64,000 nt of DNA from Mobula hypostoma (taxonomy: Eukaryota): positions 16,244,001 to 16,308,000 of the forward strand of contig NC_086124.1 of the NCBI RefSeq assembly GCF_963921235.1. The letters run 5' to 3'. Positions 1 to 64,000 of this stretch are shown here, piece after piece. The notes below the pieces were generated by a model, which ran no database searches, was not told the origin of the DNA, and worked only from the letters and a program-made list of their open reading frames with translations. How positions within the stretch are numbered: the first letter of the stretch is position 1; the number at the start of each line of letters is the position of its first letter. The position numbers were made by a program, and so were the translations under genes.

Positions 1-2770
1 CCATCCCAGGAATCAATCTGGTGAACCTTCTTTGTACTCCCTCTATGGCAAAGATGTCTTTCCTCAGGTTAGGGGACCAAAACTGCACACAATACTCCAG
101 GTGTGGTCTCACCAAGGCCTTGTACAACTGCAGTAGTACCTCCCTGCTCCTGTACTCGAATCCTCTCGCTATAAATGCCAGCATACCATTCGCCTTTTTC
201 ACCGCCTGCTGTACCTGCATGCCCACTTTCAATGACTGGTGTATAATGACACCCAGGTCTCGTTGCACCTCCCCTTTTCCTAATCGGCCACCATTCAGAT
301 AATAATCTGTTTTCCTATTTTTGCCACCAAAGTGGATAACTTCACATTTATCCACATTAAATTGCATCTGCCATGAGTTTGCCCACTCACCCAACCTATC
401 CAAGTCACCCTGCACCCTCTTAGCATCCTCCTCACTGCTAACACTGCCACCCAGCTTCGTGTCATCCGCAAACTTGGAGATGCTGCATTTAATTCCCTCA
501 TCCAAGTCATTAATATATATTGTAAACAACTGGGGTCCCAGCACTGAGCCTTGCGGTACCCCACTAGTCACCGCCTGCCATTCTGAAAAGGTCCCGTTTA
601 TTCCCACTCTTTGCTTCCTGTCTGCTAACCAATTCTCCACCCACACCAATACCTTACCCCCAATACCGTGTGCTTTAAGTTTGCACACTAATCTCCTGTG
701 TGGGACCTTGTCAAAAGCCTTTTGAAAATCCAAATATACCACATCCACTGGTTCTCCCCTATCCACTCTACTAGTTACATCCTCAAAAAATTCTATGAGA
801 TTCGTCAGACATGATTTTCCTTTCACAAATCCATGCTGACTTTGTCCGATCATTTCACCGCTTTCCAAATGTGCTGTTATCACATCCTTGATAACTGACT
901 CCAGCAGTTTCCCCACCACCGACGTTAGGCTAACCGGTCTATAATTCCCCGGTTTTTCTCTCCCTCCTTTTTTAAAAAGTGGGGTTACATTAGCCACCCT
1001 CCAATTCTCAGGAACTAGTCCAGAATCTAACGAGTTTTGAAAAATTATCACTAATGCATTCACTATTTCTTGGGCTACTTCCTTAAGCACTCTGGGATGC
1101 AGACCATCTGGCCCTGGGGATTTATCTGCCTTCAATCTACTTAACACCACTTCCCTACTAACATGTATTTCACTCAGTTCCTCCATCTCACTGGACCCTC
1201 AGTCCCTTACTATTTCTGGAAGATTATTTATGTCCTCTTTAGTGAAGACAGAACCAAAGTAATTATTCAATTGGTCTGCCATGTCCTTGCTCCCCATAAT
1301 CAATTCACCTGTTTCTGTCTGCAGGGGACCTACATTTGTCTTTACCAGTCTTTTCCTTTTTACATATCTATAAAAGCTTTTACAGTCCGTTTTTATGTTC
1401 CCCGCCAGTTTTCTCTCATAATCTTTTTTCCCCTTCCTAATTAAGCCCTTTGTCCTCCTCTGCTGAACTCTGAATTTCTCCCAGTCCTCAGGTGAGCCAC
1501 TTTCTCTGGCTAATTTGTATGCTACTTCTTTGGAATTGATACTATCCCTAATTTCTCTTGTCAGCCACGGGTGCACTACCTTCCTTGATTTATTCTTTTG
1601 CCAAACTGGGATGAACAATTGTTGTAGTTCATCCATGCAACCTTTAAATGCTTGCCATTGCATATCCACCGTCAATCCTTTAAGTGTCATTTGCCAGTCT
1701 ATCTTAGCTAATTCACGTCTCATACCTTCAAAGTTACCCCTCTTTAAGTTCAGAACCTTTGTTTCTGAATTAACTATCTCACTCTCCATCTTAATGAAGA
1801 ATTCCACCATATTATGGTCACTCTTACCCAAGGGGCCTCTCACGACAAGATCACTAATTAACCCTTCCTCATTGCTCAAAACCCAGTCCAGAATAGCCTG
1901 CTCTCTAGTTGGTTCCTCGACATGTTGGTTCAAAAAACCATCCCGCATACATTCCAAGAAATCCTCTTCCTCAGCACCTTTACCAATTTGGTTCACCCAG
2001 TCTACATGTAGATTGAAGTCACCCATTATAACTGCTGTTTCCTGCAGTTGCCTGCTATCTCTCTGCAGATTTGCTCTTCCAAGTCTCGTTGACTATTGGG
2101 TGGTCTGTAATACAATACCACTAATGTGGCCATACCTTTCCTGTTTCTCAGCTCCACCCATAAGGACTCAGTAGACAAGCCCTCTAATCTGTCCTGCCTG
2201 AGCACTGCTGTAATATTTTCCCTAACAAGCAATGCTACTCCCCCACCTTTCATTCCTCTGCCTCGATCACATCTGAAACATCGGAACCCTGGAATATTAA
2301 GCTGTCAGTCCTGCCCCTCCTGTAGCCAAGTTTCACTAATTGCTACAACATCATAATTCCACATGTCAATCCACGCCCTCAACTCATCCGCTTTCCCCGC
2401 AATACTCCTAGTATTGAAATATATACACCTCAGAAGATTTTTACCACCACTCACAACCTTTCTATCAGCGGATTTGCTTAAACTTTCAACATCATTTATT
2501 TTCACCCCAGCCACACTGTCAGCTCTGGCACTCTGGTTCCCATCCCCCTGCAAATCTAGTTTAAAGCCTCCCCAATAGCACTTACAAACCTCCCTGAAAG
2601 GATATTGGTCCCCCTGTGGTTCAAGTGTAACCCGTCTCTCTTGTACAGGTCCCACATGCCCCAGAAGAGGTCCCAATGATCCTGAAATCTGAAACCCTGC
2701 CCCCTACACCAGTTCCTCAGCCACTTGTTCCTCCTCCAGAGCATCCTATTCCTACCCTCACTGGCACCTA
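1..2770 (-). mobile_element. CR1-clade LINE, young subfamily, disrupted: ORF1 esterase tail, APE endonuclease and RT; runs off the window start
   Basis: ORF1 motif DLFWGMWDLYKRDGLHLN (2556-2780). EN motifs CIYFNTRS, VAISETWL, GGGVALLV, YYRPPN, MGDFN, LDWVLSN and SDH (1199-2676). RT FADDTK near 460. Frameshift/deletion near 2030 and 1140. Confidence 0.95.
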
Positions 2771-3059
2771 CTGTCACCACAGCTCACTTGTTTTCAGAAC
2801 GTTCTCCAATTCACAGACACTCAGCCGGAAGGCAGTGGCTGATCCAACAGTCCTGAAGCCCCATAAGAAGCGCGGAAGGGCTGTCACCACTCGTCGCGTG
2901 TTAATTGATCGATCTTCAATCAACGTGGCAGGTGCTTTCATACAATATTGTGATCGTCATGGCTCTTTAAACGAGATGTGTAATAACAAAATTCGTGCTG
3001 TGAGGATGAATCACATCTTTGAAGCTGGGGAAGAACCATTCTCCGATTCTTCCCCACCA

Positions 3060-3500
3060 CAGATTCTGGATGATGTTTAGGTCAGGGGACTGTGAGGGCC
3101 ATGGCAAAACCTTCAGCTTGCACCTCTTAAGGTTTTGATTTTGTTGATTTTGAGGTGTGTTTAGGATCATTATCCTGTTGTAGAAGCCATCCTCTTTTCA
3201 TCTTCGGGTTTTTTTTTACAGACGGTGTGATGTTTGCTTCAAGAATTTGCTGGTATTTAATTGAGTTCATTCTTCCCTCTACCAGTAAATGTTCCCCGTG
3301 CCACTGGCTGCAACACAAGCCCAAAGCATGATCAATCCACCCCTGTGCTTAACAGTTAGAGAGGGGTTCTTTTCATGAAATTCTGCACCCTTTTTTCTCC
3401 AAACATACCTTTTCTCATTGCGACCAAAAAGCTCTATTTTAACTTTATCAGTCCACAGGACTTGTTTCCAAATTGCATCAGGCTTCTTTAGATGTTCTTT
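3060..3500 (-). mobile_element. Tc1-like transposase remnant
   Basis: QQDNDPKHTSKST and WPSQSPDLNIIQNLW are the Tc1 DDE-region motifs; frameshifted. Confidence 0.9.
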
Positions 3501-3639
3501 TGAACCTTTTGAATCGAACTTTTTGACCGCAAAAGCTCAAATAAGTCCCTTCAATCGTTCCCCATAATCTTATATGCGCAAACCAGATATCAATCCAAAC
3601 AGCTAAATAACTTCAGACCCCATATATCTTAATCTCTCG

Positions 3640-4560
3640 ATTAGCACCACTCCACCCCTCCCCCCATGATGGTCTTTGACAAACGCCTTATTAAAATCCA
3701 TGTCGATAACATTCACTGTCATACCTAATCAATCTCTCTTGTCACCTTGTCAAAATACTCCATAAAGTTGGCAAGAGTCGATCTGCCCCATACAAAGCCA
3801 TGCTGGCACTCCCTAATTAGGCCATGTGTTTCCAAATGCTGTATTCTCCAGCCATTTTCCTACAATTGACGTGAGATTCACTGGTCTATAGTTTTCAGAA
3901 TTATCCCTTGTTCGCTTCTTAAATAGAAGTTCAACGTTAGCAAATATCCAGTCCTCCGGGACCTTGCCTGTGCCAAGAGAGAACACAAAAGACCCCAGCA
4001 ATTTATTCTGTTGCCTCCTTCAATAACCTGAGGTAAATTCCATCAGGCCCTGTGGACTTATCCACCTAAATACTCATTAGGAGGCCCAATGCTCTTCCTC
4101 TTTGATCTCTAAATTCCCTAACATATTCATACACGCGGCACTGATCTCCTGGTTTTCCATATCTTTCCACGTGGTAAATTCTGAAGCAACGTACTCATTA
4201 AATACCTACACAAATTCTCCACATCTAAGCAAATGCTCCCCCTTTATTGTGTGGTTCTAATCTCTCCCCGGTTGTCCTATTGTTCTTGATGTATGTATGG
4301 AATGTCTTGGGATTCACCTTATTCCTACTGGCCAAGGACTTCAAGCTTTCCTAATTTCTTTAGTTCTTTTCTATCTCCTTTATAATACTCACGTGTTTCG
4401 TTTGAGCTTAACTTCCGAAATTTTACATTCTTTTCCATTTTCTACTTGATTAAATTCATCACCTCTCTAGACATCCAAGGTTCTCTTATCTTCCATCCCC
4501 GTCCTTACTTCTCACAGGAACAAGCCTTTCCTGTACTCTGTGCAATTGATCTTTTGAATT
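3640..4560 (-). mobile_element. Old CR1 LINE ORF2 fragment
   Basis: GKVPEDWIFANV..FKK..NYRPVNLTSIVGKWLE (ORF 3813-4001). Confidence 0.85.
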
Positions 4561-5519
4561 CTTTTGAAGACTTCCGGTTCTACTAAAGCTTTCGAAGTCC
4601 GTTTAATTTATCTTTTGATAGCCCCGATTTTTAAGGTCGCTGGCGACAGTTCTCTGCTTTCCCTTAACGCACCACTCGGAATTAACTCTGTTCGCCCGCA
4701 GCTCATTCACGAAACTCACCGGTTCAAATGTCGTTAACCAAGACAATGTTTTAGCACTTCATTAGACCAAAGCGACGAACCCTCAGGCAAATACCGTGCG
4801 ACGGTCCCCAATGGACGGGTAGGGCTGACCATTCAAAAATGTTCAAACCGCAAATACACAGCATGAATCAATAAAAGGTTGCAGATCATCCGACCGCAAA
4901 CTGCTCCAGTTGCCTACGTGCAGGGTTCTGTGTTGCGATTCCAAATTCGCCAACAGGTCCGAGGCAATCGTTTACCGTAGACTGGTGTTCGTTTGGCATA
5001 ATGACCTTCTTGTTGACAAAATGCGGTTACTTGAAAACAAACCATACCCACTGAGATTCTGAGTACAGGAGTTGACACTGGATGACGCGCTTCCAAATAA
5101 CTGAGTTCAAGTCGGAAAAAAGCATGTTCGATCCTTTATTCAAAATTGGCAAAGACGGACTATCTTGTAACGATCAAAAACTAACGAAACTAAAATTAGC
5201 GATATAGCGAAGTTAACGAAATAACTAAATTAGCGTAATTAAGCGAAGATCGCAAAATAAGCGTAATTAGCGGTGAACAGAAATATAATTCCCCGGTTGC
5301 CTCCAACTCTCGTCTAGACTAAACTGACTTCCGACAAAGCGAGAATACGTAAGTTGCTTCTTCCTTGCCCCATCCCTCGTGACAACTACCCATAACAAAC
5401 ACGCAACACAGTCAGGACAGAAATGTTTCCAAATTGTTGATCCTCGGAACAGAAGTCCAACCTTATCCCAGCTGGAACCATGCGTCCGCTTTCATCCAAG
5501 CTTCCGATACACAGAAACA

Positions 5520-5722
5520 CCGGAGAGTTTACTCCGGGTAGAGACCGTTCACCTGGTCTGTGTGTGGGAAGGGATTCATTCAGTTAACCCACCTTGCGAG
5601 GCTTGGAGGAGTTCACAATGAGTAGAGGCCACAACTCTGTCTTGAGCGAATTAAGAGATTTACTCAATTATCCCACCTACTAAAACACCAGCAACTTCAC
5701 CTCAGGGAGGAAGATGAAATAA
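5520..5722 (+). pseudogene. Degenerate C2H2 ZNF remnant (unit A)
   Basis: Finger-like codons gagaccgttcacctggtctgtgtgtgggaagggattcatt and caccagcaacttcac, with frameshifts. Followed by the cluster's conserved 3' UTR, with AATAAA at 5900-5905. Confidence 0.8.
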
Positions 5723-6929
5723 TTTCTACGGTGACTGAATCCAGTTGCAAGCCCACGAGGGACTGTTAATGCCAGATTCTGTAGATATGCAGCTGCTTAT
5801 CAGACCCCGAACTGGACCTTGGTCGCCGAGCATTAGAGGTGTTTGTTCTGCTATGTTTGCCTTAAATTAGACTGGTGTTTAAATTTTTGGATCTGTGTAA
5901 ATAAATGAGTTCTATTTCAAATCCTCCTGTCTCAAGTGCTTACCGTCTGTGTCACACGTCCATAAACAATAGAGAGGCCACTCATTTCAGCTGATCTCTG
6001 CTGTTCACTCACTCTCCCTGTGATGACAGGTTGCAACTGGTCACCACTGTGTTGGTGAGGGGGTTTATCTTGAATTTCCTCTCTGACTTTCTGTAGACTG
6101 CAGAAGATAAGTTTACTGAGGTTAAGTCCCAAATATTCCTCGTTCCTCAGGGCGTTGGGCGAAGAGAAAACGTCCTGGGTGGTTAAACTTCTTCTTCCCT
6201 GCTCTTTTAAATGTCATGCGTTATTTTGAGTGATTTCAAAGGGTAGTGTCTTACAGAGCTGAGTTGTGGCAATACACAGCTCTCCTTTAAATTATGAGAG
6301 TTGAATGGTCGGTAAATCTTCTACAGTGCAGGATCAGAAACCAAAGAGGATCCCGAACAAGCCATGCCTTTGGGGCTCCAAATGAGGTGGGAGGTCGAGT
6401 ATATGGGGAGGAGGAGGGAATCAGACCAGGAGGATGTGGTTACAAATGTAAGATCAGCAACATTTTGAAAATGATTGACTGAAAAAGATGTTGCTTATTT
6501 CTGCAAAATGCTGGTGGAAACCAGCAGGTCAGGATGCATCTATGGAGAGGAATAAAGAGTGGTCTTTACGGGCAGAGACCATTCACCATGCTGATGACTG
6601 GTGAAGGGGTTCGGCCTGAAGCTTCTGCTATTTATTCTTCGGCATCAATGCCACCTGACTTGCTGAGCTCCTCCAGCATTTTGTGTGTGTTGCTCTATAT
6701 TTCGAGAATCTGCAGAATTCCTCGTGTTTTATACTGCATTTTTAAATGGGTTGTACTTTGACAGTTGACACTTAGAATTCCTGTTGATATTGAATATATT
6801 CATTGTGGGAGCGTGGTGTGTTAAAGCAGCTGCTGAGTTTCTGCATAAAAGCATTGACAGTTCTTGGGGCAAGTGACGGGGGAACTGGTGTTTGAATGGA
6901 TTGTAAATGGCATCTTTTCTACCCAGAAA

Positions 6930-7330
6930 CCTTCACGGTTCAGAATTCGCCACCGGTGACCCAGCGATCAAATGCGCAAGCGTGAGGGTCACTTAGTCCC
7001 GAATACGCGCATGCGCTTAGTGGAATAGACAACGGGTTCTGGAGAATCGGCTGCAGGTAGGAGCCAGTGTCCGGGTGGGGGAATTTCATCAGTTCCAGTT
7101 TCCGCACCGCGACTGAGGGGCAACGACTCCGGACACGCCGTGGCCCCGCCGCTGGGACAGTTTCAGTTCTCTCCATCTTTCTCAGCCCCACGATCCGTAC
7201 CCACGCACGGGGAGCTGGGCGACAGGCCCCGATGGAGGGTCGAAGGTGCGACCCTTCGTAAACTGGGCGGCCGCTTCGTCCAGCACCCTGCACCAGCCCC
7301 AAAAGTGGAGCTTCCCGGTGGCCTAATATT
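6930..7330 (+). promoter_or_regulatory. CpG-rich promoter/first exon of ZNF gene B with an NRF1-type site
   Basis: GCGCATGCGC at 7007-7016 and tgcgcaagcg at 6973. Locally CpG-rich. Homologous to 37872-37995 (-) plus 32440-32598 (-). Confidence 0.65.
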
Positions 7331-7399
7331 TCAATTTCGATTCCCTTTCCCGCTCCGACATATCGATACATGGCTTCCTCTTCCTCCAAACTGATGGCA

Positions 7400-7790
7400 C
7401 GAATATAATTTTCTCCCTCCGGTGAACAAATATTACCCCCGACCATCATCTTCTATTCGATATTCTGACCTTTCACTTCTTCACACCTGCCTGGAGTCGC
7501 CTCCTCCTTCCCTTTCTCCTATTCTCCACTCTCCTCGCCTATCCGATTCCTTCTTCTCCAGCCCTAGACCTTGCCCACCCACCTGGCTTCAACTATCACC
7601 TTCCACCTAGCCTCTTTCTTTCACCTCACCACACCTTTTTATTCTGGCACTTTCCCCCTTCTTTCTTAATCCTGAAGAAGGGTCTCGGCTCAAGACGTTG
7701 ACTGTTTACACTTTCCCATAGATGCTACCTGTCCTGCTGAGTTCCTCCAGCGTTATGTATGCGTTGCTTTGGATTTTCAGCACCCGCAGA
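7400..7790 (+). mobile_element. Penelope-like 3'/pLTR fragment
   Basis: Pyrimidine-rich tail followed by cctgaagaagggtctcggc...gatgct..cctgctgagttcctccagc, shared with the GIY-YIG-bearing copies at 8.7-9.4 kb and 59.7-60.5 kb. Confidence 0.75.
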
Positions 7791-8704
7791 CTTTCTGGTG
7801 CTGAGGGTTTCATCAGCACCGGTGCCCGCACCTCGACTGAGGGGTAATTGCTGTGAGCTGAGGACACCCTGGTTTTGCAAACCCAGGGCAGTCTTAGTCC
7901 TTTCCCTCTCTCCTAGCCCCTCGATCGTTACCCGGCCCCCGGGGAGTATTCTGCTGACGAGCGAAGGTGCTGGCGCCATTTCTGCAGCACATGTGCATTG
8001 TGGAACCATGATGAACAGACAGATCTCTTCTTTTTGTTTTTTTCTTTGGGGGGGGCGGATACAGAATTAGCCATGGGTAACAGTGTCAGTGCTTTCTTTA
8101 CCAGTCCGTAAAGCATGCTTGGAAGCAGACGTGGAGGGAGTCGATTCTCCAAAACCAACTCCAGCAATCTAGATCCAAGGATCGGGAGCTCAGAACAAAA
8201 ATATAGTTCTGAGTTAATCGCTGATGAAGAGTCTACCTTCTAGTCAATTAAAATATCGGTTATTTCTACACATAAAAAGAAAGAAAAATCCTTCCATCAG
8301 CTTTAGTTCTTGAGACAAACACCTTTGTTCTGCCTCCTCTTGTTCTGGACTATTCTACCCATGAGAACATGTTTTGTCCCATTCTCTCTGGCTGCATAAC
8401 GATATCAAACACATTGTCCTGGGTAACAAATGACTTGTAGCTTTCATATCATATAAGTGCCACACTCCAATGAGAAATCCTGCTGCCCCCCCCTTCTTAT
8501 TCATTGGTATTGTCATCGATTAGTTCACCACCCTCAATTACCTGGAGTGGTGGGGGGTCAGAGTAATTAGAAAGTCTCCAGGATCAGCCATGTAATATCA
8601 TATCTTCTCTATAGCACTGTGAGACATGAGCAGAACCTGAAGTGATACTAATGGAGACACACTGAACCAAATCACAGACTGAAGACGGGCAGAAATGTCC
8701 CATC

Positions 8705-9390
8705 AACACACAGAAAATGCTGGAGGCACTCAGCAGCATCAATGGAAAAGAGTAAACAGTCAACATTTCAGACTGAAACCCTTCATTAGAACTGTAGAAA
8801 AAAAAAAGATGAGGTCAGGGTAAGATGGTGGGTGGAGGGAAGGAAGAAATGCAAGGTAGTCAGTGATAAGTTAAACCGAGGGGGAGAGGGGTCAAGTGAA
8901 GAGCTGGGAAGTCAATTGGTGAAAGAGATAAAGGGCTGGAGAAGGCGGAATCTGATAGGAGAGGACAGAAAGCCATGGAAGAAAGGGAAGGAGGAATACC
9001 AGAGGGAGATGATGGGCAGGTAAATTGAGAGAAGGAAATGGGAATGGGGTATGGTGAAGGTGGGGGGGGGGGGGAAGTAACAGATTTCCAGGAATCTCTG
9101 TTCAGGCCATCAGGTTGGAGGCTACCCAGATGGAATACAAGGGTTGCTGCTCAAACCTGAGTGTCGGCTCATCACAGTAGTAGAGGAGGCCATGGACTGA
9201 CGTGCTGGAATGGGAAGTTGAGATAAAATGTGTGGCCACTGGGAGATCCCACTTTATCTGGCGCACAGAGCATAAGTGCTCAGTGAAGCAGTCTCCCAAT
9301 CTACCTCAGGTCTCACTGATCGACAGGAAGCCACACCGGCAGCACTGGATATAGTCGATGACCCCATAGGCATACAGGCGAAGTGCCACA
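8705..9390 (-). mobile_element. Penelope-like element 3' part (GIY-YIG remnant)
   Basis: GDCFTEHLCSV...LPVATHF...HGLLYYC (9102-9299) plus the pLTR tail. Confidence 0.85.
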
Positions 9391-10062
9391 TTCTTATTGA
9401 GACAGGAGGATTGTTAAGAGAATTTCATGGACAGTTTGAGAATCCCTGAACAATTGAGGTGCTGTTCCCCCAACTTGGGTTGAACCTCGTTGTAACAATG
9501 TGCTGTCAGAGCTCATACTGCAGGGCTTAAACTCTCATCTGAAATGTTGTCCTTCACCCATTGATGTCTTTTGTCAATCTTTTTACAGATTAGGAACGAC
9601 AAAGAATTTGTGTACGGAGATCTCAACAACAGTACGTCAATTTTGCTGCCTCTTACAGATATCAAAGGAGTGAACAGATATTTCCTTTGTAACACCGGTA
9701 TATCTGTCGTTGAAGAAGTATCTCATCTCAGCTGGAATTGTGCTTTGTGTTTTCTGTTGCAACTCAGTGAAATCCACTGGAACCAGGGTACTGAGAACCC
9801 ACTAGCATTTGTTCACTAGAAATCAGTTCATCCATTGCATTGACTGTATGAGGGGTTCACTACATATAGCATCTGACTTCATTAATTATCAGAGAACTCA
9901 CAACAGAGAGATATCATTCACCTGCTCTCAGTGAGGGAAAGGATTCTCTCACTCAGACGACCCTCAGACACCACAGTGAAGCCATTTACCTGCTCAGACT
10001 GTGGGAAGGGATTCAACCAGTCATCTGACCTACTGGTACACCAATCAGTTCACCTTGGGGAG

Positions 10063-10827
10063 ATGTCGTTCACTTGCTCGGACTGTGGGAAGGGATTCAC
10101 TCGGTCATCCAGCTTGCAGAGACACCAGTCAGTTCACACTGGGGAAAGGCCGTTCACATGTTCTGTATGTGGAAAGGGATTCACTCGTTCATCCCACCTA
10201 CAGGCACACCAGTCAATTCACACCGGGGAGAAACCATTCACCTGTTCTTACTGTGGGAAGGGTTTCACTGGATCAACTGACCTACTGGCACATCAGTCAG
10301 TTCACACTGGGGAGAAGCCGTTCTCATGCTCTGACTGTGGGAAGGGATTCTCTCGGTCTTTCAGCCTCCAGAGACACCAGCGAGTTCACACTGGAGAGAG
10401 ACCATTCACGTGTTCCATGTGTGGGAAGGGATTTACTCGGTCAGGCAGCCTGCAGACACACCTGCGATTTCACACTGGGGAGTGGCCATTCACATGCTCT
10501 GACTGTGGGAAGAGATTCACTCGGTCGTCTGACCTGCTAGCACATCAGTTAGTTCACACTGGAAAGATGTTGTTCTCCTGTTCAGACTGTGGGAAGGGAT
10601 TCACTCGGTCATTCAGCCTACAGAGACACCAGTCAGTTCACACTGGGGAGAAGCCATTCACTTGTTCCGTTTGTGGGAAGGGATTCGCTCGGTCATCTCA
10701 CCTACAGACACACCAGTCGGTTCACACCGGGGGGAAACTGTTTACCCGCTCAGACTGTGGGAAGGGTTTCACTGGATCAACTGACCTACTGACACATCAG
10801 CAAGTTCACACTGGGGAAACAGTTTAA
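10063..10827 (+). CDS. C2H2 poly-zinc-finger protein (gene B): 9 fingers from the first ATG, last one degenerate; one more in-frame finger upstream (open from 9931)
   Basis: Repeated CxxC-x12-HxxxH with TGE(R/K)P linkers. Candidate splice acceptor ttttacAG at 9587-9588. AATAAA at 11020-11025. No KRAB/SCAN/BTB domain seen. Confidence 0.88.
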
Positions 10828-11705
10828 ATAAGCTGCATGCTGGATATTTAACCATCACATTTGCTGAATCCTGCAGCAAGTTCAAAAGTAACTGTTGGTA
10901 TTGAACTCTGCAATTATTGTTGCTGTTCATCACACTCTGGTCACTGGGCATGGGAGGAATTTCTTGTGATGATGTTCACCTTTAATAGGACTAGAGTTTA
11001 ATATTATGGATCTGTGACTAATAAATCAGTTCTATTTTAAACTCTGTATCAGGTGCCTAGTGAACCTATAACACACCCAGTGTACAGTAGGGAGCCAACT
11101 GAGCCTAGCTGGTCTTTGTCAGAATTTCTGTTCCACAAGAGTTCTCTTAAACCCATCCCTGCCATTCACCTCTGGCTCTCCTGTGGAGATGGGTTCCAAA
11201 CAGTCACCACTCTGTGGGTGAAGAATTTTCCCTTGAATTTCCTGCATGACTTTCCGCAGACTGGAGAAGACAAGTTGACTGCAGTTATTTATGTCTGTCA
11301 TGTTCTTCATCCCGGGTCCTATGTCCTGCTCATTTCAACATTATGGGTCATTTTTACTACTTCTGAAGAGCTGAACAGGGAAACACAGCAGGGGGGTGTG
11401 CAAGTGAATGTCGGAGTAGCAACATTTGGAAGCTGATAGACAGAGAAAAAAAAATTGGTTGACTTTGACTTTTGACGTACGATGCTTGTTGACTTTGAGT
11501 GTATTGCTTGTGGGAGCTTGCTGTATTAAATTTCCTACTCAGTTCTGATAAAAATATTAACTTGATTGGTGGCATTTGACAGAGGGGAAGCAATGCTTGT
11601 AAGCACTTTCAATTGCACTGTTCTTACCCAGATACAGTATCTCTGAATTTCAGAATGTACTATCACTGCAAATCGAGCATGGAGGTGCTGAGAGCCTGTT
11701 GGATC

Positions 11706-12058
11706 TGACTGTTTAATTGTCATTTTCTTTGCAGTTGAACAATTAATTATCTGCTTATATTTTAAGTAGACTTTATATACATTACAGTTTAATATGCCTC
11801 CAGTGGCTGTACAAAGTAGACCTCGGGAAGTTTCTTTGTACTTTATTAAGTGAGTGTTTCCTCATTGGTTAATTCTTACTGCAGTAATGACTAAGTATTT
11901 TCTAATCTGATTATTTTATCTATAGATTTGAATGGGATTTTTCTTATCTTTGGGTATAGAAGTAGCTGTTTTATGCTGGATGCCATCTTTAATGTCTGCC
12001 TGCTTCAAGTAGTAGACCCTTGTCACCATTCACTTCCTGTTCAATCAACTCTTGTATG
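11706..12058 (+). mobile_element. Partial retroviral-like LTR downstream of gene B (truncated by CR1)
   Basis: Homologous to 26677-27100 and 54347-54770, which are followed by a PBS. TATA-like gggtatagaag at ~11952. The 5' boundary is approximate. Confidence 0.6.
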
Positions 12059-12059
12059 T

Positions 12060-13480
12060 TGATGAATCTAATTAAACTGGCAAGGGACAAGGAAGAGGAA
12101 TTTATGCAGTGGCTAGGGAATGTTCTTTACAGGAGTATGTTACAGAACCCACCCAGAAAAGGCTATTTCATACGTGGTTCTGTGTAATGAGGTCAGAATA
12201 CTGAGAAAGATCATGGTGAAGGATCCCCAAGGAAGAAGTGATCACAACATCGGAGCATTCCAGACACAGTTTGAGGACAAACACCTGCGTCCAAGCCGAC
12301 GTCCTCAACCAAAATAAGGGCAGTTACGTGGGTGTGATGGTGGAGTTGTCTGGGGTAGATGGGGCAAATAGGCTCAGGGACAAATCAGTGGGTGAGCAGT
12401 GGCAGGTGTTTAAACAGCTGATTCATAAGGCTCAGCAGACACTGACCCAAATAGACACAGGGATCCAGCTGAAAGATGAACCATCTGTGGTCAGCCAAAA
12501 TCGTCAAGGTAAATATAGAATCAAAAAACATATAAAGAGGCAAGGGTTGTTATTGGGCCAGAGTACAGAGAATATTTCAGGAAGTAGTGAAAAGAGACAA
12601 AAAATAAAACAAGAAACAGCCAGATATGTTAACTCAATAATTTAATCAATGTTCATGGTAGGGACACAGCAAACATTCCTTAGGTATCTGATGGGTGACA
12701 TTTCAACACCGTTCAATAATCAGTAACAATCACCATTACGAGGGAGAGTCTAAAGCAAACATCACTAGGTCCAAATGACCTGCATCCTAGGGTTTGGAGA
12801 GAAAGAGGAGGCATAAACTCACTCTGTTCCAGGAAGGTCCCAGTGGATGGAAAACTTCTAATGTGAATCAATTGAGAAGGGTTGCAAGACAAAAAGCAAA
12901 TAACTGTAGTCATGTTAACTTCTCATATGTTGGCAACATGCTAGCATCTGTGATTTATGAAGAAATAACAAGTCATTTAGAAAAGTTTTAATGTCTCAAC
13001 CGAGTCAACGGTTCAAATAATCGAGCTGACCAAGGTTACCATCTGAGCCTGTCCTATTTCCCTGCATTTGGTTCATATTTCTCAAAACCTCTTCTAACAT
13101 TATTAATACACCTCCCTCAACCACTTCCACTGACAGATCATTCCATACATTGACCGCCCTCTGTAGAAAAGTTGCCCTTCAGGTTCCTATGAAATCTCTC
13201 TTTTCATCTTAAACCAATGCCCTCCAATTCTTGATTCCCCAACCGCGGCAAAAAAAACTGTTTCCTAACCCTATCTAGGCCCCTCATAATTGTATACACC
13301 TCTATAATTCACCACACATTCTCTGACACTCACAGGAAAACTGTCCAAACCTGCTGATACTCTCCATAAATGAGTCATTCGAGACCCAGCAGCATCCTCA
13401 TAAATTTCCAACTTCTTTCCAGCTTAATGTCCTCCAGCAGCATGAGAAAAAAACTAAACACCATATTCTAAATAACAAAC
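12060..13480. mobile_element. Degraded CR1 fragments (+ 12060-13020; - 13040-13480)
   Basis: DPQGRSDHN, WKTSNV and a CR1 3'-end-like sequence; many disablements. Confidence 0.7.
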
Positions 13481-13654
13481 GAGAAAATCTGCAGATGCTG
13501 GAAATCCAAGCAACACACACAAAATGCTGCAGGAACTTGGCAGGCCAGTCCTGCAAGAAGGGTTTCGGCCCAAAACATCGACTGTACTCTTTTCTGTAGA
13601 TGCTGCCTGGCCTGCTGAGTTCCTCAGCATTTTGTGTGTTTTACCATATTTGAA

Positions 13655-14876
13655 ATACTATATACCACCTGGGAAACAAGGACACTTATGTCAGAATGCT
13701 GTTTCTGGATTTCAGTTCAGTATTCAACACTATTGTTCCACAGAGCTTGGTGAACAAACTCTTATTCTTCAGTCTAAATATACCACTGTGCATCTGGGTG
13801 TTGGACTTCCTAACCACAGACCTCAGATCATCAGAACACACAACTGCTCCTCCCTCACCATCATCCTCAACACAAATGCCCCTTCACCCCCAGGGAGGTA
13901 TGGTGAGCCCGTTGCTCTACGGTCTCCTCACAGAAGACTATTCACGTGTTTGGCCATGAAATCACATTGTCATGATTGCCAATGACATCACCAACTACGA
14001 TGAGACACTCTACAGGGAGGAGGTGAAAGAGCCAAAGGCCTGCTTCTAGGCAAATAGCTTCTTATAAATGTCAATAAGACAATGGAGATAGTCATCGAAT
14101 TCAGAACTCACACCACTCACCCCTCTGTTTACATTGGCAGCAGAACAGCGGAAACAGTGAGCAGTTTCAAACTCCTGGATGTGCACATCTTGCCCAAACT
14201 CTCATGTCCAAGAACACATCCTACACAGTCAGAAAAGCTTACCAAAACCTCTACCTTCTGAGGAGGTGGAAGAGAGCTGGACTATGCACATCAGTGCTCA
14301 CAACTTTCTACAGAGGTGTATTAGAGAGCATCCTAACCTCCTGCATAATGCATGAACTGCACTGGGGCAGACAGGAAGGCTCTACAATGGGGATTCAAAC
14401 CTGACCAACACATCACCAGTACCAGTCTACCCAGCATCAAGAACATGTATACAGAAAGGTGCTGGAAAAAGGCCAGCAATATCATGAAAGATCCCACTCA
14501 CCCTGCTCATGGACTGTTTGTCTCACTCCCATCATGGAGGAGGCCATGTAGCAACCACATTTAATCAGCAGTCTCAGAAACCGTTACTTTCCTGAAGCAG
14601 TCAGTCTGATCAACACATCCACCATCAACCCACCCTGGCTCACCCCCACCACTACTACTTTATCATTTCCTGTCACTCACCTCATGTAAAGACAATCCTA
14701 TGCCTAGGGTCACTTTATAGACATACAATCAGTGTATTATAAACTACTTGTGTATTTATATTTTCTATTTTTTTTTATTATTGCATCTTTTGCTGCATGG
14801 GATCCGGAGTAACAATGACTTTGTTTTCCCTTACACTTGTGTACTGGAAATGACATTAAACAAGCTTGAATCTTGA
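13655..14876 (+). mobile_element. Rex1/Babar-like LINE 3' fragment
   Basis: [52 protein letters not shown]; cttgaat tail. Confidence 0.8.
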
Positions 14877-15048
14877 AATGTGGCCACAGTGACATGTTGC
14901 ACAACTGTAACATTACATCCCAACTTTATACTCTGTGTCCTGACTGATGACGGCCAGCATTCTAAAGACCTCCTTCACTACCCTGTTTGAGAACCAGTCA
15001 GCTGGTTTGGTGAAAGGTTTGTCTGGTACGTTTGTCAAATTTGCCAGA

Positions 15049-16720
15049 GATTAGATTAGATTAGATTCAACTTTATTGTCATTGTGCCGAGCACAGATAC
15101 AAAGCCAGTGAAATGCATTTAGCATCTGACCAGAAATGCAAAGAATATTGTTATTTACAAAATAACTGCGAATAAAAAAAGTGCTACAGCACACAAATAT
15201 AAACATATTGAGACAGTACAATACAGATGCAATACTGCTTAGCGCTGTGATGAGAGGTTTAGCAGTGTCACAGCCTCAGGGAAGAAGCTCTTCCTGTGCC
15301 TGCTGGTGTGGGAGCGGAGGCTCCTGTAGTGCCTACCGGATGGGAAGAGAGTAAAAAGTCCATGGTTAGGGTGAGCTGCATTCCTGATAATGCTTTTCAC
15401 CCTGCCCAGGCAGCGTTTATGGTAGATGTTCTCAATGGTGGGTAATTAATTGGGTGCCGATAATCCACTGGGCAGTTTTCATCACACGCTGGAGTGTTTT
15501 GCAGTTTGATACGGGACAATTGCCATACCTTACTGGGGAAGCTGAAGATGTCCTGTGTTTGGATATTCAAGGAACCACATGAAAGGCTGGTGCACAAGAC
15601 CAGGGCTCTCGGTGCTAGGTTAAGTGTATTAACATGGAATGAAGACTGGTTATCACGTAGAAGACAGAAATGGAATAGACAGTCCTTTTTCAGGCAGGGA
15701 GGATGTGGAGTGTCCCAGGTCTCTACAATCGGATAAAGGTGGGTGAAAACCTGCTGAATGGAGCTTTATGTGGGAAAGTGTGATGGCATGTACAGTGGTA
15801 GGAGGAATCGACATGCAGACTATTATTTATGTAAAAGGAAATTGTGAATGAGGGAATTAGAGAGGGATCCAGGTGTTGTTCTGCACAACAAAACAGCAGA
15901 CAGGAGCAGTGTGATGTTTGGAAAGTGAACGGTGCATTGACATTCATTGCTGGCTGGTTGGTGCAGACAAATACTGAAGTGAGTGAGCAATTTCAATCTC
16001 CTGGGAGTGCACATCACACACAACCTCTCATGGTCCCAGAACCCATCCTCCACGGCCGGGAAAGCTCACCATTTGCTTTACTTTCTGAGGAGGCTCAAGA
16101 ATGCTGATCTATGCACATCGTTACTCAGAACCTTCAACAGACGTGGAGTGGAGAGCATCCTAACATGCTGCATCACTGTATGGTACAGATACTGCACTGA
16201 AATGGACAGGAGAGCTGGATAACAGGAAGTGAAAACCTTCCAACACATCACCGGTACCATCCTACCCATCATCAAGGACATACTGTATATATACAGAAAG
16301 GTGACAGATAAAGGCCAGCAATATCATGAAGGATCTACCCACACTGCTTCCGGACTGTTTGTCCCAATCCCATCAGGAAAATGCTCTGCAGCATCCACAC
16401 CAGGACCACTAGACTCAAAAACAGTTACATCCCCCAAGCAGTCAGGCTGATCAACACCTCCATCCATTAACCAACACACTACCACTACATTCACATCACC
16501 AAGCATCACTTTATGTACAGAGTACAGTCTATATACAGTATAGTACAGTTACATGTACATTGTCTCATAGAATTACTTCTTATATTTATAGATTTAAAAA
16601 AAAATTGTGTTCTTGATGCTTATTGTGTTTTCTTATGTTGCATCAGAACTGGAGTAACAATAATTTTGTTCTCCTTTATAGTCATGCACTAAATAATGAC
16701 AATAAACAGTCTTGAATCAT
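15049..16720. mobile_element. Rex1-like fragments (- 15049-15530; + 15960-16720) flanking CR1 debris
   Basis: FNLLGVHITHNLSWS..AHHLLYFLRRLK and VESILTCCITVWY; (attag)n tail at 15049. Confidence 0.7.
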
Positions 16721-16729
16721 TGTTACAGT

Positions 16730-18350
16730 AATGGATTTTGGCAAGTTAAAGCAAGCTAGGACATACACAGTGAATGGCAGAGTCCTGGGGAGTGTGAATG
16801 AACAAAGAGACCTTTGGATACAGGTACATAATTGGTAACACAGGTAGATAATGTCGAGAAGGTGCGTGGCATGCTTACCTTCATCGGCAAAGGCACTGAG
16901 AGGAGATGGGACACATCACATTACAGTTGTACAACTCATTCATTGGGCCACATCCAGAGCACCCTGTGCAGTTCTGGTCACCACACTACAGGAAGGATGT
17001 GATTAAGCTGGAAAGGTGCAGAAAAGATTCACAGGGCGTTGACTGGACTGGAGGGATTGAGTTGCAAGGAAAGATTGGATGGGCTGGGACTGTTTTACCC
17101 GGAGTAAAGGAGGCTAAGGGGAGACCTGACAGAAGTTTAGAGAACTATGAGAGTGTGGATAAGGTAGAGAGTCAATATCATTTTCCCAGGGTGGAGATGT
17201 CAAATACCAGGAAACGTAACTTTCAGATGACAGGGAGAGAATTTAAAGGTGGTGGCAGTGCAAGAAATAATTTTGTTTTATTTACAGTGGTGGGGTCTGG
17301 TGTGGGCTGCCATGGAAATTGCTGGAAGTAGATATGATAAGAGGCTTTTAGACAGGAAATGAAAAGATATGAATCACATGCAGGCAGAAGAGATTCAGTT
17401 TCATTTGGCATTGTGTTCAGCACGGTCATTGTGGGACAATGGACCTCTTCCTCTGCTGTTCTGTTCTGGGTGATCAATAGTGACAGAAAACTCTTCAGCC
17501 AGAGGCACACACAGGTGTATCTGTGGCAATGAGTAGGGTCCTCGAGAGAGTTGGAGAACAGATAGACCAAGGAGCACAGGTACATAGTTCTCTAAACGTG
17601 TAGACAGGGTGGTGAGGAAGACACTTGATACATTGCCTTTATCAGTTGTGGCTTGGAGTTAGTGGTGAGACCACGATATACTATGTGTGGTTCTGCTCAC
17701 TCATTTATAAGAAGAATGTGATTAAGCTGGAAAGGGCCAAAAAGTTCTACATAAACTCAACACTCAGCTTTCCACATTCTGGGGAAAACAGACTCAATAT
17801 TTCCAGTCTCTCCCTTGAACTTAGTCCCTCTTTCGAACTCAGTCCCAGTTACATCCTTGTGAATCTTTACTGCACCCTCTCCAGCTGAATCAATTCCTTT
17901 CTGTTGCTTGGCAACACCTCACTCCAGTCTCATCAACATATCGTACACTTGTAATAATGCACCCTAACTCTTGGACCCAGTTCCCTGATGAACGATTTAT
18001 GACATGTCTTCTTCACCACCCAGTCTACACTGTCATCACTTTCAATGAACCATGTACTCTGAGGTTTTGCTGTCCTACAACACTCCCTGGGTCCTGCCAC
18101 TTAATAACTCCTGTCAGTCCTGTCCTGATTTAACTTGCAAAAGTGCAACATTTTGAACTTCTGTGAGTTAAATTCCATCTCGTTTTTCCACAACCTGTTG
18201 TGACCTTACGACCAGCTTTGCAATGATCAGTGAATTTATTTATCAACATTCACATCCAAATCATGAATATACATGACAACAACAGGGGGCAGGCAACGAA
18301 CCCTGTAGCACACCACTGGTCACAGGTCTCCAATCTGAAAAGGAAGCGGA
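16730..18350. mobile_element. CR1 3' fragments in both orientations
   Basis: LQLYNSFIGPHPEHPVQFWSPHYRKDVIKLER (16906-17331). Confidence 0.75.
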
Positions 18351-18610
18351 TGTGTAGATGCAGAAGGGCCACAGGAGGGTGAGAACAGATCTGTGACAGT
18401 TCATCAGAATAGGAGGAGGTTACAGAGAGAGTGAGGGGTGAGGACCAAATAGGGATGTGGGCCCGTAGATTGGAATGGAAAACATCAGGTAGGGAGCCGG
18501 GGCAGTAAGGAACTGACATACACTCATTGTCCCCGGGGAGGCTGGCAGGAAGTGAAGAGGCTGATGCTCACAGTGGAATCGAAATGCAGCAAGTACAGAA
18601 CGACCCCACT

Positions 18611-20136
18611 ATCTTCTTCATCTTCTGAATTTTTATGACGGTTGGTAGTAAAACTTAAAGGTGTATTAACATCACTTGTAACTGTAATGAAAACTAATTT
18701 CCCTCAGGATCAATAAAGTAGGACTATGACCAACTGGACTGGAGTGTGGTGTAGAGAGTTGGGGGGAAAGTGCTTACTACCTCTCTTTCAAATGAAAGAT
18801 AAATTACCCCAAAAAGCCCGATAGATTTTAAGTAATAAAAAATGATATTGTGAATTAAAGTCACTCCCATAATTCACAAAGTTTTTAAGTGAAAACTATC
18901 AACCCCCCAAAATTTTGATTTCTTTCAACCTTATATGCTTCACACTGTAATAGAATGTTCAACTGTTTCATAATGATGACAAAACCTACTCAACCCAGAG
19001 TGATGTTTTACAAGATATAAGGAATAATTTAGCATAGTATATCCAATTCTAAGTTATGTCAAAATAATCCTTTGCCTTCTTGTTTTACCCTCTTCTCCCA
19101 AAAACCCAACCGTTTTATGTATTCTGTTAAGGTGATGCCCATTATCCACAATTCTTGCCATAATCCCCTAATCCTTAACCCTACCAACCCTTTACCCTCT
19201 GACTTGCTAAGTGGGAAGTTTATATCCATTATTGAACTTTTAACAGCTTCCTTAGCTGAATAATCATCCTGCTGATTCTTAAGAGCAGGGACCCTTAAGA
19301 AACCAACATATAAACCAATACTTTGTATACAAAACAATGTTTGATAAGCTTCCTACAGTAAATATGACCTACGGTTAGAATGACATGTTTTAGGATCATC
19401 AAAATTGAAAAGGAATCTGAACAAATTACAATTTTACATGGACAAATTTCCTCCACTGACTGTAAGCCTAAAATGATGGTAACCAGTTCTGTGGTAAATA
19501 CTGATAAACGGGTAATAAATTGTTTTTTTTTATCGTTACCTGTAAGTCAGACATAATAACAGCCACACCAACATTCTCAGTTGAATTTTCTATTGATTCA
19601 TCTGTAAAAAAATGGTTGCCATATCATAATAATTTTCCTTAATATACTGATGAACCAACAGACTCTCAAGCATAACAGAATCCTCAGATTTTATTAAATC
19701 GTGTAACCTAAAATCAACTAAAGAAAAATCAATTGGTTACCAAGAAAGCTATATCAGGACATATTGTGTAATCCAACAAACCTATATTCCTAATGTGATA
19801 AAAACCCAGCCACCCAAAGTAAAAACACTCTTCTGATGTTACCATCAGCCCTCCAACACAGAGGATCATCATTTCTTTGCCCCCTCAAATTAATCTGGTA
19901 TGTTCACATAAACTTCAACCTCCACAATTATGAGAGTCATTGTTCCAATTCAACCAGTAAAGCCGACACAGGGGACGACCTGTTCACATATTTTACTAAC
20001 ATTTACATGCCTAGAAATCTTACCACCAACACTTCTTCAAGGATTTGACCATATACTTTCCAATGAAGTGCAGATGTATTAATACGCTTTGTGAAACATA
20101 ACTTGATATTTAGCCGCTGATATTTCCTTCTATTTA
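18611..20136 (-). mobile_element. Old 5'-truncated Nimb/I-clade LINE (RNase H region and 3' end)
   Basis: The minus strand reads FFTDES..NVGVAV...SVFTTELVTIILGLQSVEE..IVICSDS...FLRVPA, aligning with the RNase H of the 32.6-37.9 kb element. 3' end ccaaccgtcataaaaa-(gaa)n at 18611-18650. Possible TSD cccact (18605-18610 / 20137-20142). Confidence 0.8.
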
Positions 20137-20144
20137 CCCACTGC

Positions 20145-20335
20145 TCATTTCATATTTGCCGCTCCAGAACTGATCGGGCGCTGCTAAGGAAAGGACTCCT
20201 ATGAAGGGAGGATCTTTTGTGACGTCAGCACGCCACCGGTCGGCAATTCGTAGGGTGTCACATCACGGTGAGCAGAAACCCGGGAGGAGGGAAAGAGGAC
20301 GCTGTCAATCAGAGGAGCCGCTGGGACCTTGGTGA
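20145..20335. promoter_or_regulatory. Promoter-like CpG segment with a CRE site
   Basis: TGACGTCA at 20220-20227, local CpG retention, and a CAAT-like gtcaatcag. The associated gene was not identified. Confidence 0.4.
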
Positions 20336-20370
20336 ACTTTGTAACCAGGTCACTGAACCATTCATGAAAG

Positions 20371-20770
20371 GTCATAGTCATAGTCATACTTTACTGATCC
20401 CGGGGGAAATTGGTTTTCGTTACAGTTGCATCATAAGTAATTAAATAGTGACAAAGCCATAAATAGTTAAATAGTAATATGTAAATTATGCCAGGAAATA
20501 AATCCAGGACCAGCCTATTGGCTCAGGGTGTCTGACCCTCCAAGGGAGGAGTTGTAAAGTTTGACGGCCACAGGTAGGAATGACTTCCTATGACGCTCTG
20601 TGTTGCATCTTGGTGGAATGAGTCTCTGGCTGCATGTACTCCTGTGCTCAACCAGTACATTATGTAGTGGATGGGAGACGTTGCCCAAGATGGCATGCAA
20701 CTTGGACAGCATCCTCTTTTCAGACACCACCGTCAGAGAGTCCAGTTCCATCCCCACAACATCACTGGCA
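20371..20770 (-). mobile_element. Rex1-like LINE 3' end
   Basis: SLTVVSEKRMLSKLHAILGNVSHPLH...TERHRKSFLPVAVKLYN; (ctatga)n tail at 20371-20387. Confidence 0.85.
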
Positions 20771-21831
20771 AAACAAAGACCGAAACCGAAAAACATTTAT
20801 CAAAGTAAATTTATTATCAAACTATGTATACACCATCAGATAGTATTCTTTTAAGATTCAGTTTTTTACCTACATTTACAGGGAAAATAAATACAATAAA
20901 ATTTATGAAAACCACAAATAGCACAGACTGACAAAGAACTAATGTGCGAAAGAGGACAAATCTTGCAAATAATAAAAACAATAAATAATATTGAGAACGT
21001 GAGTTGTAGAGAACTTGAAAGGGTGCCTGTAGGTTGTCCAATCAGTTCAACTTTAGAATTCAAAGTTCAAAGTAAAATTTATGATCAGAGTACATACATG
21101 TCACCACATAAAACCACGAGATTTTTTTTCTGTGGGCATACTAATCAAATATATAGAACAGAAACAGTAAACATGATCAATCGACAACAAACTGTGCAAA
21201 TGCAAATATAAATAGCAATAAGTAACGAACTTGAAATAACAACTTAAGAGTCCCGAAAGTGACACCATTAGCTGTGGGAATACCAGATGTAGAATGAGTG
21301 TGGTTATCCTTTTTTGTTCAAGAGCCTGATGGTTGAGGGTAGTAACTATTCTTGAACCTGGTGGTGCAAGTCCTGAGGTTGTTGTACCATCGACCTGATG
21401 GCAGCAGCGAGAAAAGAGTATGGCCTGGGTGCTTAGAATCTTTGATGATGGATGGTGCTTTTCTGTGACAATGTTTCCTGTAGATCTACTGAATAGCTGG
21501 GAGTATTTTACCCATGATGTATCATGTACTGAGCCAAATCAACTACCTTTTTTAGGATTTTCTGCTCCTATAGCAGGCCATAATACAGCCAATCAGCACA
21601 CTTCCAACCACACATCTGTAGAAGTTTTCAAAGGTTCTTGGGTGACATTCCAAGCCTCCACAGACCCCTCTGGAAGTTAAAATGCTGCCATGTGGGGCGG
21701 GGGGGGGGGGGTGAACCATTGTGCTCTTTCCGGAGGGTCTTTGTGTTTGATTTTTACTTCAAGGTCAGGAAATGCATTTTGATTAATTAATTTCATTTGA
21801 CACTTTGTATTTTCAACAACATGCATATCAA

Positions 21832-22110
21832 TCAGGGTGGCATGGAAGGGTAGCGGCTAGAAAACTGCTTTACAGTACCAGGGACCTGGGATCAATTCCC
21901 GCCACTGCCTGCAAGGAATTTGAATGTACCCCTCACCCCCCGTGACCAATTGTGTTTCTTCCTGGTGCCCTGGTTTCCTCCTACAGTCCAAAGACATACC
22001 GGTCAGTAGGTTAATTAGTCATTGTAAATTGTCCCATAATTAGGTTCGAACTGAAATGGGAGATTGCTGGGTCGCACAGGTGGAAAGGCAGGAAGGGCCT
22101 ACTCCATGAA
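21832..22110 (+). mobile_element. tRNA-derived V-SINE (HE1-like)
   Basis: tRNA-like head with B-box-like gggatcaattccc. V-domain-like ggtttcctcctacagtccaaagacata...ggttaattagtcattgtaaattgtccc. Confidence 0.8.
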
Positions 22111-23489
22111 AAAATAATTAATTGATAAATGTCCAGATTGATAGATATCCATGCATATAGATAGATTAATTGAGAGAGAAGGAGACAGAGAGAAAGGTGA
22201 TAAATACATAGATAGATAGAGAAATAATAATCAATTCATAATTTATCTTCTATGGATTATGTCTCCGCTATAATAATCAGTTCTGAATTTCATCCAACAA
22301 CAAATCACAACGACCAAGTAATGGGGGGCGGGGGGGGGGGTGTTGGCCTGAAATATACCCTGGGCATGTAGGAATTCCAGACATTGTCATTACTGTGCTA
22401 ATTAAACAAGCCCAAATTGAATACAAATCATAAAAGCAAAGAGTTTGATAACCCCATGACAGCATTCCAAATGAGGCACCTGCAAAGCACAGTGAAAAAC
22501 CAGAGCTCATGCAAAAATGAACAACGAAACATAAAAGGAAAATAATCCAAGGACAATGCATACTCACCGGGTGAAGAAGAGAATAAAAAACAGTCCACAT
22601 ACCGGCTTTCAAAAAGTTATTTTTTGACAAATAATTTCATCATGACTGATCTAGTTTTCCTCTCGGCCCCAATCTCCTACCTTCTCCTCATACCCTTTCA
22701 TCAAGAAATCAAGAATCTATCCACAAACTGCCTTAAATATACATAAAGACTTGGCCTCCAGTACAATGTCTTTTCCACTTTAAAAAAAACTTCAACATCT
22801 CCTGTCATTGCTGGATATTTCAGTTAAGTACCAGTAGCATTGGTAGTGTTCTATTTTGTTCTGTATTTCATTTAAATACAGTATTTGTTACTCAGTTAAA
22901 AGGCATTTTTTTTTCTTTTTCATATGGTTTTAACCATTTCCACGAAACTTCTGCTAATCGGGACAACTGCTTAATTGGGCCAAAATGTAGTGGTCCTGAT
23001 GTGTCCCAATTAATCTGAATCCACTGTAGTACCTTGAGATTAATTTTCTTATAGGTATTCACAGTGAAAATAAAGAAACACAATAGAATCTACTAAAAAC
23101 TATACGTAACCAAAGACTGACAAAAAAAAAGTGCAAAAGATGACAAACTGCACAAATAATAAAAATAATACTGCAAACATGAGTTGTAAAAGTCCTTGAA
23201 ATTGAGTCTGTAGGTTGTGGAATCAGTGCAGAGTTGAAGTGAGTGAAGTTATCCACACTGGCCCAGGTACCTGATGGTTGTAGAGGAAAAACTGCTTCTG
23301 AACCTTGCAGTACAAGATCTATGGCTCCGGCGCCTCCTGCCCAACAGCAGTAGAAGAGATGTGAAAGGTAACAGGGAGAAAGCAAGTAAGTGGGACTGAG
23401 GACAGGAAATAAAAGATCAGCCATTATTGAATGGTGGAGTAAGCTCAATGGGCCAAGTGACCTAGTTCTTCTCTTACGTCTTATAACTT

Positions 23490-24670
23490 CAAACTGATCC
23501 TAACTGTCCTATAGCGGTCCTCATATTCAGAAATATCTTCTAAAGCTTTCTGTTTGCAAATGTCTACTTTGCTTAAATCAGTCTGTGTTGGGGCTTGTTC
23601 TTCCAACCATTTCTTAATTGCATCCCAACCATCTAGTAAATACTGCTTATCCTCTCCTCTATCATCCTCAAATTGACATGTCAACTGTCTTACTTATTGA
23701 GAAGACTGCATGGCAGCCAAAATTTGGATGCCATCATATGGGTGAAATTTGTATATTTTCTTAATTTGTTGAAGTTCACAGTGAAGACACAAGATACTTT
23801 AAGTTTCCTTTTTTAGGATGTGGTATTTAATGACTATTTGTCAATTTTTTCTGGGTCTAGAAGTCGATGATAAACCTCCTGTTTCCTTTCATAATCTCCA
23901 TTTTAGTTCTTGCGTACTTTCATTCCCTTAGTTTTTAGTGGGGCAAGTTGCGACTTGGCCGCTAGACCAATCAGCTCATCACTGTCATCATTGGAGGTCT
24001 CTGTTGAGCCAAAGTTTTATCCATTTTGCAGTTCCTTAGAGTTCCTAAGACGGCGCTGTTTCAGAGGTCAATTCAGTGTTGCTGCATTCCACCATGTGAC
24101 ATCATTGTTAACATCGTCCACCGAAGGTCCTTGCTGTGCATTGCAACTTTATCTGAAAAGTGTGCCTCCATATGGCTACATTTATCATGTTGTTTTGTCA
24201 CTCCGTCAGTTAACAAAGAAATTCGCTCGTTAAGACTTTTACTATCTCTATCATACTGTTCCTTCAGCATGTACATAATTCTTCCTTTCCTCCCAATTGT
24301 TTAGTTAAATTATTTACTTGCTAGTTCATTCACCATGTGCTTGCTTTAGATCACACACTTGGTTTTCTAACCTGACACTTTCACATTTATATTAATTTAA
24401 TTCACCTTTTAGCTTGGCCTACCCATGCTTTCTTAGCTCTGATAATAAGCTTTTCAAAAAAAATTCCCAACCACATTTTCTGAATCTTATTCCATATCTT
24501 TTGAACATCACTTAAGAGAATTTCCACTAGACTGGCATCAATAGCATATTTCTTCCTGACTTTTTCATTAATTGCATCAAATTCATATGTTCAAATAAGT
24601 ACTAAAACCCTCTGTTATCTGTCCTCTCTAGCTGGAGATTCTGCAATTTGTTTCTCACCTTTGGGCATGG
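23490..24670 (-). pseudogene. Endogenous retrovirus gag remnant (coiled-coil N-terminus and capsid major homology region, MHR)
   Basis: TDLSKVDICKQKALEDISEYEDRY fits the MHR consensus Q-x3-E-x4-Y-x2-R. Upstream helical ORF fragments (24073-24276). Stops and frameshifts present. Confidence 0.7.
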
Positions 24671-25064
24671 TCTTAGTTAGATCTCAATGAGTACTCTTCA
24701 CTTAGATGTCAATGACAGTATTAGAATCACAATCTAAAAGGTACAACTAGAGATGACTGAAAATAAAATACTAGTTAAAACTCAAAGATTCAAGTCACAA
24801 CTCAAAAATATTTTCATAGTGTTGTGCCCAAAATGTATCAAAAGTAGTAATTCAGAATATTATTAAACAGACACTCTTATACTAAAATAAGGGAAATTCC
24901 TGAGATAAGGGAGGGCCTATTGGAAGATACACAGGTATAGCATGCTTAGCACAGCCAGTTAAAAAATGTAAGGCGATAAATTGCTATATAACTGTTATAT
25001 CACTTTGCCACCAGTAGGTGGAGACTAACATCACATATTATGAAAAATACAAGTTAAAATACAA

Positions 25065-25327
25065 ACACGAGGAATTCTGCAGATGCTGGAAATTCAAGCA
25101 ACACACATCAAATTTGCTGGTGAACGCAGCAGGCCAGGCAGCATCTCTAGGAAGAGGTACACTCGACGTTTCGGGCCGAGACCCTTCGTCAGGACTAACT
25201 GAAGGAAGGAAGAGCTAGTAAGAGCTAGTTAGTCCTGACGAAGGGTCTCGGCCCGAAACGTCGACTGTACCTTTTGCTAGAGATGCTGCCTGGCCTGCTG
25301 CGTTCACCAGCAAATTTGATGTGTGTT
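25065..25327. mobile_element. Penelope-derived fold-back insertion (inverted pLTRs) with a 13-bp TSD
   Basis: Arms 25100-25200 and 25227-25327 are reverse complements with ~3 mismatches. agttaaaatacaa is duplicated at 25052-25064 and 25328-25340. Confidence 0.9.
25231..25266 (+). ncRNA. Minimal hammerhead ribozyme motif in a Penelope pLTR
   Basis: AGUC-CUGACGA-A-GGGU(CUCG)GCCC-GAAA-CG-UC/GACU gives the core boxes, stem II, stem I (AGUC:GACU) and a loop-less palindromic stem III. Confidence 0.7.
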
Positions 25328-25434
25328 AGTTAAAATACAATTTATGTTAGTGAAACTAGAATTTCAGTCTTGCTAAAAACTCATTAATTCAATTAATACC
25401 TTACTAAAAACGTAACAACAACTGATTCCAATAT

Positions 25435-25600
25435 TTTCAATCTCCATGTTCTTGAATTAGGTCTGCTAATATATGATTCTCATTGATACAAAGGGTAAAT
25501 GATTTACCTGTGTCAGGGATTATTTATGCAGGTGCAGTACACAATGTTATCTTTAAAGCTTGAAATGCTTTCAGTTGTTCTTCATTAAGAACCATAGGGT
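25435..25600 (-). pseudogene. Retroviral pol remnant (RT-RNase H connection)
   Basis: Manual translation gives LNEEQLKAFQALKITLCTAPA*IIPDTGKSFTLCINE..LADLIQEHGD. Confidence 0.75.
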
Positions 25601-25964
25601 TGTCTGCGCCCTTGCTGTCCTTCAGCAGATTGTTGACTGGTTGAGCAACTGTTGATGAATCAGTCACTGGCTTGTCAATACATTAATTAGCAAGGGACTC
25701 TGATGCGAGTCTCAACTCAAAGGTTTGACTGTTTACACTCTTCTATAGATACTGCCTGACTTGCTGAGTTACTCCACCATTCTGTGTGCCGCGCAGTTGA
25801 AGTTGCTGCCTGTGCTTTCTGACATTGTCTCAATTTGTTTTTGAGCCGTGAGCAATTTAGATCGATTGAATTAAAAACACAAGAGATTCTGCAGATGCTG
25901 GAAATCCAGAGCAATTCACACCAACACAGGTACCTCCAGCATTTTGTGTGTGTGACTTTCAATT

Positions 25965-26300
25965 ACCATCTTGTTCTTTCACTTGTTGGTTAATGCAAAG
26001 ATTTACTCTTTAGGCATTTTACTGTTTCTATCGTGCTGTTTTTGTGGTTCATCGCAAGTTTTGTGTTTCTAACAATTAGTAAAAGACTTTACTCATCCCA
26101 TTACGCTTTAATTGCTCACACATTTGATCAAACTAACCAGATGCTTTTATATCTAAATCAGTAACAGACATTTCCTGAGTCTTATTCCATATATTCGCAA
26201 TATCATCTAGGAGCTGTATTTCATTAGATTTAACATTATTGGTATATTTCAATAATCTTATCAAAATTAAAAGTTTTACAACTTTAGCCATTGTTTTGAT
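25965..26300 (-). pseudogene. Second, diverged gag N-terminal remnant
   Basis: LLDDIANIWNKTQEM and KQHDRNSK parallel LLSDVQKIWNKIQKM and EQYDRDSK of the 23.5-24.7 kb remnant. Confidence 0.55.
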
Positions 26301-26656
26301 GCAATCCTAAATATATACGTACTTTTACTATGACCGCAATCTTGAATTTTTAAACAGGTTGTCCTGCAAACTGAATTTTCCCTATGCTCTGCTCACTTCC
26401 ACAAATTAATTAGCTTTTTATCTGTGCTCTACTGCCTGTATGAACAAAATTTTTTGAAGTTTGCACTTCTTTTTAACAGATGATGATTTTAAATAAATAG
26501 CAACACAACAGTCCTCAATCCTAATTTCCATCTGATGATGTAAAAGCCAGAGCTAGTTTTTTTTTCTCAGACTATTTACAACATGAAAGGAAGTTCTTAT
26601 CCCTTTTTGCAGTTGGCAAATATTCTTTCATTGTCTTGGATTATTCTGAACTCTAA

Positions 26657-27100
26657 GTGCTACTGACTACGCCAATTGGCGGATTTGATGTTTAAGTCCA
26701 AGCTACTTTTAAAAGTCAGGAACAAGGCATGAACTTGTTGCTTCACTATCATTTTATGAAAAGTTGATAGGAGTGGAACAGTGGCAGGGTTCTAGTACTT
26801 GAAGAAGAGAGAGAAACTAAAGATGGCACACCTAGCATAAAACAGCTACTTCCATGCCAGAAGAAAAAAACCCATTCAAATCTAAATACAGTAATCCATT
26901 TGGAAAGAACTGAGTCAACACTTCAGCAAAAATTAACCAATGACAAAACACTTACTCACTTAATGAATTGCAAAGAAGCCCCAGAATTATATTTTGAATA
27001 GCCACTAGAGGCATATTAAACTGTTATGAATACAATGGCTGCATAAAATACAAGGTAAATAATTGTTAAACTGTAAAGACAATAATAATTTAAAATTAAA
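26657..27100 (-). mobile_element. ERV 5' LTR and tRNA-Ser primer-binding site
   Basis: LTR-like segment ending ...ccgCA-at-TGGCGTAGTCAGTAGCAC (26674-26657). This is 14/18 to TGGCGTAGTCGGCAGGAT, the complement of a vertebrate tRNA-Ser 3' end. It precedes the gag/pol remnants. The 5' boundary is approximate. Confidence 0.7.
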
Positions 27101-28422
27101 CATTGGATCCAACAGACTCTCAGCACCTGTGCACTTGATTCACAGAGATAATACATTCTGAAGCTCACAGATTTCTGGGTACCAACAGTGCCATTGAAAG
27201 TGTTTACAAACTCTGCCAAATAGTATCATCCAGTCAATATTTTTATCAGAGCTCAGCCGGCAATCTAACACAGCAAGCTTCCACAGGCAATATACTCAAT
27301 ATCAACAGGCACTGTGTGTGTCAAGAGTCATAGTTAACCTATCTTTTTCTCTGTCAATCAGCTTCCAAAGTTGCTACTCTGTCATTCGTTGCCATACCCC
27401 CTGCTCATCATCATCTGCTCTTACCCCTACCTCCGTGCAGAGCACCAAACTCTGCCCTGTGCTACCACGTCTCTGGTTTCTGACCTTGCTCCAGTGAACA
27501 TACAACTAATGGTTCTCCATTCTGCTTTCAGATTTTCAAGGACAGTGGTTTATTGTAACAACCAAGCTCTGTGAGTCACAGCTCTTTCGAAGCAGTGAAA
27601 GTGACCATAATGTTGAAATGACCAGGGAATAAGTTGGTTAACTACCAATGTCAGTCATACTCAGGCCTGAGATTTGTGGGACAAAGAATATGTCAGTCAC
27701 CACTGTAGTCAGCTCACCTTCTTCAGTCTGCAGGAAGTCAAGCAGGAAACTTATGGGAAACCTATGAGAAACCTCTTCACCCACAGGGTGTTTGGAATGG
27801 ATCACCACAGGTGAACACAGCAAAGGATTTAAAAGGGTCGTCGTGGAACAGAAACAATAGCAGGGACCAGCTCTGCTGAGTTGATTCCCTACTGTAAACT
27901 GGTTGTGCTGCAGATTCACTCAATACCTGAGACAGAGTTTCAAATAGAACTGATTTATTTGTCATAGATCCAGAATATTAAACTCCAGTCCTATTAAACA
28001 TGAACATCAGCAGAAAAAAACTCCTTCCATGCCCAGTGACAGGGTGCAGAACTGGGTTTGATGAACAGCAGCAACAATTGCAAAGTTCAACACGAACAAC
28101 GACTTTTGAACTTGCCTTGGAATTCAGCAAGTTAAATAGTTAAATATCCAGCATGCAGCTTATTTAAACTGTTTCCCCAGTGTGAATTTGGGAGTGTGTC
28201 ACAATATTGAATGAGTGAGTGAGTCCCTTCCCACAGAGCAAGTTAATGCTCTCGCCATCCACCCCAATGTGAACTCAATGATGCACCTTCAGCTGAGATG
28301 ACCGAATGAATTCCTTCCCAATCTGAGCAGGTGAATGGTCTCTCCCCAGTGTGAACTAACTGGTGTTGCAGTAGGGCAGATGACTGAGTGAATCCCTTTC
28401 CAAAGACTGAGCAGATGAATGG

Positions 28423-30609
28423 CTACCCTTCACTGTGAACTGACTGGTGTGCCTGTAGCTGAGATGACCAAGTGAATCCCTTCCCACAGTCTGAGCAGGT
28501 GAATGGTTTCTTCCCAGTGTGAACTAACTGGTGTTGCAGTAGGGCAGATGACCGGGTGAATCCCTTCCCACAGACTGAGCAGGTGAATGGCCTCTCTCCA
28601 GTGTGATCTCGCTGATGTACCTTCAGAGAAGATGACTGAGCAAATCCCTTCCCACAGTCCGAGCAGCTGAATGGCATCTCCCCAGTGTGAACTAACTGGT
28701 GTGCCAGTAACTGAGATGAGCGAGTGAATCCCTTCCCACAGACTGAGCAGGTGAATGGTTTCTTCCCAGAGTGAACTAACTGGTGTTGCTGTAGGCCAGA
28801 TGACCGAGTGAATCCCTTCCCACAGACTGAGCAAGTGAATGGCCTCTCTCCAGTGTGAACTCGTTGATGTACCTTCAGTTCAGATGACCGAATGAATCTC
28901 TTCCCGCAGTCTGAGCAAATGAATGGTCTCTCCCCAGTGTGAACTGACTGGTGTCTCTGTAGTTGAGAGAACTGAGCAAATCCCTTCCCACACACAGAAC
29001 AGGTGAATGGCCTCTCTCCAGTGTGAACTCGCTGGTGTGCCAGGAGGTCAGATGTCTGACTGAATCCCTTCCCACAGTCTGAGCAGGTGAATGGTTTCCC
29101 CTTAGTGTGAACTGACCGGTGTGTTATAAGCTGAGATGACCGAGTGAATCCCTTCCCACAGTCTGAGCAAGTGAATGGCCTTTCCCCAGTGTGAGCTCGC
29201 TGATGTATCTTTAGTTCAGATGCCCAAGAAAATCCCTTCCCACAGTCCGAGCAGGTGAATGGCCACTTCTTGGTGTGAACTGATTGGTGTCTCTGCAGGT
29301 CAGATGACCGAGTGAATCCCTTCCCACAGTCTGAGCAAGTGAACGGCCTCTCCCCACTGTGAACTAACTGGTGTATCAGCAGGTGAGATGACCGAGTGAA
29401 CCCCTTCCCACAATCGAAGCAGGTGAATGGTTTCTTCCCAGTGTGAACTGACTGATGTGCCAGTAGGTCAGGTGAGCGAGTGAATCCCTTCCCACAGTCT
29501 GAGCAGGTGAATGGTTTCTTCTCAGAGTGAACCAACTGGTGTTGCTGTAGGCCAGATGACCGAGTGAATCCCTTCCCACAGACTGAGCAAGTAAATGGCC
29601 TCTCTCCAGTGTGAACTCGTTGATGTACCTTCAGTTCAGATGACCGAACAAATGTCTTCCCGCAGTCTGAGCAAATGAATGGTCTCTCCCCAGTGTGAAC
29701 TGACAGGTGTCTCTGTAGTTGAGAGAACTGAGCAAATCCTTTCCCACACACAGAACAGGTAAATGGCCTCTCTCCTGTGTGAACTCGCTGGTGTGCCAGG
29801 AGGTCAGATGTCTGACTGAATCCCTTCCCACAGTCTGAGCAGGTGAATGGTTTCCCCTTAGTGTGAACTGACTGGTGTGTCATAAGCTGGGATGACCGAG
29901 TGAATCCCTTCCCACAGTCTGAGCAGGTGAATGGCCTCTCCCCAGTGTGAGTTCGCTGGTGTATCTTCAGTTCAGATGCCCAAGAAAACCCCTTCCCACA
30001 GTCCGAGCAGGTGAATGGCCATTTCTTGGTGTGAACTGACTGGTGTCTCTGCAGGTCAGATGACCGAGTGAATCCTTTCCCACAGTCTGAGCAAGTGAAT
30101 GGCCTCTCCCCACTGTGAACTAACTGGTGTGTCAGCAGGTGAGATGACCGAGTGAACCCCTTCCCACAATCGAAGCAGGTGAATGGTTTCTTCCCAGTGT
30201 GAACTGATTGGTGTGCCAGTAGGTCAGATGATCGAGTGAATCCCTTCCCACAGTCTGAGCAGGTGAATGGCCTCTCCCCAGTGTGAACTCGCTGATGTAG
30301 CTTCAGTTCAGATGGCCAAGTGAATCCCTTCCCACAGTCTGAGCAAATCAGCGGCCTCTCTCCAGTGTGAACCGACTGGTGTCTCTGTAGGTTGCTTAAC
30401 CGAGTGAACCTATTCCCACACACAGAACAGGTGAATGGCCTCTCTGCCATGTGAACTCGCTTGTGTGACTGCAGGTGGGTTGACTGGGTGAATCCCTTTC
30501 CACATTCAGAGCAGGTCAGTGGTCTCTCCCCAGTGTGAACGCGTTGATGTACCTTCAGATGAGACGACTGAGTGAATTCCTTCCCACAGTCTGAACAGGT
30601 ATATGACAT
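28423..30609 (-). CDS. C2H2 poly-zinc-finger protein (gene C), 26 fingers
   Basis: 728-aa ORF of tandem 28-aa fingers. Candidate acceptor at 31475-31476. AATAAA at 27959-27954. Decayed fingers on both sides (28164-28422 and 30610-31100). Confidence 0.9.
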   Translation of the reverse strand: MSYTCSDCGKEFTQSSHLKVHQRVHTGERPLTCSECGKGFTQSTHLQSHKRVHMAERPFTCSVCGNRFTRLSNLQRHQSVHTGERPLICSDCGKGFTWPSELKLHQRVHTGERPFTCSDCGKGFTRSSDLLAHQSVHTGKKPFTCFDCGKGFTRSSHLLTHQLVHSGERPFTCSDCGKGFTRSSDLQRHQSVHTKKWPFTCSDCGKGFSWASELKIHQRTHTGERPFTCSDCGKGFTRSSQLMTHQSVHTKGKPFTCSDCGKGFSQTSDLLAHQRVHTGERPFTCSVCGKGFAQFSQLQRHLSVHTGERPFICSDCGKTFVRSSELKVHQRVHTGERPFTCSVCGKGFTRSSGLQQHQLVHSEKKPFTCSDCGKGFTRSPDLLAHQSVHTGKKPFTCFDCGKGFTRSSHLLIHQLVHSGERPFTCSDCGKGFTRSSDLQRHQSVHTKKWPFTCSDCGKGFSWASELKIHQRAHTGERPFTCSDCGKGFTRSSQLITHRSVHTKGKPFTCSDCGKGFSQTSDLLAHQRVHTGERPFTCSVCGKGFAQFSQLQRHQSVHTGERPFICSDCGKRFIRSSELKVHQRVHTGERPFTCSVCGKGFTRSSGLQQHQLVHSGKKPFTCSVCGKGFTRSSQLLAHQLVHTGEMPFSCSDCGKGFAQSSSLKVHQRDHTGERPFTCSVCGKGFTRSSALLQHQLVHTGKKPFTCSDCGKGFTWSSQLQAHQSVHSEG

Positions 30610-32598
30610 TTCCTCGGTGTGAACTGACTAGTGTGCCAATTGCTGAGATGACTGAGTGAATCTGGTCCCACAGTCTGAGCAGGTGAACAGCCTCTCCCCT
30701 GTGTGAATTCGCTGATGTAGCTTCAGTTGAGATGACTGAGTGAATCCCTTCCCACAGACTGAGCAGATGAAAGATCTCTCTGCAGAGTGAACTGACTGGT
30801 GTATCAGTTATCGAGATGATTGAGTAAATCTCTTCTCACAGTTTGAGCACATGAATGGCCTGTCCCCAGTGTAAATTTGTTGCTATCTCTTTAGGTGGGA
30901 TGTGAGTGAATCCCTTTCCACATTCAGAGCTGATGTACAGCCACTCCTGTGTGTGAACTCGCTTGTGTGTCAGAAGATCTGATGATTAATTCAATCTCTT
31001 CCCACACATGTTACAGTTGTGCAGTCTCTCTCCCTCGTGAACTCACTGGTCTTTCTGTGGTGGGCTGAGTAAGTGAATCTCTTCCCAGATACGTAATACC
31101 GTCCTCTTTGTGAGAATTTTTGATAAATATTTAACCTGGATGACAATTTGAAATGTTTCCTGCAGCCAGAAATGTAGTGAATCCCTCACAGTCATTACAG
31201 TTGATGAACTGATCTCTCGTGAATAAAAGCTGATGTGTTCTCAGCACCCTGGTTCCAGTGGTTTTTACTGAGTTTCAACAGAAAACTTCATTTCAGATAC
31301 AAAGCATGTTTCCATTTGGGATGAGATACTCCTTTTCTTCTCCATGAATCAACAATAGATGTATTGGTGTTACAAAGGAAATGTCTGATCACTCCTTAAA
31401 TATCTGGATAAAGACAGCAAAACTGATGTGATGTGTTTGAGATTCCAGTACACGAATTACTTGCAGTTTCTAACCTGTAAAAAGATTTACAAAAGACATC
31501 AATGGACAAAAGACAACATTTCAGATGAAATAATTTTAGTCTCTACTGTGAACTCTGACATCACACTGTCACAGCGAAGTGCAACACAAGTTGTAGGAAC
31601 AACTCATCTTCTAACTGGTTGCAGCTCAGGCATCCAGACTGATAATCAAATTCTCTGTGTTCCTGTCTGCATCAGAATAGTCCATTTCTGCCTCTTTAAT
31701 CTGTGACTTGGCTCAGTTTGCCTCTCTCTATTAGTATAATTTCAAGTTCTGCTCATGCCCCACAGCGCTATAAAGAGCACATGATATTACACAGCTGATC
31801 CTGGAGACTTTCAAATTACCCTGAGCCTCCCCCCACCCAGTGAATGACAGTGGTGAACTCATCAATGGCCTCGTTGATGGCAATGCCAATGAATATGAAG
31901 GGGAGGGCAGCAGGATTTCTCATTGGAATGTGGCACTTTGTGACGTGAAAGCTACAGGTCACTTGTTACCCAGGACAAAGGTGTTTGATAACATTATGTA
32001 CCGAGAGAATGGTACAAAACATGTCCAAAGCACGGGGAGATAGAACAAAGGTGATTTTCTCAAGAACTAAAGACGATTGATTTTGTTCTTTTTTCATGTA
32101 GCACTAACACAGACATTTTCATTAACTGGAAGATAGACTATTCAATCGAGATTAACTCCGAACTATATTTTTGTTCCAAGTTCCTGATTTTGGATTTAGA
32201 CAGCTGGGACCTGACGGTGTCTGAGAGACCCATCCGATCTCAATTCCCCTGCCTATACTTCCAAAAATGCCTTACGGACTGCAGAGGACAGAGGTGCAAG
32301 TGTCACCCATGGTCGCTAACATACCCAGAATTCCCCACAAATGAGAGACCCGTCTATCCACCATGGTCGGTCTCAGCGACACACATGCGCCAGACATGGG
32401 CGTCAGTACCTTCGCTCATCAGCAGAAAACTCCCCAGAGCCCGGATACAGATCGTGGGACTGAGAGGGGAAAATGACCGTTATTGTCCCGGGATGCGGGG
32501 CCACAGCATGTCCGGAGTTCGCGGCAATTATCGTAGGGTTATGATGCGGCCGGCTGTGCCGAATGAACCTACACCCAGGGCCCACTCCAACCTGCTCC

Positions 32599-35500
32599 TC
32601 CCTCTCTCTATCTTGTTTTACGGCGGTTGGCAGCCAGCTTAATGGTGCATTACCGCCACTTTCTGCTCTGGAGTGTGCAATAGACTTACATTCTAAATCC
32701 CTTCACACAATCACACACACACACACACATACCCTAACCTACACTTCATTCTCCCCTCTTTGGTCATCCTAGTACCCTATTCCTGCTTATCCATCATATC
32801 CTATAAAAAACCCCTGTACCACTTAAGAAAGCTAAAAATACCCTGACCTGTGCTCTCTCACCCATGCCCAGCAACCCTTTTAATGTGAATTCCTGCACCC
32901 CCAATTCCCTTAGATTAATTCTCATCATCTCTCTCTGTATCCCATACTTCCTGAAACTCAGAACTACATGTTCTACTGACTCCTCTTCCTGACATTCCTC
33001 ACAAAATCCTGTCTGGTGTTTCCCTATCATTTTCAATGTTTTGTTTAATGCACAATGCCCCAGCCTTAACCTAGTCCACACAGTCTCCTCTATTCTGTAT
33101 CCACTACCTACCCCAGTACCTGCAACATTTTTTTGTATTTGATGGAAATGCCTCCCTGTCCCATCTTTCTTGCCACATTTGGTTGATTTTTTCCCAGATT
33201 ACACACTTAACCTCTGCTTTACTGATACTAATGTGCATTTCTACATTCTCTTTCTTTAACACCCTCTTTGCCAACTCACCCACCCTCTCATCCCCCTTCA
33301 CCCCTACATGTGCTGGAACCCATAGAAATTTTACCTGACCTCTCTGATTTGCAATTCTTGTGACTGACTGAAGGACTTCATAAAGTACATCTTGCCAACC
33401 GTTTGAGTGAAAAGACCTTAAACTCGCTAGAACTGAGGAAGAATCTGAGCATATCAACACTTTGACTTGTCTGGGTTTCTCCACCCATTGCAACACAACC
33501 AACACTGCCAGCATCTCCACTGTAAACACCCCTAACTTATTAGATGTTCTTCTGCTGATTCCAATTTCTTTTGCTGGTATAGCCACTCCAAAACCTGTCA
33601 CTCCTGTTTCAGGTTCCTTCACACCATCCATATAAATGTGAGTATAATCACTATACTTTTCCATCATATGACAATTAAATGCATTTACCAAATCAGTTTT
33701 ATATTTTCCTTTCCCTTTTACCTCTAACAAATGCCAGTCTACATCAGGCCATACAAGCTTCCATGGAGCTACAACCGGATAAACGACTGAAGGACTTATC
33801 CTTTGATCAAACGCTCCACATTCTTTAGCAATATCATTCCCTACCCCACTAAAGTTATCCCTCTGAAACCTCCCATTTTCCCAGAACTCCTGCAACACTC
33901 CTTTAGCAGGGTGAGAATCATTTTGCCCCTGCAAATTAGCCCAGTAATTTGCCATCAATTGCATCCTTCTTAGTTCCAAAGGCATTACTCCCATTTCTAC
34001 CTGTAGGGCTGACACTGGTGATGTTTTAAAAGCCCACATCCAGTTTCCTTATAAGAGACCTACCTGCTGATCCATATGCTATATTTCCATAGTTCAACAC
34101 AGATCCCACTAAAGCCACATACGTCTTCAACACTGAACAACTTGCTCCCCATTCCCTACCAGTCAAACATCTCATCACATTTATTACTTTTTCACATTTC
34201 TCCTCAACTTTCCTGATATGGTCTGCCCATGTTAATCGTGAACGAAATATAACTCCAGGAAAATTAAATGATCCAACCCTTTCTCATTCAATCCCATACA
34301 TCCTTAACTTCTTCCCTACCTCAATTCTTTTCCTGGTAAAAAATACAGTTTGAGTTTTATTCTACTGAAAATCTACATCCCCAATCATAACCTCACTCCA
34401 CCACTTCATCAATTGCTTTTTGTAGCTTCCTGATTGTATGCTCCATGTTCCTGCCTCTTTTCCACAAGGCCCCATCATCCGCAAACAGTGACCTACCTAT
34501 ATCCTTTGTGAAGACATCATTCATCATAATGATGAAAAGTAACGGGCTAATCACACTACCTTGTGTGCCATTTCCCACTATGTACTGTTTTGATAATTCT
34601 GATCCAATCCGAAATTGAATTTTTCTACCAGACAAAAAATCTTTAAACCAATTAAAGCCTCTCCCAACCCCCATCTTGTGCAGTTTAATTAATAATCCTT
34701 CCTTCCACATCATATCATATGCTTTTTCAATGTCAAAAAAACACTGCAACTACTGATTATTTATTTGCCTGGGCCTTTCTTAATTCAGTCTCTAACCTTA
34801 TCATTGAGTCCATGGAATTCCTTCCCTTTCTAAAACCACTCTGATAACTTGCCAGCATTCCCCTCTTCTCAAGCTCATACGACAACCTTTCTGTTATCAT
34901 CCTTTCCATTATCTTACATATATTTGATGTTAATGCTGTTGGACTGTAGCTAGTGGGTTTTGATGGATCCTTGCCAAGTTTCCTGATTGGAACTACTACT
35001 GCTTCTTTCCATGCAGCACTTGGTAATCTGCTCTCCACCCACACTCTCTTATAAAACTGCAACAACTTCAAGAGCGCTCCTTCTCCTAGATTTTTTAGCA
35101 TAACAGAGCATATCAGATCTTTCCCTGTGGAGGTTGGTCTCGATCTCTTTATTGCTCTCACCGTTTCTGCCAACGTAAATGGATCATCAATATCATCTGT
35201 TCCTTCCCTCCTGTTTAACACACCTGGGTGTTGACTCATTGTTCTTTCCCTTCTTCTTCTCTCTTCTTCAGACAAATTTTCTGAACTATGTATCTGTACA
35301 AATGACTTGGCCATGATCTCAGCCTTATCCCTAATGGAGACTGCAGTTTCCTCCTCAGATATCATTACTGGATATTCCCATTCCCTTCTATGTCCTCCCA
35401 TCCTCTTAATCATTCCCCATACCTTTCCCACACCTTTCCCACAGGTGTCGTTCTTCCTATTTTGTTGCAAAAACTCCTCCAACTTGCCCTTTTAGCTTGA

Positions 35501-37871
35501 CGTATAGTTCTTCTCACCACTGCCTGTGCCTTCTTATATTGAATCAAATGCTGCATATTATGGGTTCTTTTAACTAGCCTGGATGCTCTATTTCTGTTTT
35601 TTTTTTACAGCCTGACAACATTCCTCTGTCCACCATGGTACCAGTTTCCTATTCATCCTATTTTTATTCCTGGGTATAGATCCTTCTGCTGCCATAATTG
35701 CTGAAGTCACCTGACTGTTTAATTCATCTATATTTCCAGAAATGTCAATCTTTATCAATGCTTCTTCACTCAACTTCTGGAACTTACCCCAATCTGCTTT
35801 TCCAAACACCCACTTTGGGATTCCGCCACCTGGTCTTATTTCAACTCTTCCACCCACTGAACATAAAACTGGGTAGTGATCACTGCCTACTGCTGAAGCA
35901 GTCCAAACTCCCCAGTTGATAATGCCAGCCAAAGTATTAGACACTAACGTAATATCTAACACTGACTCAGTTCCTGTTGTTTTGTCTATCCTTGTGCCTC
36001 TACCATCATTCATACACACCAAATCCCTTTCTTCCATCAAATCTTCAATTACCTTTCCATTTGGATCTGTAATCGGATCCCCCTCCCAACCCCATATTGT
36101 GCTGTAAGCATTGAAATCTGCACACCACACTACTTTATGTCTGTTTTGTCCTTGTATCTTTAATAGGCTGTCCAAATCCAACCTTTTACATGGATTGTAG
36201 TAGTTAATTATAACCACTCCCTCCCCGCTCTCCCACACTTCCACCACTATGTATTCCTGATCATTTCCTTTTTCCAGTACCCTATATGGTATACCTTGCT
36301 TGATTAACATAGCACAACCCCCTCCTCCTCCTAGATTTCTATCTTTCCTTATCATTGTATACCCATATACCACAAAGTCTAAAGTTGGTTTCAACCAAGT
36401 TTCCTGAATACACACTATGTCCAGTTTTACAACCATTTCTTTAATAAAGTGCTTGAATTCCAGGCTATTGGCCAGTAAGCTCCTTGCATTCCATTGCCAA
36501 AGAATCACCATAATTAGTATTAACCAACCCATGACACTTCCTGGCTTGACTGATTAGCGAGGTTCTCCCTCACTTCCTCCCATGTCAGTCCTACTAACCC
36601 TAAATGGTTTACTGCTGCTTTGACCACCAGCTGAATTTTGTCACTTTTTGACTTTACCTCAGCCGTACTATTAATCACTCCTGCAATGAATGTTACTAGA
36701 GCCTTTTTGCCTACATAAATCCTGTCATTTGTTCTTTGTTGCATCTCTCGTATCCCTATTGCTCCCTGTTCATTAGGAGCATTATTCTATTCTCTTAACA
36801 TTCTTACAGCTTCTGCATAAGTGATCTTTCTTTTCACTCTTATTTCTTGAATTTTATTCTCTCGTCTCGTAACCTCACACCCACTATATGCAACATTATG
36901 AGCTCCTCCACAATTGCAGCATTTTGGTTGAACTCCTGTTCCGCACTTTCCATATTCATGATCACCCCCACATCTAGCACATCTCCTCTGCCTTTTACAG
37001 TTTTTAAGTATATGTCCAAACCTTTGACAATTATAGCATCTCAGTGGCTTTGGCACATACACCCTTACTGGGTAGCTCATGAAACCCAGGAACACCTTCC
37101 TTGGCACTCTGTCTTCTTCAAATTCAATCAATACTGATTCACTTTCCTTTTTCACTCCCTCCTTTGTTGTTTTCAGTCTTTGAACATTCATTACTTTTCC
37201 TCCTTTGATATTCCTCTTTAACTCCTCCATATTTATATTCATTGGTACCCCCGTGATCACTCCTTTACGACCACTGTTTCGTGCTCCTACCCTCCCTGTG
37301 TATTCCACCTTGCATTTTCCTATCTCTTTTAGCTTGAGTGCTTTCTCAAGTTGCTCCTCATTCGCACATCTTACCAATAGGTTGCCATCATTAAGGACTT
37401 TTGCAAATACTATTTCCCCTATCTTATTTGCCAGAGTTGTTGTTAGCACAAACGGGTTAATTTTCTTCATATGTCCCTGAGCCTTCTCATTAAACCTAAT
37501 TATGACAACACCTTCTCTCTGAACTTGTTCATCTTCCTCACTTTCAGAGCTCTCTCCACTGTCATTTCTTATTCTTTTATTCCTTTTGTCTGTTTTCATC
37601 CATCCGTCCCCTCACTAGCTCCTCATTCCCTTTATTTATCCCTTCACAATAATCCATTTCTCCCCAGCTGACTACCTCTGATGCCGAATCCCTATCCCAC
37701 TCCTTCTCCACTCTTTCCCTCAACCATACCCCACCCCCCACATTGTCCGCCATTACCGGACCCGCGCGACCCCCTCCCAACAATTCCCGCTCCTTCCCCG
37801 CTCTCTTTCCCTCAACAAGTTCCAAACCACATTCACGCATCAAGAGCAACCACCAGCCACCCACTTTACCT
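32599..37871 (-). mobile_element. Near-full-length Nimb (I-clade) LINE: gag-like ORF1, then APE, RT, RNase H and a C-terminal Zn motif; frameshifted
   Basis: ORF1 has three CCHC knuckles (36787-37599). APE: WQWNARSL, CIQETWL, DFNA, SDH. RT: FFDIEKAYD, QGSVISP, LFADD. RNase H: CSDS, WVPAHVG. 3' stem ggcggt..accgcc and a purine tail. TSD ctcc(a/g)acctgctcc at 32585-32598 / 37872-37885. Confidence 0.93.
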
Positions 37872-37995
37872 CTCCGACCTGCTCCCCATTTTCCGGATCC
37901 TTTTGTCAACAGAGCGCATGCGCAATTTTGAAAAAAAAAACCGACCGCCCTTTACGCCTGCGCATTAGATCGGTGGTGAATGTTGAAACGTGAAG
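37872..37995 (-). promoter_or_regulatory. Promoter of ZNF gene C (NRF1-type sites), displaced by the Nimb insertion
   Basis: GCGCATGCGC at 37914-37923 and cgcctgcgca at ~37955. Aligns to 6931-7065. Confidence 0.65.
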
Positions 37996-38129
37996 TTTTA
38001 AAGCTTCAAAAGTTCATTTTTATCAAAGTATGTCTGCAGTATACAACTCTGAGATTCTTCTCCAGATAGCCCCCAAACAAATAAAAACATGGAAGCAAGT
38101 TCAAAGAGAAACAGCCTAACAGCCCAAAA

Positions 38130-40210
38130 TATCTTGCCTGAAAAATCTTTTAGAATTCTTCGAGGAAGTAACAAGCAGGGCGGACATAGGAGAGGCAGTG
38201 CATATCATTTACTTGGATTTTCAGAAAGCATTTGATAAGGTGCCATATATGAGGTTGCTTAAAGTAAAATTCTACCGGCCTACAGGAAAGATGCTGCATG
38301 GATAGAGGATTGGCTGACAGGCAGGAGGCAGCGAGTGGGAATAAAGGGGGCCTTTTCTGGTTGGCTGCCAGTGACTAGTGGAATTCCTCAGGGGTCAGTA
38401 TTGGAGCTGCTATTTTTTACATTGTTTGTCAATGATTTAGATAATGAATTATGCCTTTCTGGCAAAGTTTGAGGATGATACAAAGATAGGTGGAGGGATA
38501 GGTAGTGCTGAGGAAGCATTGCGATTGCAACAGGACTTAGATTGGAAGAATGGGCAAAAAGGTGGCAGATGGAATACAGTGTCGGGGAATGTATCATAAT
38601 GTATTTTGGTAAAAGAAACAATAGTGCAGACTATTATCTAAATGGGGGAAAAAATTCAAACATCAGAGGTGCAAAGGGACTTTGGAGTCCTTGTACAGGA
38701 CTCCCAGAAGTTAAATTCATAGGATGAGTCTGTGGAAAAGAAGGCGAATGCAATGTTGGCATTTATTTCAAGAGAAATAGAATATAAATACAAGAAGATA
38801 ATGCTGAAGCTTTATAAGACACTAATGAGGCCTCACTTGGAGTATTGTCAACAGTTTTGAGCCCCTTATCGCAGAAAGGACATGTTGTCATTGGAGACAG
38901 TCCAGAGGAGATTCACAAGGATGATTCTGGGAATGAAGGGGATAACATATGAGGAACATTTGGCAGCTTTGGGCCTTTATTCACTGGAATTTAGAAAAAT
39001 GCATGGGATCTCATTGAAACCTACCAAATGTTGAAAGGACCAGATAAGGTGGATGTGGAGAGGATTTTCCCTCTGGTGGGAGAATCCAGAACTGGAGGGC
39101 ACAGCCTCAAAATTGAGGACAACCTTTCAGAACAGAAGTAAGGAGGAATTTTTTAAGCAAAGAGCGGTGAATCTGTGGAATGCTGTGGAACGAACCTTGA
39201 AGCATTGGACACCACCTCACTTTTTAAGTATATATTATTTCTGTTTATTGGCACGATTTTAATCTATTCAATATATTTAATACTGTAATTGATTTAGATT
39301 ATGAAAACACATAGTCCCCTTTTATTGTCATTTAGTAATGCATGCATTAAGAAATGATATATTATTTCCTCTGGTGTTATATCACAAAACACAGGACAAG
39401 CCAAGACTGAAAAAACTGACAAAACCACATAATTATACATATAGTTACAAACAGTGTAACAATACCATAACTTGATGAAGTAAATCCGTGAGCACAGTAA
39501 AGTAAAAAGTTTTTCAAATATCCCACATCTCACGCAGACGGGAGAAGGAAGAAAAACTCTCCCTGCCATGCTGACCACAATCATCCGAAAACTTCGAGCT
39601 CTGATCAGCTCTCCGACACCGAGTACTGAGCGGCATCTCTGCCGAACGATTCAACCTCCTTCTCGGTCGCCAAAAGCAGGTAAGGCCGGGGATTTTGAGG
39701 CCTACCCTCCGAAAGATTCCCGACCACACAGTAACGACAGCAGCGGACGGCATTTCAGAAATTTCTCCAGATGTTCCTCTGCGCTTTCACGTCCATTCTC
39801 CACCAAATCAGAATTGTCCACCGCCCCTATTTAAGAGATACAACATCATTTTTCACCGGAGAGCTGCGCATGCGCGGCGCGCTGCCATCTTCTCCTCCCG
39901 CCGAGTGCTTATTTATTATTATTATTTGTTCTTTTTCTAATATATTATGTATTGCATTAGACTGCTGGTGCTAAGTTAACACATTTCATGACACATGCCG
40001 GTGATAATAAACTTGATTCTGACTCTGAGACTGAGGTGGAGGCCAAATCCGTGGGTATATTTAAAGTGGAAGGTGATAGATTCCTGATTGGTCGGGGCAT
40101 CAAGGGAGATGACGAGAGGGCAGGTGTATGGGGTTGAATGGGATCCGGGATCAGCCATGATGAAATGGTGGAGCAGACCCGATGGATCTGCTCCTATGTC
40201 TTATGGTCTA
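38130..40210 (+). mobile_element. CR1 LINE RT/3' end, interrupted at 39190-40030 by nested insertions
   Basis: YLDFQKAFDKVP-like, PQGSVL and WAKRWQMEYSVGEC. The CR1 3' UTR resumes at ~40031. Confidence 0.85.
39291..39901 (-). mobile_element. Non-autonomous retroelement (~610 bp) with a GC-rich promoter-like head; 5'-truncated second copy at 47300-47695
   Basis: Head gggaggagAAGATGGCagcgcgccGCGCATGCGC. 3' end aatgacaataaaagg..(atctaa)n. The body is shared with 47300-47695. Confidence 0.65.
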
Positions 40211-42043
40211 AAGAAGCATGGCAACATGATCATTAAACTCCCCCCACCGCACAAAAGGCAACAAGAACATCACCCCCCCATACAAAACGTAACAAAAACA
40301 TCAACTTCTAACTACCACTCCCTTGTACAAAGAACATTGACGCCACCCCACCCCCCTCCAACCTCCCTCCCGCACAAAAATCAATGGGAAAGAACAACAC
40401 ACAACATGAAAACCATAAAACTGAAAAGGTCCGTAGTCCAAATCCATAATGCAGAAACTCGGTAACATCATCGAAAGTGGGAGACACCGCTCGATTGTGG
40501 AGGCCTGTCCCCTGGGCATGGTGAAAAGCCATACAGGCTCCTTCTCCGGCAGCGGAGGGATCCCATCAGAGATCAAAAGCTGGGTGGTTGGCGCTGAACC
40601 TTCGCTCGCTTTCCACACTTGCTTCAATGTTGTAATCTTCCTTGACAATGGAAGCTTTAATCGGTGAAATGGAGTCAAACATTGGCTTGTGCTGTCTTAT
40701 AGTTTCAACGTCTCCAGGCCTGTACTCTCTTCCCAGACAGCAAAACAGTCGATCCCCAAACTGTAAATCGCAGGCTCTAACAGATCTAAAATCACAAATG
40801 TAAAAGAGTGAAATAAATAGTTTCATGGTCTATCCGGAAGATGTTAACCAAGGGAGCATTGTATGCAAGTGCCATCATGATGCAGGAAGGCATATCTGGG
40901 TCGGCAAGGCATCATTAAAAGTGTTTGCAAGCACTGGTTCCACGCCACATGCTTCTGCGTTTCTCAGCAGCTACTTTAACACAGATAGCTCTGATAAACA
41001 ATATCAACAGGCATTCCAGATTTGAAATGCTGATATCCAATCCACTTACAACTGGTATTATTACAGATGCTGGAAATATAAAGCAGCACATACAAAGTGC
41101 TAGGGAAATGCAGCAGCTCATTTAAGCAAAGGAATAAACAGTCTACACATATGGTGATAGTTCTCAGCCCAAAACATCGACCGTTTATGCCTCTCCATAG
41201 ATGCTGCCTGACCCACTGAGTTCCTCCATCATTCTGCAGAATAAACCATTTTTCAGTCAATCTGTTTCCAAATAGTCCTGATCTTTCATTTGTAGCCACA
41301 TCCTCTAGTTTGATTCCTTCCTCCTCTTTCCTAAAGCTCGAGCTTCCAACTCTTTCTGGAGCCCAAAAGCCCTGAATCGTCTGGCTCCTCTTTGGTTTGC
41401 GAACCTGCTCCAGTGAAGATTTGCTATCATTCTGCTCTCATACTTTTGAGAAGTGTTGTGAATTTGAATAACCCAGCTGTGTGAGGTACAACCTTTGAAA
41501 TCAGTGAAAATGACCCAAAATGTGGGAAAGAGCAGGGAAGAAGTTTGGGGAGGAACCAACCATGACATTCTTCCTTGGCCCAGAGCCCTGAGGAACGAGG
41601 CATATTTGGGACTAATTCACAGTGAGCTCATCATCTTGGTCCGTTTGCAGGAAGTCATCGAGGAAATTCAAAGAAACCTCTTCACCCACAGTTGTAACCC
41701 GTCATCACAAGGAGAGCAAGGGGTGAACGGCAGGGGTGGGTTTAAAAGCACTGATATTGAAGAAAACACAAGCAGGGTCCAGCTGGACTGAGCGGCCTCT
41801 TTAATATACCCTGGATGCAAGCACCTGAGACACATGATTTGAAAAAGAATTCACTTACTTGCATAGATCCATATCATTAATCACCAGGTTAATTTCAGGC
41901 TAACATCAGCAGAGCAGACTCTTCAAAGCTCAGTCCTGGGTGTGATGAACAGCTGCAAGAACCGGAGAATCTAATGTTAACAATTAGTCGGGAACTTGCA
42001 ACTGGATGCTGCTACTATGATGATTAAAATTTTAACATAAAGC

Positions 42044-42430
42044 TTATTTGAACTTCCTCCCTGATGTGAAGTTGCTGGTGTTACAACAGTTGGGATGATT
42101 GAGTAAATTTCTTTGCACACTCAGGACAGAAGTGTGGCCTCTACTTACTATGAACTGCTTGGAGCCACACATGCTGGAATAATTGAATGAAACCCTTCCC
42201 ACACTCAGAACAGGTGTACAGCAGCTCCCCTGTGTGAACTCTGGTATTTCTGTGGATTGAAGTCTTGGATGAATTCCTTCCCACACTCGGAGCAGGTGAT
42301 TGGCCTCTCCCCGGTGCGAATTTGCTGGTGTGTCTGCAGGTGCAATGGCCTAGCGAGTCCCTTCCAAAATGAGAACCAATGAATGACATCTCACTGCTAT
42401 CAACTCTATGGCCATTCAGCAAGTCAAATC
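42044..42430 (-). pseudogene. Degenerate C2H2 ZNF remnant (unit D)
   Basis: RVHTGELLYTCSECGKGF with frameshifts. Shares the 3' lesions of unit A. Conserved 3' UTR/spacer at 40880-42040. Confidence 0.85.
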
Positions 42431-43291
42431 ACGGATGTGTCCACATATTCCTGTTCTTGCTGTGATTGATGTGTTGCCTTTTCAGGAATCTGCTTTACAT
42501 TTAAGGAACAGTGGCATTCATGTGCTGTTGAACTGACAGGCACAGCAGGACTGACGTGCTGCTGTGTTTGAGATTCCCATAAACAAAATCCTTTGCTCTC
42601 TGTTTTGCTTTTATTCTATCTTTGACTTCTCTCATCAGCCATGGTTGCCTCATCTTCCCTTCAGAATACTTCATCTTTGGGATGTATTTGTCCTGCACCT
42701 CCCAAATTACTCCCAGAAACTCCAGCCATTTGCTGTTCTGCTGCCATTCTTATCCAATCAACTTTGGCCAGCTTCTCTCTCATGTCTCTGTAATTCCCTT
42801 CACTCCACTGTAATAATGATACACCTGATTTGTGCTTCTCTCTCACAAACTGCAGGATAAATTCTAGAATATTACAATCACTGCTTCTTAAGGATCCCTT
42901 TACCTGAAGCTCCCTAATCCAACCTGTTTCATTACAAACACCCAATCCAGAATTGCCTTTCACTGATCTATTCTAATAAGCCATCATGCAGGCATTCAGC
43001 AAATTCCCTTCTTGGGGGTCCAGCACGATCCTGATTTTCCCAATCTACCTGCATCTTGAAATTCACTATGACTATCGCAACATTGCCCTTTTTAAATAAC
43101 TACAATCCCATTGTAAATTTCACCCCACATCCCGGCAACTGTTTTTAGTCCATCAGAGTCTTTTGACCCTTGTAGTTCCTTCACTCTCCCCACAAGGATT
43201 CGATACCTTCTGATCACGTGTCGCCTCTTGCTAAGGATTTCATCTTTACCAACAGAACCAACCTACCCACCTGCCTCCTTGACTTTCCTTT

Positions 43292-45132
43292 CAATATATA
43301 TTAATGACTTGGATGAGCGAATTAAATGCAGCATCTCCAAGTTTGCGGATGACACGAAGCTGGGTGGCAGTGTTAGCAGTGAGGAGGATGCTAAGAGGAT
43401 GCAGGGTGACTTGGATAGGTTGGGTGAGTGGGCAAACTCATGGCAGATGCAATTTAATGTGGATAAATGTGAAGTTATCCACTTTGGTGGCAAAAATAGG
43501 AAAACAGATTATTATCTGAATGGTGGCCAATTAGGAAAAGGGGAGGTGCAACGAGACCTGGGTGTCATTTGTTACGTACCCCGTAACTGGGTTGCCAAAC
43601 CAGCAGAAATGGATCACTCAGTTGGAGTCTGGAGTACTAGAACTAAGAAAGTTTTATTAAAGAAACAAGCAACACATTAATCGAAAGGATAATAAATGCA
43701 ACAGTTCAGCGATGATAAACGCACATGTGCACAGAATTAAGATAACAGCATCAATCAAGCTATCGTTGTCTAGGGGTAAATGACCAATTTCAAAATGACT
43801 CAAAGTTCAGTCCAGTTTAGTAGTTCAGTTCGCAGTAATCGTTGCCATGGCGGTGGACAAGGTGGGGGAAGAGAGACACAGAATAGGAACAACTCATCAT
43901 TCAGCACAGCTTCACTCACAGACCAGCGAGATGGCTCACAAACAGCATTTGGGCGGGTCCTTGGTGATGTCACCTGAGGTCACCGACTGTGACCCCTCCT
44001 CCAGATGCGGTCGATCCTCTGCAGTGAACCCGGCACCCAGGCAAGGGCGGACACACACCGGGTTCCCGCTGATCGTACCTTTCCACCCTTGTCGTTGTCT
44101 GGTACTTCTCACCCACTCGTGGGAAGCGCACCGCTTCCAGGGTCTCGTTACCTCGGGTGGCGTGTGTGTCTGTCTTAGCGAACCTGTCCCTTTTTATCCC
44201 CCTGCTGGGGTATCGCCTGTCCATCACTTCAAACAGTTCAGGGTTCAAAGGGGGGAGCCGCTCCAGACAGCTCTCCCTCCCACATCCCTTCATTACACAT
44301 CTCCAGACGCTGCTCCATTGTTCCTTATCTCTCCTTCCCCTGAGGGCAGGTGGCAGACCAACTGCTGATGCCACTGATGCTAGCCCAGGCCAGCAAACAT
44401 CTTAATTTTATGTGTATTCTCGTAACACATTATACACCAGTCATTGAAAGTGGGCATGCAGGTACAGCAGGCGGTGAAAAAGGCGAACGGTATGCTGGCA
44501 TTTATAGCGAGAGAATTCGAGTACAGGAGCAGGGAGGTACTACTGCAGTTGTACAAGGCCTTGGTGAGACCACACCTGGAGTACTGTGTGCAGTTTTGGT
44601 CCCCTAATCTGAGGAAAGACATCCTTGCCATAGAGGGAGTACAAAGAAGGTTCACCAGATTGATTCCTGGGATGGCAGGTCTTTCATATGAAGAAAGACA
44701 GGATGAACTGGGTTTGTACTCGTTGGAATTTAGAAGATTGAGGGGGGATCTGATTGAAACGTATAAGATCCTAAAGGGATTGGACAGGCTAGATGCGGGA
44801 AGATTGTTCCCGATGTTGGGGAGGTCCAGAACGAGGGGTCACAGTTTGAGGATAGAGGGGAAGCCTTTTAGGACCGAGATTAGGAAAAACTTCACACAGA
44901 GAGTGGTGAATCTGTGGAATTCTCTGCCACAGCAAACTGTTGAGGCCAGTTCATTGGCTATGTTTAAGAGGGAGTTAGATATGGCCCTTGTGGCTACAGG
45001 GGTCAGGGGGTATGGAGGGAAGGCTGGGGTGGGGTTCTGAGTTGGATGATCAGCCATGATCATAATAAATGGCGGTGCAGGCTCGAAGGGCCGAATGGCC
45101 TACTCCTGCACCTATTTTCTATGTTTCTATGT
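43292..45132 (+). mobile_element. Young 5'-truncated CR1, same subfamily as 1-2770, split by a solo LTR
   Basis: IYINDLDE..SKFADDTKLGG and LQLYKALVRPHLEYCVQFWSP; (ttctatgt)n tail. Nearly identical to the reverse complement of 1-520. Confidence 0.95.
43570..44427 (-). mobile_element. Solo LTR (858 bp), Gypsy-type, 4-bp TSD CATT
   Basis: TGTTACG...CGTAACA termini; catt at 43566-43569 and 44428-44431. The empty site is visible in the CR1 copy at ~235-257. AATAAA on the minus strand at ~43653. Confidence 0.92.
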
Positions 45133-45200
45133 TAATACAATGTTTATTTATCCTTAGATGTTAAACTCCCAACTATGATCTTCTTTCAGCCATGACTCAG

Positions 45201-45674
45201 TGTTACATACCTCATGGATATCTTGTGACTGTCTTATGACCATGATGTCATGGTTTTTTTTTTGTTGGAGATCACATGATGCAATTTTCCCACCAATGTG
45301 AGGTCACATGATGATCTATTCTCAACAGGTATATAAAAGGGAGACCCCAGTGACGCAGTTTAGTTTTCCAGTTAGAACGTCAGCCAGAGATTCTGTTCCG
45401 TTGCGTATTTGCTTTATGACACAGTTTCAATTTAAAACAGAGTTTTACTTTCTATTGTAAGGTACAATAGTGTTGGACTGGCAGTTTGCCCATTTCTGCC
45501 AGATTTGTTGATGTACCTTTTCAGTGGCGGTTTGTAGAATGGCCACATAACAGTTAATTTCCGGTTAAGGTTTTCGTTTGATTTTTTTTATTGTTTATCA
45601 ATGTTTAATAAATGTGTGGTTTATTTTTATACAACCTGACTCCGTTGATATTCATTGTTGCTGGTTACGTAACA
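45201..45674 (+). mobile_element. Solo LTR (474 bp), 4-bp TSD TCAG
   Basis: TGTTAC...GTAACA termini; tcag at 45197-45200 and 45675-45678. TATAAAA at ~45332 and AATAAA at ~45607. Confidence 0.9.
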
Positions 45675-46539
45675 TCAGTAATTCTCACAGTCATAACCGC
45701 CAATTTCCAATTGTATACAAGATAATTTAACTTATTCCGTAAACTGAGTGCACTCAAACACAACACCTTCAGTTCTGTATTCATCACCCTTTCTGAGTTT
45801 GCACTTATGTAACACTTCCACTCATCCCACTGACTCCAGATTTATCCAGTCATCTGCCTATTCTTCCTCACAGGCCCACTACACACCTTGTCTTCTTGTA
45901 TCCTGACTGCACCATCTTCAACAGCATCACTCCGGTTCCCATTCCCCTGCCTATTAGTTTAAATCCTCCACAAGAACTCTAGCAAAATTGCCCGCAACAA
46001 TATTGGTCTCCCATGAATTCAGCTGTAACCTATCCTATTTGTGCAGGACAGACCTTCCCCATAAGAGATCCCAATGGTTGAAAAATCCAAAAACCTGTCT
46101 GGTGCACTAATTCTTCAGCCAAATCATCCTACGCTAATCCTCATTGGCATGTGGCACAGGCAACAATCCAGGGCCAGCTTGAAGGGCCGAGTGGCCTATT
46201 CCTGTTTTTCAGCCTCCTCTAAGTGAAGATGAGGGTTTGAAGAGATTCAAACAACAGGAATTCTGCAGATGCTGGAAATTCAAGCAACACACATCAAAGT
46301 TGCTGGTGAACGCAGCAGGCCAGGCAGCATCTCTAGGAAGAGGTACAGTCGACGTTTCAGGCCGAGACCCTTCGTCAGTCAGGGAGATGCTGCCTGGCCT
46401 GCTGTGTTCACCAGCAACTTTGATGTGTGTTGTTTGGAGAGATTGGTGGGCAGAATGGCCTATCCCGAGGAAAGGCTGGCTGTGGAGGTAATTAAATGTG
46501 ATACACCCATCCCTGGATTTCCTGAGTCACCCTGCACCC

Positions 46540-48360
46540 TGGATTTGTGAAGGAAGGCAAATGCAATGTCAGCATTCATTTCAAGTGGACCAGAATATAA
46601 CAACAAGGATGTATTGCTGAGGCTTTATAAGACATTGGTTGGACTGCACCTGGAGCAACATGAGCTGTTTTGGCCCCTTGCCCAAGAAAAGATGTGTTGG
46701 CATTGGAGAGGGTCCAGAAGAGGTTTACAAAAATAATTCTGGGAATAAAAAGGTTAAAGTATAAGGAGCTTTTGATGGCTCTGGGTCTGTACTCGCTGAA
46801 CTTTAGAATAATGTTGGGGGAGCTCATTGAAACCTATCAAATATTGAAAACTGAGAGAGTGAATCTGGAGAGAATGATTCCTATAATGGAGGAGCAGAGG
46901 GCACAGCCTCAGAATAGAGGGACATCTATTTAGAAAAGAGATGAGGGGCAAATTCTTCAGGCAGATGATGGTGAATCTGTGAATCTCGCATAATGTCAAT
47001 AAGACCAAGGAACTAATTGTGGACTGCAGGAGAGGGATACCAGGGGTCCATCAGCCAGTAATCATTGGAGGATCAGAGGTGGAGAGGGTCAGTTACTTTC
47101 AATTCCTGGGTGTCACTATCTCAGAGGACCTGTCCTGGACCCATCATATAAATATCATTGTGAAGAAAGCACAACAGTGCCTCTACTTCCTTAGGAGCCT
47201 GGTGGGGTTGGGCATGTAATCAAAAACCTGGGCAAACCTCTATAGGTATCTGGTGGAAAGTGTGCTGACTGGCTGCATTACGGCCTAGTTTGCGAACATT
47301 CAGATTTAGATTTAGATTATGAAGACACGCAGTCCTCTTTTATTGTCATTTAGTAATGCATGCATTAAGAAATGATACAATTTGTTTCTCCAGAATGATA
47401 TTATAGAAACACAAGACAAACCAAGACTAAAATAACTGACAAAAAAACACATAATTATAACATATAGTTACAACAGTGCAAAGCAATACCATAATTTGAT
47501 GAAGAACAGACCATGGGCACGTAAAAAAAAGTCTCAAAGTCTCTCGAAAGTCCCATCATCTCACGCAGACGGTTGAAGGGAGAAACTCTCCCTGCCATGA
47601 GCTTCCAGCACCGCAAACTTGCAAATGCAGTATCCTGGAAGCACCCCGACCACAGTCCGACTCTGAGTCCGTCCGAAAACTTCGAACCTCTGACCAGTGC
47701 CTTTGAGCAGAAAACCCTACAAATGGTAATGGATTCAGCCCAGTATATCACAGGTAAAGCCCTCGCAGCCATTGAGCACATCTACATGAAACATTACTAT
47801 AGAAAAGCACAATCTATCATCAGATCCTCACCACCCAGGCCATGCTCTTTCCTCACCACTGCCATCAGGTAGAAAGTACAAGTGGCTCAGGACTCGCAAC
47901 ACCAGGTTCAAGAACAGTTACTGCCCCTTAACCATCAAGCTCTGAAACAAAAGGGGAAAGCTACACCCATTTAAGGACTCTGTTATATTGTTACTTCATT
48001 CTGGTTATTTATTCCTATTTATTTATATCTGCATTTTCATAGTTTGTTTACAGTTTACAGTTACTGTTTTATAGATTTGCTATGAATGCCCTCAGAAAAG
48101 GAATCTCAGGGTTGTACGTGGTGACATGTATGTACTTTACTGCATGCATTTTACTTTGAACTTCGGAATTCATTACCACGGATGTTGATAGAGGCCAAAT
48201 CTTTGTATAGATTTAAAGCATATCTTGATATGTTTTTGATGAGTCAGAGCATCAAAGGTTCGGAGGAGAAGGCAAGAGAATGGGGTTGAGAGGGATAATA
48301 AATCAGCGTGTTGGAATGGTAGAACAGACTCAAGGGGCTGAATGTTCTGTATGTCTGAGA
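46540..48360 (+). mobile_element. CR1 3' fragment interrupted by a Rex1-like fragment (46990-48160)
   Basis: KDVLALERVQKRFTK; EVERVSYFQFLGVTISEDLSWT..KAQQCLYFLR. Confidence 0.8.
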
Positions 48361-48534
48361 CTCTATAGTAATAAATTTAAAATATGGTGGAATTGGTAGA
48401 CAGTTGGTTTATGATATGCTAGAGCACACACACACGAAAATATTAACATCCTCAATCCAGTCAGTGTCCATGCAGGTACCAATGACAAAGGTATGAATTG
48501 AATAAATAAGTGAATTGACAAGGTAGGAAGAGTG

Positions 48535-50610
48535 TGTAATAGTTACCGCCCCCGTCTGTATGTGACTTGAGTGGGTTCCCTCCCCGGGTTTTGTACTTGT
48601 CACAGTAAAGATGTCAGTTGAGATAAACGTGTTTTTGCATGGACCGAATGCTCACCACCTTGGTGTTTGGATTAGGATTGGAAATTAACGGCGAGATTGA
48701 AGAACTACAACGCTGGATGGAGCGCCCTAAAACCTGGGGAATAAGTGGAGGGACCCAGCAGTATGCCTCCCCCGCACACCCGAGCCGAGCTCCCGAAGAC
48801 AGGACGCTGACCTGGAGGGAGAACCTGGGAACCAAGAATCGTGCCTTTCCAGGGCGAGTGTATTCAGTCTCCAACAGCACAGGGGACAGAGTGGAGAGCA
48901 TCATCCACCTCTCTCGTGGCCCAAACCGGGGAACATAAGGTTGACCGCAGCCATGGAAGGACGGGCAACAAGGCAGGCACCACCGACACAGCTGGAGCAA
49001 GAGGAAGACTAACGGGCCTCAGTAATTCACACCGAAGCTTCCCAGATACAATGGTGCCAGCCGCCTGGAGCTTTACCTGGCGCAAGTCAAACTTACCTTT
49101 CGGCACAACGGGTGGAGCACCACAGAGACGGCGGTGCGCCTTGACCTGACACTGGAGCCCAAGCTTGTGTCGCCGAGGCAGAGGAAGAAACTGACGAGGA
49201 GGAGCCCACGAGACTGGTCCGACCAGCGCTGCGCCTGGCTTTTCCCGCCGCGTGCCACGGTGCGATCTTTGCTACCGGCGTGGCGAGGCCAGGCCACTTG
49301 GGCCGGGACTGTCCCGCACCGGCGTAGCCATCGGGAAACACCAAGGGGAGGGCACCACCCGAGATCTCGAATCTCTCCGTTGTCGCCTCTGCGGGTGGGC
49401 CGCTTGGATAAAGAGCATGACTTGGACTGCGTAGAGGGCATCAGCTGCCGTGCGTTGGTGGACATGGGGTCACCCATCACCATCATCCGTCCTAGTGTCC
49501 TCCCCAATACAGTCCAGCCATCCCCGCCTGGTTGGACAACGACGGCGGTCCAGCTGACTGGTGCCTGTGAGGCGATGAGAGGGAAGAGACGGCTGCGCAT
49601 CGCAGTGGGTAAAAAGATAGTGGAGCACGAGATGGCCTTGACCTGCTGGCCCTTGTGGGTGTGCCAGAGCAACACCCACCTCGACGCTGAAGCCGTGGCT
49701 CTCCGGCGGGGCGGCTCCAGGAAGCGGACCAGGCGGGCGCTGCATCGATCACCACGGTCTTACAGTGGCCCACCGCAGTGCAGCGCACCCCAGAGTTCAA
49801 AGCAACACAGCGGAACCAGGGGCAAGCGGTGGTGGCGGCGCTTCAGATGGCAGCCATCGGCGAGGTAGACCTCTCCAGTATTGACCAGCAGTGACCAATT
49901 CCATGCTGTCCCATGTGAGGGGGGTGGCTGTGCGTGGGACAGCTTCCGGAGTGGGCAGAGGTCTCCGCCATGGATTCAGGGACTCTGAGTGGGGCAGGCT
50001 GGATATATGTTACAGGTTGCTGTTCCAGCCATAGCAGTTTTCCGACAACGGCAGACATCTCTTGCAGTGGGTGGTCCCCCGACAGCTCCACGCCATGGTG
50101 CTGCGGTCGAGGTACAGGCTGGTGGGAGCCGGCCATTTCGGGGTCGCAAAGACGTTGGGCAAGCTGCGCCAATGCAGCAATACCTGGTGGAGGCCATTAT
50201 GGAGCTGCTGCCCCACCCGGAAGAAGGCGCTATTCCCCAAGCTTGGAAGCCGTTGGAAACGACCGGGAGAGGTACTCGACCTAATCTCTGATGTGATATA
50301 CCGGGTGTGGTTGCCTGAGAGACGAAAGGCAGTCGTGCTACATGGGGAGCGGCTGGCACCGTATCGGCTCTCGGCTACCACCGACCCAGTGAGGCTGAAG
50401 GAAGGAAGTGACACTGCGGTGTCCTGCCTCTCGCCTCATCAAATAATGCCTCCAGTCAGTTCGGAGGGTGGGGAGGGGCTACAGACACCCACAACGCCTC
50501 AGATAGCGGCGTTGACCACCACCAGGACTTTTGGATTTTGTTGTTGACTCTGAGGTTACTGAGGACAGCTGACCCCTCAGGTGAGGGGCAATGTGGCGCT
50601 TTGGAGGGCG
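48535..50610 (+). mobile_element. Internally deleted, decayed Gypsy-type LTR retrotransposon (gag knuckle, protease and integrase remnants)
   Basis: Decayed CCHC near 49265-49315. Protease-like ALVDMGSPITII. Integrase VVPRQLH..GHFGVAKT and KL..RW..P.EVLD.ISDVIYRV..VVLH..RLAPY. PBS-like tggtg at 48661. Polypurine tract then TGTGGCG at ~50592. Confidence 0.8.
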
Positions 50611-50611
50611 G

Positions 50612-52015
50612 AAATTCAGAAATCAGTGGTGCAAAAGGACTGGGGAATTCTGATACAGGATTCCTAAAGTTTAACTTGCAAGTCGAATCGGTGGCAAGGA
50701 AGGGCAATGAAATGTTAACATTCACTTCAAGAGGACTAAAATATAAAAGCAAGGATGCAATATTGAGGCATAAAAAGGCATTGGTCAGACTGTACTTGGA
50801 GTATTGTGAGCAGTTTTGGGCCCCTTATCTGAGAAAGGGCGTGATGGCATTGGAGAGAGTCCAGAAGAGCTTCGAGAGAATTATCAAGGGAAAGAAAGGG
50901 TTAACGTATGAGGAACATTTGATGGCTCTGGGCCTGTACTCACTGGAATTTCGAAGAATGATGGAGGATCTAATTGAAACCCACTGAAGATTAAAAGGCC
51001 GAGATTGGGTGGACATAGAGAGGATGTTTCTTATAGTGGGGGAATCTTAGACCAGCGGGCACAGCCTCAGAATATGAGGAAGTCCCTTTAGAATAGAAAT
51101 GAAGATGAAATTCTTTAGTGAGAAGGTGGTGACTCTGTGGAATTTGTTACCACAAAGACTATGGAGGCAAAGTTATTGGGTATATTTAAAGTGAAGATTG
51201 ATCGGTTCTCGATTAGTAATGGCATCAAAGATTATGGGGAGAAGGCAGGAGAAAGAGGTTGAGAAGGCTAATATATCAGCCATGACGGAATGGCTGAGCA
51301 GATGCGACGGGCGAAATGGCCTAATTCTGCTCCTATGTCCTGTGTTCTTAAGATGGTGTGCTGACAAAACGGAGTGCAGACACTGAACCAAATCTGTGAG
51401 AGGCGAGCTTCCCCTTGTGCAACCTTTCTGAGTGTGGAAGTTCAGTAAGGCAACAGTAAAGATGATAAGCTGACACAGTGTGCAGACATAGCTACATTGG
51501 AAACCGGAAGGATACATTATCCTTGCGGATATATTTGCTGGAGCTGTTAGGGAGAGCTTGAACTAATTTGGCAGGAGGATGGGAACCGGATGATAGGACT
51601 GAGGATAGGGTTGCTGGGTTACAAGCAGAGGCAGTGAGTAGTGAAACTCTCAGGAAGGTCAGGCAGATCATTGGGCTAAATTGCAGTCAGTTTAATGTTG
51701 CACTGCAAAAGGGAGAGAACATTGAAGAAGTTGTTGGATACAAGACTGAAGGCTTTTTATCTAAATGCATGCAGTATACAGAATGAATCTGATGATCTTG
51801 TAATGCAGTTAGCGATTGGCGTTGTGGGCATTACTCAATCGTGGTTGAAAGAAGGTTGTGGGGGGAGCTTAACATCCAAAAATATACATTGTATCAAAAG
51901 GACAGACAAGTTTCCAGATCCTTGATAAGATATGACACAGGGTCAGAAGGTGTAGAATCATTGTGGGTAGAGTTAAGAAACTGCAGGTGATGGGAGTTTC
52001 TGAAAAGTAGCAAAG
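50612..52015 (+). mobile_element. CR1 fragments (3' end 50612-51345; ORF1/ORF2 junction 51500-52015)
   Basis: ALVRLYLEYCEQFWAPYLRK; LKAFYLNACSIQN..VGITQSWL. Confidence 0.8.
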
Positions 52016-52018
52016 ATA

Positions 52019-52672
52019 CAGGTGTCCCCTGCTTTTTGAATGTTCACTTTACGAAACCTCGCTGTTATGAAAGACCTACATTAGTTACCTGTTTTCGCTA
52101 TCGGAAGGTGTTTTCACTGTTACGAAAAAAGGCAGCGCGCCGCGCGCCCCAGCAGCCAAGCTCCTCCCCCGGAACTGCATTCTGGCCGGCATTGCTTAAA
52201 TACATGCCTTTAAGCAGCCGTCAGCAAGATGAGTTCTAAGGTATCGGAAAAGCCTACAAGAGCTCGTAAGGGTGCTACACTTAACGTAAAAGTAAACATA
52301 ATTAAGCGTACCGATCGTGGTGAACGAAGCAAGGACAAAGTGAGTTTGGCTTGTGGAAGCTGACGAAGATGATGTTGAAGAGGTTTTGGCATCCCATGAC
52401 CAAGAACTGATAGATGAAGAGCTGATGCAACTGGAAGAGGAAAGGATAATAATCGAAACCGAATGCAGTAGCGAACGGACCGAAAGTGAAGTCGTCCAGG
52501 AACTGAACGTGAAGCAACAGCTTGAGATGATAGAAAAATGCGCGAGGATAAGCAGTCAAGCAAGTCAAGCATACCGTTGTTTTTCAAGCCTTCCACATCA
52601 GCCACAGCAGATGATGAACCTCGACCTTCGACATCGAGGCAGGCAGGCATAGAAGAAGATGACCTGCCTGCC
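52019..52672 (+). mobile_element. Tigger/pogo-like non-autonomous DNA transposon fragment; a further Tigger-like end at ~52735-53035
   Basis: TA|CAGGTGTCCCC terminus. MSSKVSEKPTRARKGATLNVKVNIIKR (CENP-B-type HTH start) joined to an acidic C-terminus EDDVEEVLASHDQELIDEELMQL. Confidence 0.7.
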
Positions 52673-53084
52673 CGAGACTCCATAGTATTACATTAGTCTT
52701 CTTGTACAGCACCACCATACAGACTCCAGAAGGTAGAGTGTTCCTATGAAACGGTTCGTAAGCCGGAATGTCGTAAAGTGAAGAAGCAATTACCATTTAT
52801 TTATATGGGAAAAATTTGTGCGCGTTTGCAGACCCAGAAAAATAACCTACCAAAATCATACCAAATAACACATAAAACCTAAAATAAAAATAACAGTAAC
52901 ATATAGTAAAAGCAGGAATGATATGATGAATACACAGCCTGTATAAAGTAGAAATACTTTTCTACAATCATTGCAGCACTGTTCTCCATAGCGAAAATCT
53001 CACGGAAGCGCTCTCGGCAGAAACACTCTCTCCAGCTTCACTCTGGGAAACATAACAGTCTGCCTATTTAGCACCAGCATCCAA

Positions 53085-53390
53085 ATTCCAGAGATTATAG
53101 CAGACAGTCTCCCAGTACAGCGCCACCATACAGACTCCATAGTATTCCCTCAGTCTTCTTGTACAGCACCATCATACAGACTCCACAGAATTACATCAAA
53201 CCGTCTCTATACAACGCCAGTATATAAACTCCAGAGAACTACATCAGTCTCCCTATACAGCACAACCATGCGACCTCCAGAGAATTATATCAAACGGTTT
53301 CTGAAGACAGTGATGGCACCCGAACTCCGGAGAATTACAGCCAACAACGGACGGTCCTCTGAGACAGCTATCACATCTGAACTCCGGGCG
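53085..53390. repeat. Degenerate ~45-bp minisatellite (also 52676-52730)
   Basis: Recurrent unit cagcaccaccatacagactccagagaattacatcagtctccctata. Confidence 0.7.
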
Positions 53391-54130
53391 ACTGGCGAGT
53401 GGCTAATGTACCTCTGCTTAAGAAAGGAACAGGGGAACTTCCTGGGAACTGCAAGCCGCTGAGTCTCAGTTGTAGGGAAACTGCTGGAGAAAATTCTTAG
53501 AGATAGGGTATATAAGCACTTGGCACAACTAGGGTGAGCCAGCATGGATTTGTGCATAGCAGATCGTGCCTTACCAACTTGATTGGTTTTTTTGACAAGA
53601 CGACGAGAGATTGATGAAGGTAGGGCAGTGATTGTTGTCTGCATGGATTTTAGTACAGCATTTGACAAAGTGCCTTATGGGAGGCTAATACAGAAGATGC
53701 ATGAATTCTGTGGCAAATTAGCTGTTTGAATTCAGTACTGGCTGGCAAGAAGAAAACAAAGGGTAGTGGTTGAAGGGACTTATTTAAGCTACAGGTCCGT
53801 AATTAATGGAGTTCTGCTGGGATCTGTGCTGTTTGTGGCGTATATAGCTGACAAATGAAAATATAGCTGGGTGGGTTGGTAAATTTGTGGATGACACCAA
53901 GACTGATGCAGTTCTGGATAGAGTAGAAAACTGGCAAAAAATACAATACTTTATACTTTATTGTTGCCAAACAATTGATACTAGAACGTACAATCATCAC
54001 AGCGATATTTGATTCCGCACTTCCCACTCCCTGGATTACAAATTGATAGTAAGTATAAAATTTAGATTAATTGCAGATATGGGCTGAGAAATGGCATATG
54101 GAGTTTAACCCAGATAAATGTGAGATGTTG
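53390..54130 (+). mobile_element. CR1 RT fragment
   Basis: WRVANVPL.., QHGFV..RSCLTNL, DFSTAFDKVP and KFVDDTK on manual reading. Confidence 0.8.
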
Positions 54131-54326
54131 TGATAGTAGATATGCGTGAAATGAAAGAGATGTGGTTGAGGCTGAGTACCAGCAGGATCTGTGGAAGACT
54201 AAACAGTTAATGTTTTGGGCTAAGACCCTTCTTTTTGAAGTTGAACCTGTGCTCTCGACCAGGATCTTGAAATTTTGTTTAGGCACCGAATATTCTGTCT
54301 TTGTCTTGGATTATTCCAAGCTCTAG

Positions 54327-54770
54327 ATCCTGCTGACTATTGCAATTGATGGATTTTGTAAGTTTAAATCTAAGATTCTTTTAGAAGTCAGGAATGAGGC
54401 ATAAAACAAGTTGCTTCACGATTGTTTTATTAAAAGATGATAGAACAGGAACAGATCAGTGACAGGGGCCTATGACGTGAAGAAGCAAGAGAAACTAAAG
54501 ATGGCACCTTGTATAACACAGCTACTTTCATACACAAATAAAAATTTCCACTCAAATCTATGACAACAATAATCTAATAAGAAAGTACTTAGTCAATATT
54601 GCAGTACAAATTAACCAATGAGGAAATACTTACTTATTAAATGAAGTGCAAATAAGTCCCAGAATTGTAATTTGTACAGGCATATTAAACTATTATGTAT
54701 ACAAAGGCTACTTAAAATACAAGCAGATAACTAATGTAAAACTGCAAAGAAAATGACAATTAAACAGTCA
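54327..54770 (-). mobile_element. ERV LTR and decayed tRNA-Ser PBS downstream of gene E
   Basis: ...ccatCA-at-TGCAATAGTCAGCAGGAT (54344-54327; 14/18 to the Ser PBS). AATAAA inside the LTR at ~54427-54432. Paralogous to 26657-27100. Confidence 0.7.
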
Positions 54771-56246
54771 GATCCAACAGACTCAGCACATGCACACTCA
54801 ATTCACAGTGATAGTACATTCTAAAACTCAGATTTCTGGGTAAGAATAACGTCTTGAAAGTACTTACAAGCATCGCCTCCTCTATGCCAAATGTCAGCAA
54901 TCAAGTCGATATTTTTATGAGAACTCATTAGTCAGTTTAACATAGCAAGCTCCCACAAGCAATATACTCAATGTCAACATAGTGTATCAACAGTTAAAGT
55001 CAACCTAATGTTTTTCCTCTGTCAATTAGCTTCCAAGTATTGCTACCCTGCCATTTGTTGCCACACCCCTGCTCTGTTTCCCTGTTCCTCATCACGTGTT
55101 CTTAACCCTACCACGGTCCAGAGCCCCAAACTCCATTTTCTGCTGACCTGTCTCTGGTTTCTGACCATGTTCCAGTGAACTATCGGACCCCATTCTACTT
55201 TCAGACTTTAGAGGGCAGTGTGTATTCTAACAACCCAGCTGTGTGAAAAAGCCCTTTAGAAGCAGTGAAAGTGGCCTATATCGTTGAAATGAACAGGGAA
55301 AAAGGACATTATCTACCAATGTCATTCCTCCTTCCCCAGATATTCAAAGGATGAAGAACAAGCCAGACATGACTGCAGCCAATTCGTCTCCTTCAATCTG
55401 CAGAAAGTCATGCAGGAATTTCAAGGGAAACCTCTTCACCCACAGAGTGGTGACTGTTTGGAACCCATCTCCATAGGGAGAGCCAGAGGTGAATGGCAGG
55501 GATGGATGTAAAGGACTGTTACGGAACAGAAACTCTGGCAGGGATCAGCTGGGCTCAGTTGACTCCCTACTGTACACTGGGTGTATTGTGGGTTCACTAA
55601 GTACCTGAGACAGAGTTTAAAATAGAACTGATTTATTCGTCACAGACCCAGCATAGTAAACTCCAGTCATAGTAGTGAACATCGGCAGAAGGAACTCCTC
55701 CCAGGCTCAGTGACCAGGGTGTAGAACTGGGTATGATGAGCAGCAGCAATAATTGCAGAGTTTAACACCAACAGTCACTTTTGAACTTGCCCCTGGATTC
55801 AGCAATCTCAGTGGTTAAATATCCAACATGCAGCCCATTTAAACTTTTTCCCCAGTGTGAACTGAATAGTGTGTCACAATGTGAGATGACCGAGTGAATC
55901 ACTTTCCACACTCAGAACTGGTGAATGGTCTCTCCCCAGTGTGAACTCGCTGATGTGTCAGTAGGCTGAAATGGCTGAGTGAATCCCTTCCCACAGTCTG
56001 ACAGATAAACAGTTTCTCCCCAGTGTGAGCTGACTGGTGTGCCAGTAGATTAGTTGATCCAGTGGCGCCCTTCCCACACTCTGAGCAGGTGAAATGCCTC
56101 TCTCCAGTGTCAACTTGCCGGTGTCTCTGGAGGTTGCATGATTGTGTAAACCCCTCCCATACAGAGAACAGGTGAGTGGCCTCTCTCCCAGTGTGAACTC
56201 ACTGGTGTTTCTGCAGGCTACATGACTGAGTGAACCCTTCTCACAG

Positions 56247-57359
56247 TCAAAGCTGGTGAACGGCCTCTCTCCCAGTGTGAACTCGCTGGTGTCTCTGTAG
56301 ACTGAAAGACCGAGTGAATTCCTTCCCACACACTGAACACACGAATGGCCTCTCCCCAGTGTGAACTCGCTGATGTACCTTCAGTTGAGATAACCGCGTG
56401 AATCCCTTCCCACAGTCTGAGCAGGTAAATGGCTTCTCCCCAGTGTGAATTCGCTGATGTACCTTCAGTTGAGATGACCGAGTGAATCCCTTCCCACAGT
56501 CTGAGCAGGTAAACGGCCTCTCCCCAGTGTGAACTCGCTGGTGTCCTAATAGTTGAGATGACTGAGTAAATCCCTTTCCACAGTCTGAGCAGGTGAATGG
56601 CCTCTCCACATTATGGACTCGCTGGTGTGTTTGTAGGTGGGATAACTTAGTGAATCCCTTCCCACAGTCTGAGCAGATGAACGGTCTCTCTCCAGTGTGA
56701 AGTCGCCGATGTTCCTTCAGGTGAAATGACCGAGTGAATCCTTTCCCACAGTCTGAGCAGGTGAACGGTGTCTCCCCAGTGTGAAGTGACTGATGTGCCA
56801 GTAGGTCAGATAACCGAGTAAATCCCTTCCCACACATGGAACACACGAATGGCCTCTCCCCAGTGTGAACAGATTGGTGTCTCTGTAAGCTGAATGATCG
56901 AGTGAATCCCTTCCCACAGTGTGAACATGTGAATGGCATCTCCCCAGTGTGAACTGACTGGTGTTCCAATAGTTGAGATGACCGAGGAAATCCCTTCCCA
57001 CAGTCTGAACAGATGAACGGCCGCTCCCCAGTGTGAACTGGCTGATGTTCCTTCAGTTGAGATAACCGAGTAAATGCCTTGCCACAGTCTGAGCAGATGA
57101 ACGGCCTCTCCCCAGTGTGAACTCGCTGATGTTCCTTCATTTGAGATGACCGACGAAACCTCTTCCCACAGTCTGAGCAGGTGAACGGCCTCTCCCCAGT
57201 GTGAACTCGCTGATGTTCCTTCAGTTGAGATGACCGAGTAAATCTCATTCCGCAGTCTGAGCAGGTGAACGGCCTCTCCCCAGTGTGAATTCGCTGATGT
57301 TCCTTCAGGTCAGATGACCGAGTAAATCCCTTCCCACAGTCTAAGCAGGTAAGAGACAT
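56247..57359 (-). CDS. C2H2 poly-zinc-finger protein (gene E), 13 fingers then a frameshift
   Basis: 370-aa ORF. About 5 decayed fingers continue to the ancestral stop at 55839-55841. Candidate acceptor at 57862-57863. AATAAA at 55637-55632. Confidence 0.87.
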
Positions 57360-58603
57360 CTCCCCAATGTGAACTGACCGGTGTGCCAGTAGGTCAGATG
57401 ACTGATTGAATCCCTTCCCAGTCTGAGCAGGTAAATGGCCTCACTGTTGTGTCTGGGGATCGGCTGCATGAGAGAATCCTTTCCCTCACTGAGAGCAGGT
57501 GAATGATATCTCCTTGCTTTCAATTCTCTGACAATTTGTGAAGTCAGATGTCAGACGTAGTGAATCCCTCACACAGTCAATGCAGTTGAAGAACTGATCT
57601 CTAATGAACCAATGCTGTTGAGTTCTCAGCATCCCGGTTCCAGTGGATTACACCGAGTTACAGACGAAAACTCTATTTCAGACACAAAACCTATTTCCAG
57701 CTGGAATGAAATGCTTCTTCATCTCCTAGAATCAAAAACAGATATATTGGTGTTACAAAGGAAATATCTGGTCACTCCTTAAATATTTAGACACGAGACA
57801 GCACATCTGACGTGCTGTTTTGTTTTATATGCCCATACACAAATTCTTTGTCATTTCTAATCTGTAAAAAGATTGACAAGAGACATCAATGGGTGAAGGA
57901 CAACATTTCAGAGGAACACTCACAACACGCTGGGGGAAGTCAGCAGGTCGGGCAGCATCCGTGGAAACGATCAGTCAATGTTTCGGGCCAGAACCCTTCG
58001 TCAGGACTGAAGAGGGAAGGGGCAGAGGCTCTGAGCTGTTAAGGAACAGCTCCTTAACAGCTCAGAGCACCTAGATCGCCCATCAAATTGTCTAACAGTC
58101 CTCCTCTCTGTATGAGAATGGACATTCTTGCCCATCACTGTCTGTGACTTGGTTCAGTGTGTCTCCATTAGTATCATTTCAAGTTCTGCTCATGTCTCAC
58201 AGCACTACAGAGAACACATATCACATGGCTGAGCCTGGAGACTTTCTAATTACTCTGACCCCCACCACACCAGGTGATTGATAGTGGGGAATACCAATGA
58301 ATATGAAGAGGAGGGCACTAAGATTTCTAATTGGAGTGTGGCACCTGTGTGATGTGGAAGCTACAGGTCACTTGCTACCCAGGACAAAAGTGTTTGATAT
58401 CATTATGTACCCAGAGGGAATGGTACCAAACAGATTCTCATGGGTAGAAAGGTCCAGAACACGAGGAGATAGAACAAAGGTGATTTTCTCAAGAACTAAA
58501 GGCGGTAGAAGGATTTTGTTCTGTTTTTCCATGCAGCTCTAACTGGTATTTTTTACTGGTAGCTTCTCCATCCGAGTTGAACTCAGAAGTATATTTTTGT
58601 TCC

Positions 58604-58984
58604 TTTTCTTTCTTTCTTTTTCAATCTTTTTTATTAGTTTCATAATAATGAACATAACATGGTAATGGGAATACATTGTTATAATCAGCATAAGTAATTA
58701 TAAAGCCAGATGACATTTAAATGATAAAACTCCTAATCATATAGGATACAGATGAGCAATATAAAACAAAGAAAAATATCTAGAAATAATCATGAATAAG
58801 GAGAAAAAAAAACTATAATTCCCCCCTCCGCAAAAAAAAAACTAATCTAAACAGAATTAATCAACTAAACTAAAAAAGACATGGGCTGTTATGTAACATC
58901 ATAAAAAAAGAGGAAACCTTAGTGTCGACGACTCCTTTCCTCTCAACCAATATTACAAAGAAATAAAATAAGTTTGGAAAAGGA
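58604..58984 (-). mobile_element. Poly(A)-tailed retro-insertion (L1-like 3' end) with a 7-bp TSD
   Basis: T-rich tail at 58604-58635; ttgttcc at 58597-58603 and 58985-58991. The paralogous empty site is at 32170-32180. Confidence 0.75.
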
Positions 58985-59689
58985 TTGTTCCAAGTTCTTA
59001 ATCCGTGGATTTAGACAGATGGAGCCTGACAGTGTCTGGGAGATCCATCCACTCCCATTCCCCCGTCTATCCTTCCAAGCACGCCCTATGGCAGGGAAAG
59101 CACTGGAAGTGTCACCCATGGCTGCCTTTATACCCAGAAACCTCTGCAAATGAGAGACACATCTATCCGTCATGCTTCCAACGATCCATATGCGCCACAG
59201 AAATAGCTTTGGTACCTTCACTCATCAGCAGAAAGCTCCTGGGGCCCGGGTACAGATTGTGGGGCTGAGATCCCGCCTTTGCAGAACCACGGTGTGTCCT
59301 AAACTTGGAGCAATTGTCCCTCAATGGAGATGCAGACACCGATGACGCTGATGAAACCCCAACCTGAGTAAGTCTGGAGATGCTGGATATCCAAAGCAAC
59401 ACCAGAAGGCCATAAGATAGAGGAGCAGAATTAGGCCATTTAGCCCATTGTCTGCTCCAACATTTCACCACGAATAATCCATTTTCCCTCTCAGTCCCAA
59501 TCTCCCGCCTTCTCCCCATATCCAGCTTGCAAGCACCACTTGTACTGGTAGCTACTTCTACACTCTGACGGCCATCTCAGTGAAGAAGTTTTCCTTCATG
59601 GTCTGCTTAATCTTTTCATCTTTCATCTCCAACCCATGACCTCTGGTTGTAGTCCCACACAACCTTACACTACCTCAATGGATAAAAGA

Positions 59690-60480
59690 AACACTCACAA
59701 CACGCTGGAGGAACTCAGCAGGTCGGGCAGCATCAGTGGAAACAATGAGTCAATGTTTCGGGCCGGAACCCTTCGTCTGGACTGAGGGAAGGGGCAGAGG
59801 CCCTATAAAGAAGGTGGGGAGAGGAAGAAGAAGGCTGGTAAGTTCCAGGTGAAAAACCAGTAAGGGGAAAGACAAAGGGGTGGGGGAGGGGAAGCAGGGA
59901 GGTGATAGGCAGGAAAGGTGAAGAAGGAATAGGGGAAAACATACTGGGTAGTAGAAGGAGGCGGAACCATGAGGGAGGTGATAGGCAGCTGGGGGAGGGG
60001 GCAGAGTGAAATAAGGATAGAGGTAAGGGAGGGGAAGGGAATTACCAGAAGTTGGAGAATTCTATGTTCATACCAAGGAGCTGGAGACTACCTAGATGGT
60101 ATATGAGGTGTTACTCCTCCAACCTGAGTTTAGCCTCATCATGGCAGTAGAGGAGGCCATGTATGGACATATCTGAATGGGAATGGGAAGAAGGGTTGAA
60201 GTGGGTGGCTACTCGGAGATCCTGTCTGTTGTGGCGGATGGAGCGGAGGTGCTTAACGAAGTGGTCCCCCAATCTGTGTCGGGTTTCACCGATGTACAGG
60301 AGGCTGCACCGGGAGCACCGTATGCAACAGATGACCCCAACAGACTCACAGGTGACGTGTTGCCTCACTTGGAAGGACTGTTTGGGGCCCTGAATGGTGG
60401 CAAGAAAGGAGGTGTAGGCACAGGTGTAGCACTTACGCTTACAGAGATAAGTGCCGGGTGGGAGATCCGTGGGGAGGGAT
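59690..60480 (-). mobile_element. Penelope-like element 3' part with GIY-YIG endonuclease
   Basis: CESVGVICCIRCSRCSLLYIGETRHRLGDHFVKH...VATHFN (60111-60368) plus pLTR. A near-identical pLTR piece lies at 57915-58027. Confidence 0.9.
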
Positions 60481-60489
60481 GTGTGGATA

Positions 60490-63260
60490 AAACCAGCTTG
60501 TATTTACCCTATCTATACCCCTCATAATTTTGTATAGCTCTATCAAATCTCCTTTCTGTGTTCTAAATTCTAAGGAATAAAGTCCTAATCTATTCAATTT
60601 TTGCTTATAAATCAGGTCCTCTAGACCCAGCATCATCCTTCTAAACTTTCTCTGTACTATTTCAACCTTATTTACATCTTTTCTGTAAGTCTGTGTATTC
60701 AGGCATCCAAGTATTCAGATATCCGGTCCCTTAGAAAACTTTCCCACTTCTGATGTCAGGCTCATCGGCCTATAATTTCCTTTTAGAGCCTTTCTTAAAC
60801 ATCAAAAAAACATTGGCTATCCTCTACTCCTCTGGTACCTCATCTGTCGCTAAGGATGATTTAAGCATCTCCGCTAGGGCCCCAGCAATTTCTGCATTTG
60901 CCTTCTGCAGGGTCTGAGGGATCACCTTGTCAGGCCCTGGGGGTTTATCCACACTAATTTGCCTCAAGACAGCAAACACCTCCTCCTCTGTAACCTGTAC
61001 CGGGTCCATGAAGTTGATGCCACTTTGCCTCCCTTCTATACACTCTGTGTCCGTCTGCTGAATAAATACAGATGCAAAAAGTGCATTCAATATCAGTCCC
61101 TCTCTTTTGCATCCATGCATGGATTACTATTCTGATCTTGCAGAGGACCAACTTTATCCCTTGCAGTCCTTTTTTCTTAACATACCTGTAGAATTCCTTA
61201 GGATTCTCCTTCACCTTGTCTTCTAAGGCAACCTCATACTTTCTTTTAGCCCTGATTTCGTAAGTGTTCTCTTGCATTTTATTACACTCCATGAACACTT
61301 CATTTCTTTCAACCTGCCTATGCACCTCTTTTTTATTTTCCAAAATAGGGCCTCAATATCTCTTGAAAATCAACATCTCATCGGGACGTACTGATTAAAG
61401 AAACTTCCCTGAACACATTTGACAAACTCTATCCCAGCTAGTCCTTTTACAGTATGGGAGTCCCAGTCAATATGTGGAAAGTTAAAATGATTTACTGGAA
61501 CAACCCTGTGTTTCTTCCAACAGTCTGCAATCTCTCTACAAAGTTGTTCCTCTAAATTCCTTGGACTGTTGGGTGGTCTGTAATATAGCCCCCCTAATTT
61601 GGTCGTACATTTCTTATTATTCCGTTCCACCCATATCGTCTCAGTAGACGAGTTCACTAATCTGTCCTGACTGAGCACCGCCAGAACATTTTTCCTGACT
61701 AGTAACACCACCCTTCCTCCTTTAATCACTCCCACTGTCGTGTCTAAAACAGTGGAGGCCCTGAATATTGACATGGCAGACCAGCCCCTCCTGCTACCAA
61801 ACCTTACTAATGGCTACAATATCAAAATTCTAGGTGTTGATCCATGCCCTGAGTTCATCTGCTTTTCCTGTAATTCTCCTTGCACTGAACTAAACACAGC
61901 TCAGCTTATTAGTCAGATCATGCTCAACCTTTTGATTCTTGACTTTGTCTGAGGTCTTAACAACATCTGTCTCCACAACCTCTCTGCTAACTATTCCGGC
62001 ACTCTGCTTCCCACCCCCCTGCAACTTCAGGGAGAAATCAGGAAGGCTAAACAGGGACATGAGGTTGGTCTGCTGATAAGGTAGAAGAGAATTCCAAGGG
62101 CTTCTTTAGATATAGAAGAAGAAGAAAGCCCTTAACTCTGAGTGGATTCATCGGGACGCTGTCATGACGGCACTTTTTTAGCAGGCTTTCTTATTTTTAC
62201 GAGGCCGAGTTGCTAGCTTGACGCTCAACCCAGCATGGATGGAAAGCGTGCAAGGGAGCCGGCTGGATTCGAACTCGGGAGCCTTCGCTCCGAAGTCTGG
62301 CGCTGATCCCACTAGATATATCAAAGGCTAAAGGACGGCAAGCGCTAGAATTGGTCCTTTTGAAGATCAGCGTGGAGATCTACCCACAGAACCAGAAGGG
62401 AAGGGAGAGATCTTAAGGGAGTTGTTTGTATTTGTATTTACCTGACAGAAATACACAGGATCTATAGAACTGACTGAGGCTTAAGAGTAGTGAGGTGCTG
62501 GAACTTACCCCAATTACAGAAAAGGTGGTGCTTGCTGTCTTGAGGCAAATTAAGCAGAAAAATTTCCAAGGCCTGCAAAGTGTCCCCTCTACCTTACAGA
62601 AGTCTAGTCCAGAAATTGCCCGGGGCTTAACAGAGACGCTTAAAATGCCTGTACCACAGTTGAGGTGCCAGAGGACTGGAGGACAGCAACTGTTCCATTG
62701 TTTAGGAAAGGTTCTAAGAATAAACCCGGAAACTACACGCCAGTGAGCCTGACATCAGTTGTGAGTAAATTATTGGGAAGTATTCTTTGGGATAGAACAT
62801 AAAAGTATTTGGACAGACATAATCCCAATTAGGAATAGTTAACATAGATAAACCCTACCAAGTACATTGCTAACTAACGTTATATAGACTTTGAATTGGT
62901 ATGAGGAAGGTTGATGTTGGAAAGGCGGTGGACGTTGTGTAAATGGACATTAGCAAGGCCTATGACAGCATGGGAAGCTAGTCCTGAATATTAAATTCAG
63001 GATGAAATTGTGGGAGTAGATGGTTGTCTGTCTAACTGGAGGTCTGTTACACTGGTGCACCACAGGGATTGGTGCTTGGTCCATTCTTGTTTATTACCTA
63101 TATCGATGATTTAGATGATAATGTGGATCAGGATGACAATAACATTTGGGACGTAGTGGACAGCGAGAAAGGGTATCGAAGCTTAAAACGTGATCTGGAC
63201 CAACTGGCAAAATGACATAAGGAATTTTAATGCAGCCAAGTGTGAATAGTTTGGATAGCT
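60490..63260. mobile_element. CR1 fragments (- 60490-62030; + 62030-63260)
   Basis: GLYYRPPNS..HFNFPHIDW and VDKPPGPDKVIP; plus-strand RT remnants. Confidence 0.8.
62115..62312 (-). mobile_element. tRNA-derived SINE with a (TTC)n tail and an 8-bp TSD
   Basis: B box GTTCGAATCC; TAGATATA at 62107-62114 and 62313-62320. Confidence 0.85.
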
Positions 63261-63359
63261 ACATGCATGAGAGGGTATGGTCCGGGTGCGGGTAAATGGG
63301 AAAAAAACAGGTCGATACAAACTAGATGGGTTAACGGCCTGATTCTGTGCTGAATTCTG

Positions 63360-63740
63360 ACTCTCACCTTGTCCACGCCCCCAATCCACGGTCCTGAACT
63401 TTCCATCCAAGTGAAGCGGTGATTCAGTCGCACTTTTTCCAGTCTCGTCCGCTGAAATCGGTGATCACACCGTGGTCTCCTCGGCATTGGAGAAACCAAA
63501 CGCAGATTGGTCCGTCACCCTCATCTTCACTGTTATTGTCAGTGCAGCAGCCATCAATCTGCTTAAGCGGGTGGATCAAAAATGAGGGAGAGGGTACAGT
63601 GAATGGTGCCTCCTGCACTGTGACACTGAGGACCGAGACCACGCTGAGGAAGAGAATCTCATCCGTCCGGGAACGTCGGAGCCGCTGGTCTCCATATTAA
63701 TCTGTCCAGCGGTATTGCGCGTGCGCGGCCTGCACGGTAA
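63360..63740 (-). promoter_or_regulatory. CpG-rich putative promoter/first exon (possibly of gene E)
   Basis: tgcgcgtgcgc (NRF1-like) at 63716-63726, CpG retention, and a donor-like AG|GTGAG at ~63367 on the minus strand. Confidence 0.4.
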
Positions 63741-64000
63741 GGGAGTTCAAAGGTCAAATGTTTAAGTGCAATTTAATATCACCACATACAAGCCCAAGGT
63801 TATTTTTTCCCTCGGGCATACTTAGCAGTAAACGGCGAGAGTGCGAGGCACCTTCAAACCCTTCCACGACAAAATCTGCAGGTGCCAGAAATCCAAGAAA
63901 TACACAGAAAATGCTGGAGGAGTTCGGCAGGCCAGACAACATCGATGGAAAAGTATACAGCCGACGTTTCGGACCAAGACCCCGACCAAGAAACGTCGAC

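Follow-up and report, generated by a model that had tools for sequence, protein, structure and literature searches.

The window, that is the whole 64,000-nucleotide stretch of DNA analysed, contains five zinc-finger (ZNF) genes or gene remnants, A to E, three of which are accompanied by endogenous retroviral (ERV) sequence (Table 1). The genes lie head to tail, the 3' flank of each running into the promoter of the next. The stop-free frame of gene B (9886-10827) encodes nine fingers, or eight when counted from the first Met at 10063; the 5' end is frameshifted in genes B and E, and in E the 3' end as well. The intact promoter of B carries motifs that we take to be ZNF143-like and NRF1-like.

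Table 1. Features of the ZNF genes and associated ERV sequences in the window.
Feature	Positions	Strand	Details
A: decayed ZNF remnant and 3' flank	5491..6900	+	unbroken into promoter B, the ancestral head-to-tail order
Promoter B and first-exon donor	6920..7061	+	intact, CpG-rich; TACCCAG box 6920; GCGCATGCGC 7007-7016; donor ~7057
ZNF gene B, last exon	9589..11025	+	acceptor 9588; KRAB not found; poly(A) signal at 11020
B: 3' flank, ending as CpG-depleted promoter relic	11373..11696	+	TACCCAG 11625
B: ERV LTR, 3' end deleted	11697..12053	+	likely once a solo LTR
B: old CR1-like LINE piece	12052..14363	+	same LINE follows surviving 3'/solo LTRs elsewhere
C: decayed proviral internal sequence	25430..26656	-	RT-connection remnant 25700-25430
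C: PBS	26657..26674	-	14/18 to tRNA-Ser(AGA)
C: 5' LTR	26677..27114	-	start 27114
C: promoter relic	27115..27405	-	TACCCAG 27181
ZNF gene C ORF	28423..30627	-	26 fingers; poly(A) signal 27959
C: likely promoter core	37914..37966	-	~5 kb LINE (~32640-37870) separates core from rest of exon 1
D: ZNF remnant (A-type, decayed) with flank	40893..42392	-	LTR-free; belongs to the D-C unit, which has a duplicate at C80:16.46-16.49 Mb
E: PBS	54327..54344	-	14/18 to tRNA-Ser(AGA)
E: 5' LTR	54347..54779	-	provirus homology stops ~40 bp past PBS
E: promoter relic	54780..55090	-	TACCCAG 54842
ZNF gene E	55845..57440	-	13 fingers in stop-free frame 57440-56247; tail frameshifted as far as ~55845; poly(A) signal at 55637

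An LTR in the same orientation as the gene begins 0.68, 0.85 and 0.86 kb downstream of the poly(A) signals of B, C and E, respectively, in agreement with the original observation of a co-oriented block at about 0.7-0.9 kb. The LTRs of C and E end in CA, followed by AT and an 18-mer primer binding site (PBS), also as described earlier; the LTR of B has neither a 3' end nor a PBS. The previously noted 17/18 identity to the tRNA-Ser PBS is recovered when the matching base is picked from either C or E, the reference being complementary to the 3' end, plus CCA, of the tRNA-Ser(AGA) encoded in this genome. The claim that every ORF-bearing ZNF gene carries the LTR holds within the window (3/3) and fails genome-wide, where paralogs without the LTR outnumber carriers.

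The sequence that immediately precedes the LTR aligns colinearly with the stretch that leads from the flank of A into promoter B. It is CpG-depleted, as had been noted, with 0.9 CpG per 68 bp compared with 7.6 per 76 bp in intact promoters (28 relic rows, three of them mis-anchored, versus eight intact promoters). In the lineage of B, C and E, the CpGs and a few bases have gone from the downstream promoter, both in copies with the LTR (filled) and in those without it (empty). Since empty-site paralogs share this decay, it predates the viral insertion and belongs to the gene lineage as a whole. The idea of a provirus inserted into a ZNF promoter is thereby refined: the LTR does lie inside a promoter copy, and that promoter was already decayed before insertion.

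ZNF-linked LTR copies were detected at at least 21 loci on six contigs, 20 of them with an identical 5' junction: the junction was the same at all 18 ZNF-type loci first compared and at two more, and the 21st locus is deleted across it. The anticipated sharing of one integration junction by ZNF-adjacent copies is thus borne out to the base, small deletions allowed. Among 40 relic loci, 26 were empty, with the site continuing into the remainder of the promoter, 11 were filled and three were unreadable; empty units, which have no LTR, have spread no less widely. Internal pieces retained by different copies are colinear and extend from past the PBS, across pol, into env-like sequence. The D-C unit has a colinear duplicate of about 19 kb that includes the LTR; together with the shared junction and the grouping of the LTRs, this upholds the proposed amplification of a ZNF plus LTR unit. 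Capture of the ZNF gene inside a provirus was considered and rejected: the gene-adjacent LTR is followed by the PBS, host promoter lies on both sides of the junction at empty sites, and 12 units searched 10-20 kb upstream showed no LTR. Because the same remnant occupies the same spot in at least 20 gene copies, the most likely origin is one insertion duplicated together with the gene.

The LTR (TG…CA, ~440 bp) belongs to a family with a tRNA-Ser PBS, 4-bp target-site duplications (TSDs) and MLV-like pol pieces. The genome search suggested for it returned paired LTRs with PBS, a PPT-like tract and pol pieces. Two-LTR elements were located at C59:38.8, C5:214.4 and C80:33.71, and solo LTRs read TGTTGG…CCAACA. 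The C59 LTR pair (K2P 0.40) was rejected as a single provirus; the arrangement is nested, with the TSD on the outer pair. Among dispersed elements, the TSD was an exact 4 bp in two of the four readable cases and had two mismatches in the other two, and six were unreadable; at the junctions of the ZNF-linked provirus itself, a search for a TSD found none. An exact search of the genome for the LTR end plus PBS gave no match, the pattern being too strict at this divergence. The PBS matched at 14-16/18 positions in 14 of 20 scored ZNF-linked loci and at 11/18 in two, and was absent from four solo or deleted copies, so that every one is decayed or deleted. Of 25 PBS matches examined, two were host tRNA-Ser(AGA) genes, and the 23 non-tRNA matches comprised about six flank types sharing the Ser PBS.

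Pfam matches to RT_RNaseH_2 (5e-7), RNase_H (6e-6) and, below the cut-off, rve (1e-5) were obtained in three of eight ERV fragments. All nine PDB matches were RNase H or RT-RNase H p80 chains, one of them named XMRV, and the RNase H piece matched MLV/XMRV RT-RNase H at E values of 6e-11 to 5e-9. The element also retains pieces of integrase and of the RT connection, and no RT core was recognised among the copies examined. No Pfam env family was found in the ERV fragments; an env-like stretch matched retroviral TM in the PDB only weakly (E 0.45-0.58), ranking below spurious matches, and a candidate immunosuppressive-domain-like motif was spotted by eye. The element is described here as class I-like.

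In the LTR tree, a branch (support 80/84; 0 of 500 shuffles) separated all 20 ZNF-linked rows from 18 dispersed rows. ZNF-linked LTRs had a median K2P of 0.25 and their host flanks one of 0.265, while the two LTRs at C80:33.71 differed by 0.26. As LTR and flank diverge equally, the LTR appears to be free of extra constraint, and the burst to have come soon after insertion. The flank tree, which omits C22:103.60 (161 bases) and three short rows, is star-like with end branches of about 0.12. In the maximum-likelihood (ML) tree of flanks, filled loci were not grouped (nine changes) and were intermixed with empty ones; the AU test, which omits four loci with an interrupted or deleted junction, did not reject a single clade (p 0.17).

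One oddity concerns the 3' side of the provirus. There are six loci with a visible end of a 3' or solo LTR (C80:33.71, C80:16.17, C45:86.70, C22:103.51, C22:103.58 and C80:33.75), and at all six the same CR1-like LINE adjoins the LTR terminus, at it or a few bases off, with no matching TSD. Two LTR-free copies of this LINE extend ~250 bp further upstream, and antisense pol pieces of the same ERV family lie upstream of two units. Searches for a TSD and promoter remainder after any 3' LTR found no LTR at 12 pattern matches or at 30 remainder loci. Searches for reciprocal junctions, of modest power at this divergence, gave 12 matches versus seven in the control and two versus one, none with an LTR. 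It had been asked whether duplicon breakpoints fall within the provirus; seven units are homologous past it into the same LINE, which places those duplication breakpoints outside the provirus, and the duplicated unit often reaches more than 2 kb beyond it.

Gene C and its paralog at C80:16.48 Mb differ by dN 0.015 and dS 0.109 (dN/dS ~0.14); dN/dS values for the deep paralog pairs B-C, B-E and C-E were discarded, as the pairing of fingers is arbitrary. Long finger ORFs are kept at 14 of 26 empty loci. ORFs with at least six fingers occur at 19 of 21 filled and 15 of 29 non-filled loci (Fisher p 0.005), a comparison among related loci in which the empty ones were scanned less far upstream. KRAB was not among the best 25 families listed for each of three ORFs, and 72 upstream stop-free segments, each at least 32 aa long and taken from outside the most upstream exon of C, yielded neither KRAB nor any other effector domain. 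Finger fingerprints vary widely across filled genes. A crude finger-code screen against the PBS, too low in power to bear on binding either way, gave p<0.05 for none of 19 filled and two of 15 non-filled ORFs. Four contig sets examined for RNA were dominated by paralogs and repeats and carry no information on expression.

Taken as a whole, one integration followed by duplication is well supported. We consider it probable that the at least 20 KRAB-less ZNF copies sharing the junction descend from an insertion of a single class I-like provirus, which then travelled as a passenger of gene duplications; most likely, the ERV rode along and marks the time at which KRAB-less ZNFs duplicated in a burst. 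Starting from head-to-tail genes whose 3' flanks led into the next promoter, and after CpG loss from the downstream promoter in the B/C/E lineage, one tRNA-Ser-primed provirus would have integrated into the dead promoter of one member. A rapid burst would then have spread gene, whole provirus and 3' flank to at least 21 loci on six contigs, empty sisters spreading too. Each copy would afterwards have degenerated on its own through internal deletion, TE insertion or, at least three times, reduction to a solo LTR, many ZNF ORFs meanwhile probably staying under purifying selection. Counted against the passenger reading are the scatter of filled loci in the flank tree, an LTR clade support no higher than 80/84, the lack of a TSD or promoter remainder after 3' LTRs, and the higher ORF retention at filled loci.

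Since no TSD or remainder was found after the 3' LTRs, a pure passenger model requires one extra early event, and the abutment of LTR and LINE hints at one early ERV-linked rearrangement. A rival reading is a provirus that acted as a recombination substrate: exchange with another member of its ERV family, residing in an old LINE, may have freed the ZNF unit from its downstream neighbour and helped its dispersal. The uniform LTR-LINE junction, the longer LTR-free LINE copies and the antisense pol pieces would fit such an exchange, and the mechanism is proposed in the mouse model (PMC12575710). Nevertheless, neither reciprocal junction was recovered, a 5'-truncated LINE insertion or a deletion would yield the same junction, later duplications took the LINE along and so have their breakpoints outside the provirus, and LTR-free units dispersed at least as widely; we regard this scenario as rather unlikely. 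Repeated independent insertion at one site, or gene conversion spreading the LTR among existing paralogs, would explain the intermixing of filled and empty loci. The base-identical junction, the single LTR group, the shared internal and 3' flank structure and an AU test that does not reject one clade all argue against it and leave it a very small probability, though gene conversion may have acted at single loci.

A functional link seems distinctly improbable. Under it, the LTR would supply the gene with a poly(A) site, an enhancer or a heterochromatin seed, or the ZNFs would bind the LTR or Ser PBS in the manner of ZFP809. The greater ORF retention at filled loci is compatible with this, as are a sense poly(A)-like signal inside the LTR of E (54431), a Ser PBS common enough to be a worthwhile target, and the KRAB-independent repression of TEs by zebrafish FiNZ-ZNFs, as reported in PMC10547256. 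Against it stand an LTR diverging at the flank rate, a PBS degraded or deleted in every copy, ORFs kept in 14 empty-site genes, upstream segments in which no effector domain was found and the disparate finger fingerprints. A broader combination, in which a KRAB-independent arm-in-arm system of cartilaginous fish arose when the provirus recombined with a family copy, the ZNF plus provirus cassette spread across chromosomes and cassette genes were preferentially kept through LTR regulation or binding of a tRNA-Ser PBS common to several ERV families, is improbable as well.

For the passenger reading, the closest known case in the available portions of the literature is the mouse, where young KZFP clusters follow an 'arm-in-arm' model whereby ERVs co-duplicate with genes (PMC12575710; PMC13709654). 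In both systems, ERV copies are gained by segmental duplication with tandem ZNF genes and not by new integration. Unlike the mouse clusters as described there, the present units have no KRAB found, belong to a cartilaginous-fish-like host, likely a ray, and are known from sequence alone; they also trace to one insertion with filled and empty paralogs, and are old (K2P ~0.25) and spread over six contigs instead of one young cluster. ZFP809, ZNF506 and ZNF417 are PBS-targeting KZFPs, KRAB proteins for which binding has been shown according to the excerpts consulted (PMC8931336; PMC10602909). The resemblance consists of tandem C2H2 genes beside a tRNA-primed ERV, whereas the adjacency to a PBS seen in our sequence is not what defines those proteins. 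Zebrafish FiNZ-ZNFs likewise form a large, lineage-specific, clustered and KRAB-independent family in a fish; in the genes here Pfam detected no N-terminal domain, and a co-duplicated provirus is not described for FiNZ-ZNFs in the part of the source available (PMC10547256). A literature search, with subscription journals mostly outside its coverage and supplements not included, found no paper on the ZNF-linked provirus.

The locus would thus provide a clean, base-resolved example of ERVs and ZNFs co-duplicating in a non-mammal and in the absence of KRAB, suggesting that ZNF cluster architecture gives rise to the pattern, with no need for KRAB or targeting. With both filled and empty sister genes surviving, the insertion may serve as an internal clock for the ZNF family burst, and the two sets (~21 versus at least 26 genes) form a natural control group for asking whether a neighbouring ERV alters what becomes of a ZNF gene or how it is expressed. 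The ERV itself resembles class I (gamma/epsilon-like) elements such as the elephant shark CmiERV lineages II/III in its MLV/XMRV-like RNase H, integrase and RT-connection pieces, 4-bp TSD and tRNA PBS; by the values in the accessible text (PMC4422223), its copies are far more decayed, with LTR pairs diverging by 0.24-0.26 compared with 0.024-0.033 in CmiERVs.

Three long C2H2 arrays, B on the plus strand and C and E on the minus strand, lie in the window together with the decayed ZNF remnants A and D. Pfam placed the ORFs of B, C and E in C2H2 families, and KRAB was not found among the matches listed; 72 stop-free segments upstream yielded no effector domain in Pfam, and further fingers in one segment. 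The repeats of this genome suggest a cartilaginous fish, probably a ray, as host. Families lost in cartilaginous fish are described as KRAB-enriched in an excerpt of PMC8455134. The 3' flanks of B, C, D and E are colinear with the 1.4 kb between the last finger of A and the promoter of B, and this colinearity runs to the very base at which the LTR starts; the ancestral gene order is therefore head to tail, with each flank running into the following promoter.

Downstream of B, C and E, a CpG-depleted relic of the family promoter adjoins an LTR-like block (74–77% in mutual alignment), and the coordinates and orientation of the blocks, the CA-AT-PBS ends of those of C and E and the relic itself are all as originally described. 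With the E block as sole query, a search of the 3.48-Gb assembly turned up 1270 candidates at first look, and 40 of them were scored. Dispersed copies define an LTR of ~435–460 bp ending in TGTTGG…CCAACA, with exact 4-bp target-site duplications in two of four readable elements. In two-LTR elements the 3' LTR is preceded by a purine tract, and pieces of RT-connection, RNase H and integrase are present (three of eight fragments matching), the RNase H piece having PDB matches of MLV/XMRV type. The block is thus an ERV LTR, as proposed, since paired LTRs, PBS and pol pieces occur elsewhere in the genome, and the ERV is called class I-like; env was seen only as a putative motif. The predicted tRNA-Ser PBS matches this genome's own tRNA-Ser(AGA) genes; 25 exact matches examined comprised 23 PBS-like sites and two tRNA genes. 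This PBS is common to about six different LTR flank types. At C59:38.84-38.85 Mb, one provirus is apparently nested within another of the same family, the outer LTR pair being sisters in the LTR tree with a common 4-bp duplication. Several copies, including one in the window, leave only about 1.0–1.4 kb between the PBS and the RT-connection remnant, not enough room for gag, protease and RT; the family may thus have been internally deleted and non-autonomous.

Positions of features within the window
Feature	Position	Strand	Content
Promoter of B	6920-7061		
PBS to RT-connection remnant	26656-25700		
Internal tandem duplication in gene C	28174-31087		9 fingers, period 756 bp
LINE, ~5 kb	about 32640-37870	−	CCHC-knuckle ORF1 and endonuclease, RT, RNase H pieces, by eye
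D-C unit	43296-24525		D, promoter, C, LTR, internal remnant
Gypsy-like remnant	49000-50550	+	gag, protease, integrase by eye from ORFs; GC-rich, CpG-rich

The ZNF-linked LTR copies most likely trace to one insertion. The common integration junction that had been anticipated was recovered: among 30 loci, the LTR occupies the identical relic position in 18 of 18 ZNF-type loci, and C12:120.66 and C22:103.60 add two more cases; at C22:103.58 a deletion spans the LTR/relic junction. At least 21 such loci, on contigs C80, C66, C45, C22, C12 and C2, bear out amplification of the gene with its LTR. In the LTR tree, one branch (80/84) sets the 18 dispersed rows apart from the ZNF-linked ones, which number 20 and comprise 19 loci and, in addition, one 3' LTR; C12:120.66 and C22:103.60 were left out because insertions split the LTR at each of them. 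In the star-like flank tree the LTR-bearing (filled) loci do not come together, but a single clade of them is not rejected by the flank data (p-AU 0.172). A copy colinear with the D-C unit lies at C80:16.46-16.49 Mb (82–88%), a younger duplication that gives a direct view of gene and LTR duplicating together. The feature is genuine, with a well-resolved history.

A search with the relic downstream of E returned 137 candidates, and 40 places were scored: 26 are empty, running past the junction into the remainder of the decayed promoter without an LTR (two of them via small deletions), 11 carry the LTR and three are interrupted ahead of the junction. Filled and empty relics share CpG loss and a ~5-bp deletion relative to eight intact promoters; the promoter copy had therefore died ahead of ERV arrival, and no gene need have been lost through the insertion. 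The original reading of a provirus in a ZNF promoter is refined accordingly. Among ZNF-linked LTRs the median K2P over 171 pairs is 0.252, compared with 0.288 among dispersed LTRs and 0.26 between the two LTRs of C80:33.71 (292 sites); host-flank medians are 0.265 (filled–filled), 0.272 (empty–empty) and 0.277 (filled–empty). The LTRs drift as the neutral flank does, and the insertion and most duplications, filled and empty, are thus about equally old. The PBS is decayed or absent in all ZNF-linked copies.

Filled loci differ in which colinear parts of the internal region they keep, which implies duplication of the entire provirus and erosion afterwards. Solo-type loci occupy at least three positions in the LTR tree, next to PBS-bearing copies. 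Six loci still have the end of a 3' or solo LTR, and in each it is the same old CR1-like LINE that follows; B and C80:15.93 reach this LINE through deletions. At one of the six, C80:33.75, no ZNF was found within 20 kb upstream. The LINE consequently belongs to the duplicated unit, and the breakpoints of those duplications lie past the provirus. This LINE is not the promoter remainder. No target-site duplication was found at the LTR/LINE junctions of the ZNF-linked provirus, none of the 30 remainder loci examined (40 scored) has an LTR ahead of the remainder, and genome searches found neither reciprocal junction. The original 3' junction was probably replaced by an early rearrangement. A junction at the LTR terminus suggests recombination with a second provirus sitting in the CR1-like LINE, but truncated insertion of the LINE, or a deletion, would explain it as well. 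In two units on different contigs, C45:86.70 and C22:102.96, antisense pol sequence from this ERV family lies ~8–12 kb upstream of the A-type flank and may represent a second shared insertion.

Stop-free arrays of at least six fingers are present at 19 of the 21 filled loci and at 15 of the 29 non-filled ones; this difference (Fisher p 0.005) is a lead only, because the loci are related and the upstream spans read were uneven (7 kb at empty loci, up to 10 kb at some filled ones). Fourteen of the 15 are empty sites, so the claim that every ORF-bearing ZNF gene carries the LTR describes the window alone. Gene C is constrained: compared over 16 paired fingers with the recent paralog at C80:16.48 Mb, it has dN 0.015, dS 0.109 and nearly identical contact residues; dN/dS is 0.29–0.39 in three C12 pairs. 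That paralog has neither the tandem duplication of gene C nor the LINE that separates the C promoter from the remainder of the first exon.

In mouse KZFP clusters, ERVs multiply by segmental duplication, according to excerpts of PMC12575710 and the review PMC13709654. Here, too, ERV copies multiply through duplication with ZNF genes, but these, unlike the mouse genes, showed no KRAB among the Pfam matches listed. The ZNF-linked ERV most likely acts like the passenger half of the mouse model, here among KRAB-less genes outside mammals, a case of which a literature search found no published description.

When intact, the promoter of B and its paralogs keep a TACCCAG box, a GCGCATGCGC element and the first donor across contigs. 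These elements presumably resemble ZNF143 and NRF1 sites, on which a literature search found no publication for these promoters. This ZNF family has units on no fewer than 18 contigs. Eight of the sites are less than 1 Mb from the end of their contig (C2:0.03, C22:0.44, C36:0.2, C41:0.48, C12:198.9 of 199.0, C63:70.5 of 70.7, C66:63.9 of 64.1 and C58:76.6 of 77.5 Mb), which may hint at subtelomeric exchange as a route of dispersal.
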